Origin: Leucoraja ocellata
Taxonomy: Eukaryota
NCBI GenBank assembly: GCA_036785375.1
Contig: JAWMAR010000032.1
Location: 10,230,001 to 10,294,000 of the forward strand
Direction of reading: 5' to 3'
DNA: 64,000 nucleotides
Shown: positions 1 to 64,000 of the stretch, piece after piece
Position numbering within the stretch: position 1 is the first letter of the stretch
How the letters are laid out: the number at the start of each line of letters is the position of its first letter
Notes under the pieces: model-generated
Database searches by the model: none
What the model was told of the DNA's origin: nothing
What the model saw: only the letters and a program-made list of their open reading frames with translations
Translations under genes and position numbers: made by a program

Positions 1-1619
1 CATCTTAATATTTGAAGACAGATATGACGAATCTTCAGAATGAGCATGAAAATATTTTCTTTGAATTCAGAACAGGCACTTGCATATCAAAGACAGTTTA
101 TAAATAACGTGGCACCCTGGAGCCGCACTAATCTGTGTTATCAGAATGATAGTCATACAGCACAGAAACAGGCTATGCCTCAATTTGTCCATGCCGAACA
201 AGATGCCCCACCTATGCTAATCCCAACAAATAAGGTGATGTTTGTCTGCAAATTCCCTCTGTAGCCCGCACGATTATCTGCAACTACACCACGCTGCCTC
301 AGAAAAGCAGCCAACATAATCAAAGATTTGCCCTGCCCCAGTCACACCTCCTTCTCTCTGCTCCCATCAGCAGAAGGTACAGAAGCTTGACATGGAATGG
401 AATGGAATACTTTATTGCCACATGTGTCAAGGCACAGTGAAATTCTTTGCTTAATTCAGTACCACCAGTCGCAGTAACAGCTTTTGACCCTCTGCTATCT
501 GCTTCTTGCCCTCTGATTTTTGGGTCGAGACCCCTGATGCAGACTGAGAGTCAGGGGAAAGGGAAACGGGGGATATAGATGGTGATATAGAGAGGTATAG
601 AACAAATGAATGTAAGATATGCAAAAAGTAACGATGATCAAAGAAAGGTGGAGCTGATAATGGTTCATTGTTGGCTATGGGTAGGTGATAACAAGTTATA
701 CAGACAGTAGAACTCAACAGGACGACAGTGAAACTAGTGCGATGACTAGTGTGGGGTGGGGACAGAGAGAGAGGGGATGCAAGGGTTACTTGAAGTTAGA
801 GTAATCAATATACATACCACTGGATTGTAAGCTGCCCAAGCAAAATATCAGCTGCTGTTCCTCCAATTTGCATTTGGCCCCACTCTGACTAATGCCAGAA
901 AGGTCAATATGGGAATGAGAAGGGGTATTAAAGTGTTTGGCAACCAGGAGATCACATAGGTCAGGGTGGAATGAGCGTAGGTGTTCAGCGAAACGATCGC
1001 CAGTCTGAGCTTGGTCTCGCAGTAATATACGAGTCCACACCTGGAATAGTGGATACAGTAGATGAGGTTGGAGGAGGTGCAAGTGAACCTCTGCCTAACC
1101 TGAAAGGACTGTTGAATTCCTGGACAGAGTCGAGGGACAAGGTACAGCAATAGGTGTTGCATCTCCTATGGTTGCAGGGGTAGCTTGGGAGGGGGTGGTT
1201 GGGTGGGAAGGGATGTGTTAACCGGGAGTTGCGGAGAGGACGGTCTCTGCAGAAAACGGAAAGGGGTGGAGATGGGAAGATGCAACTAGTGTTGGGATCC
1301 CGTTGGAGGTGGTGAAATTATCGGAGGATTATGTGTCATATGTGACGGCTGATGGGATTAAAGGTGAGGACTAGGGACTCTGTCTCTGTTGCAACCAGGG
1401 GGAGGGGGAATCAAGAGTGGAGCAGCGGGATACCGAGAATACACATGTGTGGGCCTCATTTATGATGGAGGGAAACCCCCGTTCACTAAAGAATGAGTAC
1501 ATCTCCGATGCCCTGTTATGGAACACCTCATCTTGGGCGCAGATGCGGCGTAGACCAAGGAATTGGGAGTAGGGAATAAAGTCTTTGCAGGAAGCATGGT
1601 GGGAAGAAGTATAGCACAG

Positions 1620-1775
1620 CAGAACAGCATCTCTGGAGAACAGGAATAGGTGACGTTTTCAGTCGAGACCCTTATTCAGACAGTCAGGGGAAAGTCTGAA
1701 GCAGTGTCTCGAACGTAAATGTCACCTATTCCTTTTCTCCAGAGATGCTGTTTAACCCGCTAAGTTGCTCCAGCT
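1620..1775. mobile_element. Palindromic pLTR-derived element; further copies or single arms at ~5930, 10220, 12851, 15920-16325, 17760, 18350, 18910, 20900, 23005, 23350, 25935, 26550, 31110, 38490, 41820, 44390, 45985, 47000, 48070, 48250, 51350, 53600, 54905, 60410
   Basis: Recurrent motif CTCCAGAGATGCTGCCTGACCCGCTGAGTTACTCCAGCATTTTGTGTC and its reverse complement. Confidence 0.8.
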
Positions 1776-1964
1776 GAGATAGAGCTTAGAGATGGGGTCA
1801 GTGTATGCCTGGAACGGGGATTGTTCGATGTACCCTATAAAGGGGCAGGCCTAGCCAGGGCCCATGCGAGTGCTTATAGCTATGCCTTTGATTTGGAGGA
1901 AGTGGGAGGAGTCGAAGAAGTTGTTGCGAGTAAGGACCGGCTCCGCTAGGTGGAGGAGAGTGTT

Positions 1965-4900
1965 TCTTCTTCTTCTTCTTCTTAAGCCCTTTGCTCCTCT
2001 ATGGAGCATGGGCCATTGGCAAATGTCCTCCACCGCACTCGGTTATTGGCAGTTCTTTTGAGATCTCCCCAGTTGAGCCCACTCTCAGACATTTCTGTCC
2101 CCAGTTGAGCCCACTCTTCTCCAGCAGTTCCTGGGGCGGCCTCTTTTCCTTTTTCCTTGGGGGTTCCATTTCAGGGCTAGCCGGGTGATGTTTGTGGCAG
2201 GTTTCCTGAGGCTGTGTCCAATCCAACGCCATTTTCTCCTTCAAATTTGTAAGTCAATGGGCTCCTGGCTTGTTCTTTTCCACAGGTCCACATTGCTTAC
2301 TTTGTCTCTCCACCAGATGTTATTCTCCTAAGGCAGCTGTTAATGAATGTTTGCAGCCTGTTTGTAGTGTGTTTTGTTGTTTTCCATGTCTCTGATCCAT
2401 ACAGCATCACCTGTTTCACAATTGAGTTAAAGGTGCATATTTTGGTGTTGATTGAGATTGGTGTTTTGAGCTCCAGATCTTCGTGAGCATGTTAAACACC
2501 ACCCTAGCCTTATTGATTCTACTTTTTACATCTACCCCTGCCCCTCCGGTGATGCCCACAACACTGCCTAGGTATGTGAATGTTTCTACCTCCTCTAGAG
2601 CAGTGTTAAGCATAAGGATAGGGTTGCTGGTTTTGGAGTGGATCCTCATCACCTCTGTCTTTGCTGCATTGGGTGTAAGACCAAGTTTTGTTGCAACGTG
2701 TGATAGTCTGTCCATCTTCTCCTGCATTTGCATCTGTGTGTGTAAGGAGAGCTATGTTGTCTGCAAAGTCAAGATCATCTAGCTGCTCCCACATTGTCCA
2801 CTGAATTCCATTTCTTTTCCCTTCAGTTGTTTCCATCATGTTCCAGTCAATTGCCAGGAGGAACAGGAATGGTGACAATAGACATCCCTGCTTGTTGCCC
2901 GTCCCAACACTAAACCTCTGAGTGAGCTGGCCTGCATGCATAACTTTGCATGAGGTTCCATCATACGAGTTCTTGATTAAGTTTATGATCTTGGTCGCAA
3001 TTCCATAGTGGTCCATTAGGCGCCATAGTGTTGTCCTATCTAAGCTGTCAAACGCTTTCTCAAAGTCGATGAAGTTGATGTACATTGTGTTCCATTCAAT
3101 AGACTGTTCAATGATGATGCATAATGTTGCTATGTGGTCTGTGCATGAGCGATCCTTCCTGAATCCTGCTTGCTGGTCCCTTAGCCTCTTGTCTACAGCT
3201 TCCTGAAGACGGTTGAGGATGACCCGGTTGAGAATTTTACTGGGTACAGAAAGTTTGGTGATCCCTCGGTAGTTGTCACATTTTTTTGGCGGTTTCACGA
3301 TGCATCCCTCTGCCCATTCTGTGGGTGTCTTTTCCTCTTCCCAAATTCTCCCAAAAAAGCCACCGAGCATGTCTGTTGATGAGTCTATATCTACTTTCAG
3401 GGCTTCAGGTGGAATATTGTCAGGGTCAGCAGCCTTGCCAGTTTTCCGTTGCTTGATTGGAGCCTTTACTTCTGATTTTGTTGGTCTGTCACATTTAATT
3501 TGTAGTGGTATCCTGGCTATGGGAATGTGTGTCTGTACAGCCGGTGGTGGCCTGTTTAGGACTTCTTCAAAATGTTCTACCCATCTGTCGAGCTGCGCCT
3601 CCTGGGTTTAAAGCAGTTAACCGTTCTTGTCTGTAATTGGTTTATTACTATGCAAACATGTCCGGGACAATTTTCTTATGATGGTATCTAACTCCCTCAT
3701 GTTCCTTTGAATCGCCGCAATGTCTGCCTCTTTGGCTAGCCTCTCCACCTGCGTTCTCTTGTCCCTCCTGATGTTCTGTCGCACTTCTTTGTGGCATCTG
3801 TTGTACTCCTTTTGGGTTCAAGCCTTTTCAGCTCTTGTTCTTCAGTTGTTCACTTTGTCCTTTAACTTTCTCCTCTGTTGGATTGTGTTGAGGGTTTTTG
3901 GTGTTATCCACTCTTTGTGCTTTTGGGTCCTTCTCCCTAGAGTCTCCTCACAGGTTGAGCTCCAAGCAGCTTTTAGGTGTTTCCACTCCTCATTATTGTC
4001 CATCCTTCCTTCCTCCTCCGCTGTAGCTCTGTGTTTTCCCTTGAGAGGGTATCCTTGAAATTCTTCACCACTTTGGAACTACTGAGATATTCAATGTTGT
4101 ATTTAGCTCTTTGACTTTTGGCCTGGAGCTGTCTCTTCAGCCTCAGCTTGAATTTCCCTACCAGGAGGTGGTGGCTTGAAGCTGCGTCTGCTTCTGACAT
4201 CTTCCATGGACCTTCTGAACTTTTTACTGATACAGATGGGGTCAATTTAATTTTCTGTGACATGATCTGATGACACCCAAGTTGTTTTGTAGATTGTTTT
4301 ATGAGGGAATACACTTCCCCAATCACTAGGTTATTGTTAACACAGGTCTCAGCAAACATCTCGCCATTTTCATTCATTTTCCCCACTCCATGCTTTCCCA
4401 TTACAGCCTCATATCCCTCATTTTGGCCTCCAACCTTAGCGTTGAAGTCACCCATGAGGATAATGAGGTCTCTGACTCCAATACGACCAAGTAGATGGTT
4501 CAAGCTGTCATAGAACCTGCCTTTGACCTCATCCTCTGCATCGTTGGTGGGTGCATAAAATTGGATTATGTGGGCTTTCATTCACTTGTTGTTGGTTTTG
4601 AAGGTTGCGGAGAAGAGGTGAGAGCTGATGGGTTCCCATGCCGTTAGAGCCTTTCTAGCATCCTTCATCATCATGATAGCCATTCCCTCTGTATGCTTCG
4701 CTCCCTCCTCTTCCTGTCCGGAGTGGATAATGGACTGCTCGCTGACCAATTTGATCTCCGCTGACTGTGTCCATCTTGTTTCAGCCAAGCCCTGGACTAA
4801 AGGATTGTAGCGCACCATTTTGTTGGCATAATTGTGGCAGCCTTGCCAGCCTGGAACATGGTTCGGATGTACCATGTCCCCACCAGGATAGATTTCTTTG

Positions 4901-5237
4901 TCGTCAGTAGATATGTCAGCTTCCCAGCACCCTTGCAGGTTTGGCTGGGAAGTGTCATGTTCCCCATCGCTGGGGCACCTTCTTCAACCAAGTGTGTAAT
5001 TTGGTTTTCATTTGTCATTGTTTCTGTAACTCACACTGTTTTCCAGGGTGGGGTAGTTAACCCCACGCCCAACCCCCAACCTGGAGGACCAGGGACTGCT
5101 TCGTCTGCCTCCTCACCTGAGAACCTGTCCGGTTTGGTTGAACCTGCCAGGGATATGAAACCCCATCAGACATAGCTCTCAGGATCACTGGAGTACACAG
5201 GCCTCTCCTCCATGGCAAGGTTGCAGCCAGGAGAGGG
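1965..5237 (-). mobile_element. Full-length degenerate RTE-clade LINE (APE endonuclease + RT)
   Basis: 13-bp TSD GGAGGAGAGTGTT at 1952-1964 and 5238-5250; (GAA)n 3' tail at 1965-1983; APE motifs GLAETRW, YAPTND, MGDFNAKVG; RT motifs NYRGI, QAGFRKDRS, FIDFEKAFDS, KQGCLLSP, DLDFAD; several frameshifts and stops. Confidence 0.95.
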
Positions 5238-7569
5238 GGAGGAGAGTGTTAGCTGAGGGAAATTAGTTGGATCTACGGCTGGTTGAGGAAGAAAAAACAG
5301 AAGGCTTGAAGGCCTTCCTGGTAGGGGATGGAGGTGTAGAGTGACTGTATGTCCCTGGTGAAGATGAGGGAACAATGCACTGGAAAACAGAAGACATTAA
5401 AGAGACGAAGGGCTCGTGAGGTATCTTGGACATAGGTTGGGAGGGATTGGACCTGAAGGCACAGGTTTAAGGTGAGAAGGGAGAGATTTTAAGGAGAAGC
5501 AATATTTTCACACAGAGGGTGGTGGGCTAGGCAACAAGCTGCCAGTAAAGGGAAGTACAATCACAGTGTTTAAGAAGTATTCTGATTCTTTTGCGCCACA
5601 AAAGGTATTCTGACGGGATCCACCTTAACCTGGTATGGTAACTGCTCTGTTATTGAACCCACAGAGAGTGATGAACACAGCCCAGTCCATTATGGAGGAC
5701 AGATAACCAGCTATTTAAAAGGCTCATAAACTGTGTTAGTTGGTAACATTTCACCAAAGATTGCAGCTGAATGTGCCATCGGCTCAGTTGTACAATGGTT
5801 CCCTGTCCTGTGTTACACCCTTAAAATGCTGTTAAACAGCTTGGCACAGGAACAGCTCACTGGCACATCACCTATGGGACTATTTACAGCAGATCTAAGT
5901 GCGTTATGTTATCGTCATCTTCTGAAAGCAGTCCTAAGAAAGGTCCCGATCAGAAACGTCACCTATCATTGTCCTCCAGTGATGCTTCCTGACCTGCTGA
6001 GTTACTCTAGCACTTTGTGTTCAATGCAAGATTTCAACATCTGCAGCTTCTTGTCTTAGAATGTTACAGCATGGAAACATGCCCTTCGACCCAACTTGCC
6101 CATACCAGCCAACATGTCCCATCTACACTAGTCCCACCTGCCTGCATTTGTCCCATATCCCTCCAAACCTGTCCTTTCCATTCACCTGTCTAAATGTTTC
6201 TTAAACGAACCGCATCAACTACCTCCTCCAGCAGCTCGTTCCAGACACCCACCACCATTTGTGTGAAAACGTTACCCCTCAGGTTCCTATTAAATCTTTT
6301 CTGCTTCACCTTAAACGTATGCCCGCTGGATCTCGATATGTGTTGAGATTTTATTATTACGTTAGGTAATAATGAAAGGTGAATATTTACAACCTGGGGA
6401 TCTGTTCTAACAGCATGTAGGAAATGCCTGAATTGAATAGTGGGCTACTGAAGGGGAAGGGCATTCCTAAACCTGATATCTTCAAGATCAAAGGCATTAA
6501 ATGCTGTGAACAGCAAAATCTCAAGTTCAACTGGAGGCTAATTATGGCTGCTAAAGGGAATGTGCCCCTCCGTGTATATCCAAAGCCCAGTGAATGCAAG
6601 GTCAAAACAAATCACAATAACATGGATGGCTCTTTACTGGGTTTCCATTGTATCTCATTCAAAGATGCTTTGTGTTAACTGGCAACGTCATTGGTGTCTG
6701 CTCAGTTGTGATCTGTTTTGACCTGGCTGATGTTTGAGCCAGTTATCCATGTGTAACATGTGAGATGCTTGATAGTTCGCTCTTCTTGCTGTAACATCCT
6801 AAAGACAAATGTCTTCACTAAAACACCACACCCTGGTCGTAATTGGACACGGCAATTCCCTTGAAAACACAAACCACTTTATGTATATCAGGAGCCACAA
6901 CAGAGGAGACATCCATTTAAAAATGCATTTTGCCTTTGATGTGCCGTCATAGGCTTTGGCTGCCTGAGGAAGAAAGTGTTGGAAAGAGGTCGTGTTACTC
7001 ACTTGCAGAGGAACCATGATTTACTGATAAGAGTTATAGGGAGTCATACAGCGCAATGTAAAGCCCTTTCTCTTCGACATTTTAATTAACAAGGTGACGA
7101 CAATTTAGAGCTTGGCTTGTGAATGTGCACGACACATGTATCACCAGAGCACTGCAATTCAATGGCTGCGGTTGGAGTGACCAGTTCTGGAGCAACGTGT
7201 TCACACGTGTTCCTTGATCTCTCTTGCCCCGGTGATGTTCCTCACCTAGTCCAATTCTTCCCTTGAAGTAGAACCTACAGGCTCATTCCAATTCAAGGGA
7301 TAATTGGTGGAATGTGAGGGAGGGTCATTGGGGCGAAATTGGTTCTGTTGTGGGCCAGGTCACAGTTTGTATGACACCGTCTAATATGGAAGCTGGATTT
7401 TTATTGAATGCTAGATGTTTACCATGTTTATAAAGTACCAAGTTTTGTAACATTTATTGATAAATGCATTTATTTTAAATCATACCGCATATGAATAGAA
7501 ATTTTAATCAATTATTCTCAATAATAATTAAGAAATCATTTGTCTGTACAATTTTACAGCTCATTTATT

Positions 7570-7797
7570 CTTTTTCACACAAGGTGGGTGTATGGAACAA
7601 GCTGTCGGAGGAGGTAGTTGAGGCAGGTACTATCGCAACATTTAAGTAACATTTTGACAGGTACATGGATAGAACAGGATGAGAGGGCTATGGAGCAAAT
7701 GCAGGCAGGTGGGACTAGTGTAGATGGGGCATGTTGGTCGGTGTGAGCAAGTTGGACTGAAGGGCCTGTTTCCACGATGTATAATTGTATGACTCTC
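7570..7797 (+). mobile_element. CR1/HER1 3' end fragment; similar copies at ~6060-6340(-), 11740-11970(+), 19245-19745(-), 28675-28830(-), 43415-43710(+), 59075-59280(+)
   Basis: TTTTTCACACA...TGGAAC..GCTG...GAGGTAGTTGAGGCAGGTAC...GAAGGGCCTGTTTCCAC, repeated across the window. Confidence 0.82.
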
Positions 7798-7837
7798 GAT
7801 GACTATTCAATCGTTAAAAAAAAAGATTAAATATATA

Positions 7838-9454
7838 CAGTGGCTTGCAAAAGTATTCATACCCCTTGAACCTTTCCACATTTTGTCACGTTACAACTAC
7901 AAATGTAAATGTATTTTATTGGGATTTTATGTGATAGACCAACACAAAGTGGCGCATAATTGTGAAGTGGAAGGAAAATGATACATGGTTTTCCAATTTT
8001 TTTACAAATAAAAAACTGAAAAGTGTGGCGTGCAAAAGTATTCAGCCCCCTTTACTCTGATACCCCTAAATAAAATCCAGTGCAACCAATTGCCTTCAGA
8101 AGTCACCTAATTAGTAAATAGAGTCCACTTGTGTGTAATCTAATCTCAGTATAAATACAATTGTTCTGTGAAGGCCTCAGAGGTTTGTTAGAGAACATTA
8201 GTGAACAAACAACATCATGAAGCCCAAGGAACACACAAGACAAGTCAGGGATAAAGTTGTGGAGAAGTTTAAAGCAGGGTTAGCTTATAAAAAAATATCC
8301 CAAGCTTTGAACATCTCACGGAGCATTGTTCAATCCATCATCCGAAAATGGAAAGAGTATGGCACAACTGCAAACCTACCAAGACATGGCCGTCCACCTA
8401 AACTGACAGGCCGGGCAAGGAGAGCATTGATCAGAGAAGCAGCCAAGAGGCCCATGGTAACTCTGGAGGAGCTGCAGAGATCCACAGCTCAGGTGGGAGA
8501 ATCTGTCCACAGGACAACTATTAGTCGTGCACTCCACAAATCGGGCCTTTATGGAAGAGTGGCAAGAAGAAAGCCATTGTTGAAAAAAAGCCATAAGAAG
8601 TCCCGTTTGCAGTTTGCCACAAGCCATGTGGGGGACACAGCAAACATGTGGAGGAAGGTGCTCTGGTCAGATGAGACCAAAATTGAAGTTTTTGGCCTAA
8701 ATGCAAATTGCTATGTGTGGCGGAAAACTAACACTGCACATCATCCTGAACACACCATCCCCACTGTGAAACATGATGGTAGCAGCATCATGCTGTGGGG
8801 ATGCTTTTCTTCAGCAGGGACAGGGAAGCTGGTCAGAGTTGATGGGAAGATGGATGGAGCCAAATACAGGGCAATCTTGGAAGAAAACCTGTTAGAGTCT
8901 GCAAAAGACTTGAGACTGGGGTGGAGGTTCACCTTCCAGCAGGACAACAACCCTAAACATACAGCCAGAGCTACAATGGAATGGTTTAGATCACAGCATA
9001 TTCATGTGTTAGAATGGCCCAGTCAAAGTCTAGACCTAAATCCAATTGAGAATCTCTGGCAAGACTTGAAAATTGCTGTTCACAGACGCTCTCCATCCAA
9101 TCTGACTGAGCTTGAGCTATTTTGCAAAGAAGAATGTGCAAACATTTCAGTCTCTAGATGTGCAAAGCTGGTAGAGACATACCCCAAAAGACTTGCAGCT
9201 GTAATTGCAGCGAAAGGTGGTTCTACAAAGTATTGACACAGGGGGGCTGAATAGTTTTGCACGCCGCACTTTTCAGTTTTTTATTTGTAAAAAAATTTGA
9301 AAACCATGTATCATTTTCCTTCCACTTCACAATTATGCACCACTTTGTGTTTGTCTATCACATAAAATCCCAATAAAATACATTTACGTTTGTGGATGTA
9401 ACGTGACAAAATGTGGAAAAGTCAAAGGGGTATGAATACTTTTGCAAGCCGCTG
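7838..9454 (+). mobile_element. Tc1-family IR/DR DNA transposon, Passport-like, full length (1617 bp)
   Basis: TA TSD at 7836-37 and 9455-56; ~214-bp TIRs (7838-8051, ~9241-9454) with outer and inner direct repeats TGCAAAAGTATTCA; single intact transposase ORF. Confidence 0.97.
8217..9236 (+). CDS. Tc1 transposase, 339 aa, DD34E, Passport-like
   Basis: Paired-type HTH with GRPPK linker, ARRKPLL NLS, WSDETK...QQD-(34 aa)-E in NPIENLW, C-terminal KGGSTKY; several substitutions at normally conserved positions. Confidence 0.95.
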   Translation: MKPKEHTRQVRDKVVEKFKAGLAYKKISQALNISRSIVQSIIRKWKEYGTTANLPRHGRPPKLTGRARRALIREAAKRPMVTLEELQRSTAQVGESVHRTTISRALHKSGLYGRVARRKPLLKKSHKKSRLQFATSHVGDTANMWRKVLWSDETKIEVFGLNANCYVWRKTNTAHHPEHTIPTVKHDGSSIMLWGCFSSAGTGKLVRVDGKMDGAKYRAILEENLLESAKDLRLGWRFTFQQDNNPKHTARATMEWFRSQHIHVLEWPSQSLDLNPIENLWQDLKIAVHRRSPSNLTELELFCKEECANISVSRCAKLVETYPKRLAAVIAAKGGSTKY

Positions 9455-9884
9455 TATGTTGTCTTTTAGATTGTAATTTTTCAATACTTCACAGCACAAG
9501 ATGAAAACAGGCTTTGTTTTAGAGGACAATGCTACATGAAATCAATAAAATTTTATGCCACTAAGTGGGTAAACAGAAAATACTCAACAAAAGTAGGAAA
9601 AAAAGCCTTTGATTAGAAAATGTGAAACTATGAAAGAGAGTTTATGTCATCCTGACATTGAAAGCCTCACATCTTGAGATGGAACTTTGCCAAAGATCTT
9701 CTGATGAGATGGGAGGCATCCAGTCAAAACAAGGCTGTAGTGTTCAAGGCCAGTTTGTACAAGAGCTTCTTGTACCATTATTTGGATTTCTCAGTTACGT
9801 TGGCTGAGAATGGTTTAATCTCAAAGTGTCAGGATGAAAGGGTTTCAATGCAGGCCGCATTTCTGTACTAAAGGGACACAAATC

Positions 9885-10205
9885 TCGCAGAGTGCTGCAG
9901 CGGTAGAGTTGCTGCCTTACAGCGTCAGAGACCCGGGGTTCAATCCTAACTACGGGTGCTGTCTGTATGGAGTTTGTACGTTCTTCTTGGGACCGTGTGT
10001 GGTTTCCCCAGGTACCTCTTGGGACCGTGTGAGGTTTTCCCCCAAATTCCAAAGACGTGCAAGTTTGCAGGTTAATTGGATTCTGTAAAATTGTCCCTAG
10101 TTTGTGGTATGGAACTAGTGTATGGGGGATTGTTGGTTGTGTGCACTCAGTGGGCCAAAGGGCCTGCTTCCACACTGTATCTCTAGACTAAATGAAACTA
10201 AACTC
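9885..10205 (+). mobile_element. tRNA-derived V-SINE (HE1-like)
   Basis: A box (GCAGCGGTAGAG), B box (GGTTCAATCC), V-domain GTCTGT..GGAGTTTG.ACGTTCT, CR1-like 3' end and (CTAAA)n tail. Confidence 0.88.
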
Positions 10206-10304
10206 ATTACATAATAACAAGAGAACTACAGATACTGGTATATCTGCCTGACCCACTGAGTAACTCCAACATTTTGTGTCAATCTATGATTATACACCTT
10301 TATA

Positions 10305-11345
10305 TAGGTATGTTACAAAACCTACATGAATCGTGTCTGAGTATCTGCCCCTCCCCGTGTGCGCGATTCTGGCGCTGTTTAGAGGGGGCGGGTTTAAAAC
10401 GCGATTTTTACTAGGCTGTTGCAATCGAAAATGTTCAGCCTAGTAAATCATTAACGGAAAATCGCTGGAAGACCCCGTCGCAAAAGGTATTATTAGTTTT
10501 TATGGCCTTGTATAATAGTTATAGTAGTTTAAAAATCACTCTCTCAACCCGCAACCTCTCTCAGCCCCAGGGTTTTATAAAGCAAACAATTAAAGGTATG
10601 TACCTTATTTTTACATTAAAAGGGGCTTCTTAAGAACCCTGTAATATAAAGTTTTCTATAGCGAATAGTTCATTTTGGGCTCTTTATATCCCGCAGTATT
10701 TTTCTGGGCATTTGAGGGCACAAATCCAGCGCAATGTGAACGTTCTAAACCAGCGCGTTCACAGGAACCCACTAGAAAGCTGATTTAAATTTACTTTAAT
10801 TTACAGCAATTGAACACTAAATTCCTTCCATTTGGCCTATAAATTGATGTAAATGAGATTTAAAAATCAGGTTTTATTGTGAATTATTTGTGAATATTAT
10901 TTGGACACTTAGGCTATTTAAAAATGTTAATCATTTATTAAGAAATTGATAGATGTTTAGATCTAGTAATTGAAGTTTGAAATTAGCTACAATTGGGTAA
11001 CTAACTAATTATATGCTTTAATTTCAGGTCCTCCAAGTAAGATTATTTTATATTTGTTTCAGAATGGTTCAATCTATGATAACTGAAAATTTCATTCAGT
11101 TCTCTTAATTTTTTAAGAAGGTTATGGGCTTTTGACTGTCCTCGATCACAGCTTTTTTGTTATGTCCATAGAAAATCAATAGGGAACAAGATGCTAATTT
11201 CCGAGTATGAAAATGGCCATAACTTTTTTATTACTTGAGATATGAAAGTGAATTAGGTGTCAAATTAAACTTATTGTTATGCTTTATCTGATGGGATAAA
11301 TTGCAGACTTGATTTTTTAAATCTCAAAATTTTGTAACATTGCTA
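10305..11345. mobile_element. Non-autonomous TIR DNA transposon (hAT-like termini, 7-bp TSD)
   Basis: TIRs TAGgtATGTTACAAAA / TTTTGTAACATtgCTA; CTTTATA at 10298-10304 and 11346-11352; no ORF; CpG-rich left subterminal region, AT-rich body. Confidence 0.8.
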
Positions 11346-12273
11346 CTTTATAAGGAGATTGTAATGTTGTTGAAATTTCAAAACACACATACAATCCACC
11401 CCAACATCATCTAGTTCCCCAAATTTCCCATGTCATGCAGTCAGTTACCCTCTCTTAAACATCTGCCTAAATTTTAGAGACATCTGTTGAACGGCATGGA
11501 ACTATAACCTGGGGCCAATTCTTCTGATTCCACCATCTCCCCAAGTTGCTGCCTTATAGTGAGTGAGAAGACAGTCAAGTTATTGCGGCTGGGAGAAATT
11601 CCTCCACAGATTAAAGAGCAAGGTTTGCCTGTCCTGCGACTGGCACGGACACACACCAGCAAGTGAACTCATCTTTTAAATTCACAGGACTGACTACACA
11701 TGCATCATTGGAGCATCCATTCATTCCACTCATCTATGTAACTTTTTCACACAAAGGGTGGTGGATATATGGAATCAGTTGCCAGGGGAGGTAGTTGAGG
11801 CAAGTACTATCACAATGTTTAAGAAACATTTAGACACGGACATGGATTGTATAGGTTTTGAGGGATATGGGCCATACGCAGACAGGTGGAACTAGTGTAG
11901 ATGGGACATGTTGCCCAGCATGGGAAAGTTGGGCCTAAGGACCTGTTTCCACACTGTATGACTCTATCTCAGTAAAGACCAGGCAAGTAAAAATTGGCTG
12001 TATAGTTCTTTAAATCAAGTGGACAAATGATAATATTAATAACCACAGATTACCCTAGCATTTGGGTAGCTTTTTAAATAACGAACAATTAGTGTTCCAT
12101 AGAAAGGCCGCAGGTCAGTGGACGAATCTGGTGTCATTACAAGTTTAGCAATGTGTTGATTTTAATTTTTATTTGTCCTGTTTGGTAAGAAACAAAGTGT
12201 AACCAGTTAGAATCGGTGCACCCTTTATACCAAACACTGAAATGTTTTCATATCTAATCACTTTCGTTCTCAC

Positions 12274-12497
12274 CTGCCTTCCTCCATTCCAAGACAGATC
12301 GTTGGGCTCTCAGTGGCTTTTGAAGTTGCAGCTTCGGAGTCGGGAAAGACTTTGGCATTTTTGGGTCTGTCTTCACATGGCACATATGCCATGGCCAGTA
12401 TACGAGACTCAACGTTGAAGCATTCGATGACTTTCGGATTGGAGTTGTGAAGTGCGACGATGGTGATCTGCCCCATTTGATTTGTGCAGCTTCCAAT
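12274..12497 (-). CDS. ARHGEF10: ARHGEF10 coding exon (beta-propeller region), last exon found in window
   Basis: gagcag|ATTGGA...GGCAG|gtgaga; 224 nt; IGSCTNQMGQITIVALHNSNPKVIECFNVESRILAMAYVPCEDRPKNAKVFPDSEAATSKATESPTICLGMEEG; I could not find the next exon in 1-12273. Confidence 0.95.
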
Positions 12498-15400
12498 CTG
12501 CTCAATGAAACAAGGGAGTTGGATACCTAGAAATGTGGTTACTTTCACAATCTATCGTAAATATTTTTTTACCTGTAATGTCCATACATTTCTCCTACTA
12601 TCCTGCTCCCTTTCCCCTCCCCTCCAACAACTAATTGCCCTCTTCCACCCACATCCTTCCCTCTGGCTTTACATTTCACTCCTCTCACATTTCACTGTCT
12701 TATCAAAAATAAACCAAAATCAATGCAACTAAAACTCAATATATGTTCCGTTCAGAATGTAAGATGGAGAGAAGGTAGATTTACTCATTCCATAGAAAAC
12801 TCAGCAGTCTCTGAACCATGCTGTCTGCTATTCAAGTGCATCTTGAAATATCTGAAGAAGAGACTCGACCCGAAACGTTAGCCATTCCTTCTCTCCAGAG
12901 ATGCTGCCTGTCCCGCTGAGTTACTCCAGCATTTTGTGTCTAACCTGAAATACTGAGTTGCCTGATATTCAGATGCATTTTTAATTACTCAACAAAATTA
13001 AGTTTTAAATATTGCTGTTTTTATAAACTAGTCTCATTAGTTAAATGGAATTGCCAAAATCCTAGTTACATTTTCAGTAAAAAACTTTAATGTATTTATA
13101 ATTAAGTGTCTGTAGAAACTATTGATTTTTTTTTTTTTTTACCAATAAAATATTTTGTCTTCCTGCATGCATGTGCAATGTAAGGCAAAATATTATCAAT
13201 TATCTGTGAAAATCTGAGGTTTTCTTAAATAAAAACTATACATAAATTGATATTTTTGCACTATAATTGGGAAGAGCCTTTGTGATTGTCATGCAGGTCA
13301 ATATTTTGCAAAGTTTGCTAAAGATTCAAAATCTGCCGGGCAAAATTGTAATGAAGCAATGGGCGAATTCAATGAGTTAATTTGAGGACTGACTTAGTAC
13401 TTTCCTACAAAGTGATTGTGGGGAGGGGGAGTGGAGGGAGAAAGAGGGTATAATCAAAACAAAATACATCAGATGATGAAGTTATGGGGTAGAATGAGAA
13501 GGTTGGTGACATATTGGACCAGATAATAATGAACGGAGGTGCAAGCTGACACCATTAATATGAATGCAATTTGGTCCAGATGAGATGCAGCCAAGACCAC
13601 AGAAGGAAGTGTGTTGGTAGTTTGTAGAAGTTGTGCCAGAGTCTTCAAACCATCCTTAGATGTTAGGTTAGTACAGAGGATGCGTAATATTACACTGTTC
13701 AAAGAAAAATGAAAGCTTTTCGGTTACAGACTTTAGTGATACAGCACGGAAACAGGCCCTTCGGCTCACCAAGGCCATGCCGACTAGCAATCACCCCGTA
13801 CACTAGCACTATCCTACACACTACGGACCATTTACAATTTTACCGAAGCCAATTGACCTACAAACCTGTATGTCTGGAGCATACAGAGAAATCCCACGCA
13901 GTCACAGAGAGAATATACAAACTCTGTACACACTGGCGCTGTGAGGGAGCAGCTCTACCGCTGCCACACTGTGCGGAAACTTGCTTGCATTATGTTCAGC
14001 ATCTACTATGAAGGTGAGAGACTGCATATCCGCACTTGTCACTTGACCAGTCACTTGAGTGTCATATGTCTCGTAAATAGGTCCTTTGGCCCATCATGTC
14101 TGTGCTGTCCTTCAAGTTCCCATGTACGTGAATCCCACTTATATTCTTCATACATTCCCATCACCTCCCTTCAGGTTCTACCCCATCATCAGGGGCAATA
14201 TACAGAGGCCAATTAACCTTCCAATGCGCACATCTTTGGATTGTGGGAGGAAACCGGAGCGTCTAGGGGAAACCCACGCAGTCACAGGGAGAACATTCGA
14301 AGTCCACATAGACAGCACCAGAGGTCAGGACTGAACCTGGGTCACTGCAGCTGTGAGGCAGTGACTCTACTAGCCCTACCACTGTGCTGCTATGATGGTG
14401 AAGAAGGCATTAGGAAGAAAAATCTAGGATAAATATACTGGGCATTTTGACAGGTATACTTTTAGACTTTACTTTTTAGACTTCAGTGAATTGGCGTGGA
14501 AATAAGCCCTTCAGCCCACTGAATCTGTGCCAGCCAGCGATCATCCACTAGCTTGATCCTACTCACTAGGGACAATGTACAGAAGCCAATTAAACTACAA
14601 ACCTGTATGTCTTTGGAGTGTGGGAGCAAACCGGAGCACCTGGAGAGAACGGACACAGGGAGAACGTATAAACTCTGTACAGACAGTACCCATTGTTAGG
14701 ATCGAACCAGGGTCTCTAATGCTGAAAGACAGCAACTCTACCACTGCGTCACTGTGCTGCTCTCAATGACAATACACTCAAGGACAAATTGTATTTGATA
14801 AACTTGAAGGAGATTTTCTTTTCAATGAAGTTACAGAGAGGGTGGATTAAAGCAGGCAGATGTTGGCAAAATGCATTTGATATATTTCCACACTTTAAGC
14901 CTGTTAGTAAGATCGAAGCCCATAGAAATAAGAGCAGCTTGGACACAATACTACCTTAAGGATGGAAGAGAGAGCTGTAATAACCAGAGTGGAACCATCA
15001 GGATAACCACCAGGCAAGAGGTACAGAAGTATGAAAATGCACACCTCCAGATTCAGGGACAGTTCCTTCTCAGCTGTTAACAGGCAACTGAATCATCCTC
15101 TCGCCAACTAGAGTGGACCTGAGCTACCATCTAACTTATTGGATGTTACTGGACTTTATCCTGCACTATACGTTATTCCCTTTATCCTGTAACTGTACAC
15201 TGTGGATGGCTCGATTGTAATTATATATAGTATTTCCGCTGACTGGTTAGCACACAACAAAAGCGCTTTTCACTGTACCTCGGTACACGTGACTGTAAAC
15301 AAAACTTAAAAAAGAACATACGGCGGGATCTCCACTCAACCTTCCCAGAATATACAACCAGACCACCGACTACGATTTCAGATATCTATAATATTAATTA

Positions 15401-16459
15401 GGAATCTACAGACGTGACAAAACCTGGAAGAGTGATCAACAATGCGTGTGATTGCAACAGACCTCACAAAGCAGATGCACTCAGTGCAGAGATTTGTACA
15501 GAGACAGATGATGATAAGGAGGTGAAGAGAATCAGTACCTGTTGTATCGCCAAGTTTCAGAGCAGGGACAGAAAAAGAGAAATCTTTCAGGACAGGTTTA
15601 ACAAAACAATTCAAAAAACATATGAGATCGTGAGGTTTTTTAAGCAGAGAGTTAAAGAAAAACAAATGCCTGTTAGTAATGTAACCCATTAGCTTAGTAT
15701 GATCATGCCTAATGTATAGCAGGATTGCCATTGAACTGTATGCATAAGAAGAATTAAGAAAATCATATTAGGTACCCGTGACAATAAAGTACCATTGAAC
15801 CATGGAGCTCGGCACCAGCTGATGGCACGAGTCCAGTCTGGAGACTAACCTTTAAGAGAGGTGTGAAGGCTTTGGAGTGAGTAGGCAAAATTACTCTGAC
15901 AGTGGAAGAGGCCCAGGACAGGGAGATGCTGGGGACCCACTGATTTACTCCAGCATTTTGTGTCTATCTGTGATTTACAGGATGTGGAATCACAGGCACG
16001 TGGCTGTCAAGACAAAGTAGATCTGTTCTCTGTGGAGCCAAGACCTGGAGATTTCACTGAGGTGTTTAAATTTACTAAAATAACTCAGCGGGTGAGGCAG
16101 CAGCCATGTAGAGAATGGAGAGGCAAGGTTTCAGGTTGGAACCCTTTTTCTTCTTCTTTGAGTCTGAAGAAGGGTCCTGATCCAAAATGCTTCCACAGTC
16201 TATTCCTTCCACGGATATTGCCTGACCTACTGGGTTATTTTAATAATTTTGAACACATCAGTCTTAAACACATCTGTACTTTGTTTTCTGCTCAATTCTG
16301 GAATCTGCAGTTTCTTGTGTCTTCAGTTTAAAATTACTTATGGCTTACAGAGAGAAATTGCTTCAATAACCAGAAGGAACAGATTTAAAGTGACAAGGTG
16401 ATGCAAGAAAACATTTTAGGCAGACTTTGGAATGGGGTCTTGATTGGTACAATTGAACT

Positions 16460-16775
16460 GTTTAGTTTAGTTTAATTTGGAGATATGGCTCGGAAACAGG
16501 CCCTTCAGCCCACTGAGTCCTCGCTGACCAGTTATCCCCGCACACTAACACTATCCTACACACACTAGGGACAATTTACTATTATACCAAGCCAATTAAC
16601 CTACAAACCTGTACGTCTTTGGAGTGTGCGAGGAAACTGGAGCGCCAGGAGAAAACCCACGTAAGTCACGGGGAGAACGTACAAACTCCGTACAGACAAC
16701 ACCCATAGTCAAGATTGAACCCGGGTCTCTGGCACTGTAAGGCAGCAACTCTACCTCTGCGCTACCATGCCACCT
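16460..16775 (-). mobile_element. tRNA-derived V-SINE (HE1-like), full length; other minus copies at ~13730, 14075, 14460, 18110, 23625, 25125, 27670, 34610, 37040, 39845, 43710, 45535, 54962, 62820
   Basis: Reverse complement of the SINE consensus with A/B boxes, V-domain and AAACT tail. Confidence 0.9.
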
Positions 16776-16909
16776 GTGTAAGCTCTTGTGAGTACACACA
16801 GGAAACATTGCATGAAACTTCCACACCAAACCTTATCCTCAGGAGAATGAGGATATGTTATATTTCGACATGACTTTAAATAATTCTCACCTATCCGCAG
16901 CAGACTTAC

Positions 16910-16993
16910 CCATAAATACCCATGTTCCATGGAGAATGAGTTTGGCGCATCAGATGCATTACAGCATTCCGGGTTATGAACAGCACATTCAAC
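16910..16993 (-). CDS. ARHGEF10: ARHGEF10 coding exon
   Basis: atccag|GTTGAA...TTATGG|gtaagt; 84 nt; VECAVHNPECCNASDAPNSFSMEHGYLW. Confidence 0.92.
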
Positions 16994-18673
16994 CTGGATA
17001 ATAAAATGCCAGCTTTAAAATATATAGAACATAGAACAGTACAACATAGGAACAGGTCTTTCAGTTTGCAATGTCCATGTCAAACATGATGCCAAGTTAA
17101 ACTAATCTCTACTGCCTGCACGTGATCCATATCCTTCGATTCACTGCATGTCCATGTGCCTATCCAAAAGCCGCTTAAACACCATTGGCGTATCTGCAAA
17201 CATATTTATGTTTGACATTGCTTGAAGCCACCAAGCTTTGCGGTTAATGTCAGAAATCTGATTAAACTGACTGGTCAATCCTGTCTTTATTGTACGTCTG
17301 TATATTTTACAGCAACGTGCCAATGTGGTGCAAGTGGAAGCTCCAACATTATTTTACCTTTGGACTTGTATGATGAGTCCCTTAGTCCTTAAATGTCTCC
17401 ATGTGCCCTGTTGTGCTAAGACATGTACAACCACATCCGACATGTCTGCAGTGCCCAAAATAGTGTGTAAGTAAAAGGATGGCCAAATGCGTGATAAGTT
17501 CATTGGTAATATGAGCAGAATATGCCATTCGACCCATCGAGTCAATCATGGTTGATCTATCTTCCCTCTCAACCCCATTCTCCTGCCTTCTCCCCATAAA
17601 GTTTGATGACCTTACTAATTAAGAACCTGTCAACGTCTGCTTTAAAAATACCCAAAGATTGGCCTCCACAGCCATCAGTGGCAATGAATTCCACATATTG
17701 TGAGGATGCTGCTTGTGACATCTAGAGCCTGTCCCGCCAGACATAACATCAGGATGACATGAAACATTAATCTGTTTCGCTCTCCACAGATGCCGCCTGA
17801 CCGGTTGAATACTTCCAGCACTTTTATTTTTACTAAAGAATTTCCTGAACAGAGAACAGTACAGCACAGGAATAGGCCCATCAGCCCACAATGTTTGTGC
17901 TGAACATGAGACGCAAATGAACTAATCTCCTCTGTCTGCATGTGATCCATATCCCTTCATATCTATGTGCCTATCCAAAAGCGTCTTAAATGTCACAACT
18001 AGGCCCAAGCTGTGTTACACAATTTGCTCCATCGTTTGTACAAATCTATTGAAAGATGAAGGTTGCTTGTTAACATGCGCCACAACATATAATTTATGGG
18101 TTCTTTTCAACGACCACCCGTACACTATTTCAATCCTACACACTGGGACAATTTATAGAAGCCAATTAACCAACAAACCTGCACGTCTTTGGAGCGTAGG
18201 AGGAAACCGAAGCACCTGGAGAAAACCAGGGGGAACATACAAACTCCGTACGGGCAGCACCAATAGTCAGGATTGAAGCTGGATCTCTGCCGCTGTAAGG
18301 CAGCTGTAAGGCAGCAACTCTACCGTTGCGCCACTGTGCCACCCCAGTTACACCAGCATTTTGTGTCTATCTTTGGTAGCAATCAGCATCTGCAGTGCTC
18401 TCCTACTTATTTATAAATGGTTATGATTAGTATTTGTACATCTGCAAGAGATGATGGTGCAGCTTTGTTGTCGTCCTGCTTGGAGAGGGGAATGTTTCAT
18501 CTGCAGTTGCTTTTCCTGCTGTGGCTGACTAGGCCTATCCTTGGAAGGCAGGCCTTCCCCCAGGTGAAGTTGTCTCTGGCCATTGGATTGGGGAGCATTG
18601 ATTTATGAATAATGTTTATAGATAAATAGGTCGCAAGTCCGATAAACATAAAACTTGAACTTTAACAGCTCAC

Positions 18674-18795
18674 CTTGAACTCCTGAAGCTTTGACATGGT
18701 GACAGGCATGTATCTGACAAGAAGGGGGCGTTTCTGGTGCTTTATTTCTTTCCCGTCATCCTCGGCACAGTACCAGCCCAGCTGGTTTTCCTCAG
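18674..18795 (-). CDS. ARHGEF10: ARHGEF10 coding exon
   Basis: aaatag|CTGAGG...TTCAAG|gtgagc; 122 nt; (A)EENQLGWYCAEDDGKEIKHQKRPLLVRYMPVTMSKLQEFK. Confidence 0.94.
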
Positions 18796-19863
18796 CTATT
18801 TCAGGGGCAGAGAAAGGGACAGAGTGGAACGGAAAGGTTGCTGTTGGTAATTTTCCATATTCTGACATCTATTTGCAACTGAACATCATCAAAGGTCAGC
18901 GTTAAGTGCAGGCACAAGAGACTGCAGGCGCTGTAATCTTGTGCAAAACACAAAGAGTTGGAGGAACACAGCAGGTTAGGCAGCATCTGGAGAGGGAATG
19001 TACAGGTGATTTTTTGGATTGGGACCTGTCTTCAGACTGGTCGGCTAGGTTGGTCTGAAGATGGGACCTAACTCAAACCATCAACTGCCCAATCCCTCCA
19101 CTAATGTTGTCCGACCTGCTGAGTTCCTCCAGGACTTTGCATTTTACTCAAAGGACAATGTTACATTACAAATTTGATAATTAAAAGAAGTAAAGGTTTA
19201 CCTAAATACTTTAAGCCTTTACATGTTTTGCATGAGGTCTTAGAATTATTCAGCATGGAAACGGGCCATTCGGCCCAACTGCCAGCAAAGAGGCCACATT
19301 GCATGTGTTGGCATTTTCCCTTCCAAACCTTGCCTATCTATGTATCTGTCCAAATGTTTTAAAATTATTGTTATTGTACCTACCTCAACTACATCCTCGG
19401 GCAACTTGTTCCCTATATACCCACCACCTGTGTGAAAGAGTTACTGCACAGGTTCCTATTAAAACTTGCTCCTCTCACCTTAAACCCATGCCCTCTATTT
19501 CTTAATTCCCCAGCTCTGGGGAAAAAAGACTTAGCGTTTGCCTAGTCAGCCTCCTGCGCTCCAATGAATAAAATCATAGTCTGCCAAACTTCTCCCGATA
19601 GCTCAGGCCCATGAGTCCTGGCAACATCTTTGTAAATCAGCTCTGCATTCTTTCACCTTAAAGGCATCTCTCCTACAGCAGGCTGACCAAATTTGAACAC
19701 AATGCTCCAAGTGTGGCCTCATCAACATCTTATACAACTGTAATATAAAATATGGACATGGTTTTAAGACGAGAGGTGACATTTCTAAAGGAGCTCTGAG
19801 ATGCAGGATTTTACACAGAGGGTAAATGGAATGAGCTGCCAAAAGAGATTGTTGAAGCACATA

Positions 19864-21107
19864 CAGTGCCCTCCATAATGTTTGGGATAAAGACCCATCA
19901 TTTATTTATTTGCCTCTGTACCCCACAATTTGAGATTTATAATAGAAAAAAATCACATGTGGTTAAAGTGCACATTGTCAGATTATAATAAAGGCCATTT
20001 TTATACATTTTTGTTTCACTATGTAGAAATTACAGCAGTGTTTATACATAGTCCCCCCATTTCAGGGCACCATAATGTTTGGGACACAACAATGAGTCTT
20101 TGGAATTCTCTTTCTCAGTGGAAGATTATATTTCAGGCAGTGGTAGAATTCTGGATAAGCCGAGTGGTGAAATGTTACCAGTGGGTGGTGGGATTGCAGT
20201 TACATTGGGATTGGCCTTGATTTTACAGAATGGTGGATGGACTGAAGGGGCTGAGAGAGAGAGGGGTGGAGAAAGAGGGAGGGGTGGACAGAGGGAGAGA
20301 GGAAGGAGGGGAGAGAGGGAGGGAGAAGGAGAGAGGGAGAAGGAGAGAGGGAGAAAGAGAGAGGGAGAAGGAGAGTGGGAGAAGGAGAGTGGGAGAGAGA
20401 GGGGGAGCGAGATGGAGGGAGGGAGAGAGGGAGGGGGAAGGGAGAGAGGGAGGGAGGGAGGGAAAGGGAGGGAGGAAGAGAAAGAGGGAGGGGGAGGGGG
20501 AGGGATAGAGGGAGGGAGAGAGGGAGAATGAGAAGGGGAGGGACAGAGAAGGAGAGAGAAAGGGAGGGAAAGGGAAGGGAGGGGGAGAGAGAGAGGGAGG
20601 GAGGGAGAATGAGCAGAGACTGAGCCACATGAGAGCAGGTTGAGAAAACGAAGACAACGAAAGCTGTTGGAGGCAATGAAAGCTGCCTTGCATAACACTG
20701 TACAAGTGAGTAACAGAAGCAGGCAGATATGGTGTAGTTACATAAATCTGTTTTGCCTAGTTCTTCTTTGTGTTGTTAACGTGTGCCCGCGAAAAAAACC
20801 CAACAACAAATGGCACACAGGAAGCATTTTTGAAAATTTCAGGAAATTCCAGGAAATTTGGCATTCTGTTTAAAGAAATTTCTTTTGGAGGTGTGGAAGC
20901 ACTGGTGAGGCAGCATCTATGGAGAGAAGGAATTGGCGACGTTTCGGGTCGAGATGAAACATTGCCAATTCCTTCTCTCCATAGATGTTGCCTCACCCGC
21001 TGAGTTACTCCAACATTTTTTGTCTACCTTCGATTTACAAGCATCTGCAGTTCTTTCTTAAACAAATAAATGATGGGCCTTTGGCCCAAACACTATGGAG
21101 GGCTCTG
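19864..21107. mobile_element. Non-autonomous Tc1-like element carrying non-transposase cargo
   Basis: TA|CAGTGCCCTCCATAATGTTTGGG...CCCAAACACTATGGAGGGCTCTG|TA; long left IR with inner DR (~20063-20087), ~47-bp right IR; flanks rejoin into one CR1 3' remnant. Confidence 0.85.
20252..20612. repeat. GA-rich polypurine low-complexity tract
   Basis: ~360 bp almost entirely G/A (GGGAGA/GGGAGG units); source of the S/P/L-rich and G/E/R-rich pseudo-ORFs. Confidence 0.95.
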
Positions 21108-21210
21108 TACAATCACAGCATTGAGAAAGCATTTGGACTTTAATGTTTGGTGCATTTAGTGTTTGTACATCTTGTCGTCCTAGGTTAATGGGAACTAATT
21201 TAATTATTAA

Positions 21211-21406
21211 TGCAAGAAAGACACATAATACTGAGGTAACAAAGGGTCAAACAGCATCTCTGGAGAATGCGGATGGGTGACGTTTCTTGTCGGAACCCAA
21301 ACATCACCTGCTCTGTCTCTAGAGATGCTGCTTGACACTCTGAGTTACTCCAGCATTTTGTGCCTATTTTCGATATAAACCAGCACCTGCGGATCCTTCC
21401 TACACA
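21211..21406. mobile_element. Palindromic Penelope-pLTR-derived element about 40 bp from an ARHGEF10 donor site
   Basis: Inverted arms; TSD TAATTATTAA at 21201-21210 and 21407-21416. Confidence 0.8.
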
Positions 21407-21444
21407 TAATTATTAAGGCATATCTTTGGATTGCGAGCGCTTAC

Positions 21445-21545
21445 CAAGGGCCAGTTTGGCCATCTGTAAACTACTCATCCAGGAGAGTTTATTTGCTGGA
21501 GTGAAAGTATTGAAAACTGCAGTGAAGAAAGAAGGATTCCCATAC
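21445..21545 (-). CDS. ARHGEF10: ARHGEF10 coding exon
   Basis: ttgcag|GTATGG...CTTG|gtaagc; 101 nt; YGNPSFFTAVFNTFTPANKLSWMSSLQMAKLAL. Confidence 0.95.
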
Positions 21546-24085
21546 CTGCAAAACAATATTTGACCAATATAAAACTGTGGACCAGTCAACTCCATCACAA
21601 GAAAAGTGACAAGATTAGTAGACAGAAAATCATGGCCATTTAACATAGCAGTATTGACATCAATAAGCACTGAGACATGCATCTACATATGATGTCCATT
21701 TGGTTAGGCTCTTCACAATTGAAGTGGTATTGCTCTTTAAAAACTGTGCTAAATATTGCTCTTGCAAGCTAGGGAGTTTTTTTGTTTTTTTTGGCGACAT
21801 GAACACATACGTTCCCAATGTCTTTCTTATCAGAAGATGTCTGTCCATTCCCCTTTAAATGATCAGTGGGAGCTGCCACGCCGAACATGCATGATTTAGC
21901 TGGCAAATGCTTCCAAACACTTGGCTTCCACGGGTGGCCATGTTGGCGAATTTTTATTAAGGAGGCCAAATGTTCGGAGTGAAGACTTAATAAACAAATG
22001 TCGGACTTTGAAATGAGATAACATTCAAGTCCTTTAAGAGTTATTAATTCTTTGGCCCACATCTCTTCACAAAACGGTTTATGTTGTTGCAAATTTTGCC
22101 AGAGCATTTTCATTCTCATGCAGCATAACAGGAATATGAAATGATGTTCAAAATAAACGTACATCGCCTTTGAGGAATTTAAACCTTCACTGGATTTGTG
22201 CCCCAGAGCTCCCAATCGATGTTGTTGGATTTCCTCACTTACAATTGAAACAGAAAGTAAACTTCACATATATCAGAGTCATTGAGTTGTACAGCATGGA
22301 AACAGGCCCTTCGGCCCCACTTGTCCATGCCCACTGAGGTGTCTACAGTATCCATACCCATCCTATTTTCCTCACTTAGCCCATATCCTTCTTATTCCTT
22401 TCTATCCATGTACCGTCAGAATGTTTATTCCTACTACCTTCTCTGGCAGCTTGTTCCATATACCCTCTACCCTCTGTGTGAAAAAATTCTTGCCACTCAG
22501 ATTTCCTTTGAATCTTTCCCCTCTCACCTTAATCCTATGTCCTCTAGTTTTAGCCTCTTCTACCCTTGGAACAAGACGGTGGCTATCCACATAACGTTAC
22601 CACTTATAATTTTCTAAACCTCTAACCGGTCACCCCTCAACCTCCTGTGCTCCATTGGGAACAATGCCAGCCTATCCAATCGCTCCTTGTACCTACATCC
22701 CGCCATTCTAGGCAACATCTCCTCCAGGGCTACAACATCCTTCCTGTAGTGTGGTGACCAAAACTGCACACAATGTTCCATCTGTGGCCTAACCAATGTC
22801 TTGTACAGCAGCAGTATGATGGCCCAACTAATATACTCAATACTCTTGCCCACAAGCAAGCCAAAGACCTTCTTCACAACTCTGTCCTTTTCTGTTGCCA
22901 TTTTCAGGGAGCTATGAACTTACACCCTACAGGTTCTTCTATACATCATTTTTTCCAAGATCCAGGCAGTTTATTGTGTATGTCTTGCTAGTATTAGACA
23001 ACCCTATACTTTTTCTCTAGAGATGCTGCCTGACCCGCTGGTTTACTCCAGGACTTTGTGTCTATCTTTGGTAATAAACCGGCATCTCCAGTTCCTTTCT
23101 ATTACATCTAATGCATTACATCACACTGCCTGGATGAAACTCCATTTGCCGCTGCTCTGCCCAGCCTTCCAGCCAACCCACTATGTCCCTCTGTATTTTG
23201 AGGCAAGCATCTTCCTTATCTACAACTCCACCAATCTTCATGTCATCAGCAAATGTATTTATCAGACTAAAGACATTTTAATCCATGTGGGGGGTTTATA
23301 TGTATGACAAGCAACAATGGTCTCAGGCCTCAATCCCTGTGGTACACCACTTTGAAGAAGGGTTTCGACCCAAAACATGACCTATTCCTTTTCTCCCGAG
23401 ATGGTGCCTGACCCGTTGAGTAACTCTCGCATTTTGCATCTCTCTTCAGTGTAAACCAGAGACTGCAGTTCCTTCCTAGATCATGTAGTACACCAGTGGA
23501 TACAGACCCAGTCAGAAAAACAACCCTCTACCCCTACCCTCTGCTTCTTATCACCAAGCCAACTTTGGATCCAGTTTGCATACACACCTTGATCTCAAGT
23601 GCCTAAACTTTGTAGACTAACCTATCTAGACTTCAGAGATAAATTGTGAAAACCAGGCTCTTTGGCTCACCAAGTCCACGGCAACCAGCGATCACCTTTT
23701 ATATTAGCACTATCCTAAACACTAGGGAAAATTTACAGAAGCTAATGAACCTATAAACCAGCACGTCTTTGGGATTTGGGAGGAAACTGGAGCACCCGGA
23801 GAAAACCCACGTGGTCACAGTGAGAACGTAAATCTCCGCACAGGCATCACCCGTGGTCAGGATCGAATCTGGGGCTGTAAGGCAGCAACTCTACCGCTGC
23901 ACCACTGTGCCAGTCTTTGTTAAAAGACTTCTAAGGTCAATGTACACTATGACTTTCACCCTGTCTTCATTAATTGTCTTAGTATCCTCACCAAAAAGCT
24001 CAATCAGATTTGCAGGATTTCCCATTCACAAAACCATGTTGCATCCCCCTAATCAGTTCCTGCCTTTCCAAGAGATCATAAATCA

Positions 24086-24380
24086 AGGGCGGCACAGTAG
24101 TGTAGTGGTAGAGTCACTGTCTAATAGCGCCAGAGACCTGGGTTCAGTCCTGACTACGTGTGTTGACTGTACAGTGCTTTTACGTTCTCTCTGTAACCAC
24201 CTGGGTTTCCTCCAGGTTCTCCGGTTTCCTCCCGCATTCCAAAGATGTACAGGTTCGCAGGTTAATTGGTTTAATTTTTCTCTAGTATGTAAGATAAACC
24301 TAGTGTATGCAGGATCGATGGTCGACATGTACTCAGTGGCTCAAACAGCCTGATTAAAATCTTTATCGCTAAACTAAAAT
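24086..24380 (+). mobile_element. V-SINE (HE1-like); other plus copies at ~31485, 36577, 46903, 48846, 57252, 58584, 59777
   Basis: GGGCGGCACAG 5' start, A/B boxes, V-domain, tail. Confidence 0.87.
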
Positions 24381-24909
24381 GAAATCCTATCACCATAAGA
24401 ATGTTTTCCTATAGTTTCCCTAAATCTGACATAAGGCTCGCAGGCCTGTGGTTTTCTGGCTTATCCTCACTGCACTTCTTGAATATGGGAGCAACATTAG
24501 CTACCCTTCAGTCTTCTGATGCCTCACCAATGGCTAAAGACAGTGCAAAAATCTCTGTCAGAGCCTCAGCAATCTCCTCTATTGCTTTCCATAACATCCC
24601 TGGATAGATTTCATCAGGCCTAGGGATTTGACCACCTTAATATGCATTAATAACACTTCCTCTTTGCAGATGCAAACATGTTCCAGACCAGTAGCATACC
24701 CTTCCGCTTATTCTTCATCCTTCTCCTTTGGTGAATACAATGTGAAATATTTATTCAGAACACCACACATATCCTGACTCCACACAAAACCTTCACCTTT
24801 GATCCCAGAGGGGATCAACTCTTCCTCTAGCTTCCCTCTTGCTTCCAATCTATTTATAGGAGGTTTTGCAATATCTCTTCGATTCTGTTGGCCAGGGTCA
24901 TTTCAAAGT

Positions 24910-25033
24910 CTGTAGGAAAGAACTACAGATGCTGGTTTAAGTCGAAGATAAACACAAAATGCTGGAGTAACTCAGCGGAACAGGCAGCATCTCTGGAGAT
25001 GTTGCCTGTCCCACTGAGATACTCCAGCATTTT
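24910..25033. mobile_element. Short palindromic Penelope-pLTR-derived element
   Basis: Inverted arms around CATCTCTGGAGATG; TSD GTCATTTCAAAGT at 24897-24909 and 25034-25046. Confidence 0.85.
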
Positions 25034-25781
25034 GTCATTTCAAAGTTCCCCATTTGGCCTTCCTCACTGTTTTCTGTAGATTTCGCTATATCCTCCATAA
25101 ACCTCAAAGGAGTCACTTGATTTTTTTAGTTTATTTTAGAGATATATTGTGGAACTAAGCCCTTTGGCTCACCGAACCCGCGACCACCACAAATCCCAAT
25201 ACACTAGCACTATCCTACACACAAGGGACAATTTACAATTTTTGCCGAAGTCAATTAACCTACAAATTTAGTCTTTGGAGTGTGGGAGGAAACCGGAGAT
25301 CCCAGAGAAAACCCACATGGTCATGGGGAGAACGTGCAAACTCCGCACAGACAGCACCCATAGTCAGGATCAAACCCATGTCTCTGGCACTGTAAGGCAG
25401 CAGCTCTACCACTGCGCAACCCGATGACCACAAAGAACACAGAGTGAATGTAGTTTACGGAATAGGTTGATATCCAAAAGTAACAATATTAACAACACTG
25501 TCTAACACTTACAGAAAGCAAACACCAAATATCAGCTTCAGCCTTACCCAAACAAAAGTGCATTTGAAACAGTATGACTGTCAAAGGTTGTCAACGAACA
25601 ATAAGTAAATATGCATCAAAAAGGACATTTTGGAAAAGTGTGTAAGTTATGGTCCAATCTTTAAAGAATTTATGATCCATTGGCAAGGTTGCAATTTCAA
25701 CAGGTACACATGAAATGTAAGGCAATTCCAATATGCCTTTGTGATCCCCACAAGAAACGTTAAATAGGTACAAATACCAAC

Positions 25782-25909
25782 TTGTCTGGTTTTCCAGGTA
25801 ACTGCAGTTGAATTCGGCAACGATCTGCAGCTCTGATTTCTTCTTCCTTTTTATATATAAGCTTCTGAAGACCCGCTGTCCAATCCTGGCTCACAGTCAC
25901 GTTTAAATT
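25782..25909 (-). CDS. ARHGEF10: ARHGEF10 coding exon
   Basis: ttccag|AATTTA...GACAA|gttggt; 128 nt; [42 protein letters not shown](K); donor position is fixed by the phase of the next exon. Confidence 0.92.
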
Positions 25910-26630
25910 CTGGAATAAACAAGAATGATAAGCCGGAGACACAAGGATGTTGAGTAAAACAAAAAGTCCTGGAGGAACTCAGCGGGTCAGAAAGAATCTG
26001 TGGAGGGAAACATTTTGGGTCAGGACATGTCCTCAGATTGATCGAAGAGTAGGAGAGCAGCAAGAATTTAGTTAGTCAGAGGGTGGTACGTGGATGTTTA
26101 CACTCGTGAGAGAATCTAAGGCAAGAGGGTCTAAGACCAGAACAGCTTCAGAACAAAAGGACGTACCTTTAGAAAGGAGATAAGGAGGAATTTATTTTGC
26201 CAGAGGGTGGTGAATATGTGGAATATATTGGTTGTGGAGGTCTAGTAGGAGATTGAGGCAGAGATTGAGATTTTAAGGTGGAGATTGACAGATTTTTGAT
26301 TAGTACGGGTGGCAGAGGTATGGGTAGAAGCAGGAGAATGGGGTTGAGATGCAAAGATAGGTCCATCATGATTGAATGGTGGAGTAGGCTCGCTGGGCCG
26401 AGTGGCCTAATTCAGCTCTTATGACTTACGGACTTATGAAGAATTACAGTGGGGGAGCAGTGAGAGAGTCTCACAGAACTCCCATCAGAGAATGGAGAAC
26501 TTCATCAAAGTTGGCATAGTCTGAGGGCATTTCGCAGTGGATCAGCAAAATAGAGACACAAGGAATGCAGATGCTGGAATTTTGAGAAAAACACAAAGTG
26601 CTGGAGTAACTCAGTGGGTCAGGCAGCATC

Positions 26631-27518
26631 TCCAGATGTGATGCTTGGCATTCAGGCCAAAGAGTTCAATCTTGGCTTCATCGGACCAGAGAATTTTGTT
26701 TCTCATGGTCTGAGAGACCTTTAGGTGCCTTTTGGCAAACTCCAAGCGGGCTGTACTGTGCCTTTTACCGTGGAGTGGCTTCCATACGATAAAGGCCTGA
26801 TTGGTGGAGTGCTGCAGATATAGTTGTCCTTCTGGAAGATTCTCCCATCACCACAAAGGAACTCTGGAACTCTGTCAGAGTGACCATCGAGTTCTTGGTC
26901 ACCTCCCAGACCAAGGCCCTTCACCCCCGATTGCTCAGTTTGGCTGGGCGGCCAGCTCTATGAAGAGTCCTGGTGGTTCCAAAGTTCTTCCATTTAAGAA
27001 TGATGGAGGCCACTGTGCTCTTCGGGACCTGCAATGCTGCAGAAATTGTTTTACACCCTTCCCCAGATCTGTGTCTCGACACAATCCTGTCTCGGAGGTC
27101 TACGGACAATTCCTTCGTCTTCATGGCTTGGTTTTTGCTCTGACATGCACTGTCAACTGTGGGACCTTATATAGACAGGTGTGTGCCTTTTCAAATCATA
27201 TACAATTTAATTTTCCACTGGTGGACTCCAATCTAGTTTTAGAAACATCTCAAGGATAATCAATGGAAACAGGATGGACCTAAGCTCAATTTTGAGTGTC
27301 ATAGCAAAGGGTCTGAATACTTATGTAAATGTGATATTTCAGTTATTTATTCTTAATTACATTGCAAAAATTTCTAAAAACCTGTTTTCGCTTCTTCATT
27401 CTGGTGTATTGTATGTAGATTGATGATCAAAAAATTAATTTAATCAATTTTGAAATAAGGCTGTAACGTAACAAAATGTGGAAAAGTGAAGGGATTTGAA
27501 TACTTTCTGAATGCACGG
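26631..27518 (-). mobile_element. 5' half of a second Tc1-family transposon (pseudogenised transposase, left IR/DR)
   Basis: MKTKELSVDLRDRIVSRHRSGEGCKTISAALQVPKSTVASII...GRPAKLSNRG, continuing to KILWSDEAKIELFGLNAKHHIW; IR end TA|CCGTGCATTCAGAAAGTATTC at 27518 and inner DR at ~27307-27330. Confidence 0.92.
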
Positions 27519-29398
27519 TATGAATATTCTAAACAGAAGATGGAGAGAAGCTTTCACTGCTAGGTCAGGCTTGAACGAGGGGACAATGCTTCCAGATAAG
27601 GAGATCATTTAAAACAGTTGCATAGATATTTATTTTTACAGAGGGTAGTAAATCACTCCATTTCTGCAGACTTTAAATTTTACTTTTGACTTTAGAGGAA
27701 CAGCATGGAAATAGGACCTTCTGTCCACCAAGTCCGCACCGACCAACGATCACCCCGCACACCAGCACTATCTTACACACTAGGGACAATTTACAATTTA
27801 CAGAAGGAAATTAACCTGCAAACCTGCACATCTTTGGAATGTGGGAGGAAACTGGAACACCTGGAGAAAACCCATGTGGTCCCTGGGAGAACTTACAAGC
27901 TGCATATAGACAACACCTATAGTCAGAATCGAAATTGGGTCAGAGGCAGCAACTCTACTGCTGTGCCACTGTACCGTCCGACCTCAGAGGTTTGTGGAGG
28001 CTGGATAACTAAATGTATGTCAGGTGGAGATAGATAAAAATTTGAAAGCTCAGAATGGAGGGCCTAGAGAAACTGACACAGAAGAGGAATTGAGGTGGGA
28101 ATAGATCAGCCACGATCATCCTGAATGGCGGGGCAGGCTTGAGAGACCTGATTGCACACTCCTGCCATTATTTTGTTGCGTTCTTGTTGAAAGTATGTAT
28201 AGAGTAGATGGGAAAATACAATATCATAAGCTTGGGCACGTGAAGCAGAATTTTGGATGGCCCAAAGTTTAGTTAACATGAGTTGAAATAAAAAGCTTGA
28301 ATGGAAAACCCCAAGCTGTAGTTTCCGTGAGATAAAACCTGCTGGGTTCAGATAATTCCTCGTAGGTTGCAAAACATACTTGGTGAATAAAGTGTGATTC
28401 TGTTTCTGATTCTGATTAGCAGAAGGTACAGACGCTGTGCAAGTGATGGTTTGGGATATGATCCCTGAAAGAAATGTCCAAACAATTTATGAGTAGTAAA
28501 TTGAATGATTACTTAACTGAGAAAATAAGTAATGGAGCCAAATCAAATGGCACATTCAAAGAGGTGGCATCAGCTTTATAGACTGTATCTTTTGTACTCA
28601 TCTTATTATTTCTCCACAATGCTTTTCTCTTGACAAATTTGCTGAATTGATCATTTTTAACAATAAGATATAGACATACAGCATGGAAACAGCCCCTCCG
28701 GCCCAACTTGCCGATGCCAACCAAGATGCCCCGTTTAGACTAGTCCCACCTTCCTGCGTTTGGGTCATATCATTCCAAACCTTGCCTGTCCATGTACCTG
28801 TCCAAATGTCTTTTAAACGTTGTTATCGGGCATAATTCTAAAATCGCTTCTCTCTCAGTTAATCAGAATTTAATCCAATGCCCTCAAGGAAAATTCTTAT
28901 ACTAATCAACTGTTAAAAATATTTGTTAGCGATCTATTTAATTCTGCTCAAACCATTCACATGTCTTGGGATGCATTTCACCCTGCCCTAATTAGCTCCA
29001 CAAAGTACAAGCTAATCTTGTAGAGTTAGCATCCCTGAACGCGCCCTGTGCAAGTGCAGTGAGGTCTGTGCCAAAAATACTGCTTCTGAAATTTTACACT
29101 ATAACACTTACCAGAAGAATTAAACTAAAACATCTAAACTTTCATGAACTTATCCATGTGCATGTATTTTACCAGTGGTGGAGGAGGGAGAAGTTTAACA
29201 ACAGTGCACAACGTTGAAATCAATACAGCCCACTGTTGTATCCCTCCTGATTTTCAATTCCACAGAATCCAAAGGAAAGTAAAAATGGGAAATAAACCAA
29301 ATTGATCATTTAATTAGCGTCATTCATTTTATACTAATACTAAAATCAAAATTTACTTCCAATGATTCTCTTAAAGGAACATTGTTTTTATAACACAA

Positions 29399-29706
29399 GG
29401 ACGGCACGGTGGCGCAGCAGTATGGTTGTTGCCTCACAGCGCCAGAGACCCGGGTTTGATTCTGACCACGGGTGTTGTCTTTACGGTGTTTATACGTTTT
29501 CCCCCTGACCGTATGAGTTTTCCCTGGGTGCTCCAGTTTCCTCCCACATTGCAAAGATGTACAGGTTTGTAAGTTAATTGGCTTTAGTAAAGATTGTAAA
29601 TTGTCCCCAGTGTTTAGGATAGTGCAAGTGTACACGGATCAGTGAGCGGCACGGACTCGGTGGGCCAAAATGCCTGTATCCACGATGTATCTCTAAACTA
29701 AACTTA
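29399..29706 (+). mobile_element. tRNA-derived V-SINE (HE1-like), full length
   Basis: GGACGGCACGGTGGCGCAGCAGT...GGTTTGATTCT...GTTTCCTCCCAC...GTATCTCTAAACTAAAC. Confidence 0.9.
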
Positions 29707-29810
29707 ACAAAGCTAACTGAATCAATGTCACAGAGAAAAGGTTTGTGAAAATGTTTTGATTATGGGGAAAGAAAACATTTTCATAGATGTATGGTAAACT
29801 TTTACCGTAC

Positions 29811-29926
29811 CTGATAATTTCCTTTTAAAGTACCGACAAGCTGCGTAATCTGGCCCACCACACTCAGATCATGCATCAGATTTTGTAGATCTTGATACAG
29901 CTGGCACGGTCCCATGTAGAGCTTGC
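29811..29926 (-). CDS. ARHGEF10: ARHGEF10 coding exon
   Basis: tttcag|GCAAGC...TATCAG|gtacgg; 116 nt; (S)KLYMGPCQLYQDLQNLMHDLSVVGQITQLVGTLKGNYQ. Confidence 0.95.
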
Positions 29927-30342
29927 CTGAAAAAATGAAGGTGAACTATGTTTGAGAACCTGATCAATGCAGCAGACTACATTGTCCTGCTAAAGGCAAC
30001 AAGGCACTTGCATTGGACGACACAGGAATTGTGCTCATATTAAGTTCGGAATATTTTTCCAAAGACTGAAGTATTAACATCACAAAACAGAAAATAAATA
30101 GTCAGTAAATACTACATTGCTAAATCAGATTGTTTTATTCAAATTATACATAAGAACACCAGCCTCTCCAGCATGTGCCATCCTTGCACTCACCTCAATT
30201 CTCTTTTAGTTCCATATCTCTTAATGCCGATTAATACTGGGGGTCCAATACTGCCGATGGATCTTTTGCCTGCCTGCCTTCAGTGCAGGATCACCATCCT
30301 TCCCACGACTGAATGTTAATAGCTATCAGTCATTGAAGCGGA

Positions 30343-30560
30343 AATAGGCACAAAATGCTGGAGTAACTCAACGGGTCAAACAGCATCTCTGGAGAAAAGA
30401 AATAAGTGATGTTTCAGGTCGAGACCGTTCTGGGAAAGGGTTTTGATCCAAAACGTCACCTATTCCTTTTCGCCAGAGATGTTGGCTGAACTGCCAAGTT
30501 ACAGCTTTTTATGTCTACCTTTGTTTTAAACCAGCGTCTGCAGTTCCTTCCTACACACTG
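30343..30560. mobile_element. Palindromic Penelope-pLTR-derived element
   Basis: Inverted arms; TSD TTGAAGCGGA at 30333-30342 and 30561-30570. Confidence 0.83.
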
Positions 30561-33500
30561 TTGAAGCGGAGGTTGGCTGGTGTACCTACATTCGTAGAGT
30601 TGGAGTTTAGTTTATTGTCACATGTACCAAGTGAATAGCTTTTGTTGTGTGCTAACTGGTCAGTGGATGACAATACATGATTACACTCGAACCATTCACA
30701 GATAGCTGATAAAGGGAATAACGTGAATAACGTTTTGTGCAAAATAAAGTCCAGTAAAGTCCAATCAAAGATAGGCCGATGGTATCCAATGAGGTAGATA
30801 GCAGCTCAGATCTGCTCTCTAAGTTGTTGGTAGGATGGTCTAGTTCAGGAGAATTCTCTCTCAATGATGAATGGCATTGGGATTGCAATGAAAATGAGTG
30901 AAAACACTCACCGGCTTAATCAGAATTTATGTGGCCCTACAACATAATACTTTGGAAAGAACTATCAACCTGAAAATGTTCATTAGGTTAAAACAGTACG
31001 CCGGTGACAATTCATTAGTACTGAACAACAATGATCGGGAGACGTTAGTCCACTCCAGTAGTGTATGTCTGGGAGAACATTGTAAGAGCAGACTTGTATT
31101 GGTGATAAAAAAATTCAAAGTGCTGGAGTAACTTAGCGGGTCAGGCAGCATCCTGAACACAGATAAGTGACATTTCAGGTTGAGACCCTTCTTCAACACC
31201 AGTCTTTAATGGTGATGTATTGGTGATGCTTTTAGTTTCACTGTGCGTGGGTATTCAAATTACATTTGGGAAGGCTTCCAGTATTCTTCCACCAATTAAC
31301 TCAACGGAGTTCCATAAGTAAGGCCCAGAAAGACGTGATATAATCAAGACAATACTCTGTGGCCCAGTGATGCATCACCCATCACAGCTACCTCAATCAT
31401 TCATTACAGTTTGTGATGCTCTTACTCACGAAGAAAATTGAAGCAATGGCCGACAGATTGTAGTGGAACTGGAAGAAATTAGAGTGTGGCATAACTGGCA
31501 GAGTTGCTGCCTCATGGCACCAGAGACGCAGGTTCGATCCTGACCTCAGGTGCTGTCTCCCTGTGACCACGTTCTCCCTGTGACCACGTGGGTTTCCTCC
31601 GGGTGCTCCAGTTTCTTACGACGTGCGGGTTTGTAGGTTAACTGGCCTCTGTAAATTGCCCCTAGTATGTAGGGAGTGGATGAGCAAGTGGGATGACATA
31701 CAACTAGTTGAACAGGTAGATGGTCAGCATAGACTCGGTGGTCAAAAGGTCTGTTTCAACGCTGTATTCCTAAACTGAACTAACCACTGATTCATGTTTC
31801 ATGTAGAGTTACACATGATCCTGCATGTGGAAGTAGCTTGGGTGATCACTGCCTTTGACCTTCCAATTTCCAATCCTTCCACAATATTGCAGGGTTGCTC
31901 CATACTCTGAATCAATGATTTCCATTGGTGGCATCTCCTTTTCCACGTGATCAGCCATGGCAGGAATGCATGCAGTGCCAAAATTCCAAAAAGTATGACA
32001 GGAATGCTTCCAGGATGGCACCCAACCCAGGTGACTATGTGTGTACGAGCCACAGAAGCAGATCTACAATCACATATTACAATCACTCCACACTATCAAA
32101 TCTTGACTCCTACAGCAACATTTCTTACTTTAACTATGATTTTCTTAAACTCCTTTCCTATCTGTATCAAAACACAGTAAATGGCTCGAATGTAATCATG
32201 TATTGTCTTTCTGCTGACTGGATAGCACGCAACAAACGTTTTTCACTGCACCTCGGTACTTGTGACAAGGAAGGAAACTGATCTGAACTGGAAATGATTG
32301 ACATCCCACTGTTTTTTAGACTCCCAGATACAATGCAATAATCTCTAAAGCCAAGAAGACAATTTCATCAATGTAGAGCTACTTAGTGGCCATGAACATC
32401 GTCATTTGAAGGAGCATCCCTACAAACGAACAGGTGACATTTCGGGCCGGAACCCTACTTCTGGGTGAAAGTGAATGGGGGGGGGGACTGGAGATAAGAA
32501 AAGGCCTGAACAAATCAGGGGCGGCAACAGATGACCAAGGAAGTGTGGAGCCCATAATGGCCCATTGTTGGCTGAGGAAGAGGGTGGCTACTAGTTCCAC
32601 TGTAATAACTTCAGACCTTCAGGTTAAGTTTTTGATGTTATTAAATCAGTCACAGAAACATGATAAAATAGCTGCAAACTTTAGTATTTGAAATGACGCC
32701 AATGGGAGTCAAAGCTGATTTATCTCTCACCTCAAGCACACAAACAAAAACCTTGTTAGTACCCAACAAAAATATATGTTCTCAATGAATCACTGCTATA
32801 AAGACAGTTCTGTCCCTTCAATTTATACAATTAAGCTTCAGCCTCGTCAACTGCTTTGTGCAGTGTCTAAACCTTCAGTGACCAGGCCCATATACTTGAT
32901 GTGCCTTGCATGGCAATTGAAAGACTGCACAAAGTAACAATTGTTTTACTGGTCGTCCTGGTTTGCAATAAAAAAAATCATCAATTTATTACGTGCAAAG
33001 CAAGGAAACACTGCCAACTCTGAATACCAAAAAGGAGCTCTATCAAAGGTTTTCGCTCCCAGCCGCAAACAAGGGGAGTGAGTGTTTTTACAGACTTAGA
33101 GCAGCAGAAAAATCACGAGCAAAGGCCTGAAAATCACTTGGCAATCTTCAGTGGAGCAAGCAACAGATTCAATGCCCAGAAGGAGAGCATTGTGTCCCAC
33201 CATGGGTACTAGGATTATGATAACCAGCTTGTTCAAATCTCTCACATTTTGAATTAAAAACAAGAACTAATGATTTCAATCTCAACCAGTTCATATTATG
33301 TTTTGATCTTATAAGCACAGCAGTCACTTAAGGTGGTTCTACAACATTCCATCGTTCATTTTCTTTCTGGTTTATCTTTCTCAATTCACAACTATATATT
33401 TTTTTAAGCAGGTTTATGCAATTTGCAAGGAACCAGTATAAATAATAAAAATAGGTGGAGGAACTTAAAGAGATTTAAAGGGGAAGCAAATGTTTGTCAA

Positions 33501-35134
33501 CAGTTGCTTTTACATTACTTTGAGAAAACTTTATTTTAATACGCTTTGTAGCATACCAACTTAATGCCATACAGAAAAACTTCATGAGACCGTAAGTCAT
33601 AGGAGCAGAATTAGGCCGTTCAGCCACTCGGCTCCGTCATTCAATTATGGCTGATCTATTTTCCCTCTCAAACCCATTCACTTGCCTTCTCCTCGCAACC
33701 TTTCACACACTTACTAATCAAGAACCTATCAATAATTTATTTAAAATAAACCATCCAATAAATTATCCAATAAAATAAACCATCCCTCAAAACCCTATTT
33801 ATTTAATAAAATTAGCAGGATCTAAAAAATAGGAGCTGGCCAATTTAGTGAACAGAATGTCATACCGAAATGTCTTTAGATTTAGTCACAGCAATTACAA
33901 AATGATTCACAATACATTATAAGCTCCAGTGCTTAAAATGTAATTTTACCTGCAATGGAGAAACCGACCTTAGACTGGATGACCACTTTATGGAGAACCT
34001 GTACTCAATCTACAAAAGCAACAGAGAGCTTCCACTTTAGACATTAAAGGTACAGTGAGAAAACAGGCCCTGCGGCTCACCAAGTCCGCATCAACCATCA
34101 TTGCTACCATCGGGTAGGAGGTACAAAAGCCATGAGTTCCACACCACCAGTTTCAGGAGTAGCTACTTTCCTACATCTATCAGGTTCTTGAACCACCCTG
34201 CACAACCCTAATCCTACCAGAGTCCACTTCTTGGCTTGCTTTTTTCTGTTTATGTTTTTGCACTAATGTTTTGTTTTCTCCACAGTCTTCTTTCATTTAG
34301 AAATGTTTATGTGCATTTTATGTACAATTTGTTTTTGTATGCTTGTCTCAGTCTATATGCCTGTGATGTTGCTGCAAGCAAGATTTTTCATTGCATATGA
34401 CTGTAAACTTGCTCTACTTGACTTGCAGAAACTTTTGTAGTCAGTGCGGACTCGGTGGGCTGAAGGGCCTGTTTTCGCACTGTATCTCTAAACTAAATTA
34501 AAAACAAGAAGTTGCACTGGAAACCAATCAAAACAGCATATTTCAGTCTTCTTTCTGGTCATCTGAGATCACAAATTTGTGACTGTAATCAGATTACATT
34601 TTATGGATTGAAGGACACAGCATGGAAAAGGCCCCTTTGGCCCACCGAGTCCACGCTGACTATCGATCACCTATTAACATTAGTTTCATGTTATCCCATT
34701 TTCACATCCACACCCTACACACTAGGGGCAATTTACAGGGACCAATTAATCTCCAAGCTCGCTCGTCTTTGGGTTGTGAGTGGAAGCCGGAGCATCCGGA
34801 GGAAACCCATGCGGCCACAGGGAGAACGCACAAACTCCATAAAGGCAGCATCCAAGGCTAGAATTGAAGTCACGTCTCTAAGGAGCATGTGAGGCAGCAG
34901 CTCTAGCAACTCCCACCATGGTACAGCTCATCATTATGTTGATGATATCCAAGACATCTGTTGTAAGGGATCAGTGCATGGACAATCTTCATGTTCGGAC
35001 ATTAATACATCATTTTCTAAACACACATCTTGATTAGTTGGCCATGTGGACTGAGAAATGGTTAATGGAATTTAATGCAGATAAGTGCAAGGTGGGAAGT
35101 CAAAGTGTTGTCTATCAGAGGGATCTAGGAGTGA

Positions 35135-36221
35135 AACATAGAAACATAGAAATTAGGTGCAGGAGTAGGCCATTCGGCCCTTCGAGCCTGCACCGCCATT
35201 TAATATGATCATGGCTGATCATCCAACTCAGTATCTCGTACCTGCCTTTTCTCCATACCCTCTGATCCCCTTGGCCACAAGGGCCACATCTAACTCCCTC
35301 TTAAATATAGCCAATGAACTGGCCTCAACTACCCTCTGTGGCAGAGAGTTCCAGAGATTCACCACTCTCTGTGTGAAAAAAGTTCTCCTCATCTCGGTTT
35401 TAAAGGATTTCCCCCTTATCCTTAAGCTGTGACCCCTTGTCCTGGACTTCCCCAACATCGGAAACAATCTTCCTGCATCTAGCCTGTCCAACCCCTTAAG
35501 AATTTTGTAAGTTTCTATAAGATCCCCTCTCAATCTCCTAAACTCTAGAGAGTATAAACCAAGTCTATCCAGTCTTTCTTCATAAGACAGTCCTGACATC
35601 CCAGGAATCAGTCTGGTGAACCTTCTCTGCACTCCCTCTATGGCAATAATGTCCTTCCTCAGATTTGGAGACCAAAACTGCACGCAATACTCCAGGTGTG
35701 GTCTCACCAAGACCCTATACAACTGCAGTAGAACCTCCCTGCTCCTATACTCAAATCCTCTTGCTATGAAGGCCAACATGCCATTCGCTTTCTTTACTGC
35801 CTGCTGCACCTGCATGCCTACCTTCAATGACTGGTGTACCATGACACCCAGGTCTCGCTGCATCTCCCCGTTTCCCAATCGGCCACCGTTTAGATAATAA
35901 TCTGCTTTCCCGTTTTTGCCACCAAAATGGATAACCTCACATTTATCCACATTAAACTGCATCTGCCAAACATTTGCCCACTCACCCAGCCTATCCAAGT
36001 CACCTTGCAGTCTCCTAGCATCCTCCTCACACCTAACACTGCCCCCCAGCTTAGTGTCATCCGCAAACTTGGAGATATTGCCTTCAATTCCCTCATCCAG
36101 ATCATTAATATATATTGTAAATAGCTGGGGTCCCAGTACTGAGCCTTGCGGTACCCCACTAGTCACTGCCTGCCATTGTGAAAAGGACCCGTTTACTCCT
36201 ACTCTTTGCTTCCTGTTTGCA
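35135..36221 (-). mobile_element. Young 5'-truncated CR1 LINE with uninterrupted RT C-terminus (332-aa ORF), nested in an older plus-strand CR1 (~34930-36575)
   Basis: [30 protein letters not shown]; 3' stem-loop GGTGCAGG...CCTGCACC; (CTATGTTT)n tail. Confidence 0.95.
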
Positions 36222-37597
36222 AACATAGTCCATAGTCCACATGGCCAACATAGTACATAGTCCCTTGAAAGTGGTGATGCAGATAGACAGGGTGGTCAAG
36301 AAGGCTTTCAGTTCATTGGTCTTCATTAGTCAGGGTACTGCGTATACAAGTTGGGATATTATGTTATAGTTGTACAAGACGCAGGTGAGGCCACGTTTGG
36401 AGTATAGTGCTCAGTTTACGTCACCTTGCTATAGAAAGGGTGTTAAGCAGGAAAGAGTGCAGAGAAGATTTGTGAGGATGTTGCCAGGACTTGAGGGCCT
36501 GAGCTATAGGGAGAAGTTGGGCAGGTTAGAACTTTATTTCTTGAAGACTGGAGGTTGAGGGGTGATCTTATAGAGGTGTGGTGTAGCGGTAGAGTTGCTG
36601 CCTCACAGCGCTTGCAGTGCCGGAGACCCAGGTTCGATCCTGACTACGGGTGCTGTCTGTACAAGTTTGTACGTTTGCCCCGTGACCTGCATGGGTTTTC
36701 TCCGAGATCTTCGGTTTCCTCCCACACTCCAAAGACGTACAGGTTTGTATGTTCATTGGCTTAGTATGAATGTAAATTGTCCCTAGTGTGTATAGGGTAG
36801 TGTTAACGTGCGGGGATCGCTACTTAGTGCAGAGTTGGTGGGCCGAAGGGCCTGTTTCTGCACTGTATCTCTATACTACACTAAAGTATAAGATCACGGA
36901 GACATTTCCTGCTCTGCATTCTATGTTCCGAAATGCATACAGAGACATACACCACAAACATGGTCAACACTTTGAAACCACGTACATGCACTGGCCACCT
37001 GATGTACAACTGGAAACAGCTGTATTTCTGCCAAAATAGGTTTTGTGGATAGTGCGGAAACAGGCTCTTCGGCCCACTGAGTCCTACTCTATCCTAGACA
37101 ATTGGGATAATTTACCATTTTGCAGAAGCCAATTACCCTATAACCTGTATGTCTTTGGAGTGTGGGAGGAAACCAGAGAACCCGGAGAAAACCCACGCAG
37201 TCACAGGGAGAATGTACAAACAACGTACAGACAGCACCTGTAGCCAGGATCAAAACTGGGTCTCTGATGCTGTAAGGCAGCAACTCTGCCACCCCGAGGC
37301 ATCCACCTTGGAGAGTTCTCCAATTTCCAATGATCTCATGAAAATAACACACCTGAGCTGCTGTTGCAAACTCTGCTGGGAATCCCAGTAAGAGAAAAAC
37401 AAGGCAAACTTTAACAACTGCATGTCATGAAACTGATCACCTGAGCTTCTCCAAGCTCATTTCAATTCCACACAGTTGCCTCCCAGATTTTCAAAATGAA
37501 AATAAAACTTAGTATAAATATTTTATAAACTCTGGCAGTTTGAAAGTACTTGTAAAAATTCCATTTCTTTTTTACAAGAAAACAAAAGCTATGGCTT

Positions 37598-38236
37598 CCA
37601 GGTGAGACAGGGGTTCACGTGCACCTTCTCCAAACTCATCTACTGCATCCGGTGTTCCCGAAATGTGTTCCTGTGATTCAGTGAGACCAAGCATATACAT
37701 GGCGACCATTTTGATAAACACTTGTGCTTGGTCCGTCAAAGCCTGCTGGATCTCTCCGTTCCTAACCATTTTTCCTCCCTTCCCATTCCTAAATTGATCT
37801 TTCTGTCCTGGCCTCCTCCATTGCCAGAGTGAGGCCACACACAAATTGGAGGACAGAACCTCATATTCTGCTTGTGTAGTTTACAATGCAGAGGTATGAA
37901 CGTTGAATTCCCTAAGAAGGTATCTTCTACATACACATACACTCGCTCACCTAACCTTCCTCCACTAAAAGTCGGTTAACCAGTTTCACAGTTTGCACCA
38001 ATGTATCCCTCTTGAGATCACACCTACACATCCCCAGCCAACAATTGGATTATTAGGGAACCACCCAGCCTGAGATCAACTATTGCCGGCCATGATTTAT
38101 CCTTGTCTTTTCTTGGTCCCAGATCCCCAACCCCCCTACAATCAGTCTGAAGAAAGGTCCCGACCCAAAATGCCACCTGTCCATTTTCTCCAGAGACGCT
38201 GCCTAACCCTAGTTACTCCAGCATTTTGTGTCTATT
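37598..38236 (+). mobile_element. Penelope 3' fragment (GIY-YIG + pseudo-LTR) with TSD
   Basis: 13-bp TSD AAAGCTATGGCTT at 37585-37597 and 38237-38249; FQVRQGFTCTFSKLIYCIRC...; ends in CAGTCTGAAGAAAGGTCCCGACCC...CTCCAGCATTTTGTGTC. Confidence 0.88.
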
Positions 38237-38741
38237 AAAGCTATGGCTTTCTCTCATAGGATACTGAGCCATATAAAATATGTAAACGCACATCCCCTTT
38301 TATTCCCTGTTGCCTCGTGTTACGGACACTCAGGAAAATGATTTTTCTGTCCAGGAATTAACTAGTGAATAAAACGAAACAACCACAAATAGGTACAGGT
38401 ATTTCAAAATTGGTGATCCAAATAAATTCAAACATTCTAAATCATGAATAAGAAACGCCTTGCCCCAAAAAGATTCTGAACGTGTCACGACCCGAAACGT
38501 CACCGATTCCTCCTTCTCTTCAGAGATGCTGCCTGTCCCACTGAGTTACTCCAGCATTTTGTGTCTATCTTTGATTTAAACCAGCATTTGCAGTTCTTTC
38601 CTATATATAAGAAATCCAAGTTGCCTGGGCCATGTGGACACAGCACATTAGACTGAAATCTTTGCACGTTCAGGTAAGCAAACAGTTCAGTGGGACATTA
38701 ATTCCAAGGGAGAAAGAATCAAGGCTGGGAAATGTACTTAC

Positions 38742-38917
38742 TTGGCTTTGTACTAATTAGAATCTTTTCTCCAGAATGCGAGGGTATAAATCGACTTTTC
38801 TCAGCAAGATCCTCACTGTTCCCAAACTCGACCACTTCGACCTGCCTCAGTGGCACACTCCACTTCAGTAGGTACCGCAATCCAGGGGATACCACACCAC
38901 TGCTGTCATGCTGGGGT
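38742..38917 (-). CDS. ARHGEF10: ARHGEF10 coding exon (PH-like region)
   Basis: ttgcag|ACCCCAG...AAGCCAA|gtaagt; 176 nt, phase 2 in and phase 1 out; PQHDSSGVVSPGLRYLLKWSVPLRQVEVVEFGNSEDLAEKSRFIPSHSGEKILISTKP. Confidence 0.93.
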
Positions 38918-38929
38918 CTGCAATGAAAT

Positions 38930-39510
38930 TCATAAATTCATAAGTGATAGGAGCAGAATTAGGCCATTTGGCCATCAAGTCTATTCCATCATTCAATCAT
39001 GGTTGATTTATCTTTCCCTCTCAAACCCATTTCCTGCCTTTTACCCATAACCCCTGACACCTTTACTAATCAAGAATATATCAATCTCCGCCTTAAAAAT
39101 ATCCATTAACTTGGCCCCCACAAACTGTGGCAATGAATTCCACAGATTCACCACCCTCTGTAAAGAATTTCCTCCTCATCTCTTTCCGAAAGGTATGTCT
39201 TATTCTGAGGCTATGGCTTCTGGACCTAGAGTCTCCCACTAATTGAAACATCCTCTCCACATCCACTCGATCCAGGCCATTTACTATTTGGTAAGTTTCG
39301 ATGAGGTCCCACCTCATCCTTCTAAACTCCAGTGAGTGCAGGCTCTGTACCATCAAATACTCATCATGTTAACCCAATTATTCCTGGGTTCATTCTCGTA
39401 AACCTCCTCCAGACCCTCTCCAGCAACAACACACCCTTCCCCAGATATAGGGCCCAAAAATTGCTCACAATGCTACAAATGCGGTCTGACCAGTGCCCTC
39501 TAAAGCCTCA
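38930..39510 (-). mobile_element. CR1 LINE 3' fragment
   Basis: SLEFRRMRWDLIETY...SRSRSHSLRI; CR1 3' UTR hairpin. Confidence 0.85.
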
Positions 39511-41374
39511 GCCTGTTTTTATAATGGATGTTAAACAGAAATCCAGGAACCACAGCCTAATTGCCTTGGTGAAACAGAAACTGATGTGATGCTAGAACTC
39601 ACCCATTCATACCAAAACATCATTGAAAAGGAACTATAATGAAATAAGCAGTAGACTATATTTTCAACAGAAGCAACTCATTGAAATTGTGCTATCTACA
39701 ACCAGTTTCTACAAGCCTCAGAAGAGACAGATGGTAGCAAATATTAGTTTGTATTGAATCATACAATTGTACAGCATAGAAATGGGCCCTTCAGCCAATG
39801 CTGAATGTGATGCCTATCTATGTTAATCTCATTTGCCCACATTAGTTTATAGTTTAGTTTAGAGATACAGCATGCTGACCAAGTCCGTGCTGACCAACAA
39901 TTATAAATTCAGTAGTTCTATCCTACACACTCGGGACACTGTACAGAAGCCAATTAACCCACAAACCCCACACATCTTTGGAATGTGAGAGGAAACCGGA
40001 GCTCCCAGAGAAAACCCATGAGGTCACAGGAAGAATGTACAAACTCCATACATACAGCACCCGCAGTCTGGATCGAACCGGGTCTCAGGTGCAGTGAGGC
40101 AGCAACTCTACCGCTGCGTCACTGTGCTGCCCCTATCGCTCCATGAGCCCCATATCACTCCATGCCTCTCCTATCCAAGTACCCGTCCAAATGCCTTTTA
40201 AACATTATAACTGTGCCTGCCTCGAGTACCTTCTCTGGCAGCTCGTTCTAGGTAACCACCAAGAAATTTCCCCATCAGATTACATTTTTTCCCTCTCACC
40301 TTCAGCCTTTAGCCTCATCTGTAGACACCCCTGCTCTGGAATAATACTGATGATCTATCCTTTCTGCTAATGTCATAAACCTTTAAAAGATCACCACTCA
40401 GCCTGCTATAGTTCATTAAGAATAAATCCAGCTCATCCAATCTATCCTTATAACTACAGGTCTCCAGTCCAGGCAACATCCCGGTGACTCTCTTCCACAC
40501 TCTCTCTCTATTGCTACACATCCTTCCCATGGTGTGGAGACCAGAACTTTACACAATACTCTTACGTGCAGCCAAACCAGTGTTTTGTACAAATTTCAAT
40601 ATGACATGCCAATTATAACCCTGACTATTTATGAACCGGGACTGTTGTCCACATATTATTTTTGGTACTTGGAGCATAACCGCCCATTTTGTAATGAAAT
40701 AAAATAAAAGCAATTGGCATTTGGTCACTCCAATTATAACTACAAGCGTTTCCCTATTGTGAGAAATATTGAATGAAGATATTCAGTCCTTTCAGACCAG
40801 CAGGATTTATTGGAGGAACTCCACTAACTCTGATCACCAGGATGATGAATGAAAATCATTCAATAACCAGATTGAATTGTAATTAAAACACAACAGCAGA
40901 CTTAACTCACTTAATTTTATGATTCAAAGCACTAATTTTCAAATGTAGAGAAAACTCTTAATTTTAATAACGTCATAGCCATAGTAATTTAACAATCCTG
41001 TTGCATTTTCATGCATCCTTGTGCAACTAATTATTTTTTCCAATATTAATTATTGGAAATATTACTTTAACTGCAATTTATCTCTCAAGTATCAATTTAC
41101 TCGGATGGGAGCACATCAGACTGTGAAAGCTGTAAGTCTGAAGCTGATTTTGTGACACAGGCTTTCACTGTGTCGCACAGTAATTGTGATCGTAGGGTGC
41201 ACATACTGAACTGAAGAATGTTCTGCTTCACTGCATGCATTAAGCAATCATTAATACCAAGCCTCGAGGACAAGACCAGAGTGAACCCTTCGCTGTATCA
41301 GCCGTTCCACACTGGCTCCAGAAAAACACGTTTTGAATTCCATCTTTCATCTCACATGTCTGCCTCGGGCAAGA

Positions 41375-41712
41375 CCACCATCATAATCAAGGAAGAGTCT
41401 CACTCCCTCTTCTTCCCTCTCCCATCAGGCAAGAAGTACAGAAGTGTGAAAATGCACACCTCTAGATTCAGGGACAGTTTCTTCCCGGCTGTTATCAGGC
41501 AACTGAAGCATCCTATCACCAACTAGAGAGCGGTCCTGACCATTCATCTACCTCATTGGAGACCTTTGGGCTAGCGTAGCCTATAATCGGACTTCCCTGG
41601 ACTTAACTTGCACTAAATGTTATTCCCTTTATCCTGTGTCTGTACACTATGGACGGCTTGATAGTAATCATGTATAGTCTTTCTGCTGACTGGATAGCAC
41701 GCAACAAAAAGA
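41375..41712 (+). mobile_element. Rex1/Babar 3' fragment; similar pieces at ~270-452, 15015-15305, 30595-30850(-), 32140-32290, 34100-34425, 48700-48842, 56220-56482(-)
   Basis: IIKEESHSLFFPLPSGKKYRSVKMHTSRFRDSFFPAVIRQL followed by a shared 3' UTR. Confidence 0.8.
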
Positions 41713-42629
41713 TTTATATTTGATTGTGTGCACGTTATCAGATGCCTCCCACTAAACTACCTTGCACAATCCTGATGGAAGAGATGGGGAACTCAGGGCC
41801 ATGGCCCAACGTGTCAATAAATCTAAAGAAGGGTCCCGACTGTCTGAGTGTCTGGCACTGTGAGGCAGTGACTCTACCGTCTCGCCATCATGCTGCAGAT
41901 CCATGTTCTCCAGAGATGCTGCCTCACCTGCCAATTTACTCCTGCACTTTGTGTCTTTTTTGTAAGCTAGCATCTGCAGTTCCTTGTGTTTCCATGGGTT
42001 ACTTCCATGCCTTGTCTGTTTAACAATGTTTACGCAAGAGGTCTGGGTGTAACCCAATAACTGAGCTTTGATCTCAGTACTACACTTTACAAAATCCGAC
42101 AAGTGCTAATGAGGCAAAGTGTCAAATCATGCATTGTAATACATTCAAAAATGACTTGGACTTTTTGCAGAATTCAGTCAGAGTCGATAAAGAAAATTAA
42201 ACCTGAGGATTAACCTTTTAACACAAAGGTCGTTGAGGCAGGTACTATCAACATTGTTTAAGAAACATTTGAATGGATACATGGATAGGACAGCTTTCTT
42301 CAGTGACTGCTGTACCTGTATGCTTACCTTCAGTGACTGATGTACAAGGACACCCAGGTCTCGTTGCACCTCCCCTTTTCCTAATTTGACACCATCTACC
42401 TACTTGTTCTTCCCACCAAAGTGGATAACCTCACATTTATCCACACTATACTGCATCTGTCATGCTTCTGTGACCCAACCTACCCAAGTCACTCTGCAGC
42501 CCCATAGCATCCTCCTCGTAGCTCACACTGCCACCCCAGCTTTGTGTCATCCGCAAACTTGGAGATGTCACATTTAAGAAGGGAACAAACTGTGACCACA
42601 GAGCAAATATAGTTTGGAAATTAATGAGA

Positions 42630-42945
42630 TCAATGGAAATGTGGTGATGGGACAGAGGCAGAATGAGTGGGGTAATGTTATAAGGATAAGGCAGTGATAT
42701 ATAGTGTGATAATGTTATATGGATGGGGCATGGATAGACAGATTGTGATAATGTTATCAGGATGGAACAGGGACATTGAAAGTGTGATGTTATAAGGGTG
42801 GGACAGGGACATGGAGAGTGTGATAATGTTTTACAAGGGGGTAGGGACAGAGAGAGTGCAATAATGTTATGTCTGGGGCAGGGAGAGACAGAGTGTGATA
42901 ATGTTACCAGGGTGGGGAAGAGATAGACAGAGTGTAATAATCAGG
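42630..42945. repeat. Degenerate ~37-39-bp minisatellite, about 8 units
   Basis: Repeating AGTGTGATAATGTTA...GGGGCAGGGAC.GACAG. Confidence 0.85.
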
Positions 42946-43109
42946 ATTGCCCAGTTGAAATTTCACTCACCTTCGCATGGAAAACCTATACACAGAAATT
43001 GACTGTTAATAACTACCTTATTAAAATTAAAATGAGCAAAAAGCAGCTACTCAGAAGTGCCAATATTAAACAAGATAACAAGATATTTGACACATTGAAG
43101 TGTACATAC

Positions 43110-43255
43110 CGGGAACTGACTGTGGCACACATGAGTACATCGTTCAGCATGAACAGGCGGCGCTCTTTGGTTTTCACCATCTCTCCTTTTTCATTGTAAA
43201 CCGTCTCCATCATGTCATCCGATCTTATGAGGTATCTGTTTCCACTACGGAGAAG
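43110..43255 (-). CDS. ARHGEF10: ARHGEF10 coding exon (PH-like region)
   Basis: acccag|CTTCTC...TCCCG|gtatgt; 146 nt; LLRSGNRYLIRSDDMMETVYNEKGEMVKTKERRLFMLNDVLMCATVSS(R); RYLIRSDDM favours ARHGEF10 over ARHGEF10L. Confidence 0.96.
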
Positions 43256-46200
43256 CTGGGTCATATTGGGAAACAGGATGTAAGTTACGTATATGTACAC
43301 ACACTCACACGCTTTATGCCATGTATAAACTATAGCAGCCTTAGCTGTGACAATGCTTTGGCATGACTTGGAATGGGCAATTGAGTGACTAGAGAGGACA
43401 CCAATGAATCTCCATGAAAGAATCAATAGGGTAAATGTACAGAATCTTTTACCCAGAGTAGGGAAATTGAGAACCAGAGAACATGAGTTTAAGGTGTAGG
43501 GGAAAGATTTAATAGGAACATGAGGGGCAACTTTTTTTATACAAAGGATGGTGGGTATATGGAACGAGCTGCTGGAGGAGCTCGTACTATCACAACATTT
43601 AAGAAACACTTAGACAGGTACATGGATAGGATGGGAAAAAAGGTGTTGGGCCAAATGCAAACAGGTAAGACTAGTGCAGATGGGGCATGTTGGTTGGTTG
43701 GTTGGTATGGGCAATTAAATTACAAACCTGCATGTCTTTGGAAGGTAGGAAAAAACTGGAGCAGCCGGAGAAAACCCACGCAGTCACAGGGAGAACGAGC
43801 AAACTCCACACAGACAGCACCTGAGGTTAGGGTCAAACCAAGGTCCCTGGTGCTGTGCGGCAGCAACTCTGTCACAGTGCCCCTGTGCTGTCTGGGAGGA
43901 CAGGGAGCCGAGAGCGAGGGACACAGAGGAGTCACGGGTGAGCATCCACTACTACAACTGCAGGGGAGAAGGAAGGTGCCACATTTCCTGAAGAAAAAGA
44001 ACACCTCAGATGTGCCATAGTAGCTCTGCTCTCAAGATGGGGCTTTCCACTCTCTGCTGGAGGTGCAACATCTGTCCTTATATTTCCTCTCCCCTCATTC
44101 CCATCACCCAGTTCCTATCCCTTCCTCTGCTTCCCTCATCCACATCATCCTACACAGGATCCTCCAGTTTTCTTCACCAACCATCTGTCCCTCTGGTTCT
44201 ATATTTCACTCCCCAACTTCCTTCCTTATTAAATTCCACCTTCACTTATCACCCCTAGCCTTTGTTACTATCTCTATCCCCCAAACTGAATCATCTGTCA
44301 TTCAACCCCTCCTCACCTGGAATCACCTATCACTTACTAGCTCTTGCCCCATCCCTTCCTCACACCTCTTTCTCCCCGTTATCTTCATCAGTTGTGAACA
44401 AGGTTTTCAACCTGAAACGTCATCTGTCCATTTCCCTCGCTGCCTGGCCTGCTGAGTTCCTCCGAGCAGCTTGTTTTCTGCTCAAGATTCCAGCATCTGG
44501 AGTCTCTTTTTACGACCTCTTACACTCTCCTCTCCTTTCTTCCCCGAAACTCTGTACTGAACTTCTGGGGCTCACAGATCCTGCGCCGACTAAATACGGG
44601 GAAATCTCAGAAGATTAAGCTATGCTGCTGAACTTCAGGATGAGACCAGCTCTGGAACTTATTGAAACCCATGTTATTAACAGTTACTGCAGCTTTGCGA
44701 TTCTCTGTGTGCAGCTATTTCGGACCCTGGCTTTGGCTAGCTGGACCAGGTATGCACCAACATTAAAGTAACATTGGGACCTCAATCTGACTCTACCACC
44801 ACTCTTGACAGCATGTTCCAGGCACCCACCACAGCCTCAGCATCAGCAGTTCCTTCCTACACATTGGGACCTCAATGACCGGCTTATATTTCGGCAGCAA
44901 GGTTATTAGCTAATAAAATGCTAATTCAGCAGTTTTACAAATATAACAGGGGCTGAGAGTTTGCAACCTCAGTACTTTTTTCATTTTTCATTTGAATAAT
45001 CAATAGAGGGAAACAGGAAATTCATTTTCTTTTTCCTTCAATTGATTGTTCGATTCATTATTCTTGGTTTCAGTGAAGATTGATTAAAGGAAAACTCTGG
45101 TAATTCGCGTGAAAGACTTCACGATTCCACAACTGAACATTTGCCTGCATCGTGGAGAAACCTGAAGAAGCAAAAGATATGCCGACATGAGTTGGGAGTG
45201 GATTGTGGGCAAAACTTAATTTGCATCGGAGAGGGTTTAATGTAGCAGCCTTAAATGATGAATAAAACGCAGGCACATGACAGCCAGTTACAAAGCTAAT
45301 TTACGCCCGGGTACAAGTCCAGATATTTCGGCCCCCAGGCACAAAGGGGGAGACAAAGGTTGCAGTAAATGAACTGAACAGGCACGCCCTTCCAAACTCA
45401 CAATGTACCTCAGACAGCTAGAATTAGGACTTCCCGCAACCCGAAACATCACCAACTGACCTGCAACACTATGGCACTGCAGGTTCTGGTGTAATTATGT
45501 GTTGGTGATCTCAGGTCCATGATCACTATCCCATTCTTTAGACTTCAGCCTTGAGAAATACGGCATCGAAACAGACCCTTTGGCCCACCAAGTCTGCACC
45601 GACCAGCAATCACCCCCCCCCCCCCACCGTACACTAGCACTATCCTACACACCAGGGACAATTTTACAATTTTTACCAAAGCCAATTAACCTACAAATCT
45701 GTACATCTTTGGAGTGTGGGAGAAAACCAGAGCACCCGGAGAAAACCCATGCGGTCATATGGAGAACATGCAAACTTCATACAGGCGGCACCCGGAGTCA
45801 GGATCGAACCTGAGTCTCAGGCGCTGGAAGGCAAAAACTCTACTGCTGTGCCTCCATGCCACCACATTTTACTGTGGGAAATCCCCCCAAACGCCATCTG
45901 CTGGTCACAAGATCCCGAGCACGCAGGAATGGAGCAAGCCAAGTGGTTCAACTGCTTGCGTCAGATTCTGCAGTTCAATCAAAAAAAGACACAAAGTGCT
46001 GGAGTAAAGCAGCGGGTCAGGCAGCATCTTGGAGAACATAGATAGGTGACGTTTGCTATTCATGTTCACCAGAGATGCTGTCTGACCTGCTGTTACCCCA
46101 GCCCTTTGTGTCAATTTTTGTAAACTAGCATCTGCAATTCTTTGGTTTTATAGTTCAATTTGTCTGTTCCCAAAGGCTACATCCAGCTCTAACATTAGCT

Positions 46201-47445
46201 TTCCAATAAAAGGTACCATTGGAAATGTTTTGCCTCCTGATTTAAGCAAAGTATATAAATTAAATTAATTCCCAGGAAAAAAATGTTTACATGTTTTAGG
46301 TATTATTTTGGTAATCATTGGTTTTAGATCATTCCCAAAGCAAAGCCTTGACAATATAACAGATAACAGTCTATTAAGAGTGAGAAGCAGAGAGGTGCCT
46401 ATTTATCTTTTATCCCTATTTTTAATTAAATTCCTGTCTGCTGAAAGGCTGCTTCAGAAGTAACATAGAAGCCGGATTCAAATTAACAACTAAAGTAAGT
46501 CGACAGGCTCTCATGACTTCAGGCAAGAAATTACTGACAGAATAAATCTATCAGTTAGCATAGATGTCAGCATAATCTCTTTAAAACTGTCTCACACCAT
46601 TTCACAGGGTAATCCTCTCATAACCAGACGCAGCAAACTCTAGAGACTCCTTGAAAGAACATGTTTTTGCTGATATAAATACAGTAACAGCCGGTTCTTC
46701 ATCTTTCATCCAGATCGATGTCAAGGATGCCACAGTCCGGGAGTTCTCCCCAGAGACCTGCTCAATGTTTATCCCTCTCCTGAGTTTATTGATCACTGGG
46801 TGATTTATTTTTCATCAAGGTTCGGCTCCTTGCTGTGCAATAATTGGCTATCACAGTCCTCACATTAAAATGGTACGTGCTTTAAAGGAACATCCCACAA
46901 AATGGGCGGCACAGTGGTGCAACGGTAGAGTTGTTGCCTTTCCCTCCATGGGTTTTCACCAGTTTCCTCCCACACTCCAAAGATGTACACAGGTTTGAAG
47001 GTACAAAGAACTGCAGATGCTGGTTTTTACCAAAGTTAAACACAAAGTGCTGGAGTATTTCAGCAGGTCAGGCAGCAACTCTGGAGAAAAAGGATAGGTG
47101 ACCTAATTGTCTTTAGAAAAAAAATGGTAAAATTGTCCCTAGTGTGTAGGATAGTGTTAGTCTATGGGGTGATCGATGGTTGACATGGACTTGGTGGGCT
47201 GAAAGGCCTGTTTCCACACTGTATTTCTAAACTAAACTAAGTAAAAGTTGGAGTACCAATCCTTGCTTTCTATTTATTTACTCTGCCAAGGGGTAAATTA
47301 GCACACAGGTGTCTATGAGGAGTACAAAATATATAGAAATATAAATGTAAATTCATTTCATGATTTATGCATTTCACTGAAGAAACCTTCTTCCGCAATA
47401 TTCAATTTTAAGTAAAATTGGCAACTTTAATTTCTGGTCATTGCA

Positions 47446-47624
47446 ATGTGTAGGAAAGAACTGCAGATGCTGGTTTACACCGAAGAATGCTGGAGCAACT
47501 CAGAAGGTCGGGCAGCATCTCTAGAGAAAAGTAATAGGTGACGTTTCGGATCAAGACTTTTCTTCAGACCAAGCTCCAGAGATGCTGCCTGACTCGCTGA
47601 GTTACTCCAGCATTTTGTGTCTAT
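47446..47624. mobile_element. Palindromic Penelope-pLTR-derived element
   Basis: Inverted arms; TSD TCATTGCA at 47438-47445 and 47625-47632. Confidence 0.83.
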
Positions 47625-48996
47625 TCATTGCACTCCATTCTGAATTGAAGTTGAATTGCCTTGAATGGGTGGTTTCTGAATTGCAGTATTTCATGTAACT
47701 CAATGAACATAGGTGTGGAAAATCTGTGAAAAAGCGGAGCCACTTGTGCCAAGTTGCCTCTGGTCTTCATCTTACTCATTAGCACAGTTCAACTGATGAT
47801 TATTTAGGACATCAGTAGTGATAGTATTAGAAGTCCGGGATTATTTTTCTGCTGTTGATGATATTGTGTCGTACTTATGTATCACTCATTTACTCAACCA
47901 TGGACGCTGATCGGATCCAGATGGAAGGGATTGTTTTATTATGAAGGGAGCTTTTCACTATAGAATCATCAATAAATATCCATGTTCCCACATCTAAATA
48001 TGGTATGGTTGAGAATATTGCATGGAATTATGCTTCAGTGCTTGAATGAAGCACTTTAGAAGCAGCCATCTCGACCCAAAATGTCACCTATCCATGCTCT
48101 CCAGAGATGCTGCATGACCAGCTGAGTTACTCCAGCATATTATCTCCTTTTGTGTAATCCAGCATCTGCTGTTCTTTGTTTCCACCTATTACTTGCCAGT
48201 TTTTGCCGCATCCCTATCACTCTTTTCCAGCTTTTTCATCCCATCTCCATCAATCTGAAGAAGGGTCTGGATCGGAAACACCCATCCATTCCTCCCACAG
48301 ATGATGCCTGACCTGCTGAGCTCCTCCGGCACTTTGTTTTTTCACTCAGTGAAAAAGGACCAAGTCAGGTTCACAGCTTCACAACGACAGCCAGATTCAA
48401 TCCTAGCTTATAGAGGCCACCTAATGTTCATCTCCATCCAGTCGTTTCTCTCGGTGTGTGAGCTTTGTGCCCAGACATGCAGTTGACAATCAAAAATGTA
48501 AAAATGTTCACAAATTATCCTCAGTCTGTGCAGAATCTGACATCTACTGGGAAGAACCGGAGTTGCAGCTTCGTGAATCTCAGCCAGTGAGGATGCCAGA
48601 ACCGCCAATTAGTTCACTGCATCTTCATTTGGAAATTACTGCTAAATGTCTCTCAGTTAAAGGTAACTATTATTCATAACTGATGGAACAAAATTCCCTT
48701 CATTCCCTATATCTTGTATCTGTACACTGTGGGCAGCTTGATTCTAATCATGCATAGTCTTTCCTCTGACTGGATAGCAGCAACAAAAAAAAGCTTTTCA
48801 CTGTACCTCATTACACGTGACAATAAACTAAGCTAAACTAAAAATAGGGCGGCACAGGGGCACAGCTGTTAGAGTTGCAGCCTAACAGCGCCAAAGACCT
48901 GGGTTTGATTCTAACTTTCGATGCTGTTCTTGTGGAATTTGCACATTCTTCCTGAGTGCGAGGATTTCCTCCCACATCCCCCTAAGACCAAAGACC

Positions 48997-50497
48997 GCAG
49001 CCAGCCTGATCACCCAGTTGCTAAGCACTTTAACTCCCCCTCCCATTCCCACACTGATCTATCTCTCCTGGGTTTCATCCATTGTCAGAGTGAAGCCCGA
49101 CGCAAATTGGAGACAATAGACAATAAGTGCAGGAGTAGGCCATTTGGCACTACGAGCCAGCACCGCCATTCAATGTGATCATGGCTGATCATCCACAATC
49201 GGTACCCCGTTCCTGCCTTCTCCCCATATCCCCTGATTCCCCTATCTAGCTCTCTCTTGAAAGTATCCAGAGAACCAGCCTCCACCGCCCTCTGAGGCAG
49301 AGAATTTCACAGACTCACAACTCTCTGTGAGAAAAAGTGTTTCCTCGTCTCCTTTCTAAATGGCTTACCCCTTATTCTTAAACTGTGGCCCCTGGTTCTG
49401 GACTCCCCCAACATCGGGAACATGTTTCCTGCCTCTAGCGTGTCCAAACCCTTAACAATCTTATATGTTTCAATAAGATACCCTCTCAACCTTCTAAATT
49501 CCAGAGTGTACAAGCCCAGCTGCTCCATTCTCTCAGCATATGTCCCACCATCCTGGGAATTAACCTTGTGAACCTACGCTGCACTCCCTCAATAGCAAGA
49601 ATGTCCTTCCTCAAATTAGGGGACCAAAACTGCACACAATACTCCAGGTGTGGTCTCACTAGGGCCCTGTACAACTGCTGAAGGACCTATTTGCTCCTAT
49701 ACTCGACTCCTCTTGTTATAAAGGCCAATATGCCATTTGCTTTCTTCACTGCCTGCTGTGCCTGCATGCTTACTTTCATAGACTGATGAATAAGGACCCT
49801 CAGATCCCTTTGTACTTCCCCTTTTCCCAACGATGCCATTTAGATAGTAATCTGCCTTCCTGTTTTTTATACCAAAGTGGATAACCTCACATTTAGCCAC
49901 ATTAAACTTAATCTGCCATGCATCTGCCCACTCCCCCAACCTGTCCAAGTCACCCTGCATTCTCATAGCATCTTCCTCACAGTTCACACTGCCACCCAGC
50001 TTTGTGTCATCTGCAAATTTGCTAATGTTACTTTGAATCCCTTCATCGAAATCATTGATGTATATTGTAAATAGCTGCGGACCCAGCACCGAGCCTTGCG
50101 GTACCCCACTAGTCACTGCGAGGAACAGCACCTCATATTTGCTTGGGCAGCTTACAATTTTGGAATATGAATATTGATTTCTCTATCTTCAAGTAACCCT
50201 TGCATCCCTGTCTCTCCATCCCTCTCCCATCCCAGTTCTCCAACTAGTTCCACCGTCCTTCTGATTAAATTTGCTGATTGTATTATTTCGTTGTCATCTT
50301 CCTCATAGCTAACAATCTAACATTTCTGTGGTCATTGTCCCTTTTGACCTGTGTTTTCACACCTTACCCTTCCATATCTCTATCTCTCCCTATCCCCTGA
50401 CTCTCAGTCTAAAGAAGGGTCTCGACCCGAAACGCCACCCATTCGTTCTCTCCAGAGATGCTGCCTGTCCCGCAGAGTTACTCCAGCTTTTTGTCCC
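48997..50497 (+). mobile_element. Penelope 3' fragment (GIY-YIG end + pseudo-LTR), split by a CR1 and inserted in a SINE
   Basis: PDHPVAKHFNSPSHSHTDLSLLGFIHCQSEARRKLE resumes as EEQHLI at 50120; pLTR at 50400-50495; CCAAAGACC at 48988-48996 and 50498-50506. Confidence 0.85.
49113..50119 (-). mobile_element. CR1 LINE 3' kilobase inserted into a Penelope fragment
   Basis: [33 protein letters not shown] with frameshifts; (TATTGTC)n-like tail; GAG duplicated at the junctions. Confidence 0.92.
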
Positions 50498-50887
50498 CCA
50501 AAGACCTGTGCGTTAATTGGCCTTTGTAAATTGCCTCTGACATTAAGGGAGTGGACTTGAAACTGAAAACCAGGGTAAACAGATTTTGTAGACTGTTTTT
50601 AGCTTACGTTTTTAGCCAAAGTCCAAAAGCATGTTTGCTGCATCAGGTTGAGAGGATTATCTCCTGAAATGGTGTGAAGCAGTTACAAAAAGATTATGTT
50701 GACTTCCATGCCAGCTGACAGATTCAATCCCAGCAATTTCTTGCCTGAAGTCATGAAAGACTATTGACTTGGTGTTAATTTGAATCTGGCTTTTCATTTA
50801 TTTTGCTGAATGGTCACCGTGGACTGGATGAGTCGAAGTACCTGTTTCCATGCTGTGCATTTGGATCAGTCAAACCTAAAGTTGTAC

Positions 50888-51058
50888 CTTGTTCAAGTAA
50901 CGTTCATTCATGGCTTTTGCGATCTGTTTCATTTCACATCGCTGATCTGCTTCCCGCTTCTGCTCGTTTAGTTTCTCGGCTAATGTTTCCAGTTCAGTGA
51001 GTGCCATCTGGAGAGGGAGTCTGTCGGGATGTCCCCGTGGGGTGTTTCTCAGCATGTC
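50888..51058 (-). CDS. ARHGEF10: ARHGEF10 coding exon (end of DH domain)
   Basis: ccccag|GACATG...AACAAG|gtacaa; 171 nt; [57 protein letters not shown]. Confidence 0.96.
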
Positions 51059-51469
51059 CTGGGGAAAGCAATCAACAAACACAGAGTCACGCGGAAGGCA
51101 GGTTTAGGAGTACCCCGCTTTATAACTGGATTATTTATGTTTGATTTTGGTAACATTCATGAGGATCACAAAACTGCTTTGATCCAGTATGGACAAATAA
51201 TGCCAAAACAAATCACCACCAAATTTTACGGGATTGGAAATGTAAATCATTGGCATATTGAAGAGTGGCAACTATTAAGTTTATGATGTTCATTCATCAC
51301 AAGGTTAATGAATGGTGGTGGTTCTACGGAAGAGCAATGGTCTTACTGAGGCACAAGAGACTGCAGATGATATAATCTTAAATAAAAGGGGAACTGGTGG
51401 AGGAACTCAGCAGGCCAGGTAGCATCTGCGGAGGGGAAAGAACAACCATGTAGGGCGGAGAGATCCAGG

Positions 51470-52315
51470 AGTGCAGGCACAGTGTTCTCTGAAAGCAGTG
51501 TCACAGGTAGATAGGGTGGCCAAGCAGGCTTTCAGTCAGCATATCAAGTAAAGAAGTTGGAAGCTAGACACAAAAAGCTGGAGTAACTCAGCAGGACAGG
51601 CAGCATCTCTGGAGAGAAGGAATGGGTGACCTTTTGGGTCGAGACCCTGCTTCAGCCCATTCCTTCTCTCCAGAGATGCTGCCTGTCCTGCTGAGTTACT
51701 CCAGCATTTTGCGTCTACCTTCGATTTAAACCAGCATCTGCAGTTCTTTCCTACACATTGAAGTTGGAAAGTTATATTACAGCTGTACAAGATGTTGGTG
51801 AGGCGGTATTTGGTGTACTGTGTTCAGAATTGGTCACCCCGCATTAAGAAAGATGTCATTATGCTGGAAGGAGTACAGAGAAAATTTATGAGGATGTTGC
51901 CATGACTTGAGGGCCTGAGCTATAGGAAGAGTTTGGGCAGGCTAGGACTTTATTCCTTGAAGCACAGGAGGCTGAGGGGTGATCTAGAAGAGGTGTATAA
52001 CATCATGAGGGGAATAGATGGTGTGAATGCACAGAGCATGTTATAGAGTAGGGGGATCAAGAACTAGAGGACATAGGTTTAAGGTGAGATGGGAACAATT
52101 TAATAGCAACCTGAGGGACAACTTTTTCACATTGCGGGTGGTGGATATATGGAACGTGCTGCTAGAAGAGGTAGTTGAGCCAGGTGCTATAACAACATTA
52201 GAAAGATACTTGGATGGGTTCATGGATAGGAAAAGTTTAGAGGGATATGTGCCAAATGTGGATAAGTGGGACTAGCTTAGATGAGAAAGTTGGTCTGTAG
52301 GGCTGGTTTCCATGT
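51470..52315 (+). mobile_element. CR1/HER1 LINE 3' fragment interrupted by a palindromic element
   Basis: LQLYKMLVRRYLVYCVQNWSP-like sequence; GGSRTRGHRFKVR...FFTLRVVDIWNVL. Confidence 0.82.
51563..51759. mobile_element. Palindromic Penelope-pLTR-derived element
   Basis: Near-perfect ~60-bp inverted arms; TSD GAAGTTGGAA at 51553-51562 and 51760-51769. Confidence 0.87.
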
Positions 52316-52719
52316 TTTGGGTTGGGACCCTGGGCAGAGTAGGCAAGGGTCGGTGAATAGCCTCGTCCGACATCTTCCGTGACATTGATCAGGCGAAGGA
52401 TACAAGTGCTCTTGAGTGGGGTACATTTGTATGTTCGGCATGTTTATAAGTTGATGCAATGCTGGGAAGGGATAGTACTGGCCATTCACATTCCCTCTGA
52501 TGAATAGTAGGGTGAAAGGTACTCCTGATGCCTCACGTGCAAGAGCAGAGAACAATGACCAACACCGTGAGCTGGCCTAGAGCACTGCCCAGTCCGTAAG
52601 TAGGATGGAGCCACACGCTAAGGATGTGGCTGGTACACGACGGCATAATAAAACAGAATCCCAAAGGGCCAGATCAAAATATTCATCAGGTATGAAACAT
52701 AAATGTCATAGAGAATTAT

Positions 52720-53135
52720 TGAATCATACAGTGTGGAAACAGGCCCTTTTGGCCAAACTTACCCATGCCGATCAACATGCCCCATCTACACTAGTCCCAC
52801 CTTCCCGCACTTGGCCCATATCCCTCTAAACCCTGTCCTATCCATGTACCTGTCCAAATGTATCTTAAGCATTATGATAGTACCTGTCCCAACTACCCCT
52901 TCCAACAGCTCGTTCCATACACCCACAATCCTTTGTGTAAAAATGTTACCCCTCAGGTACTTTTTAAATGTTAAACCTATGTCCTCTGGTTCTCGATTCC
53001 CCTACTCTGGGCAAAAGACTGTGCATTTACCCTATCAATTCCTCTCATGATCTTATACACCTCTCTACAATCACCTCTCATCCTCCTGTGCTCCAAGGAA
53101 TAAAGTCCTAGCCTACTAAATCTCTCCCTATAGTC
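52720..53135 (-). mobile_element. CR1/HER1 LINE 3' fragment
   Basis: HER1-type 3' end (GGCC..AAGGGCCTGTTTCCACACTGTATG on the minus strand) plus ORF2 C-terminal remnant. Confidence 0.8.
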
Positions 53136-53268
53136 CTGGAAATTATAGCTTATTCAGATGGTCAGTGTGGTTTTCAGAAGGGGAAATCTTGGTTGCCAAA
53201 GTGGAAATAAGATAGAAGAATCAGCTGTATTTGCAAAAGCAATGTTTCCAGTTTTTGACAGAAAGTAC

Positions 53269-53599
53269 CGATTTACTGACAGGGTGATGGGTGAGGTGAG
53301 AAATGAAGCAGGTATACCAACACGTTTTTTTAATAATTATTTGTCGATTTTTTCTTTTTCTTTTTTTAAGTTTTTACTTACTCACTCTGTGACTACACTC
53401 TTTGGTAGTTTAGGGGTTCTATTTTTACACATTCACTCTCTCTTTCACTTTCTTTCTTTCTTGCTCTTTCTCTCTTTGTCGATTTCATTTTTGTTAAAAT
53501 TAAAATGGAAGATGTACAATAAATGTATTATGTCATATGCCGCGGTTTATACTATTGTACACTGCTTCTAATTTTCAAAAAATGTTTTAATTAAAAAAA
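53269..53599 (+). mobile_element. Poly(A)-ended retro-insertion (L1/Tx1-like 3' UTR fragment)
   Basis: 12-bp TSD GACAGAAAGTAC at 53257-53268 and 53600-53611; T-rich body, AATAAA at ~53518, A-rich end. Confidence 0.65.
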
Positions 53600-54684
53600 G
53601 ACAGAAAGTACTGGTGTAACTCAACTTGTCAGGCAGCATCTCTGGAGAATACGGCTAGGTGATATTTTTGGTCCGAACCTTTCCCGACATCCCGACCCGG
53701 AATGACACCTATCCATGTTCTCCAGAAATGCTGCTTGACCGGCTGAGTTATTCGAGCACCATGTGTCTTTTTTATAAACCAGCATCTGCAGTCTTTTGTG
53801 CCCTCATTTCCATTTTGAAATGGCCTTTGGGTGAATTGTGATGGACAGCACTTAGCTGTTGATTCATAAACTCAAGAGACATAATTAGATCAGTCAATAC
53901 TTTCAGCAATGATTGAACTCATATCCTTGGAATACTAATGCTTTGGTCCCTCTGGTTACCTGTTGTGGATAATCTGAGGCTCAGGAAGATATTTGCCCTC
54001 TCTACGCCAACCATAAGGAAAGAGATCTCTGGATTATCTGATCTTTTCGCCAATTATGCATAAAGTACTAAACTGAATATCTTGTAAGTCATAGGATCAG
54101 AAGTAAGCCATTCAGCCCATCGAGTCTACTCTGCACCAAGTCATTTCCTCGGACGAAACAGGAGAATGGGACACCTAGAAAGGCTCAAATAGTGAATGGC
54201 CTGGATAGAGTGAATGTGGTGAGAATGTTTCCAGTAGTGGGAGAGTCTAGGACCAGAGGCCATAGCCTCAGAATAAAATGAAGTGCCTTTAGAAAGGAGA
54301 TGAGGAGGAATTTCTTTAGGCAGAGGGCGGATAATCTGTCGAATTCATTGCCACAGACGGCTGTTGAGGCCATGTCAATGGATATTCTTAATGAAGATTA
54401 ACAGATTCTTGATTGGTAAGGATATCAGGGGTTATGGGGTGAAGGCAAGAGAATGGGGTTGAGAGGGAAAGATAGACCAGCCATGACCTGATGGACCAAA
54501 TGGTCTAAATCTGCTCCAAGTATTCATGAACTTATCATGCGGTAAGGAGTGGAAACAAAGATTTGTGCTTTTCATTTTTTCACAAGACTTAGTCTGAGAT
54601 AACAACAAAGGACGAATGTTGTTACAATGCTCTATCTTATCGAACAAACAGTGACTCTCCCTTCACTGAGTGAACAATACCTAC

Positions 54685-54777
54685 CTGGAGTAGAAGAATG
54701 AACTGTGGAAACCGTTGAATTGGCTTCATCACCAAGCCATAGAAAGTAATCCGATCAGAGCTCGACTCGTGGCAGTT
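54685..54777 (-). CDS. ARHGEF10: ARHGEF10 coding exon (DH domain, KPIQRFPQ motif)
   Basis: ccacag|AACTGC...CTCCAG|gtaggt; 93 nt; [31 protein letters not shown]. Confidence 0.95.
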
Positions 54778-55409
54778 CTGTGGTGGAAGGAAACATTTGT
54801 TAGTGTGGTCGGCAGATAGTCAGTGCTTGGTTGGGTGCAGCGAGTTTAACTAACACTTGAAATAAACTCTGCAGCTGTACAGAAGAACAACTTTATCTTC
54901 GCAAGATAACAAGAAACTGCAGATGTCTAAATCCTAAGCAAAACTCAAAGTGCTTTCGTAACTCACAAACCTGCATGCCTTTCGAATGTGGGAGGAAATC
55001 GGGACACCCAGAGAAAACCCATGCAGTCACAGGGAAAAGGTACAAACTGGACAGACAGCACCCGAAGCCAGGATCAAACACGGCCTTCTTGCGCTGTACG
55101 GCAGCAGCTCTATCACTGCACCACTGTGCCTCCCTGTAAAATCCCTGTAAAGGTGTGTAGTGTTTCAATGGGATCCGATTCAATTCCAAGGTATAAGCAG
55201 CATCGATAAGATGCATCGCTGCATCTGATCAATGAATCAGTCTAGCAGACATGTTGAACTTCCAAGGAATTTGGTCATAGGGTGAGATGTGAAGAAAGTA
55301 AGGACCATTGATTTTCATGTGGAGTAAGTAAGGAGCACTGACAATGCTGGCAATAAATCAGCCACAAAGGTAAGGTGTGAAAGTAACTCCATTCATTGCT
55401 GTTCAAGTA

Positions 55410-55476
55410 ACTCAGCCACTGTTTTCTTTCTCTAGTGCCACAATCACTCAGCCACTGTTTTCTTTCTCTAGTGCCA
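55410..55476. repeat. Tandem duplication, 31-bp identical copies with a 36-bp period
   Basis: ACTCAGCCACTGTTTTCTTTCTCTAGTGCCA at 55410-55440 and 55446-55476. Confidence 0.92.
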
Positions 55477-57606
55477 GAGATGGAAGAAGCAAGTTTTCTA
55501 ACCACCATCTGACTAAGATGGAATCGGTAGTGCTACAAATAATGGGGAAGCAGAAGAATGGTTCAATGGGGCTTTTATAATCACATCTGCAAAGTACAAA
55601 CGCACAGTGACAGTCTTTTCTGACGAACAGTCCAGTGGAGTATTCCCATACCCAAGCACATCCCTGATTAGTACAGAAATAGACAGCTGGAAACAGTTCT
55701 GGGCACCTCAAGAAATTAGTGTGCAAGATGGGTGGATAGGACCAACATAGTTAAGAAGGCTTAGGGCATGCTTGCCTTCATCGGTCGGGACATCGAGTAT
55801 AAGAGTCAGGAAGTCATGTTGCAGCCTTATAAAAGTTAAGGTTACTTTTGAAGTATTGTGTGTAGTTCCGGCCACTGCATTACAGGAAAGATGTGGAGGC
55901 TTTAGAAAGGTTCACCCCAGAATATTACCTGGATTAGAGAGTATTAGATATAAGGGGAAGTTGAACAAACTTGGATTGTTTTCTCTGGAGCGCCAAAGGC
56001 TGAGGGGCGCCCTGACAGAAATTTATAAAATTATAACAATCATGGATTGGAAAGATATCCATTGACTTGGCATCCACAACCTTCCGTGGCAAATAATTCC
56101 ACAGATTCACCACCCTCTGAAATTCCTCCTCATCTCCTCGCTGAAGAAACATCCTTTAATTCTGAGGCTATGACGTCTAGTCCTAGATTCTCCCACTCAT
56201 GGAAACAACCTCTCCACATCAAGTTCAAGTGAGTTTATTGTCATGTGTCCCTGTATAGGACAATGAAATTCTTGCTTTGCTTAAGCACACAGAAAATAGT
56301 AGGCATTTATTACAAAACAGATAAATGTGTCCATATACCATGATATAAATATATACACACATGAATAAATAAACTGGTAAAGTGCAAATAACAGAAAGTG
56401 GTTATTAATAATCTTTGTCCGAGCCAGGTTTAATAGCCTGATGGCTGTGGGGAAGTAGCTATTCGTGAACCTGGTTGTTGCAATCTATCCCAGCCTTTCA
56501 CTATTCGGTAAGTTTCAATGAGGTTTCCCCTCATCCTTCTCAACTCCAGCGAGTACAGGCCCAGTGCCATCAAAACGCTCATCATAGGTTATGATCGATT
56601 TTTTAATCTGAATATCTGATCAATATTTCCTTCTCAACCCTATTCTCTTACCTTCTCCCCATAACCCTGACACCTGTACTAATCAATAATCTATCCATCT
56701 CTGTCTTAAAAATATCCATTGATCCACTGCTGCTGTGTTTTGCCTTCTGTCTGGGGCAGTGACTACATGCCATGGGATCTCAGCAGTGTCAGGACAAGAC
56801 TGGAGTATTTTTGTATCAAGGTTGTTCACTGAGAAAGGGAGAGAATTCATGCCCATGTGCTCCACGTAGGCCCAAGCAAAACCGCAAAATGAAGAAGCAA
56901 GAGAAGGAACTAAGGGTACAAAATGTTGGGGCGGGGAGAGGTGAAAGATACATCAACAAATAAACCATCGGCTCTGTCCACACAAATATAGGGCAGCAGA
57001 AAGCAAAGAGATGCAAAGAATGAGTATTTTGAACACAGATGTTTGCCAAAGTACGAACAGTTGTGGAAAAAAGCAATTTTAAGAAAGGTAAATAACGCCG
57101 TAGCTCATATATGAGTATACGTTTGTCTAATTAGAAGGTAAAGATGAAAGGATTGCTTACTTGTTAATCCATTGTGAACAGGGACCAATGATTCTACCAC
57201 CCTGGAAGTCAAGCATGGCTGATGAGTGAGGAGTCAGGGTGCATGGAGTGTCAGGGCAGCACAGTGGCGCAGCTGATAGAGCTGCTGCCTCATAGCACCA
57301 CACCTGGGTTCGACCCTGAACTTGGGTTCTGTCTGTGTGGAGTTTGCACGTTCTCCATGTAACCATGTTTGTTTTCCCCGGATGCTCCAATTTCTTCCCA
57401 CACTCCACAAATGTGCAGGTTTGTAGATTAATTGTTCCCTTGTGTGTGTAAGGAGTGGAACTAGGGTGAACGGATGATTGAACGGATCGTGGACGGTGGG
57501 CCGAAGGACCTGTTTCCATGTTGTATCTCCTAACTAAGAAACTAAACTAAACTCACAGAACGCCAGTGCACACCAAACATGTACTTATGTGTACCATCTT
57601 TCCAAG

Positions 57607-57835
57607 ATAGACACAAAAATCTGGAGTAACTCAGCGGGTCAGACACCGGGTCAGACACCTTCTCTGGAGAAAAGGAATTGGCGACGTTTCGGGTCAAGAC
57701 CCTTCTTCAGGTCTCGACCCGAAACGTCACCTATTCCTTTTCTCCGGAGATACTGTCTGACCCGCTGAGTTACTCCAGCTTTTTGTGTCTATCTTCGGTT
57801 TACACCAGCATCTGCAGTTCCTTCTTACATGTCTT
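57607..57835. mobile_element. Palindromic Penelope-pLTR-derived element with hammerhead-like cores
   Basis: Inverted arms GACACAAAAA.CTGGAGTAACTCAGCGGGTCAG...GACGTTTCGGGTC / GACCCGAAACGTC...CTGACCCGCTGAGTTACTCCAGC; TSD TCTTTCCAAG at 57597-57606 and 57836-57845. Confidence 0.88.
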
Positions 57836-57951
57836 TCTTTCCAAGCTTGAGGACATACAGCAATGAGCCCAATCACTTTGGTCCCATTTTGATGTGCATT
57901 ATAAATAAAAACTAAAACAATATTTTACCTCTAGTCAGACACTTCACTTAC

Positions 57952-58068
57952 TTTCAAAAATTCCAGAAAGGCAGGTTTGGTGGCACAGACTTTCTTCAGA
58001 ATTCCCATGGCAGTGCTAAAATTGTTCACATACTCACTGTATGCGTCAAGTACCATTGACTTCGAAAA
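57952..58068 (-). CDS. ARHGEF10: ARHGEF10 coding exon (DH domain)
   Basis: ttgcag|TTTTCG...TTGAAA|gtaagt; 117 nt; FSKSMVLDAYSEYVNNFSTAMGILKKVCATKPAFLEFLK (inside ORF 57931..58131). Confidence 0.96.
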
Positions 58069-58193
58069 CTGCAATGGAAAGAAAGTTACAGCTCCATCAA
58101 CACCATCTATTCGTTTGACATCATCCATCACATGGAAAAGTTTGATAAATGAATGAATGCAAGGTGTGTTTATTGTCTAACCTAATGTATTTT

Positions 58194-58282
58194 GTATATT
58201 AAGTTGCAAGTATAAGTATATTAAGTTGCAAGTATTTAAGTATAAGTATAAGTTAGGTATAAGTATATTAAGTTGCAAGTAC
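58194..58282. repeat. AT-rich tandem repeat (TATATTAAGTTGCAAG / TATAAG units)
   Basis: Directly visible repeats. Confidence 0.8.
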
Positions 58283-60569
58283 CTGTATTTAAATGCATTT
58301 GAGTTGCTGAAATGGATCTGAAGGTGAAATGTTTCTTTCGAGCACAAACGAAATGATTGTTTTTATAAGTCTACTTCAAAAAGAAATTCAGGGCAAAATT
58401 CTGTCGACATCTGCTTTAGTGAACACTCAGTGCTGTGAGCTTTCTGTTGAACTACTGTGCCAAACAACCCGTTCATTTTACTGATTAAGCAAAATCTTCA
58501 ATTGTTTTTAATGGATGTTGGAAAGACAAGGTGAAAAGGCCTCATATCTGAAAGATGCTAATCAAACACTTCAGCAAATACCAGTGGCACAGTGGTGCAG
58601 CGGTAGAGTTGTTGCCTTACAGCGCCAGAGACCTAGGTTCAATCCTGACTATGGTGCAGTCTGAATGTTTTTTTTAAATACTCCCTGTGACCACGTGGGC
58701 TTTCACAGGGTGTTCCAGTTTTCAACCACATCCCAAAGACGTCACGTTTGTCGATCAATTGGCGTCTGCAAATTGTCCTGAATGTGTAGGATAGAACTAG
58801 TGTATGGGTAATCGTTAGTTGGCGTGGACTCGGTGGGCCGTAGGGCCTGTTTCCATGCTGTATCTCTAAAACTACATAGTTATATCTCAGCATTTTGAAC
58901 CATCTTCCTGAAATGTGCATGGATACACAACGACACAGAGTTTAAGAGCGTACCACCATTCTTCCAAAATATTATTGAACAATTGGTATTTCTGTGTTTT
59001 TGAGGTTCATTTTGAATTCCATTATCAATGGTGAGTTTCTGTTTGTGGAGGAATAAATTATCCAAACCTGAAGCTTAAAGATTGCTGCCAGAGGAGGTAG
59101 TTGACGCCGATACTACAGCATAATTTAAAGAACACTTGGACAGGTACATGGATAGGAAAGGTTTAGAGGGATATGGGCGAAATGCAGGCAAGTGGAGCCA
59201 GTGTAGATGGGGCATATTGGCTGCATGGGCAAGTTGGGCCGAAGGGCCTGCTTCCATGCCATGTGACTCTGTGACTTTAGTCTTGAAAAAAATTATTTTG
59301 AAATGTGTTTTGTTTTATTTTTATTTAAAAGTAGAGCAGAATCTGATGATCTCTGCTGGAATCACTTAACAATTTTACAGCATCTCCCTGCAAAGAGTAC
59401 CAAGACTTTCATTTCCAGTGACATGTCATTATACCTAATCTGTACCATCTTCACTTGTTATACAAAGATGCATTCACAACGATGGTGCGTAGAGTGTTTG
59501 AGTTATAAGGAGAGGCTGGATAGGTTGTTACCATTTACCACGGAACATAGGAGACTGAGGGGTTACCTTTATATAGATTTATAAAATCATGAGGGGCCTA
59601 AATAAGATGGATTGTCATCATCTTTTCCCCAGACCTGAGGAGTCTAAAACTAGAGGACTTAGATTTAATGGGAAGCTGAGAGGTATGTTTTTCACACAGG
59701 AGATGGTGGAACGAGTTGCCACATTAAGTGGTAGAGTCATGTACAATTACAATGGTTATACCTGTACATGTATAAGGGTGGCACAGTGGCGCAGCACTAG
59801 AGTTGCTGCCTTACAGTGCCAGAGAACCAGGTGTGATCCTGTTTATGTTGAGTTTATGCATTCTTCCTGTGACTGCGTGGGTTTTCTCCAGGTGCTCCGG
59901 TTTCCTCCCACACTCTAAAGACATGCAGGTTTGTCGGTTAATTGGCTTCGGTAAAAATTGTCCCTAATGTGTGTAGGATTATGTTAGTGGATGGGCTGAT
60001 TGCTGGTCGGCGCAGACTCGATGGGCCGAAGGGCCTATTACCACGCTCTATCTCTAAAGTGTAAGGCCATGCGGACTAGTTAATGGAAAGGAAAAGATTG
60101 GAGGCATATGTGCCAAATGCAGGCCAGTGGAGTGATGTCATTGGTCGTTGGTCATCATGGATGAGTTGGGCCAAAAGGCTTTTTCCATGCTGCAAGACCC
60201 TCTGACTCTGTGTCATTCATGTGTGATACGGTGCGGCTGTACCTCTGCTCAGTTTGTCTCTATATCACTTTGTTCCAACTCATGGCTTATAAACTATTAC
60301 CTTGTGACTCTGGTCTGCTTCCTATCACAAGCAATCCCTCTGTTGTAGCCACCTCTTTCCCTTGCTACAAAATGATCATCTTCTCACTGTGCCAGCTCTG
60401 ATGGAGGCTCCTTGATCCAAAACATTGATCCCTGCTGATGCTGTCTGACTGGCTGGGTACTTCCAGCATTCCCTGGTATTTTAAATTCAATACATTTTCC
60501 AAGATAATTCTCCCAAGCACCATTGGCTCTGCATCAACAACCATGTTGGAGTTTCTTTCACGGACTTAC

Positions 60570-60749
60570 GGAGGCAACAAAGACATCACCAATCATTTCA
60601 ACCGAGTCCCACTCAGTCACACGGCTGGCTAGGGCGATCTGGAACAAGGAATGGCACTGGAGGATCTCCTTAATTCGGTAAAATACCATTTTGAGTTTCC
60701 TTTCGCTTAATAGTTTAGGGTCCATCTCTGAAAGAGGTTTCTTGTATTG
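60570..60749 (-). CDS. ARHGEF10: ARHGEF10 coding exon (DH domain)
   Basis: ccgcag|CAATAC...GCCTCC|gtaagt; 180 nt; [60 protein letters not shown]. Confidence 0.96.
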
Positions 60750-60847
60750 CTGCGGAGAGAGAAAGGCTAAACAAAATCAAACCATAAAGACTTTCTGCAA
60801 ACGATTTCAAAACTGGTGTCCTCAGCACAACACTGTACAGTATTGTG

Positions 60848-61086
60848 TGTTGGAGAGAACTGCAGAAGTTGGTTCACACCAAAGATAGATACAAAGTGCT
60901 GGAGTAACTCAGCGAATCAGGCAGCATCTCTGGAGAAAAACAATGGGTGACATTTTGGGTCGGAACAACTCCCCCCAAGCTGTACTTTCAGTCTGAAGAA
61001 GGGCCCCGACCCGAAACATCACCCATTCTTTTTCTCCAGAGATGCTGCCTGACCCGCTGAGTTACTCCGGCACTTTGTATCTATCT
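60848..61086. mobile_element. Palindromic Penelope-pLTR-derived element
   Basis: Inverted arms; CTGAAGAAGGGCCCCGACCCGAAACATC; imperfect 16-bp flanking repeat ACTGTACAGTATTGTG / ACTGCACAATATTGTG. Confidence 0.85.
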
Positions 61087-61492
61087 ACTGCACAATATTG
61101 TGCCGCAACTGATAGTCACATTTCTGAAACTTCTTTATGCTCGAGCACAGAGAACGGTTGCAACATCCCACTTCTGTAGGACAGACCCAATTCCTATACC
61201 AATCATACTGTTTCTAAAGCTGAGGTTAAATCAAGTCATGTCTAGTTTATGGATGGGAATGAGCAGAAAATGCCCCATGTCTTTGGTAAATTAACGACAT
61301 TTATAAATAACAGTATTTAATCCTTCCATGTACTTTAGCATCCAATAAAGTTCCATTGATGAGTTCCATTCGTTGACCTGCTTGAAAATCTCATGCTATC
61401 GTTGGACATGATGAGTACCACTACAAGAAACCTACATGCTGCTATCAACTACTCCCGAGGTTTACGAGAATGATCCCAGGGTTAATGTATTT

Positions 61493-61848
61493 GATGCAGG
61501 AAGATTGTTCCCGATGTTAGGGAAGTCCAGGACAAGGGGTCACAGCTTAAGGATAAAAGGGAAATCCTTTAAAACCGAGATGAGAAGAACGTTTTTCACA
61601 CAGAGAGTGGTGAATCTCTGGAACTCTCTGCCACAGAGGGTAGTTGAGGCCAGTTCATTGGCTATATTTAAGAGGGAGTTAGATGTGGCCCTTGTGGCTA
61701 AGGGGATCAGGGGGTATGGAGAGAAGGCAGGTACGGGATACTGAGTTGGATGATCAGCCATGATCATATTGAATGGCGGTGCAGGCTCGAAGGGCCGAAT
61801 GGCCTACTCCTGCACCTAATTTCTATGTTCTATGTTTCTATGTTTCTA
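61493..61848 (+). mobile_element. Young CR1 3' fragment, same subfamily as 35135-36221, nested in an older CR1 (~61455-62270)
   Basis: DAGRLFPMLGKSRTRGHSL...GEKAGTGY; about 11 differences in ~345 bp from the 35 kb copy by manual count; same tail. Confidence 0.93.
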
Positions 61849-62616
61849 TTTTGAACGTTAGGCAGCATTGGACCTGTTCTCGCTGGAGTTTAGATGGATG
61901 AAGGGACACCGTATTGAAACTTACTGAATATTGAAATACCTGGATGTGGAGAGGATGTTTCCATGAGTGGGAGAGTCTAGATCCACAGGCCATAGCCTCA
62001 GATTAAAACAATATACCTTTAGGAAGGAGATAAGGTGGAATTTCCGTAGTCAGAGGGTGGGGAATCTGTGGAAATCATTGCCACAGAAGGCTATGGAGGC
62101 CGTCAATAGATATTTTTAAGGCGGAGATTGATAGATTTTTGATTAGTACAGTGTCAGGGATTATGGGAAGAAGGCAGGAGAATGGGGTTGAGGGAATGAT
62201 ACATCAGCCATGATTGAATGGCGGAGTAGAATTGATGGGACGAATGAGCTTATTCTGCTCATATCACATGAACGTGATCTCTTAGGATGTACATGACATT
62301 TTCAAAAAAAAGAAAATGCGTGAAAAATTTGGAAGCACAAACATACTGTTGGATAAGAAAGGCTTTGCAAGTAACTCAAGCTGTTCAATCTCACCACTTA
62401 TTATGTGAATTATTCAATGAGGTTACTTGCTTTTAATTATCGTCAATTTTGTGCAATTAACCTTGGCAGGAGTTTATTGTTGAAATAAAATCTTGACTGG
62501 TTGTAACAATTCTGAGGTTTAAACACAGTTTGTTTCATATAAACATTCATGAGTATTGAATTAATCCAAAAGGCTGTTCAAAAATTAGCTTGGGGAAGGT
62601 GAGTTCCCTCATTTAC

Positions 62617-62694
62617 CTCCAGAATTCGCTTCAATGCATCCATGTAATTCTTCTCACTCTCAATGATGGAACTAAGAATATATCGCCGGATCAC
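62617..62694 (-). CDS. ARHGEF10: ARHGEF10 coding exon (start of DH domain), first exon in window
   Basis: aaacag|GTGATC...CTGGAG|gtaaat; 78 nt; VIRRYILSSIIESEKNYMDALKRILE, matches my recollection of human ARHGEF10 VVRRYILGSVVDSEKNYVDALKRILE. Confidence 0.93.
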
Positions 62695-63189
62695 CTGTTT
62701 TGAGAAAATTTCACATTTAAGCCGGAAAAATATTAAAAATGCCATTTAAACTCCAGCTCAGTATGAAGTAGATTAAATATTGCAAACTACCACTTCTGTA
62801 GAGCAGATTCAATTGCCATTGTTTAGAGATACAGTGTGGAATCAGGCCCTTTGGCTCACTGAGTCCGTTCCGACACTGATCCCCACACACTACCACTATC
62901 CTATAGGGACAATTTACAATTTTCACCAAAAACAATTAACATACAAACCTGTCCATCTTTGGCATGTGGGAGGAAACCAGAGCATCCGGAGAAAACCCAC
63001 GGAAGTTATCGTCAGAACGTACAGGCAGTACCGTATTCAGGATCGAACTCTGCCCTGTGAGGCAGCAACTCTACCTCTGCGGCACAAACACTGCCCAGAG
63101 CAATCACAGTGTTTTTAAAGCTAAGGTTAAGTCGAGTCAAGTCAAGTTACATTTATTGTTACAGTAAACCTTCGCAATAACAGACCTCT

Positions 63190-64000
63190 ATCAGTCAAGT
63201 CAAGAGTGTTTTATTGTCATATGTCCCGGACAGGACAATGAAATTCTTACTTGCTGCAGCACAATAGAATATGTGAATATGTAAACAGAGTACACAACGG
63301 GGGGAAAAAAGAAAAAGTTCAACAAATAACAAATATTTAGTGCAAATAATAAATAATATAGTCTTTTGCAGTTCAGAGCTCAGAGCTTATTCGTGGTTGT
63401 GTTTAATAGTGCGATGGCAGTGGGGAAGTAGCTGTTTCTGAACCTGGATGTTACCGTTTTCAGGCTCCTGTACCTTCTTCCTGATAGCAATTGTGAGATG
63501 AGTGTGTGGCCAGGATGTTGTGGGTCCTTGATGATTTTGGTTGCCTTTTTGAGGCAGCGACTACGATAGATCCCTTCGACGGTGGGGAGGTCAAAGCCGG
63601 TGATGGACTGGGCAGTGGTCACAACTTTTTGTAGTCTATTTCGGTCCTGGACGTACAAGTTGTCGAACCAGGCCACGATGCAACCAGTCAGAATGCTCTC
63701 TACTGTGCACTTGTAGAAGTTTAGGAGAATCCTCTTCGACATGCCGGATCTCCGTAATCTTGTCAGGGAGTCGCTGATGTGCCTTCTTTACAATTGCATC
63801 GGTGTGCTGGGTCCAAGAAAAATCTTCTGATAAATGCACGCCGAGGAATTTGAAGTTATTGACCCTTTCCACCATCTAATTTGATATAAACAGGATTGTG
63901 GGTCCTTATCCTTCCCCTAGCAGTCCACAATCAGTTCCTTGGTCTTACTGGTGTTGAGAGCCAAGTTGTTGTGCTGGCACCATTTGGTCAGTCGGTCGAT
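63190..64000 (-). mobile_element. Rex1/Babar-clade LINE, 3' part, runs off the window
   Basis: VERVNNFKFLGVHLSEDFSWTQHTDAIVKKAHQR and FYKCTVESILTGCIVAWF...IIKDPQHPGH...SGRRYRS...RFRNSYFPTAI; (CTTGA)n tail. Confidence 0.88.

Follow-up and report, generated by a model that had tools for sequence, protein, structure and literature searches.

Short palindromic repeats in introns of a skate ARHGEF10 gene, best read as ultra-short two-ended insertions of a Penelope-type element

A 64-kb stretch of skate DNA (the window, from which all counts below are taken) contains numerous small hairpin-shaped intronic repeats, raising the question of whether they represent a palindromic element that is copied as such or a by-product of the insertion of a known one. 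A preliminary description had regarded them as a non-coding, SINE-like and Penelope-dependent element carrying paired hammerhead ribozymes, an interpretation which our analysis partly supports. The repeats themselves are confirmed and are best read as ultra-short two-ended insertions of an ordinary Penelope-type element (PLE) rather than as a new element.

Abundance and source of the arms

We searched the whole window with a profile built from 13 arms at a threshold of E ≤ 0.01, identifying 48 arms that fall into 35 loci, each 47-248 bp long (Table 1), compared with the roughly 30 copies originally estimated, while the same profile gave no arm match in each of five shuffled windows or in the reversed window. 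Thirteen loci are head-to-head two-arm palindromes, in agreement with the initial observation of frequent inverted arms, and 22 are single arms; an additional clipped arm at 517-545(-) lies beyond the profile loci. Together the loci cover 4,435 bp; the main SINE-like family has 23-26 loci occupying 3.7-4.6 kb, and the proposed SINE-comparable density was therefore borne out. ARAGORN returned no genes when a tRNA origin of that SINE-like family was considered. There were no tandem arm arrays among the 13 Tandem Repeats Finder rows for the window, and a loose direct arm pair at 48069/48255 is without a TSD. A literature search, Repbase and Dfam being outside its scope, found no published description of the arm family. 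From its protein match the host gene is identified as ARHGEF10 of cartilaginous fish, and none of the arm loci overlaps its mapped exons.

Table 1 Arm loci, Penelope copies and host gene in the window (TSD, target-site duplication; positions are those of the window)
Position	Strand	Feature	TSD	Source
517..1964	-	broken Neptune-type copy: RT remnant, thumb, degenerate CX4CxxC linker, GIY-YIG-type endonuclease		
1624..1774		palindrome, both outer ends clipped; replaces ~170-190 nt of RT in long Penelope relic	none	
5252..5560	-	upstream RT piece of the 517..1964(-) Penelope copy		
5936..6052	+	single arm, partial tail		profile search
10244..10290	+	single partial arm		profile search
12276..62700	-	ARHGEF10, 13 mapped exons, aa 452-1031 of thorny-skate protein		
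12851..12945	+	single arm, short end, starts at model -1	candidate, 7 bp exact or 9 with one mismatch	
15923..15980	+	single partial arm		profile search
16078..16238		old palindrome, both outer ends clipped	not found	
17755..17824	+	single old arm		profile search
18344..18406	+	single partial arm with tail		profile search
18918..19146		old-subfamily palindrome, - arm tailed	not found	
20902..21065		palindrome, + arm tailed, - arm clipped	not found	
21211..21406		palindrome, + arm tailed	10 bp, 21201-21210 / 21407-21416	
23003..23101	+	single arm with tail, start at model 30		
23353..23483	+	single arm with tail	candidate, 8 bp exact or 12 with one mismatch	
24910..25033		palindrome, - arm tailed	13 bp, 24897-24909 / 25034-25046	
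25955..26035	-	single old arm, ARHGEF10 exon 40 nt away		
26562..26636	-	single partial arm with tail		profile search
30343..30560		palindrome, + arm tailed	10 bp, 30333-30342 / 30561-30570	
31109..31195	-	single arm, short end	candidate, 7 bp exact or 10 with one mismatch	
32413..32590	-	Penelope 3′ end: ~135 nt of 3′ UTR and clipped arm		
37598..38236	+	5′-truncated copy: endonuclease region, 3′ UTR, arm from 38147 with short end	13 bp, 37585-37597 / 38237-38249	
38480..38608	+	single arm with tail		profile search
41894..41985	+	single arm, partial tail		profile search
44395..44510	+	single old arm, pyrimidine-rich upstream		
45962..46143		palindrome, both arms partly enter tail (exception or ambiguous)	no clear TSD	
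47005..47104	-	single arm, partial tail		profile search
47446..47624		palindrome, - arm tailed	8 bp, 47438-47445 / 47625-47632	
48069..48178	+	single arm, partial tail		profile search
48255..48347	+	single old arm, 76 nt downstream of 48069..48178 arm, same orientation		
48930..49154	+	Penelope endonuclease fragment without arm		
50120..50496	+	Penelope 3′ end: final endonuclease codons, 3′ UTR, arm at 50410		
51360..51433	-	single old partial arm		profile search
51563..51759		palindrome, + arm tailed	10 bp, 51553-51562 / 51760-51769	
53591..53795		palindrome, + arm tailed	not found	
57607..57835		palindrome, + arm tailed	10 bp, 57597-57606 / 57836-57845	
60411..60471	+	single weak old arm, E 2e-4		profile search
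60848..61091		palindrome, - arm tailed	7 bp exact or 11 with one mismatch	

The arm corresponds to the 3′ pseudo-LTR (pLTR) of a Neptune-type Penelope, whose 3′ UTR it follows at four loci, and the suggested Penelope origin is upheld. At three of these, 517-545(-), 38147(+) and 50410(+), GIY-YIG-type coding sequence lies further upstream, while at 32413(-) only UTR precedes the arm. The arm had been described as directly following Penelope GIY-YIG sequence at ~520, 38145 and 50400; the association holds at all three but is not direct, a 3′ UTR of roughly 230-250 nt lying between endonuclease coding sequence and arm (~250 nt, then the clipped arm at 545-517, in the 517..1964 copy). A non-LTR element with a 13-bp direct repeat is inserted between the two pieces of that copy. 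Using P0001 and full-length relatives as tblastn queries we located RT, thumb and endonuclease at 741-1964(-) and endonuclease at 37533-37929(+); RT and GIY-YIG are thus present upstream of the terminal repeat in longer copies and not in the mini-inserts. P0001 has a Pfam GIY-YIG match at cut-off, and the full-length relatives contain RT, a CX4CxxC linker and GIY-YIG. The CX2-5CxxC linker, a mark of Neptune/Nematis (PMC8557442), occurs in P0001 and six full-length relatives and is degenerate in the frame 985-1317(-). The predicted source of the arms is an EN+ Neptune-type PLE, assigned by this linker, a mark common to Neptune and Nematis. Inverted 5′-truncated copies with a one-sided tail and variable TSDs were found, as in Neptune-type insertions, although none of the four longer copies displays the textbook combination of an inverted arm and a long copy. 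Arm-bearing copies range from ~50 bp to more than 1 kb in length.

The hammerhead core

The arm unit comprises a minimal type I hammerhead, a spacer of ~65 nt and an optional tail of ~35 nt. Column majorities match the published consensus at the core boxes, the extra base, the G-C-closed stem II and the palindromic 15.2-16.2 positions, and three core As carry 2 mismatches in 105 as against 71 in 452 at other A columns, supporting the original identification of the core as a minimal type I hammerhead and predicted ribozyme. A minimal-hammerhead descriptor passed two arms in the window and none in 100 shuffles. A passing core lies on the + arm of 60848..61091 (at 60993), and the best-preserved minimal hammerhead is that of the - arm of 57607..57835 (core start 57710, 5-bp stem II). 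Helix I is only 2 bp and loop 2 is 2-4 nt. The helix I/II covariation score of 0.125 was matched by 351 of 500 shuffles, the 29 of 49 arms used being dead copies of one family with little power, and RNAalifold predicted no pairs in such an alignment.

The presence of paired hammerhead cores had been overstated, as none of the 13 palindromes has two intact cores and only three reach the CUGANGA box on both arms. Nor do functional ribozyme pairs appear likely: the arms lie on opposite strands, the single sense core of a folded transcript would pair with its antisense counterpart, and most cores are decayed.

Ends, junctions and the formation of palindromes

All six TSDs named in the preliminary description are exact and 8-13 bp in length, whereas mismatched-flank controls (n = 156) reached at least 8 bp in two cases and 10 bp in none; the palindromes that carry them were therefore inserted as units, as had been proposed. 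Six of the 13 palindromes have only 4-6 bp of flanking repeat. The TSDs are 65 % AT compared with 57 % for the window. Their length varies (7-13 bp) with no sign of the fixed length of a DNA MITE, and a transposase-mobilised MITE, despite the short, dense and palindromic inserts and a near-intact Tc1/mariner ORF within the window, is refuted by these TSDs together with asymmetric ends, the inverted repeat stopping ~35 nt before one terminus; we give it practically no weight. Arm lengths and junctions also vary, and the sequence is that of a PLE 3′ end, so that retrotransposition is retained from the earlier account.

The claim of a tail on one arm only stands for ten of the 13 palindromes. Those at 1624 and 16078 are clipped at each outer end, and 45962, where both arms partly enter the tail, is a possible exception that may have a tail on both. 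Every TSD-bounded palindrome (7/7) pairs one long end (model 127-129) with one short end (86-95), which has p = 0.008 if ends are independent at 50:50; TSD-bounded non-palindromic copies have the short end at 12851..12945 and 38147 and the long end at 23353. The inner ends of all 26 palindrome arms lie between model -31 and +42 (three were adjusted by eye for the junction and end comparison), the + arm of 60848..61091 retaining ~31 nt of upstream UTR. Eleven of 29 junction- or TSD-defined ends fall at -4..+3 (p 2e-5 versus uniform, the interval being chosen post hoc) and only two at +27..+31, the hammerhead cut site (p 0.56). Random 5′ truncation accounts neither for the pile-up at -4..+3, just upstream of the ribozyme core, nor for the -31..+42 range; both suggest either a short, defined RNA or a strong stop.

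No two of the 13 central junctions are the same. Several fall within self-complementary motifs, namely stem II at 20.9k and 21.3k and, at 24.99k in a palindrome whose hammerhead is gone, the internal quasi-palindrome at model 41-50. Arms are 83 % identical within a locus and 77 % between loci (permutation p 1e-4), as expected from one insertion event per locus, a similarity confounded by age and possible gene conversion. On a tree of 84 columns and 37 of the 48 arms, which has no starred branch, palindrome arms are unclustered (14 label changes versus a shuffled mean of 12.3), and palindromic, single and UTR-bearing arms have subfamilies in common, with weak support.

Because the 13 junctions differ and the arms intermix on the tree, each palindrome was probably assembled at insertion and not copied from a palindromic SINE-like master; the separate palindromic element of the preliminary description does not survive this comparison. 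A SINE-like family with its own fixed-boundary source lineage was likewise rejected on the distinct junctions and the lack of palindrome-arm clustering on this weakly supported tree. A master whose hairpin transcript, with paired ribozymes, is copied whole would agree with the TSDs of whole palindromes and with their stable predicted hairpins (-59 to -144 kcal/mol). Such a master is nonetheless largely refuted and very improbable, given the distinct junctions, the lack of two intact cores in any palindrome, the pairing of the core with its antisense and 5′ ends that do not gather at the cut site.

We consider it reasonably likely that each palindrome represents a standard PLE insertion in its shortest form, with an inverted 5′-truncated copy lying head-to-head with a direct one. 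The target was cut with a 7-13-nt stagger, which yielded the variable TSDs observed here. By analogy with the biochemistry of anole Poseidon, the RT-endonuclease may extend both nicked strands and initiate internally on the RNA, at one site on either side of the tail; that chemistry was obtained in vitro, with start sites equal between strands. Synthesis would begin at the long site (model ~128) on one strand and at the short site (~93) on the other, in keeping with the pairing of ends, and both cDNAs would stop after 45-130 nt, mostly at the 5′ edge of the hammerhead, before being joined end to end, often via small self-complementary motifs of the arm. Single arms may reflect the same process with one productive primer and UTR- or ORF-bearing copies a longer run. 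Almost all copies would be dead on arrival, with the ribozyme selected in the source elements and not in these copies. It is possible, if rather speculative, that a PLE dimer makes the long site on one strand and the short site on the other obligatory, that the RNA 5′ end lies at an initiator overlapping the hammerhead, where a strong stop would precede the joining of the cDNAs, and that arms keeping that edge could recycle as a tRNA-free SINE-like class.

A somewhat unlikely alternative is a self-standing SINE-like pLTR RNA of ~130 nt that starts near model -3, is transcribed from arms with the 5′ edge kept, either by read-through or by means of an initiator-type promoter inside them, and uses the Neptune protein in trans, palindromes again forming at insertion. 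The concentration of 5′ ends at -4..+3 and the 31 of 35 loci without a detected long UTR are consistent with such an RNA, as are the internal TATA-less promoter of the D. virilis Penelope pLTR (PMC2377424) and published non-autonomous pLTR derivatives (bioRxiv 10.64898/2026.07.22.740005; Chlamys, PMC8557442). A candidate initiator with a 7/7 match is centred at -3 in five of the seven arms keeping upstream sequence, with MTE-like (6-9/12) and DPE-like (2-4/5) matches at textbook spacing (consensus PMC1475891). However, each shuffled window contains 3-9 instances of this promoter-like triple, which was chosen post hoc, the seven tested arms all fall short of at least one of the three promoter thresholds, and the same bases form a polypyrimidine-plus-AG splice acceptor, as before the D. 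virilis hammerhead. Mini-arms are moreover intermixed with UTR-bearing copies on the tree, and initiation in the 5′ pLTR of an autonomous transcript would give an identical short cDNA. Fold-back, in which a cDNA or antisense template would bend back at a short internal palindrome and prime its own copying, as argued for rotifer PLEs (PMC3846280), would explain junctions within self-complementary motifs and derived bases common to the arms of one locus. In 8 of 11 cases the short arm extends further 5′ than the tailed one, which rules out simple fold-back starting from the latter. Fold-back also leaves without explanation why the copied arm stops at the end site of single TSD-bounded copies, and at 57.6k two subfamily-type sites (model 29 and 32) distinguish the arms, which suggests two templates; we regard fold-back as improbable.

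Every structural feature described here is already in the PLE literature, opposite-strand minimal-hammerhead pairs having been noted in 2014, and the value of the locus is as a dataset, a dense record of PLE insertion. For inverted pLTRs, self-priming was proposed in 2013 (PMC3846280), and the both-strand extension reported in vitro in 2024 was not tied to inverted repeats (PMC11167929); short, complete, TSD-bounded inserts make the origin of inverted pLTRs and one-sided tails countable from one assembly. Were the strong-stop reading true, ~0.5 loci per kb would imply a very large number of events per skate or ray genome, providing a readout of nick stagger, start-site pairing, template number and RNA 5′ end and a direct test of how PLE inverted pLTRs and tails arise. 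Thirteen long intronic hairpins in one gene are also plausible substrates of ADAR or small-RNA pathways and may influence splicing, and repeat libraries for sharks and rays may list short palindromes of this kind wrongly, as MITEs or unknowns.

Comparison with known systems

In L1 twin priming, primers from both nicked strands are used and an inverted 5′ part is joined via short homology. The palindromes resemble its products in their inverted part and in the proposed use of two nicked-strand primers and short-homology joining, but both arms here copy the same 50-100 nt, whereas L1 mostly copies non-overlapping parts of one RNA. Non-LTR retrozymes, reported in one chondrichthyan genome, are similarly non-coding, PLE-pLTR-related and dispersed as monomers with a type I hammerhead (bioRxiv 10.64898/2026.07.22.740005; PMC7761336). 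They form direct tandem repeats with a hammerhead per unit and circles, in contrast to the inverted arms seen here, whose defined 5′ ends mostly lie off the cut site, and we rejected this class as such repeats were absent from the Tandem Repeats Finder output for the window.

The core shares with minimal hammerheads the CUGANGAH box, the extra base before stem II, the G-C closing pair, GAAA, the palindromic CG, the UH cut site and a pyrimidine-rich 5′ flank (PMC4209133). It differs in its 2-4-nt loop 2 and in a helix I of 2 bp rather than the usual 3-5 bp, a length that also occurs in the Drosophila virilis, Culex and Oikopleura rows of Fig. S3 of that study. Dispersed single minimal hammerheads and opposite-strand pairs were interpreted there as truncated PLEs (Cervera and De la Pena 2014, PMC4209133), with no cartilaginous fish in the searched text of one of the two supplementary files.

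Poseidon_Ac (PAc) of the green anole has the same order of hammerhead, short RT start, tail and long start and similarly AT-leaning targets, and its RT, a predicted dimer, extends both strands from two start sites flanking the tail (PMC11167929). It belongs to another clade (Poseidon) and shows no strand difference in start site, unlike the consistent pairing of long and short ends here. The closest resemblance is to EN+ Neptune PLEs, with a pLTR after a GIY-YIG-type endonuclease, a CX2-5CxxC linker, strong 5′ truncation (PMC8557442, PMC3846280) and a pLTR hammerhead. PLE insertions comprise an inverted 5′-truncated copy with a 30-40-bp tail at one end (PMC8557442), and solo pLTRs, head-to-head junctions and TSDs of 8-10 bp are likewise on record (PMC3846280); the anatomy of the skate repeats is of this standard kind. 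The skate inserts differ in that both copies are reduced to 45-130 nt and enclose no ORF in any of the 13 palindromes, and in that they are as dense in the window as its main SINE-like family.

Arm family and its host gene

We built a profile from 13 copies of the arm (a hammerhead, a ~65-nt spacer and an optional ~35-nt tail), identifying 48 matches in the 64-kb window and none in five shuffled windows or the reversed window used as controls. The matches form 35 loci totalling 4,435 bp, of which 13 are head-to-head palindromes and 22 are single arms. This is comparable to the main SINE-like family of the window (23-26 loci), as the preliminary description had claimed, any genome-wide copy number being an extrapolation from this one intronic window only. 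All six target-site duplications (TSDs) named in that description are exact and 8-13 bp in length. A seventh palindrome, at 60.8k, has a TSD of 7 bp exact or 11 bp with one mismatch, while flank comparison revealed none at the remaining 6/13 palindromes; among 156 mismatched-flank controls 2 reached 8 bp and none reached 10 bp. Arms diverge from the column majority by a mean of 16% (range 4-33%), indicating that insertion was spread over a long period.

An exon-containing frame of the window matches ARHGEF10, its best matches being cartilaginous fishes with thorny skate at the top, and 13 exons of the thorny skate protein map to the minus strand between 62700 and 12276. No overlap was found between the 35 arm loci and these 13 exons. 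Arms at 21407, 25955, 60471, 60845, 18918, 38608 and 57831 lie 24-121 nt away from ARHGEF10 exon boundaries, a distance at which they could impinge on splice signals. On the plus strand, which is antisense to ARHGEF10, lie 16/22 single arms, a borderline excess by hand estimate which could reflect loss of sense copies with acceptor-like sequence. Smaller fragments of non-LTR reverse transcriptase (RT) are numerous across the window, alongside the larger repeats listed in the table.

Coordinates of Penelope-like and other repeat features in the window
Feature	Position	Strand	Remarks
PLE protein-relative match	741-1964	-	protein mapping
PLE protein-relative match	5252-5560	-	protein mapping
PLE protein-relative match	37533-37929	+	protein mapping
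PLE protein-relative match	48930-49154	+	protein mapping
PLE 3′ UTR	545-790	-
PLE 3′ UTR	37915-38146	+
PLE 3′ UTR	50180-50408	+
PLE 3′ UTR	32461-32590	-
Extra clipped arm	517-545	-
Penelope relic	517-5560	-	split by 3.3-kb non-LTR RT element (RT frame 2606-3607) with 13-bp direct repeat at 1952/5238, and by clipped palindrome at 1624-1774
Clipped palindrome	1624-1774		replaces about 170-190 nt of Penelope RT; TSD absent
Young palindrome	57601-57831		left arm with 12-bp internal duplication
Two arms, same direction	48069-48347	+	76-nt pyrimidine-rich spacer; only retrozyme-like pair in window
Tc1/mariner (Sleeping Beauty-like) transposase	8205-9236	+	open 343-aa frame, HTH and DDE domains; probably inserted recently
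RT frame of another non-LTR element	35228-36295	-	355 aa
Inverted repeat pair	23739-24272		130-350 nt apart; in or beside SINE-like family copies
Inverted repeat pair	34438-34662		as preceding
Inverted repeat pair	36838-37077		as preceding

Penelope origin and hammerhead core

Judged from its sequence context, the arm is the 3′ pseudo-LTR (pLTR) end of a Penelope-like element (PLE), since it follows a PLE UTR at four loci and the PLE copy at 37.6-38.2k, which has its own 13-bp TSD, terminates at the short end of the arm. At 517, 38147 and 50410 the endonuclease stop is followed by a UTR of ~230-250 nt and then by the arm, and the arm at 32413 is preceded by about 135 nt of UTR. The arm had been described as directly following Penelope GIY-YIG sequence at ~520, 38145 and 50400; the two are indeed linked there, but with the UTR of ~230-250 nt between them. 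Pfam searches of four window frames of the broken PLE gave no GIY-YIG match, and the identification therefore rests on relatives. P0001, a protein related to the GIY-YIG-like window frames, matches Pfam GIY-YIG and leads to full-length RT-endonuclease proteins carrying a CX4CxxC linker, a type reported to mark Neptune and Nematis PLEs (PMC8557442). Arm-bearing copies span about 50 bp to >1 kb, and TSDs were not found at the 50.1-50.5k copy, the 32.4k copy or the 48069/48255 pair. Divergent overall, the four PLE 3′ UTRs nevertheless have in common one short block of conserved sequence, about 110-130 nt 5′ of the hammerhead; their profile recovered just its four inputs from the window. Pyrimidine-rich flanks at 25955, 44395 and 48255 may be older UTRs.

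The column majorities of the arm comprise a CUGANGA box, an extra A, a 5-bp G-C-closed stem II, GAAA, a CG palindrome and a UC cut site, in agreement with the published min-HHR consensus (PMC4209133) and bearing out the proposed identity of the core as a minimal hammerhead. Helix I is only 2 bp, for which the alignment in PMC4209133 offers precedent. The three core As show 2/105 mismatches compared with 71/452 in the remaining A columns (Fisher p 2e-5), a contrast suggesting that the source elements were under selection; for the CUGA columns the figure is 7/105, a value biased by the way matches are called. Neither a covariation signal nor a consensus structure was found in the arm alignment, and five single arms folded no better than shuffles (z 0.07-0.91). 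The core is spanned by 13/48 arms, five of them without core mismatch over the covered positions. Two arms passed a hammerhead descriptor that none of 100 shuffles passed. Rfam at gathering thresholds returned no matches in the whole window. Relaxed to E<=10 over 57.5-61.2 kb, the Rfam search added only three miRNA-hairpin matches below threshold, a reflection of the palindromes.

The paired hammerhead cores of the preliminary description are an overstatement, as both arms reach the CUGA box in only 3/13 palindromes and none of the 13 has two intact cores. Folding of five whole palindromes gave long hairpins (-59 to -144 kcal/mol) with the sense core paired to its own antisense, so two ribozymes arranged in this way would not work jointly in cis.

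Palindrome formation and the 5′ ends of arms

The palindrome had also been taken for a separate SINE-like element, and here the evidence speaks against it. Central junctions are distinct in 13/13 palindromes (inner ends at three arms, 18918, 51655 and 60.9k, were set by eye), and palindrome arms are unclustered on a weak tree of 37/48 arms without a starred branch, from which 11 arms too short were left out (14 label changes, shuffled mean 12.3). On this weakly supported tree the UTR-bearing arm at 50410 is placed with two singles and the 51.6k palindrome, and palindromic and single arms are also mixed in an older subfamily. Arm identity is 83% within loci compared with 77% between loci (p 1e-4, with age and conversion as confounders), as expected of one insertion event.

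In all seven TSD-bounded palindromes one arm ends at position 127-129 of the arm profile (the long end, with tail), whereas the short end of the other lies at 86-95 (92-95 in six of the seven); if the two ends were picked independently at 50:50, long and short pairing in 7/7 would have p 0.008. Among TSD-bounded copies that are not palindromic, both kinds of end occur. The anole Poseidon protein, a predicted dimer, is reported to cut and extend both strands, with RT starting at two internal sites flanking the tail; the hammerhead is protein-dependent, and in vitro insertion does not require it (PMC11167929). As the simplest synthesis we infer that two cDNAs, one per nick and per start site, would be joined end to end, a proposal of our own that is absent from the available text of PMC11167929. 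Self-priming or fold-back, following the antisense self-priming idea in PMC3846280, is a minor rival: the tail-less arm extends further 5′ than the tailed arm in 8/11 cases, and since fold-back from the tailed arm cannot yield a longer tail-less one, it is excluded in these eight. Two subfamily-type sites distinguish the arms of the 57.6k palindrome, a hint that two templates were used; at these sites the 20.9k palindrome has the same variant on both arms. Perfect 8-bp complementarity between arm middle and tail (model 47-54 with 105-114) and a small hairpin at 64-79, just 5′ of the short end, are candidate RT-binding structures.

Taking the C of the CUGA box as +1, all 26 palindrome arm 5′ ends lie within -31 to +42, and 11/29 defined 5′ ends fall at -4..+3 (p 2e-5 against uniform, for a window chosen post hoc). 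Hammerhead cleavage was rejected as their origin, the cut position holding only 2/29. The pile-up may instead mark an RNA start at an initiator, a splice acceptor or RT stalling at the ribozyme fold. Positions -5..+2 match the initiator consensus in 5/7 arms keeping those bases, followed downstream by weak matches of MTE- and DPE-like type, and the pLTR of D. virilis Penelope contains an internal promoter (PMC2377424); however, each shuffled window contains 3-9 promoter-like triples and 0/7 arms meet all three thresholds, leaving the promoter motifs a lead only. The same bases can be read as polypyrimidine plus AG, and in D. virilis the hammerhead marks the end of the intron (PMC4209133). A spliced template was considered on this account, and inspection of the junctions by eye revealed no upstream exon common to them. 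An RNA start would fit an autonomous transcript initiated in its 5′ pLTR copy, or else a short RNA that is truly non-autonomous; the latter keeps alive the SINE-like reading, which we consider improbable.

Comparison with known elements

A MITE is ruled out, as the ends are asymmetric and the TSDs variable. Retrozymes are defined as tandem arrays (bioRxiv 10.64898/2026.07.22.740005; PMC7761336), and with no tandem array of arms in the window the family does not fit that definition; the chondrichthyan families of the retrozyme preprint may include this arm. Our literature searches returned no description of the arm family from cartilaginous fishes, although Repbase, Dfam or PMC5785218 may already hold it; the word Penelope does not occur in the main text of the little-skate genome paper, and the available parts of PMC4350176 and PMC12910113 contain nothing specific to it. 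The anatomy of arm and palindrome is already published for PLEs, including an inverted 5′-truncated copy with a 30-40-bp tail at one end (PMC8557442, PMC8969392), head-to-head junctions, 8-10-bp TSDs and solo pLTRs (PMC3846280), and dispersed single min-HHRs with opposite-strand pairs (PMC4209133). The arm is a real feature of a known kind, and its modest interest lies in the dense record that it offers of how PLEs integrate.
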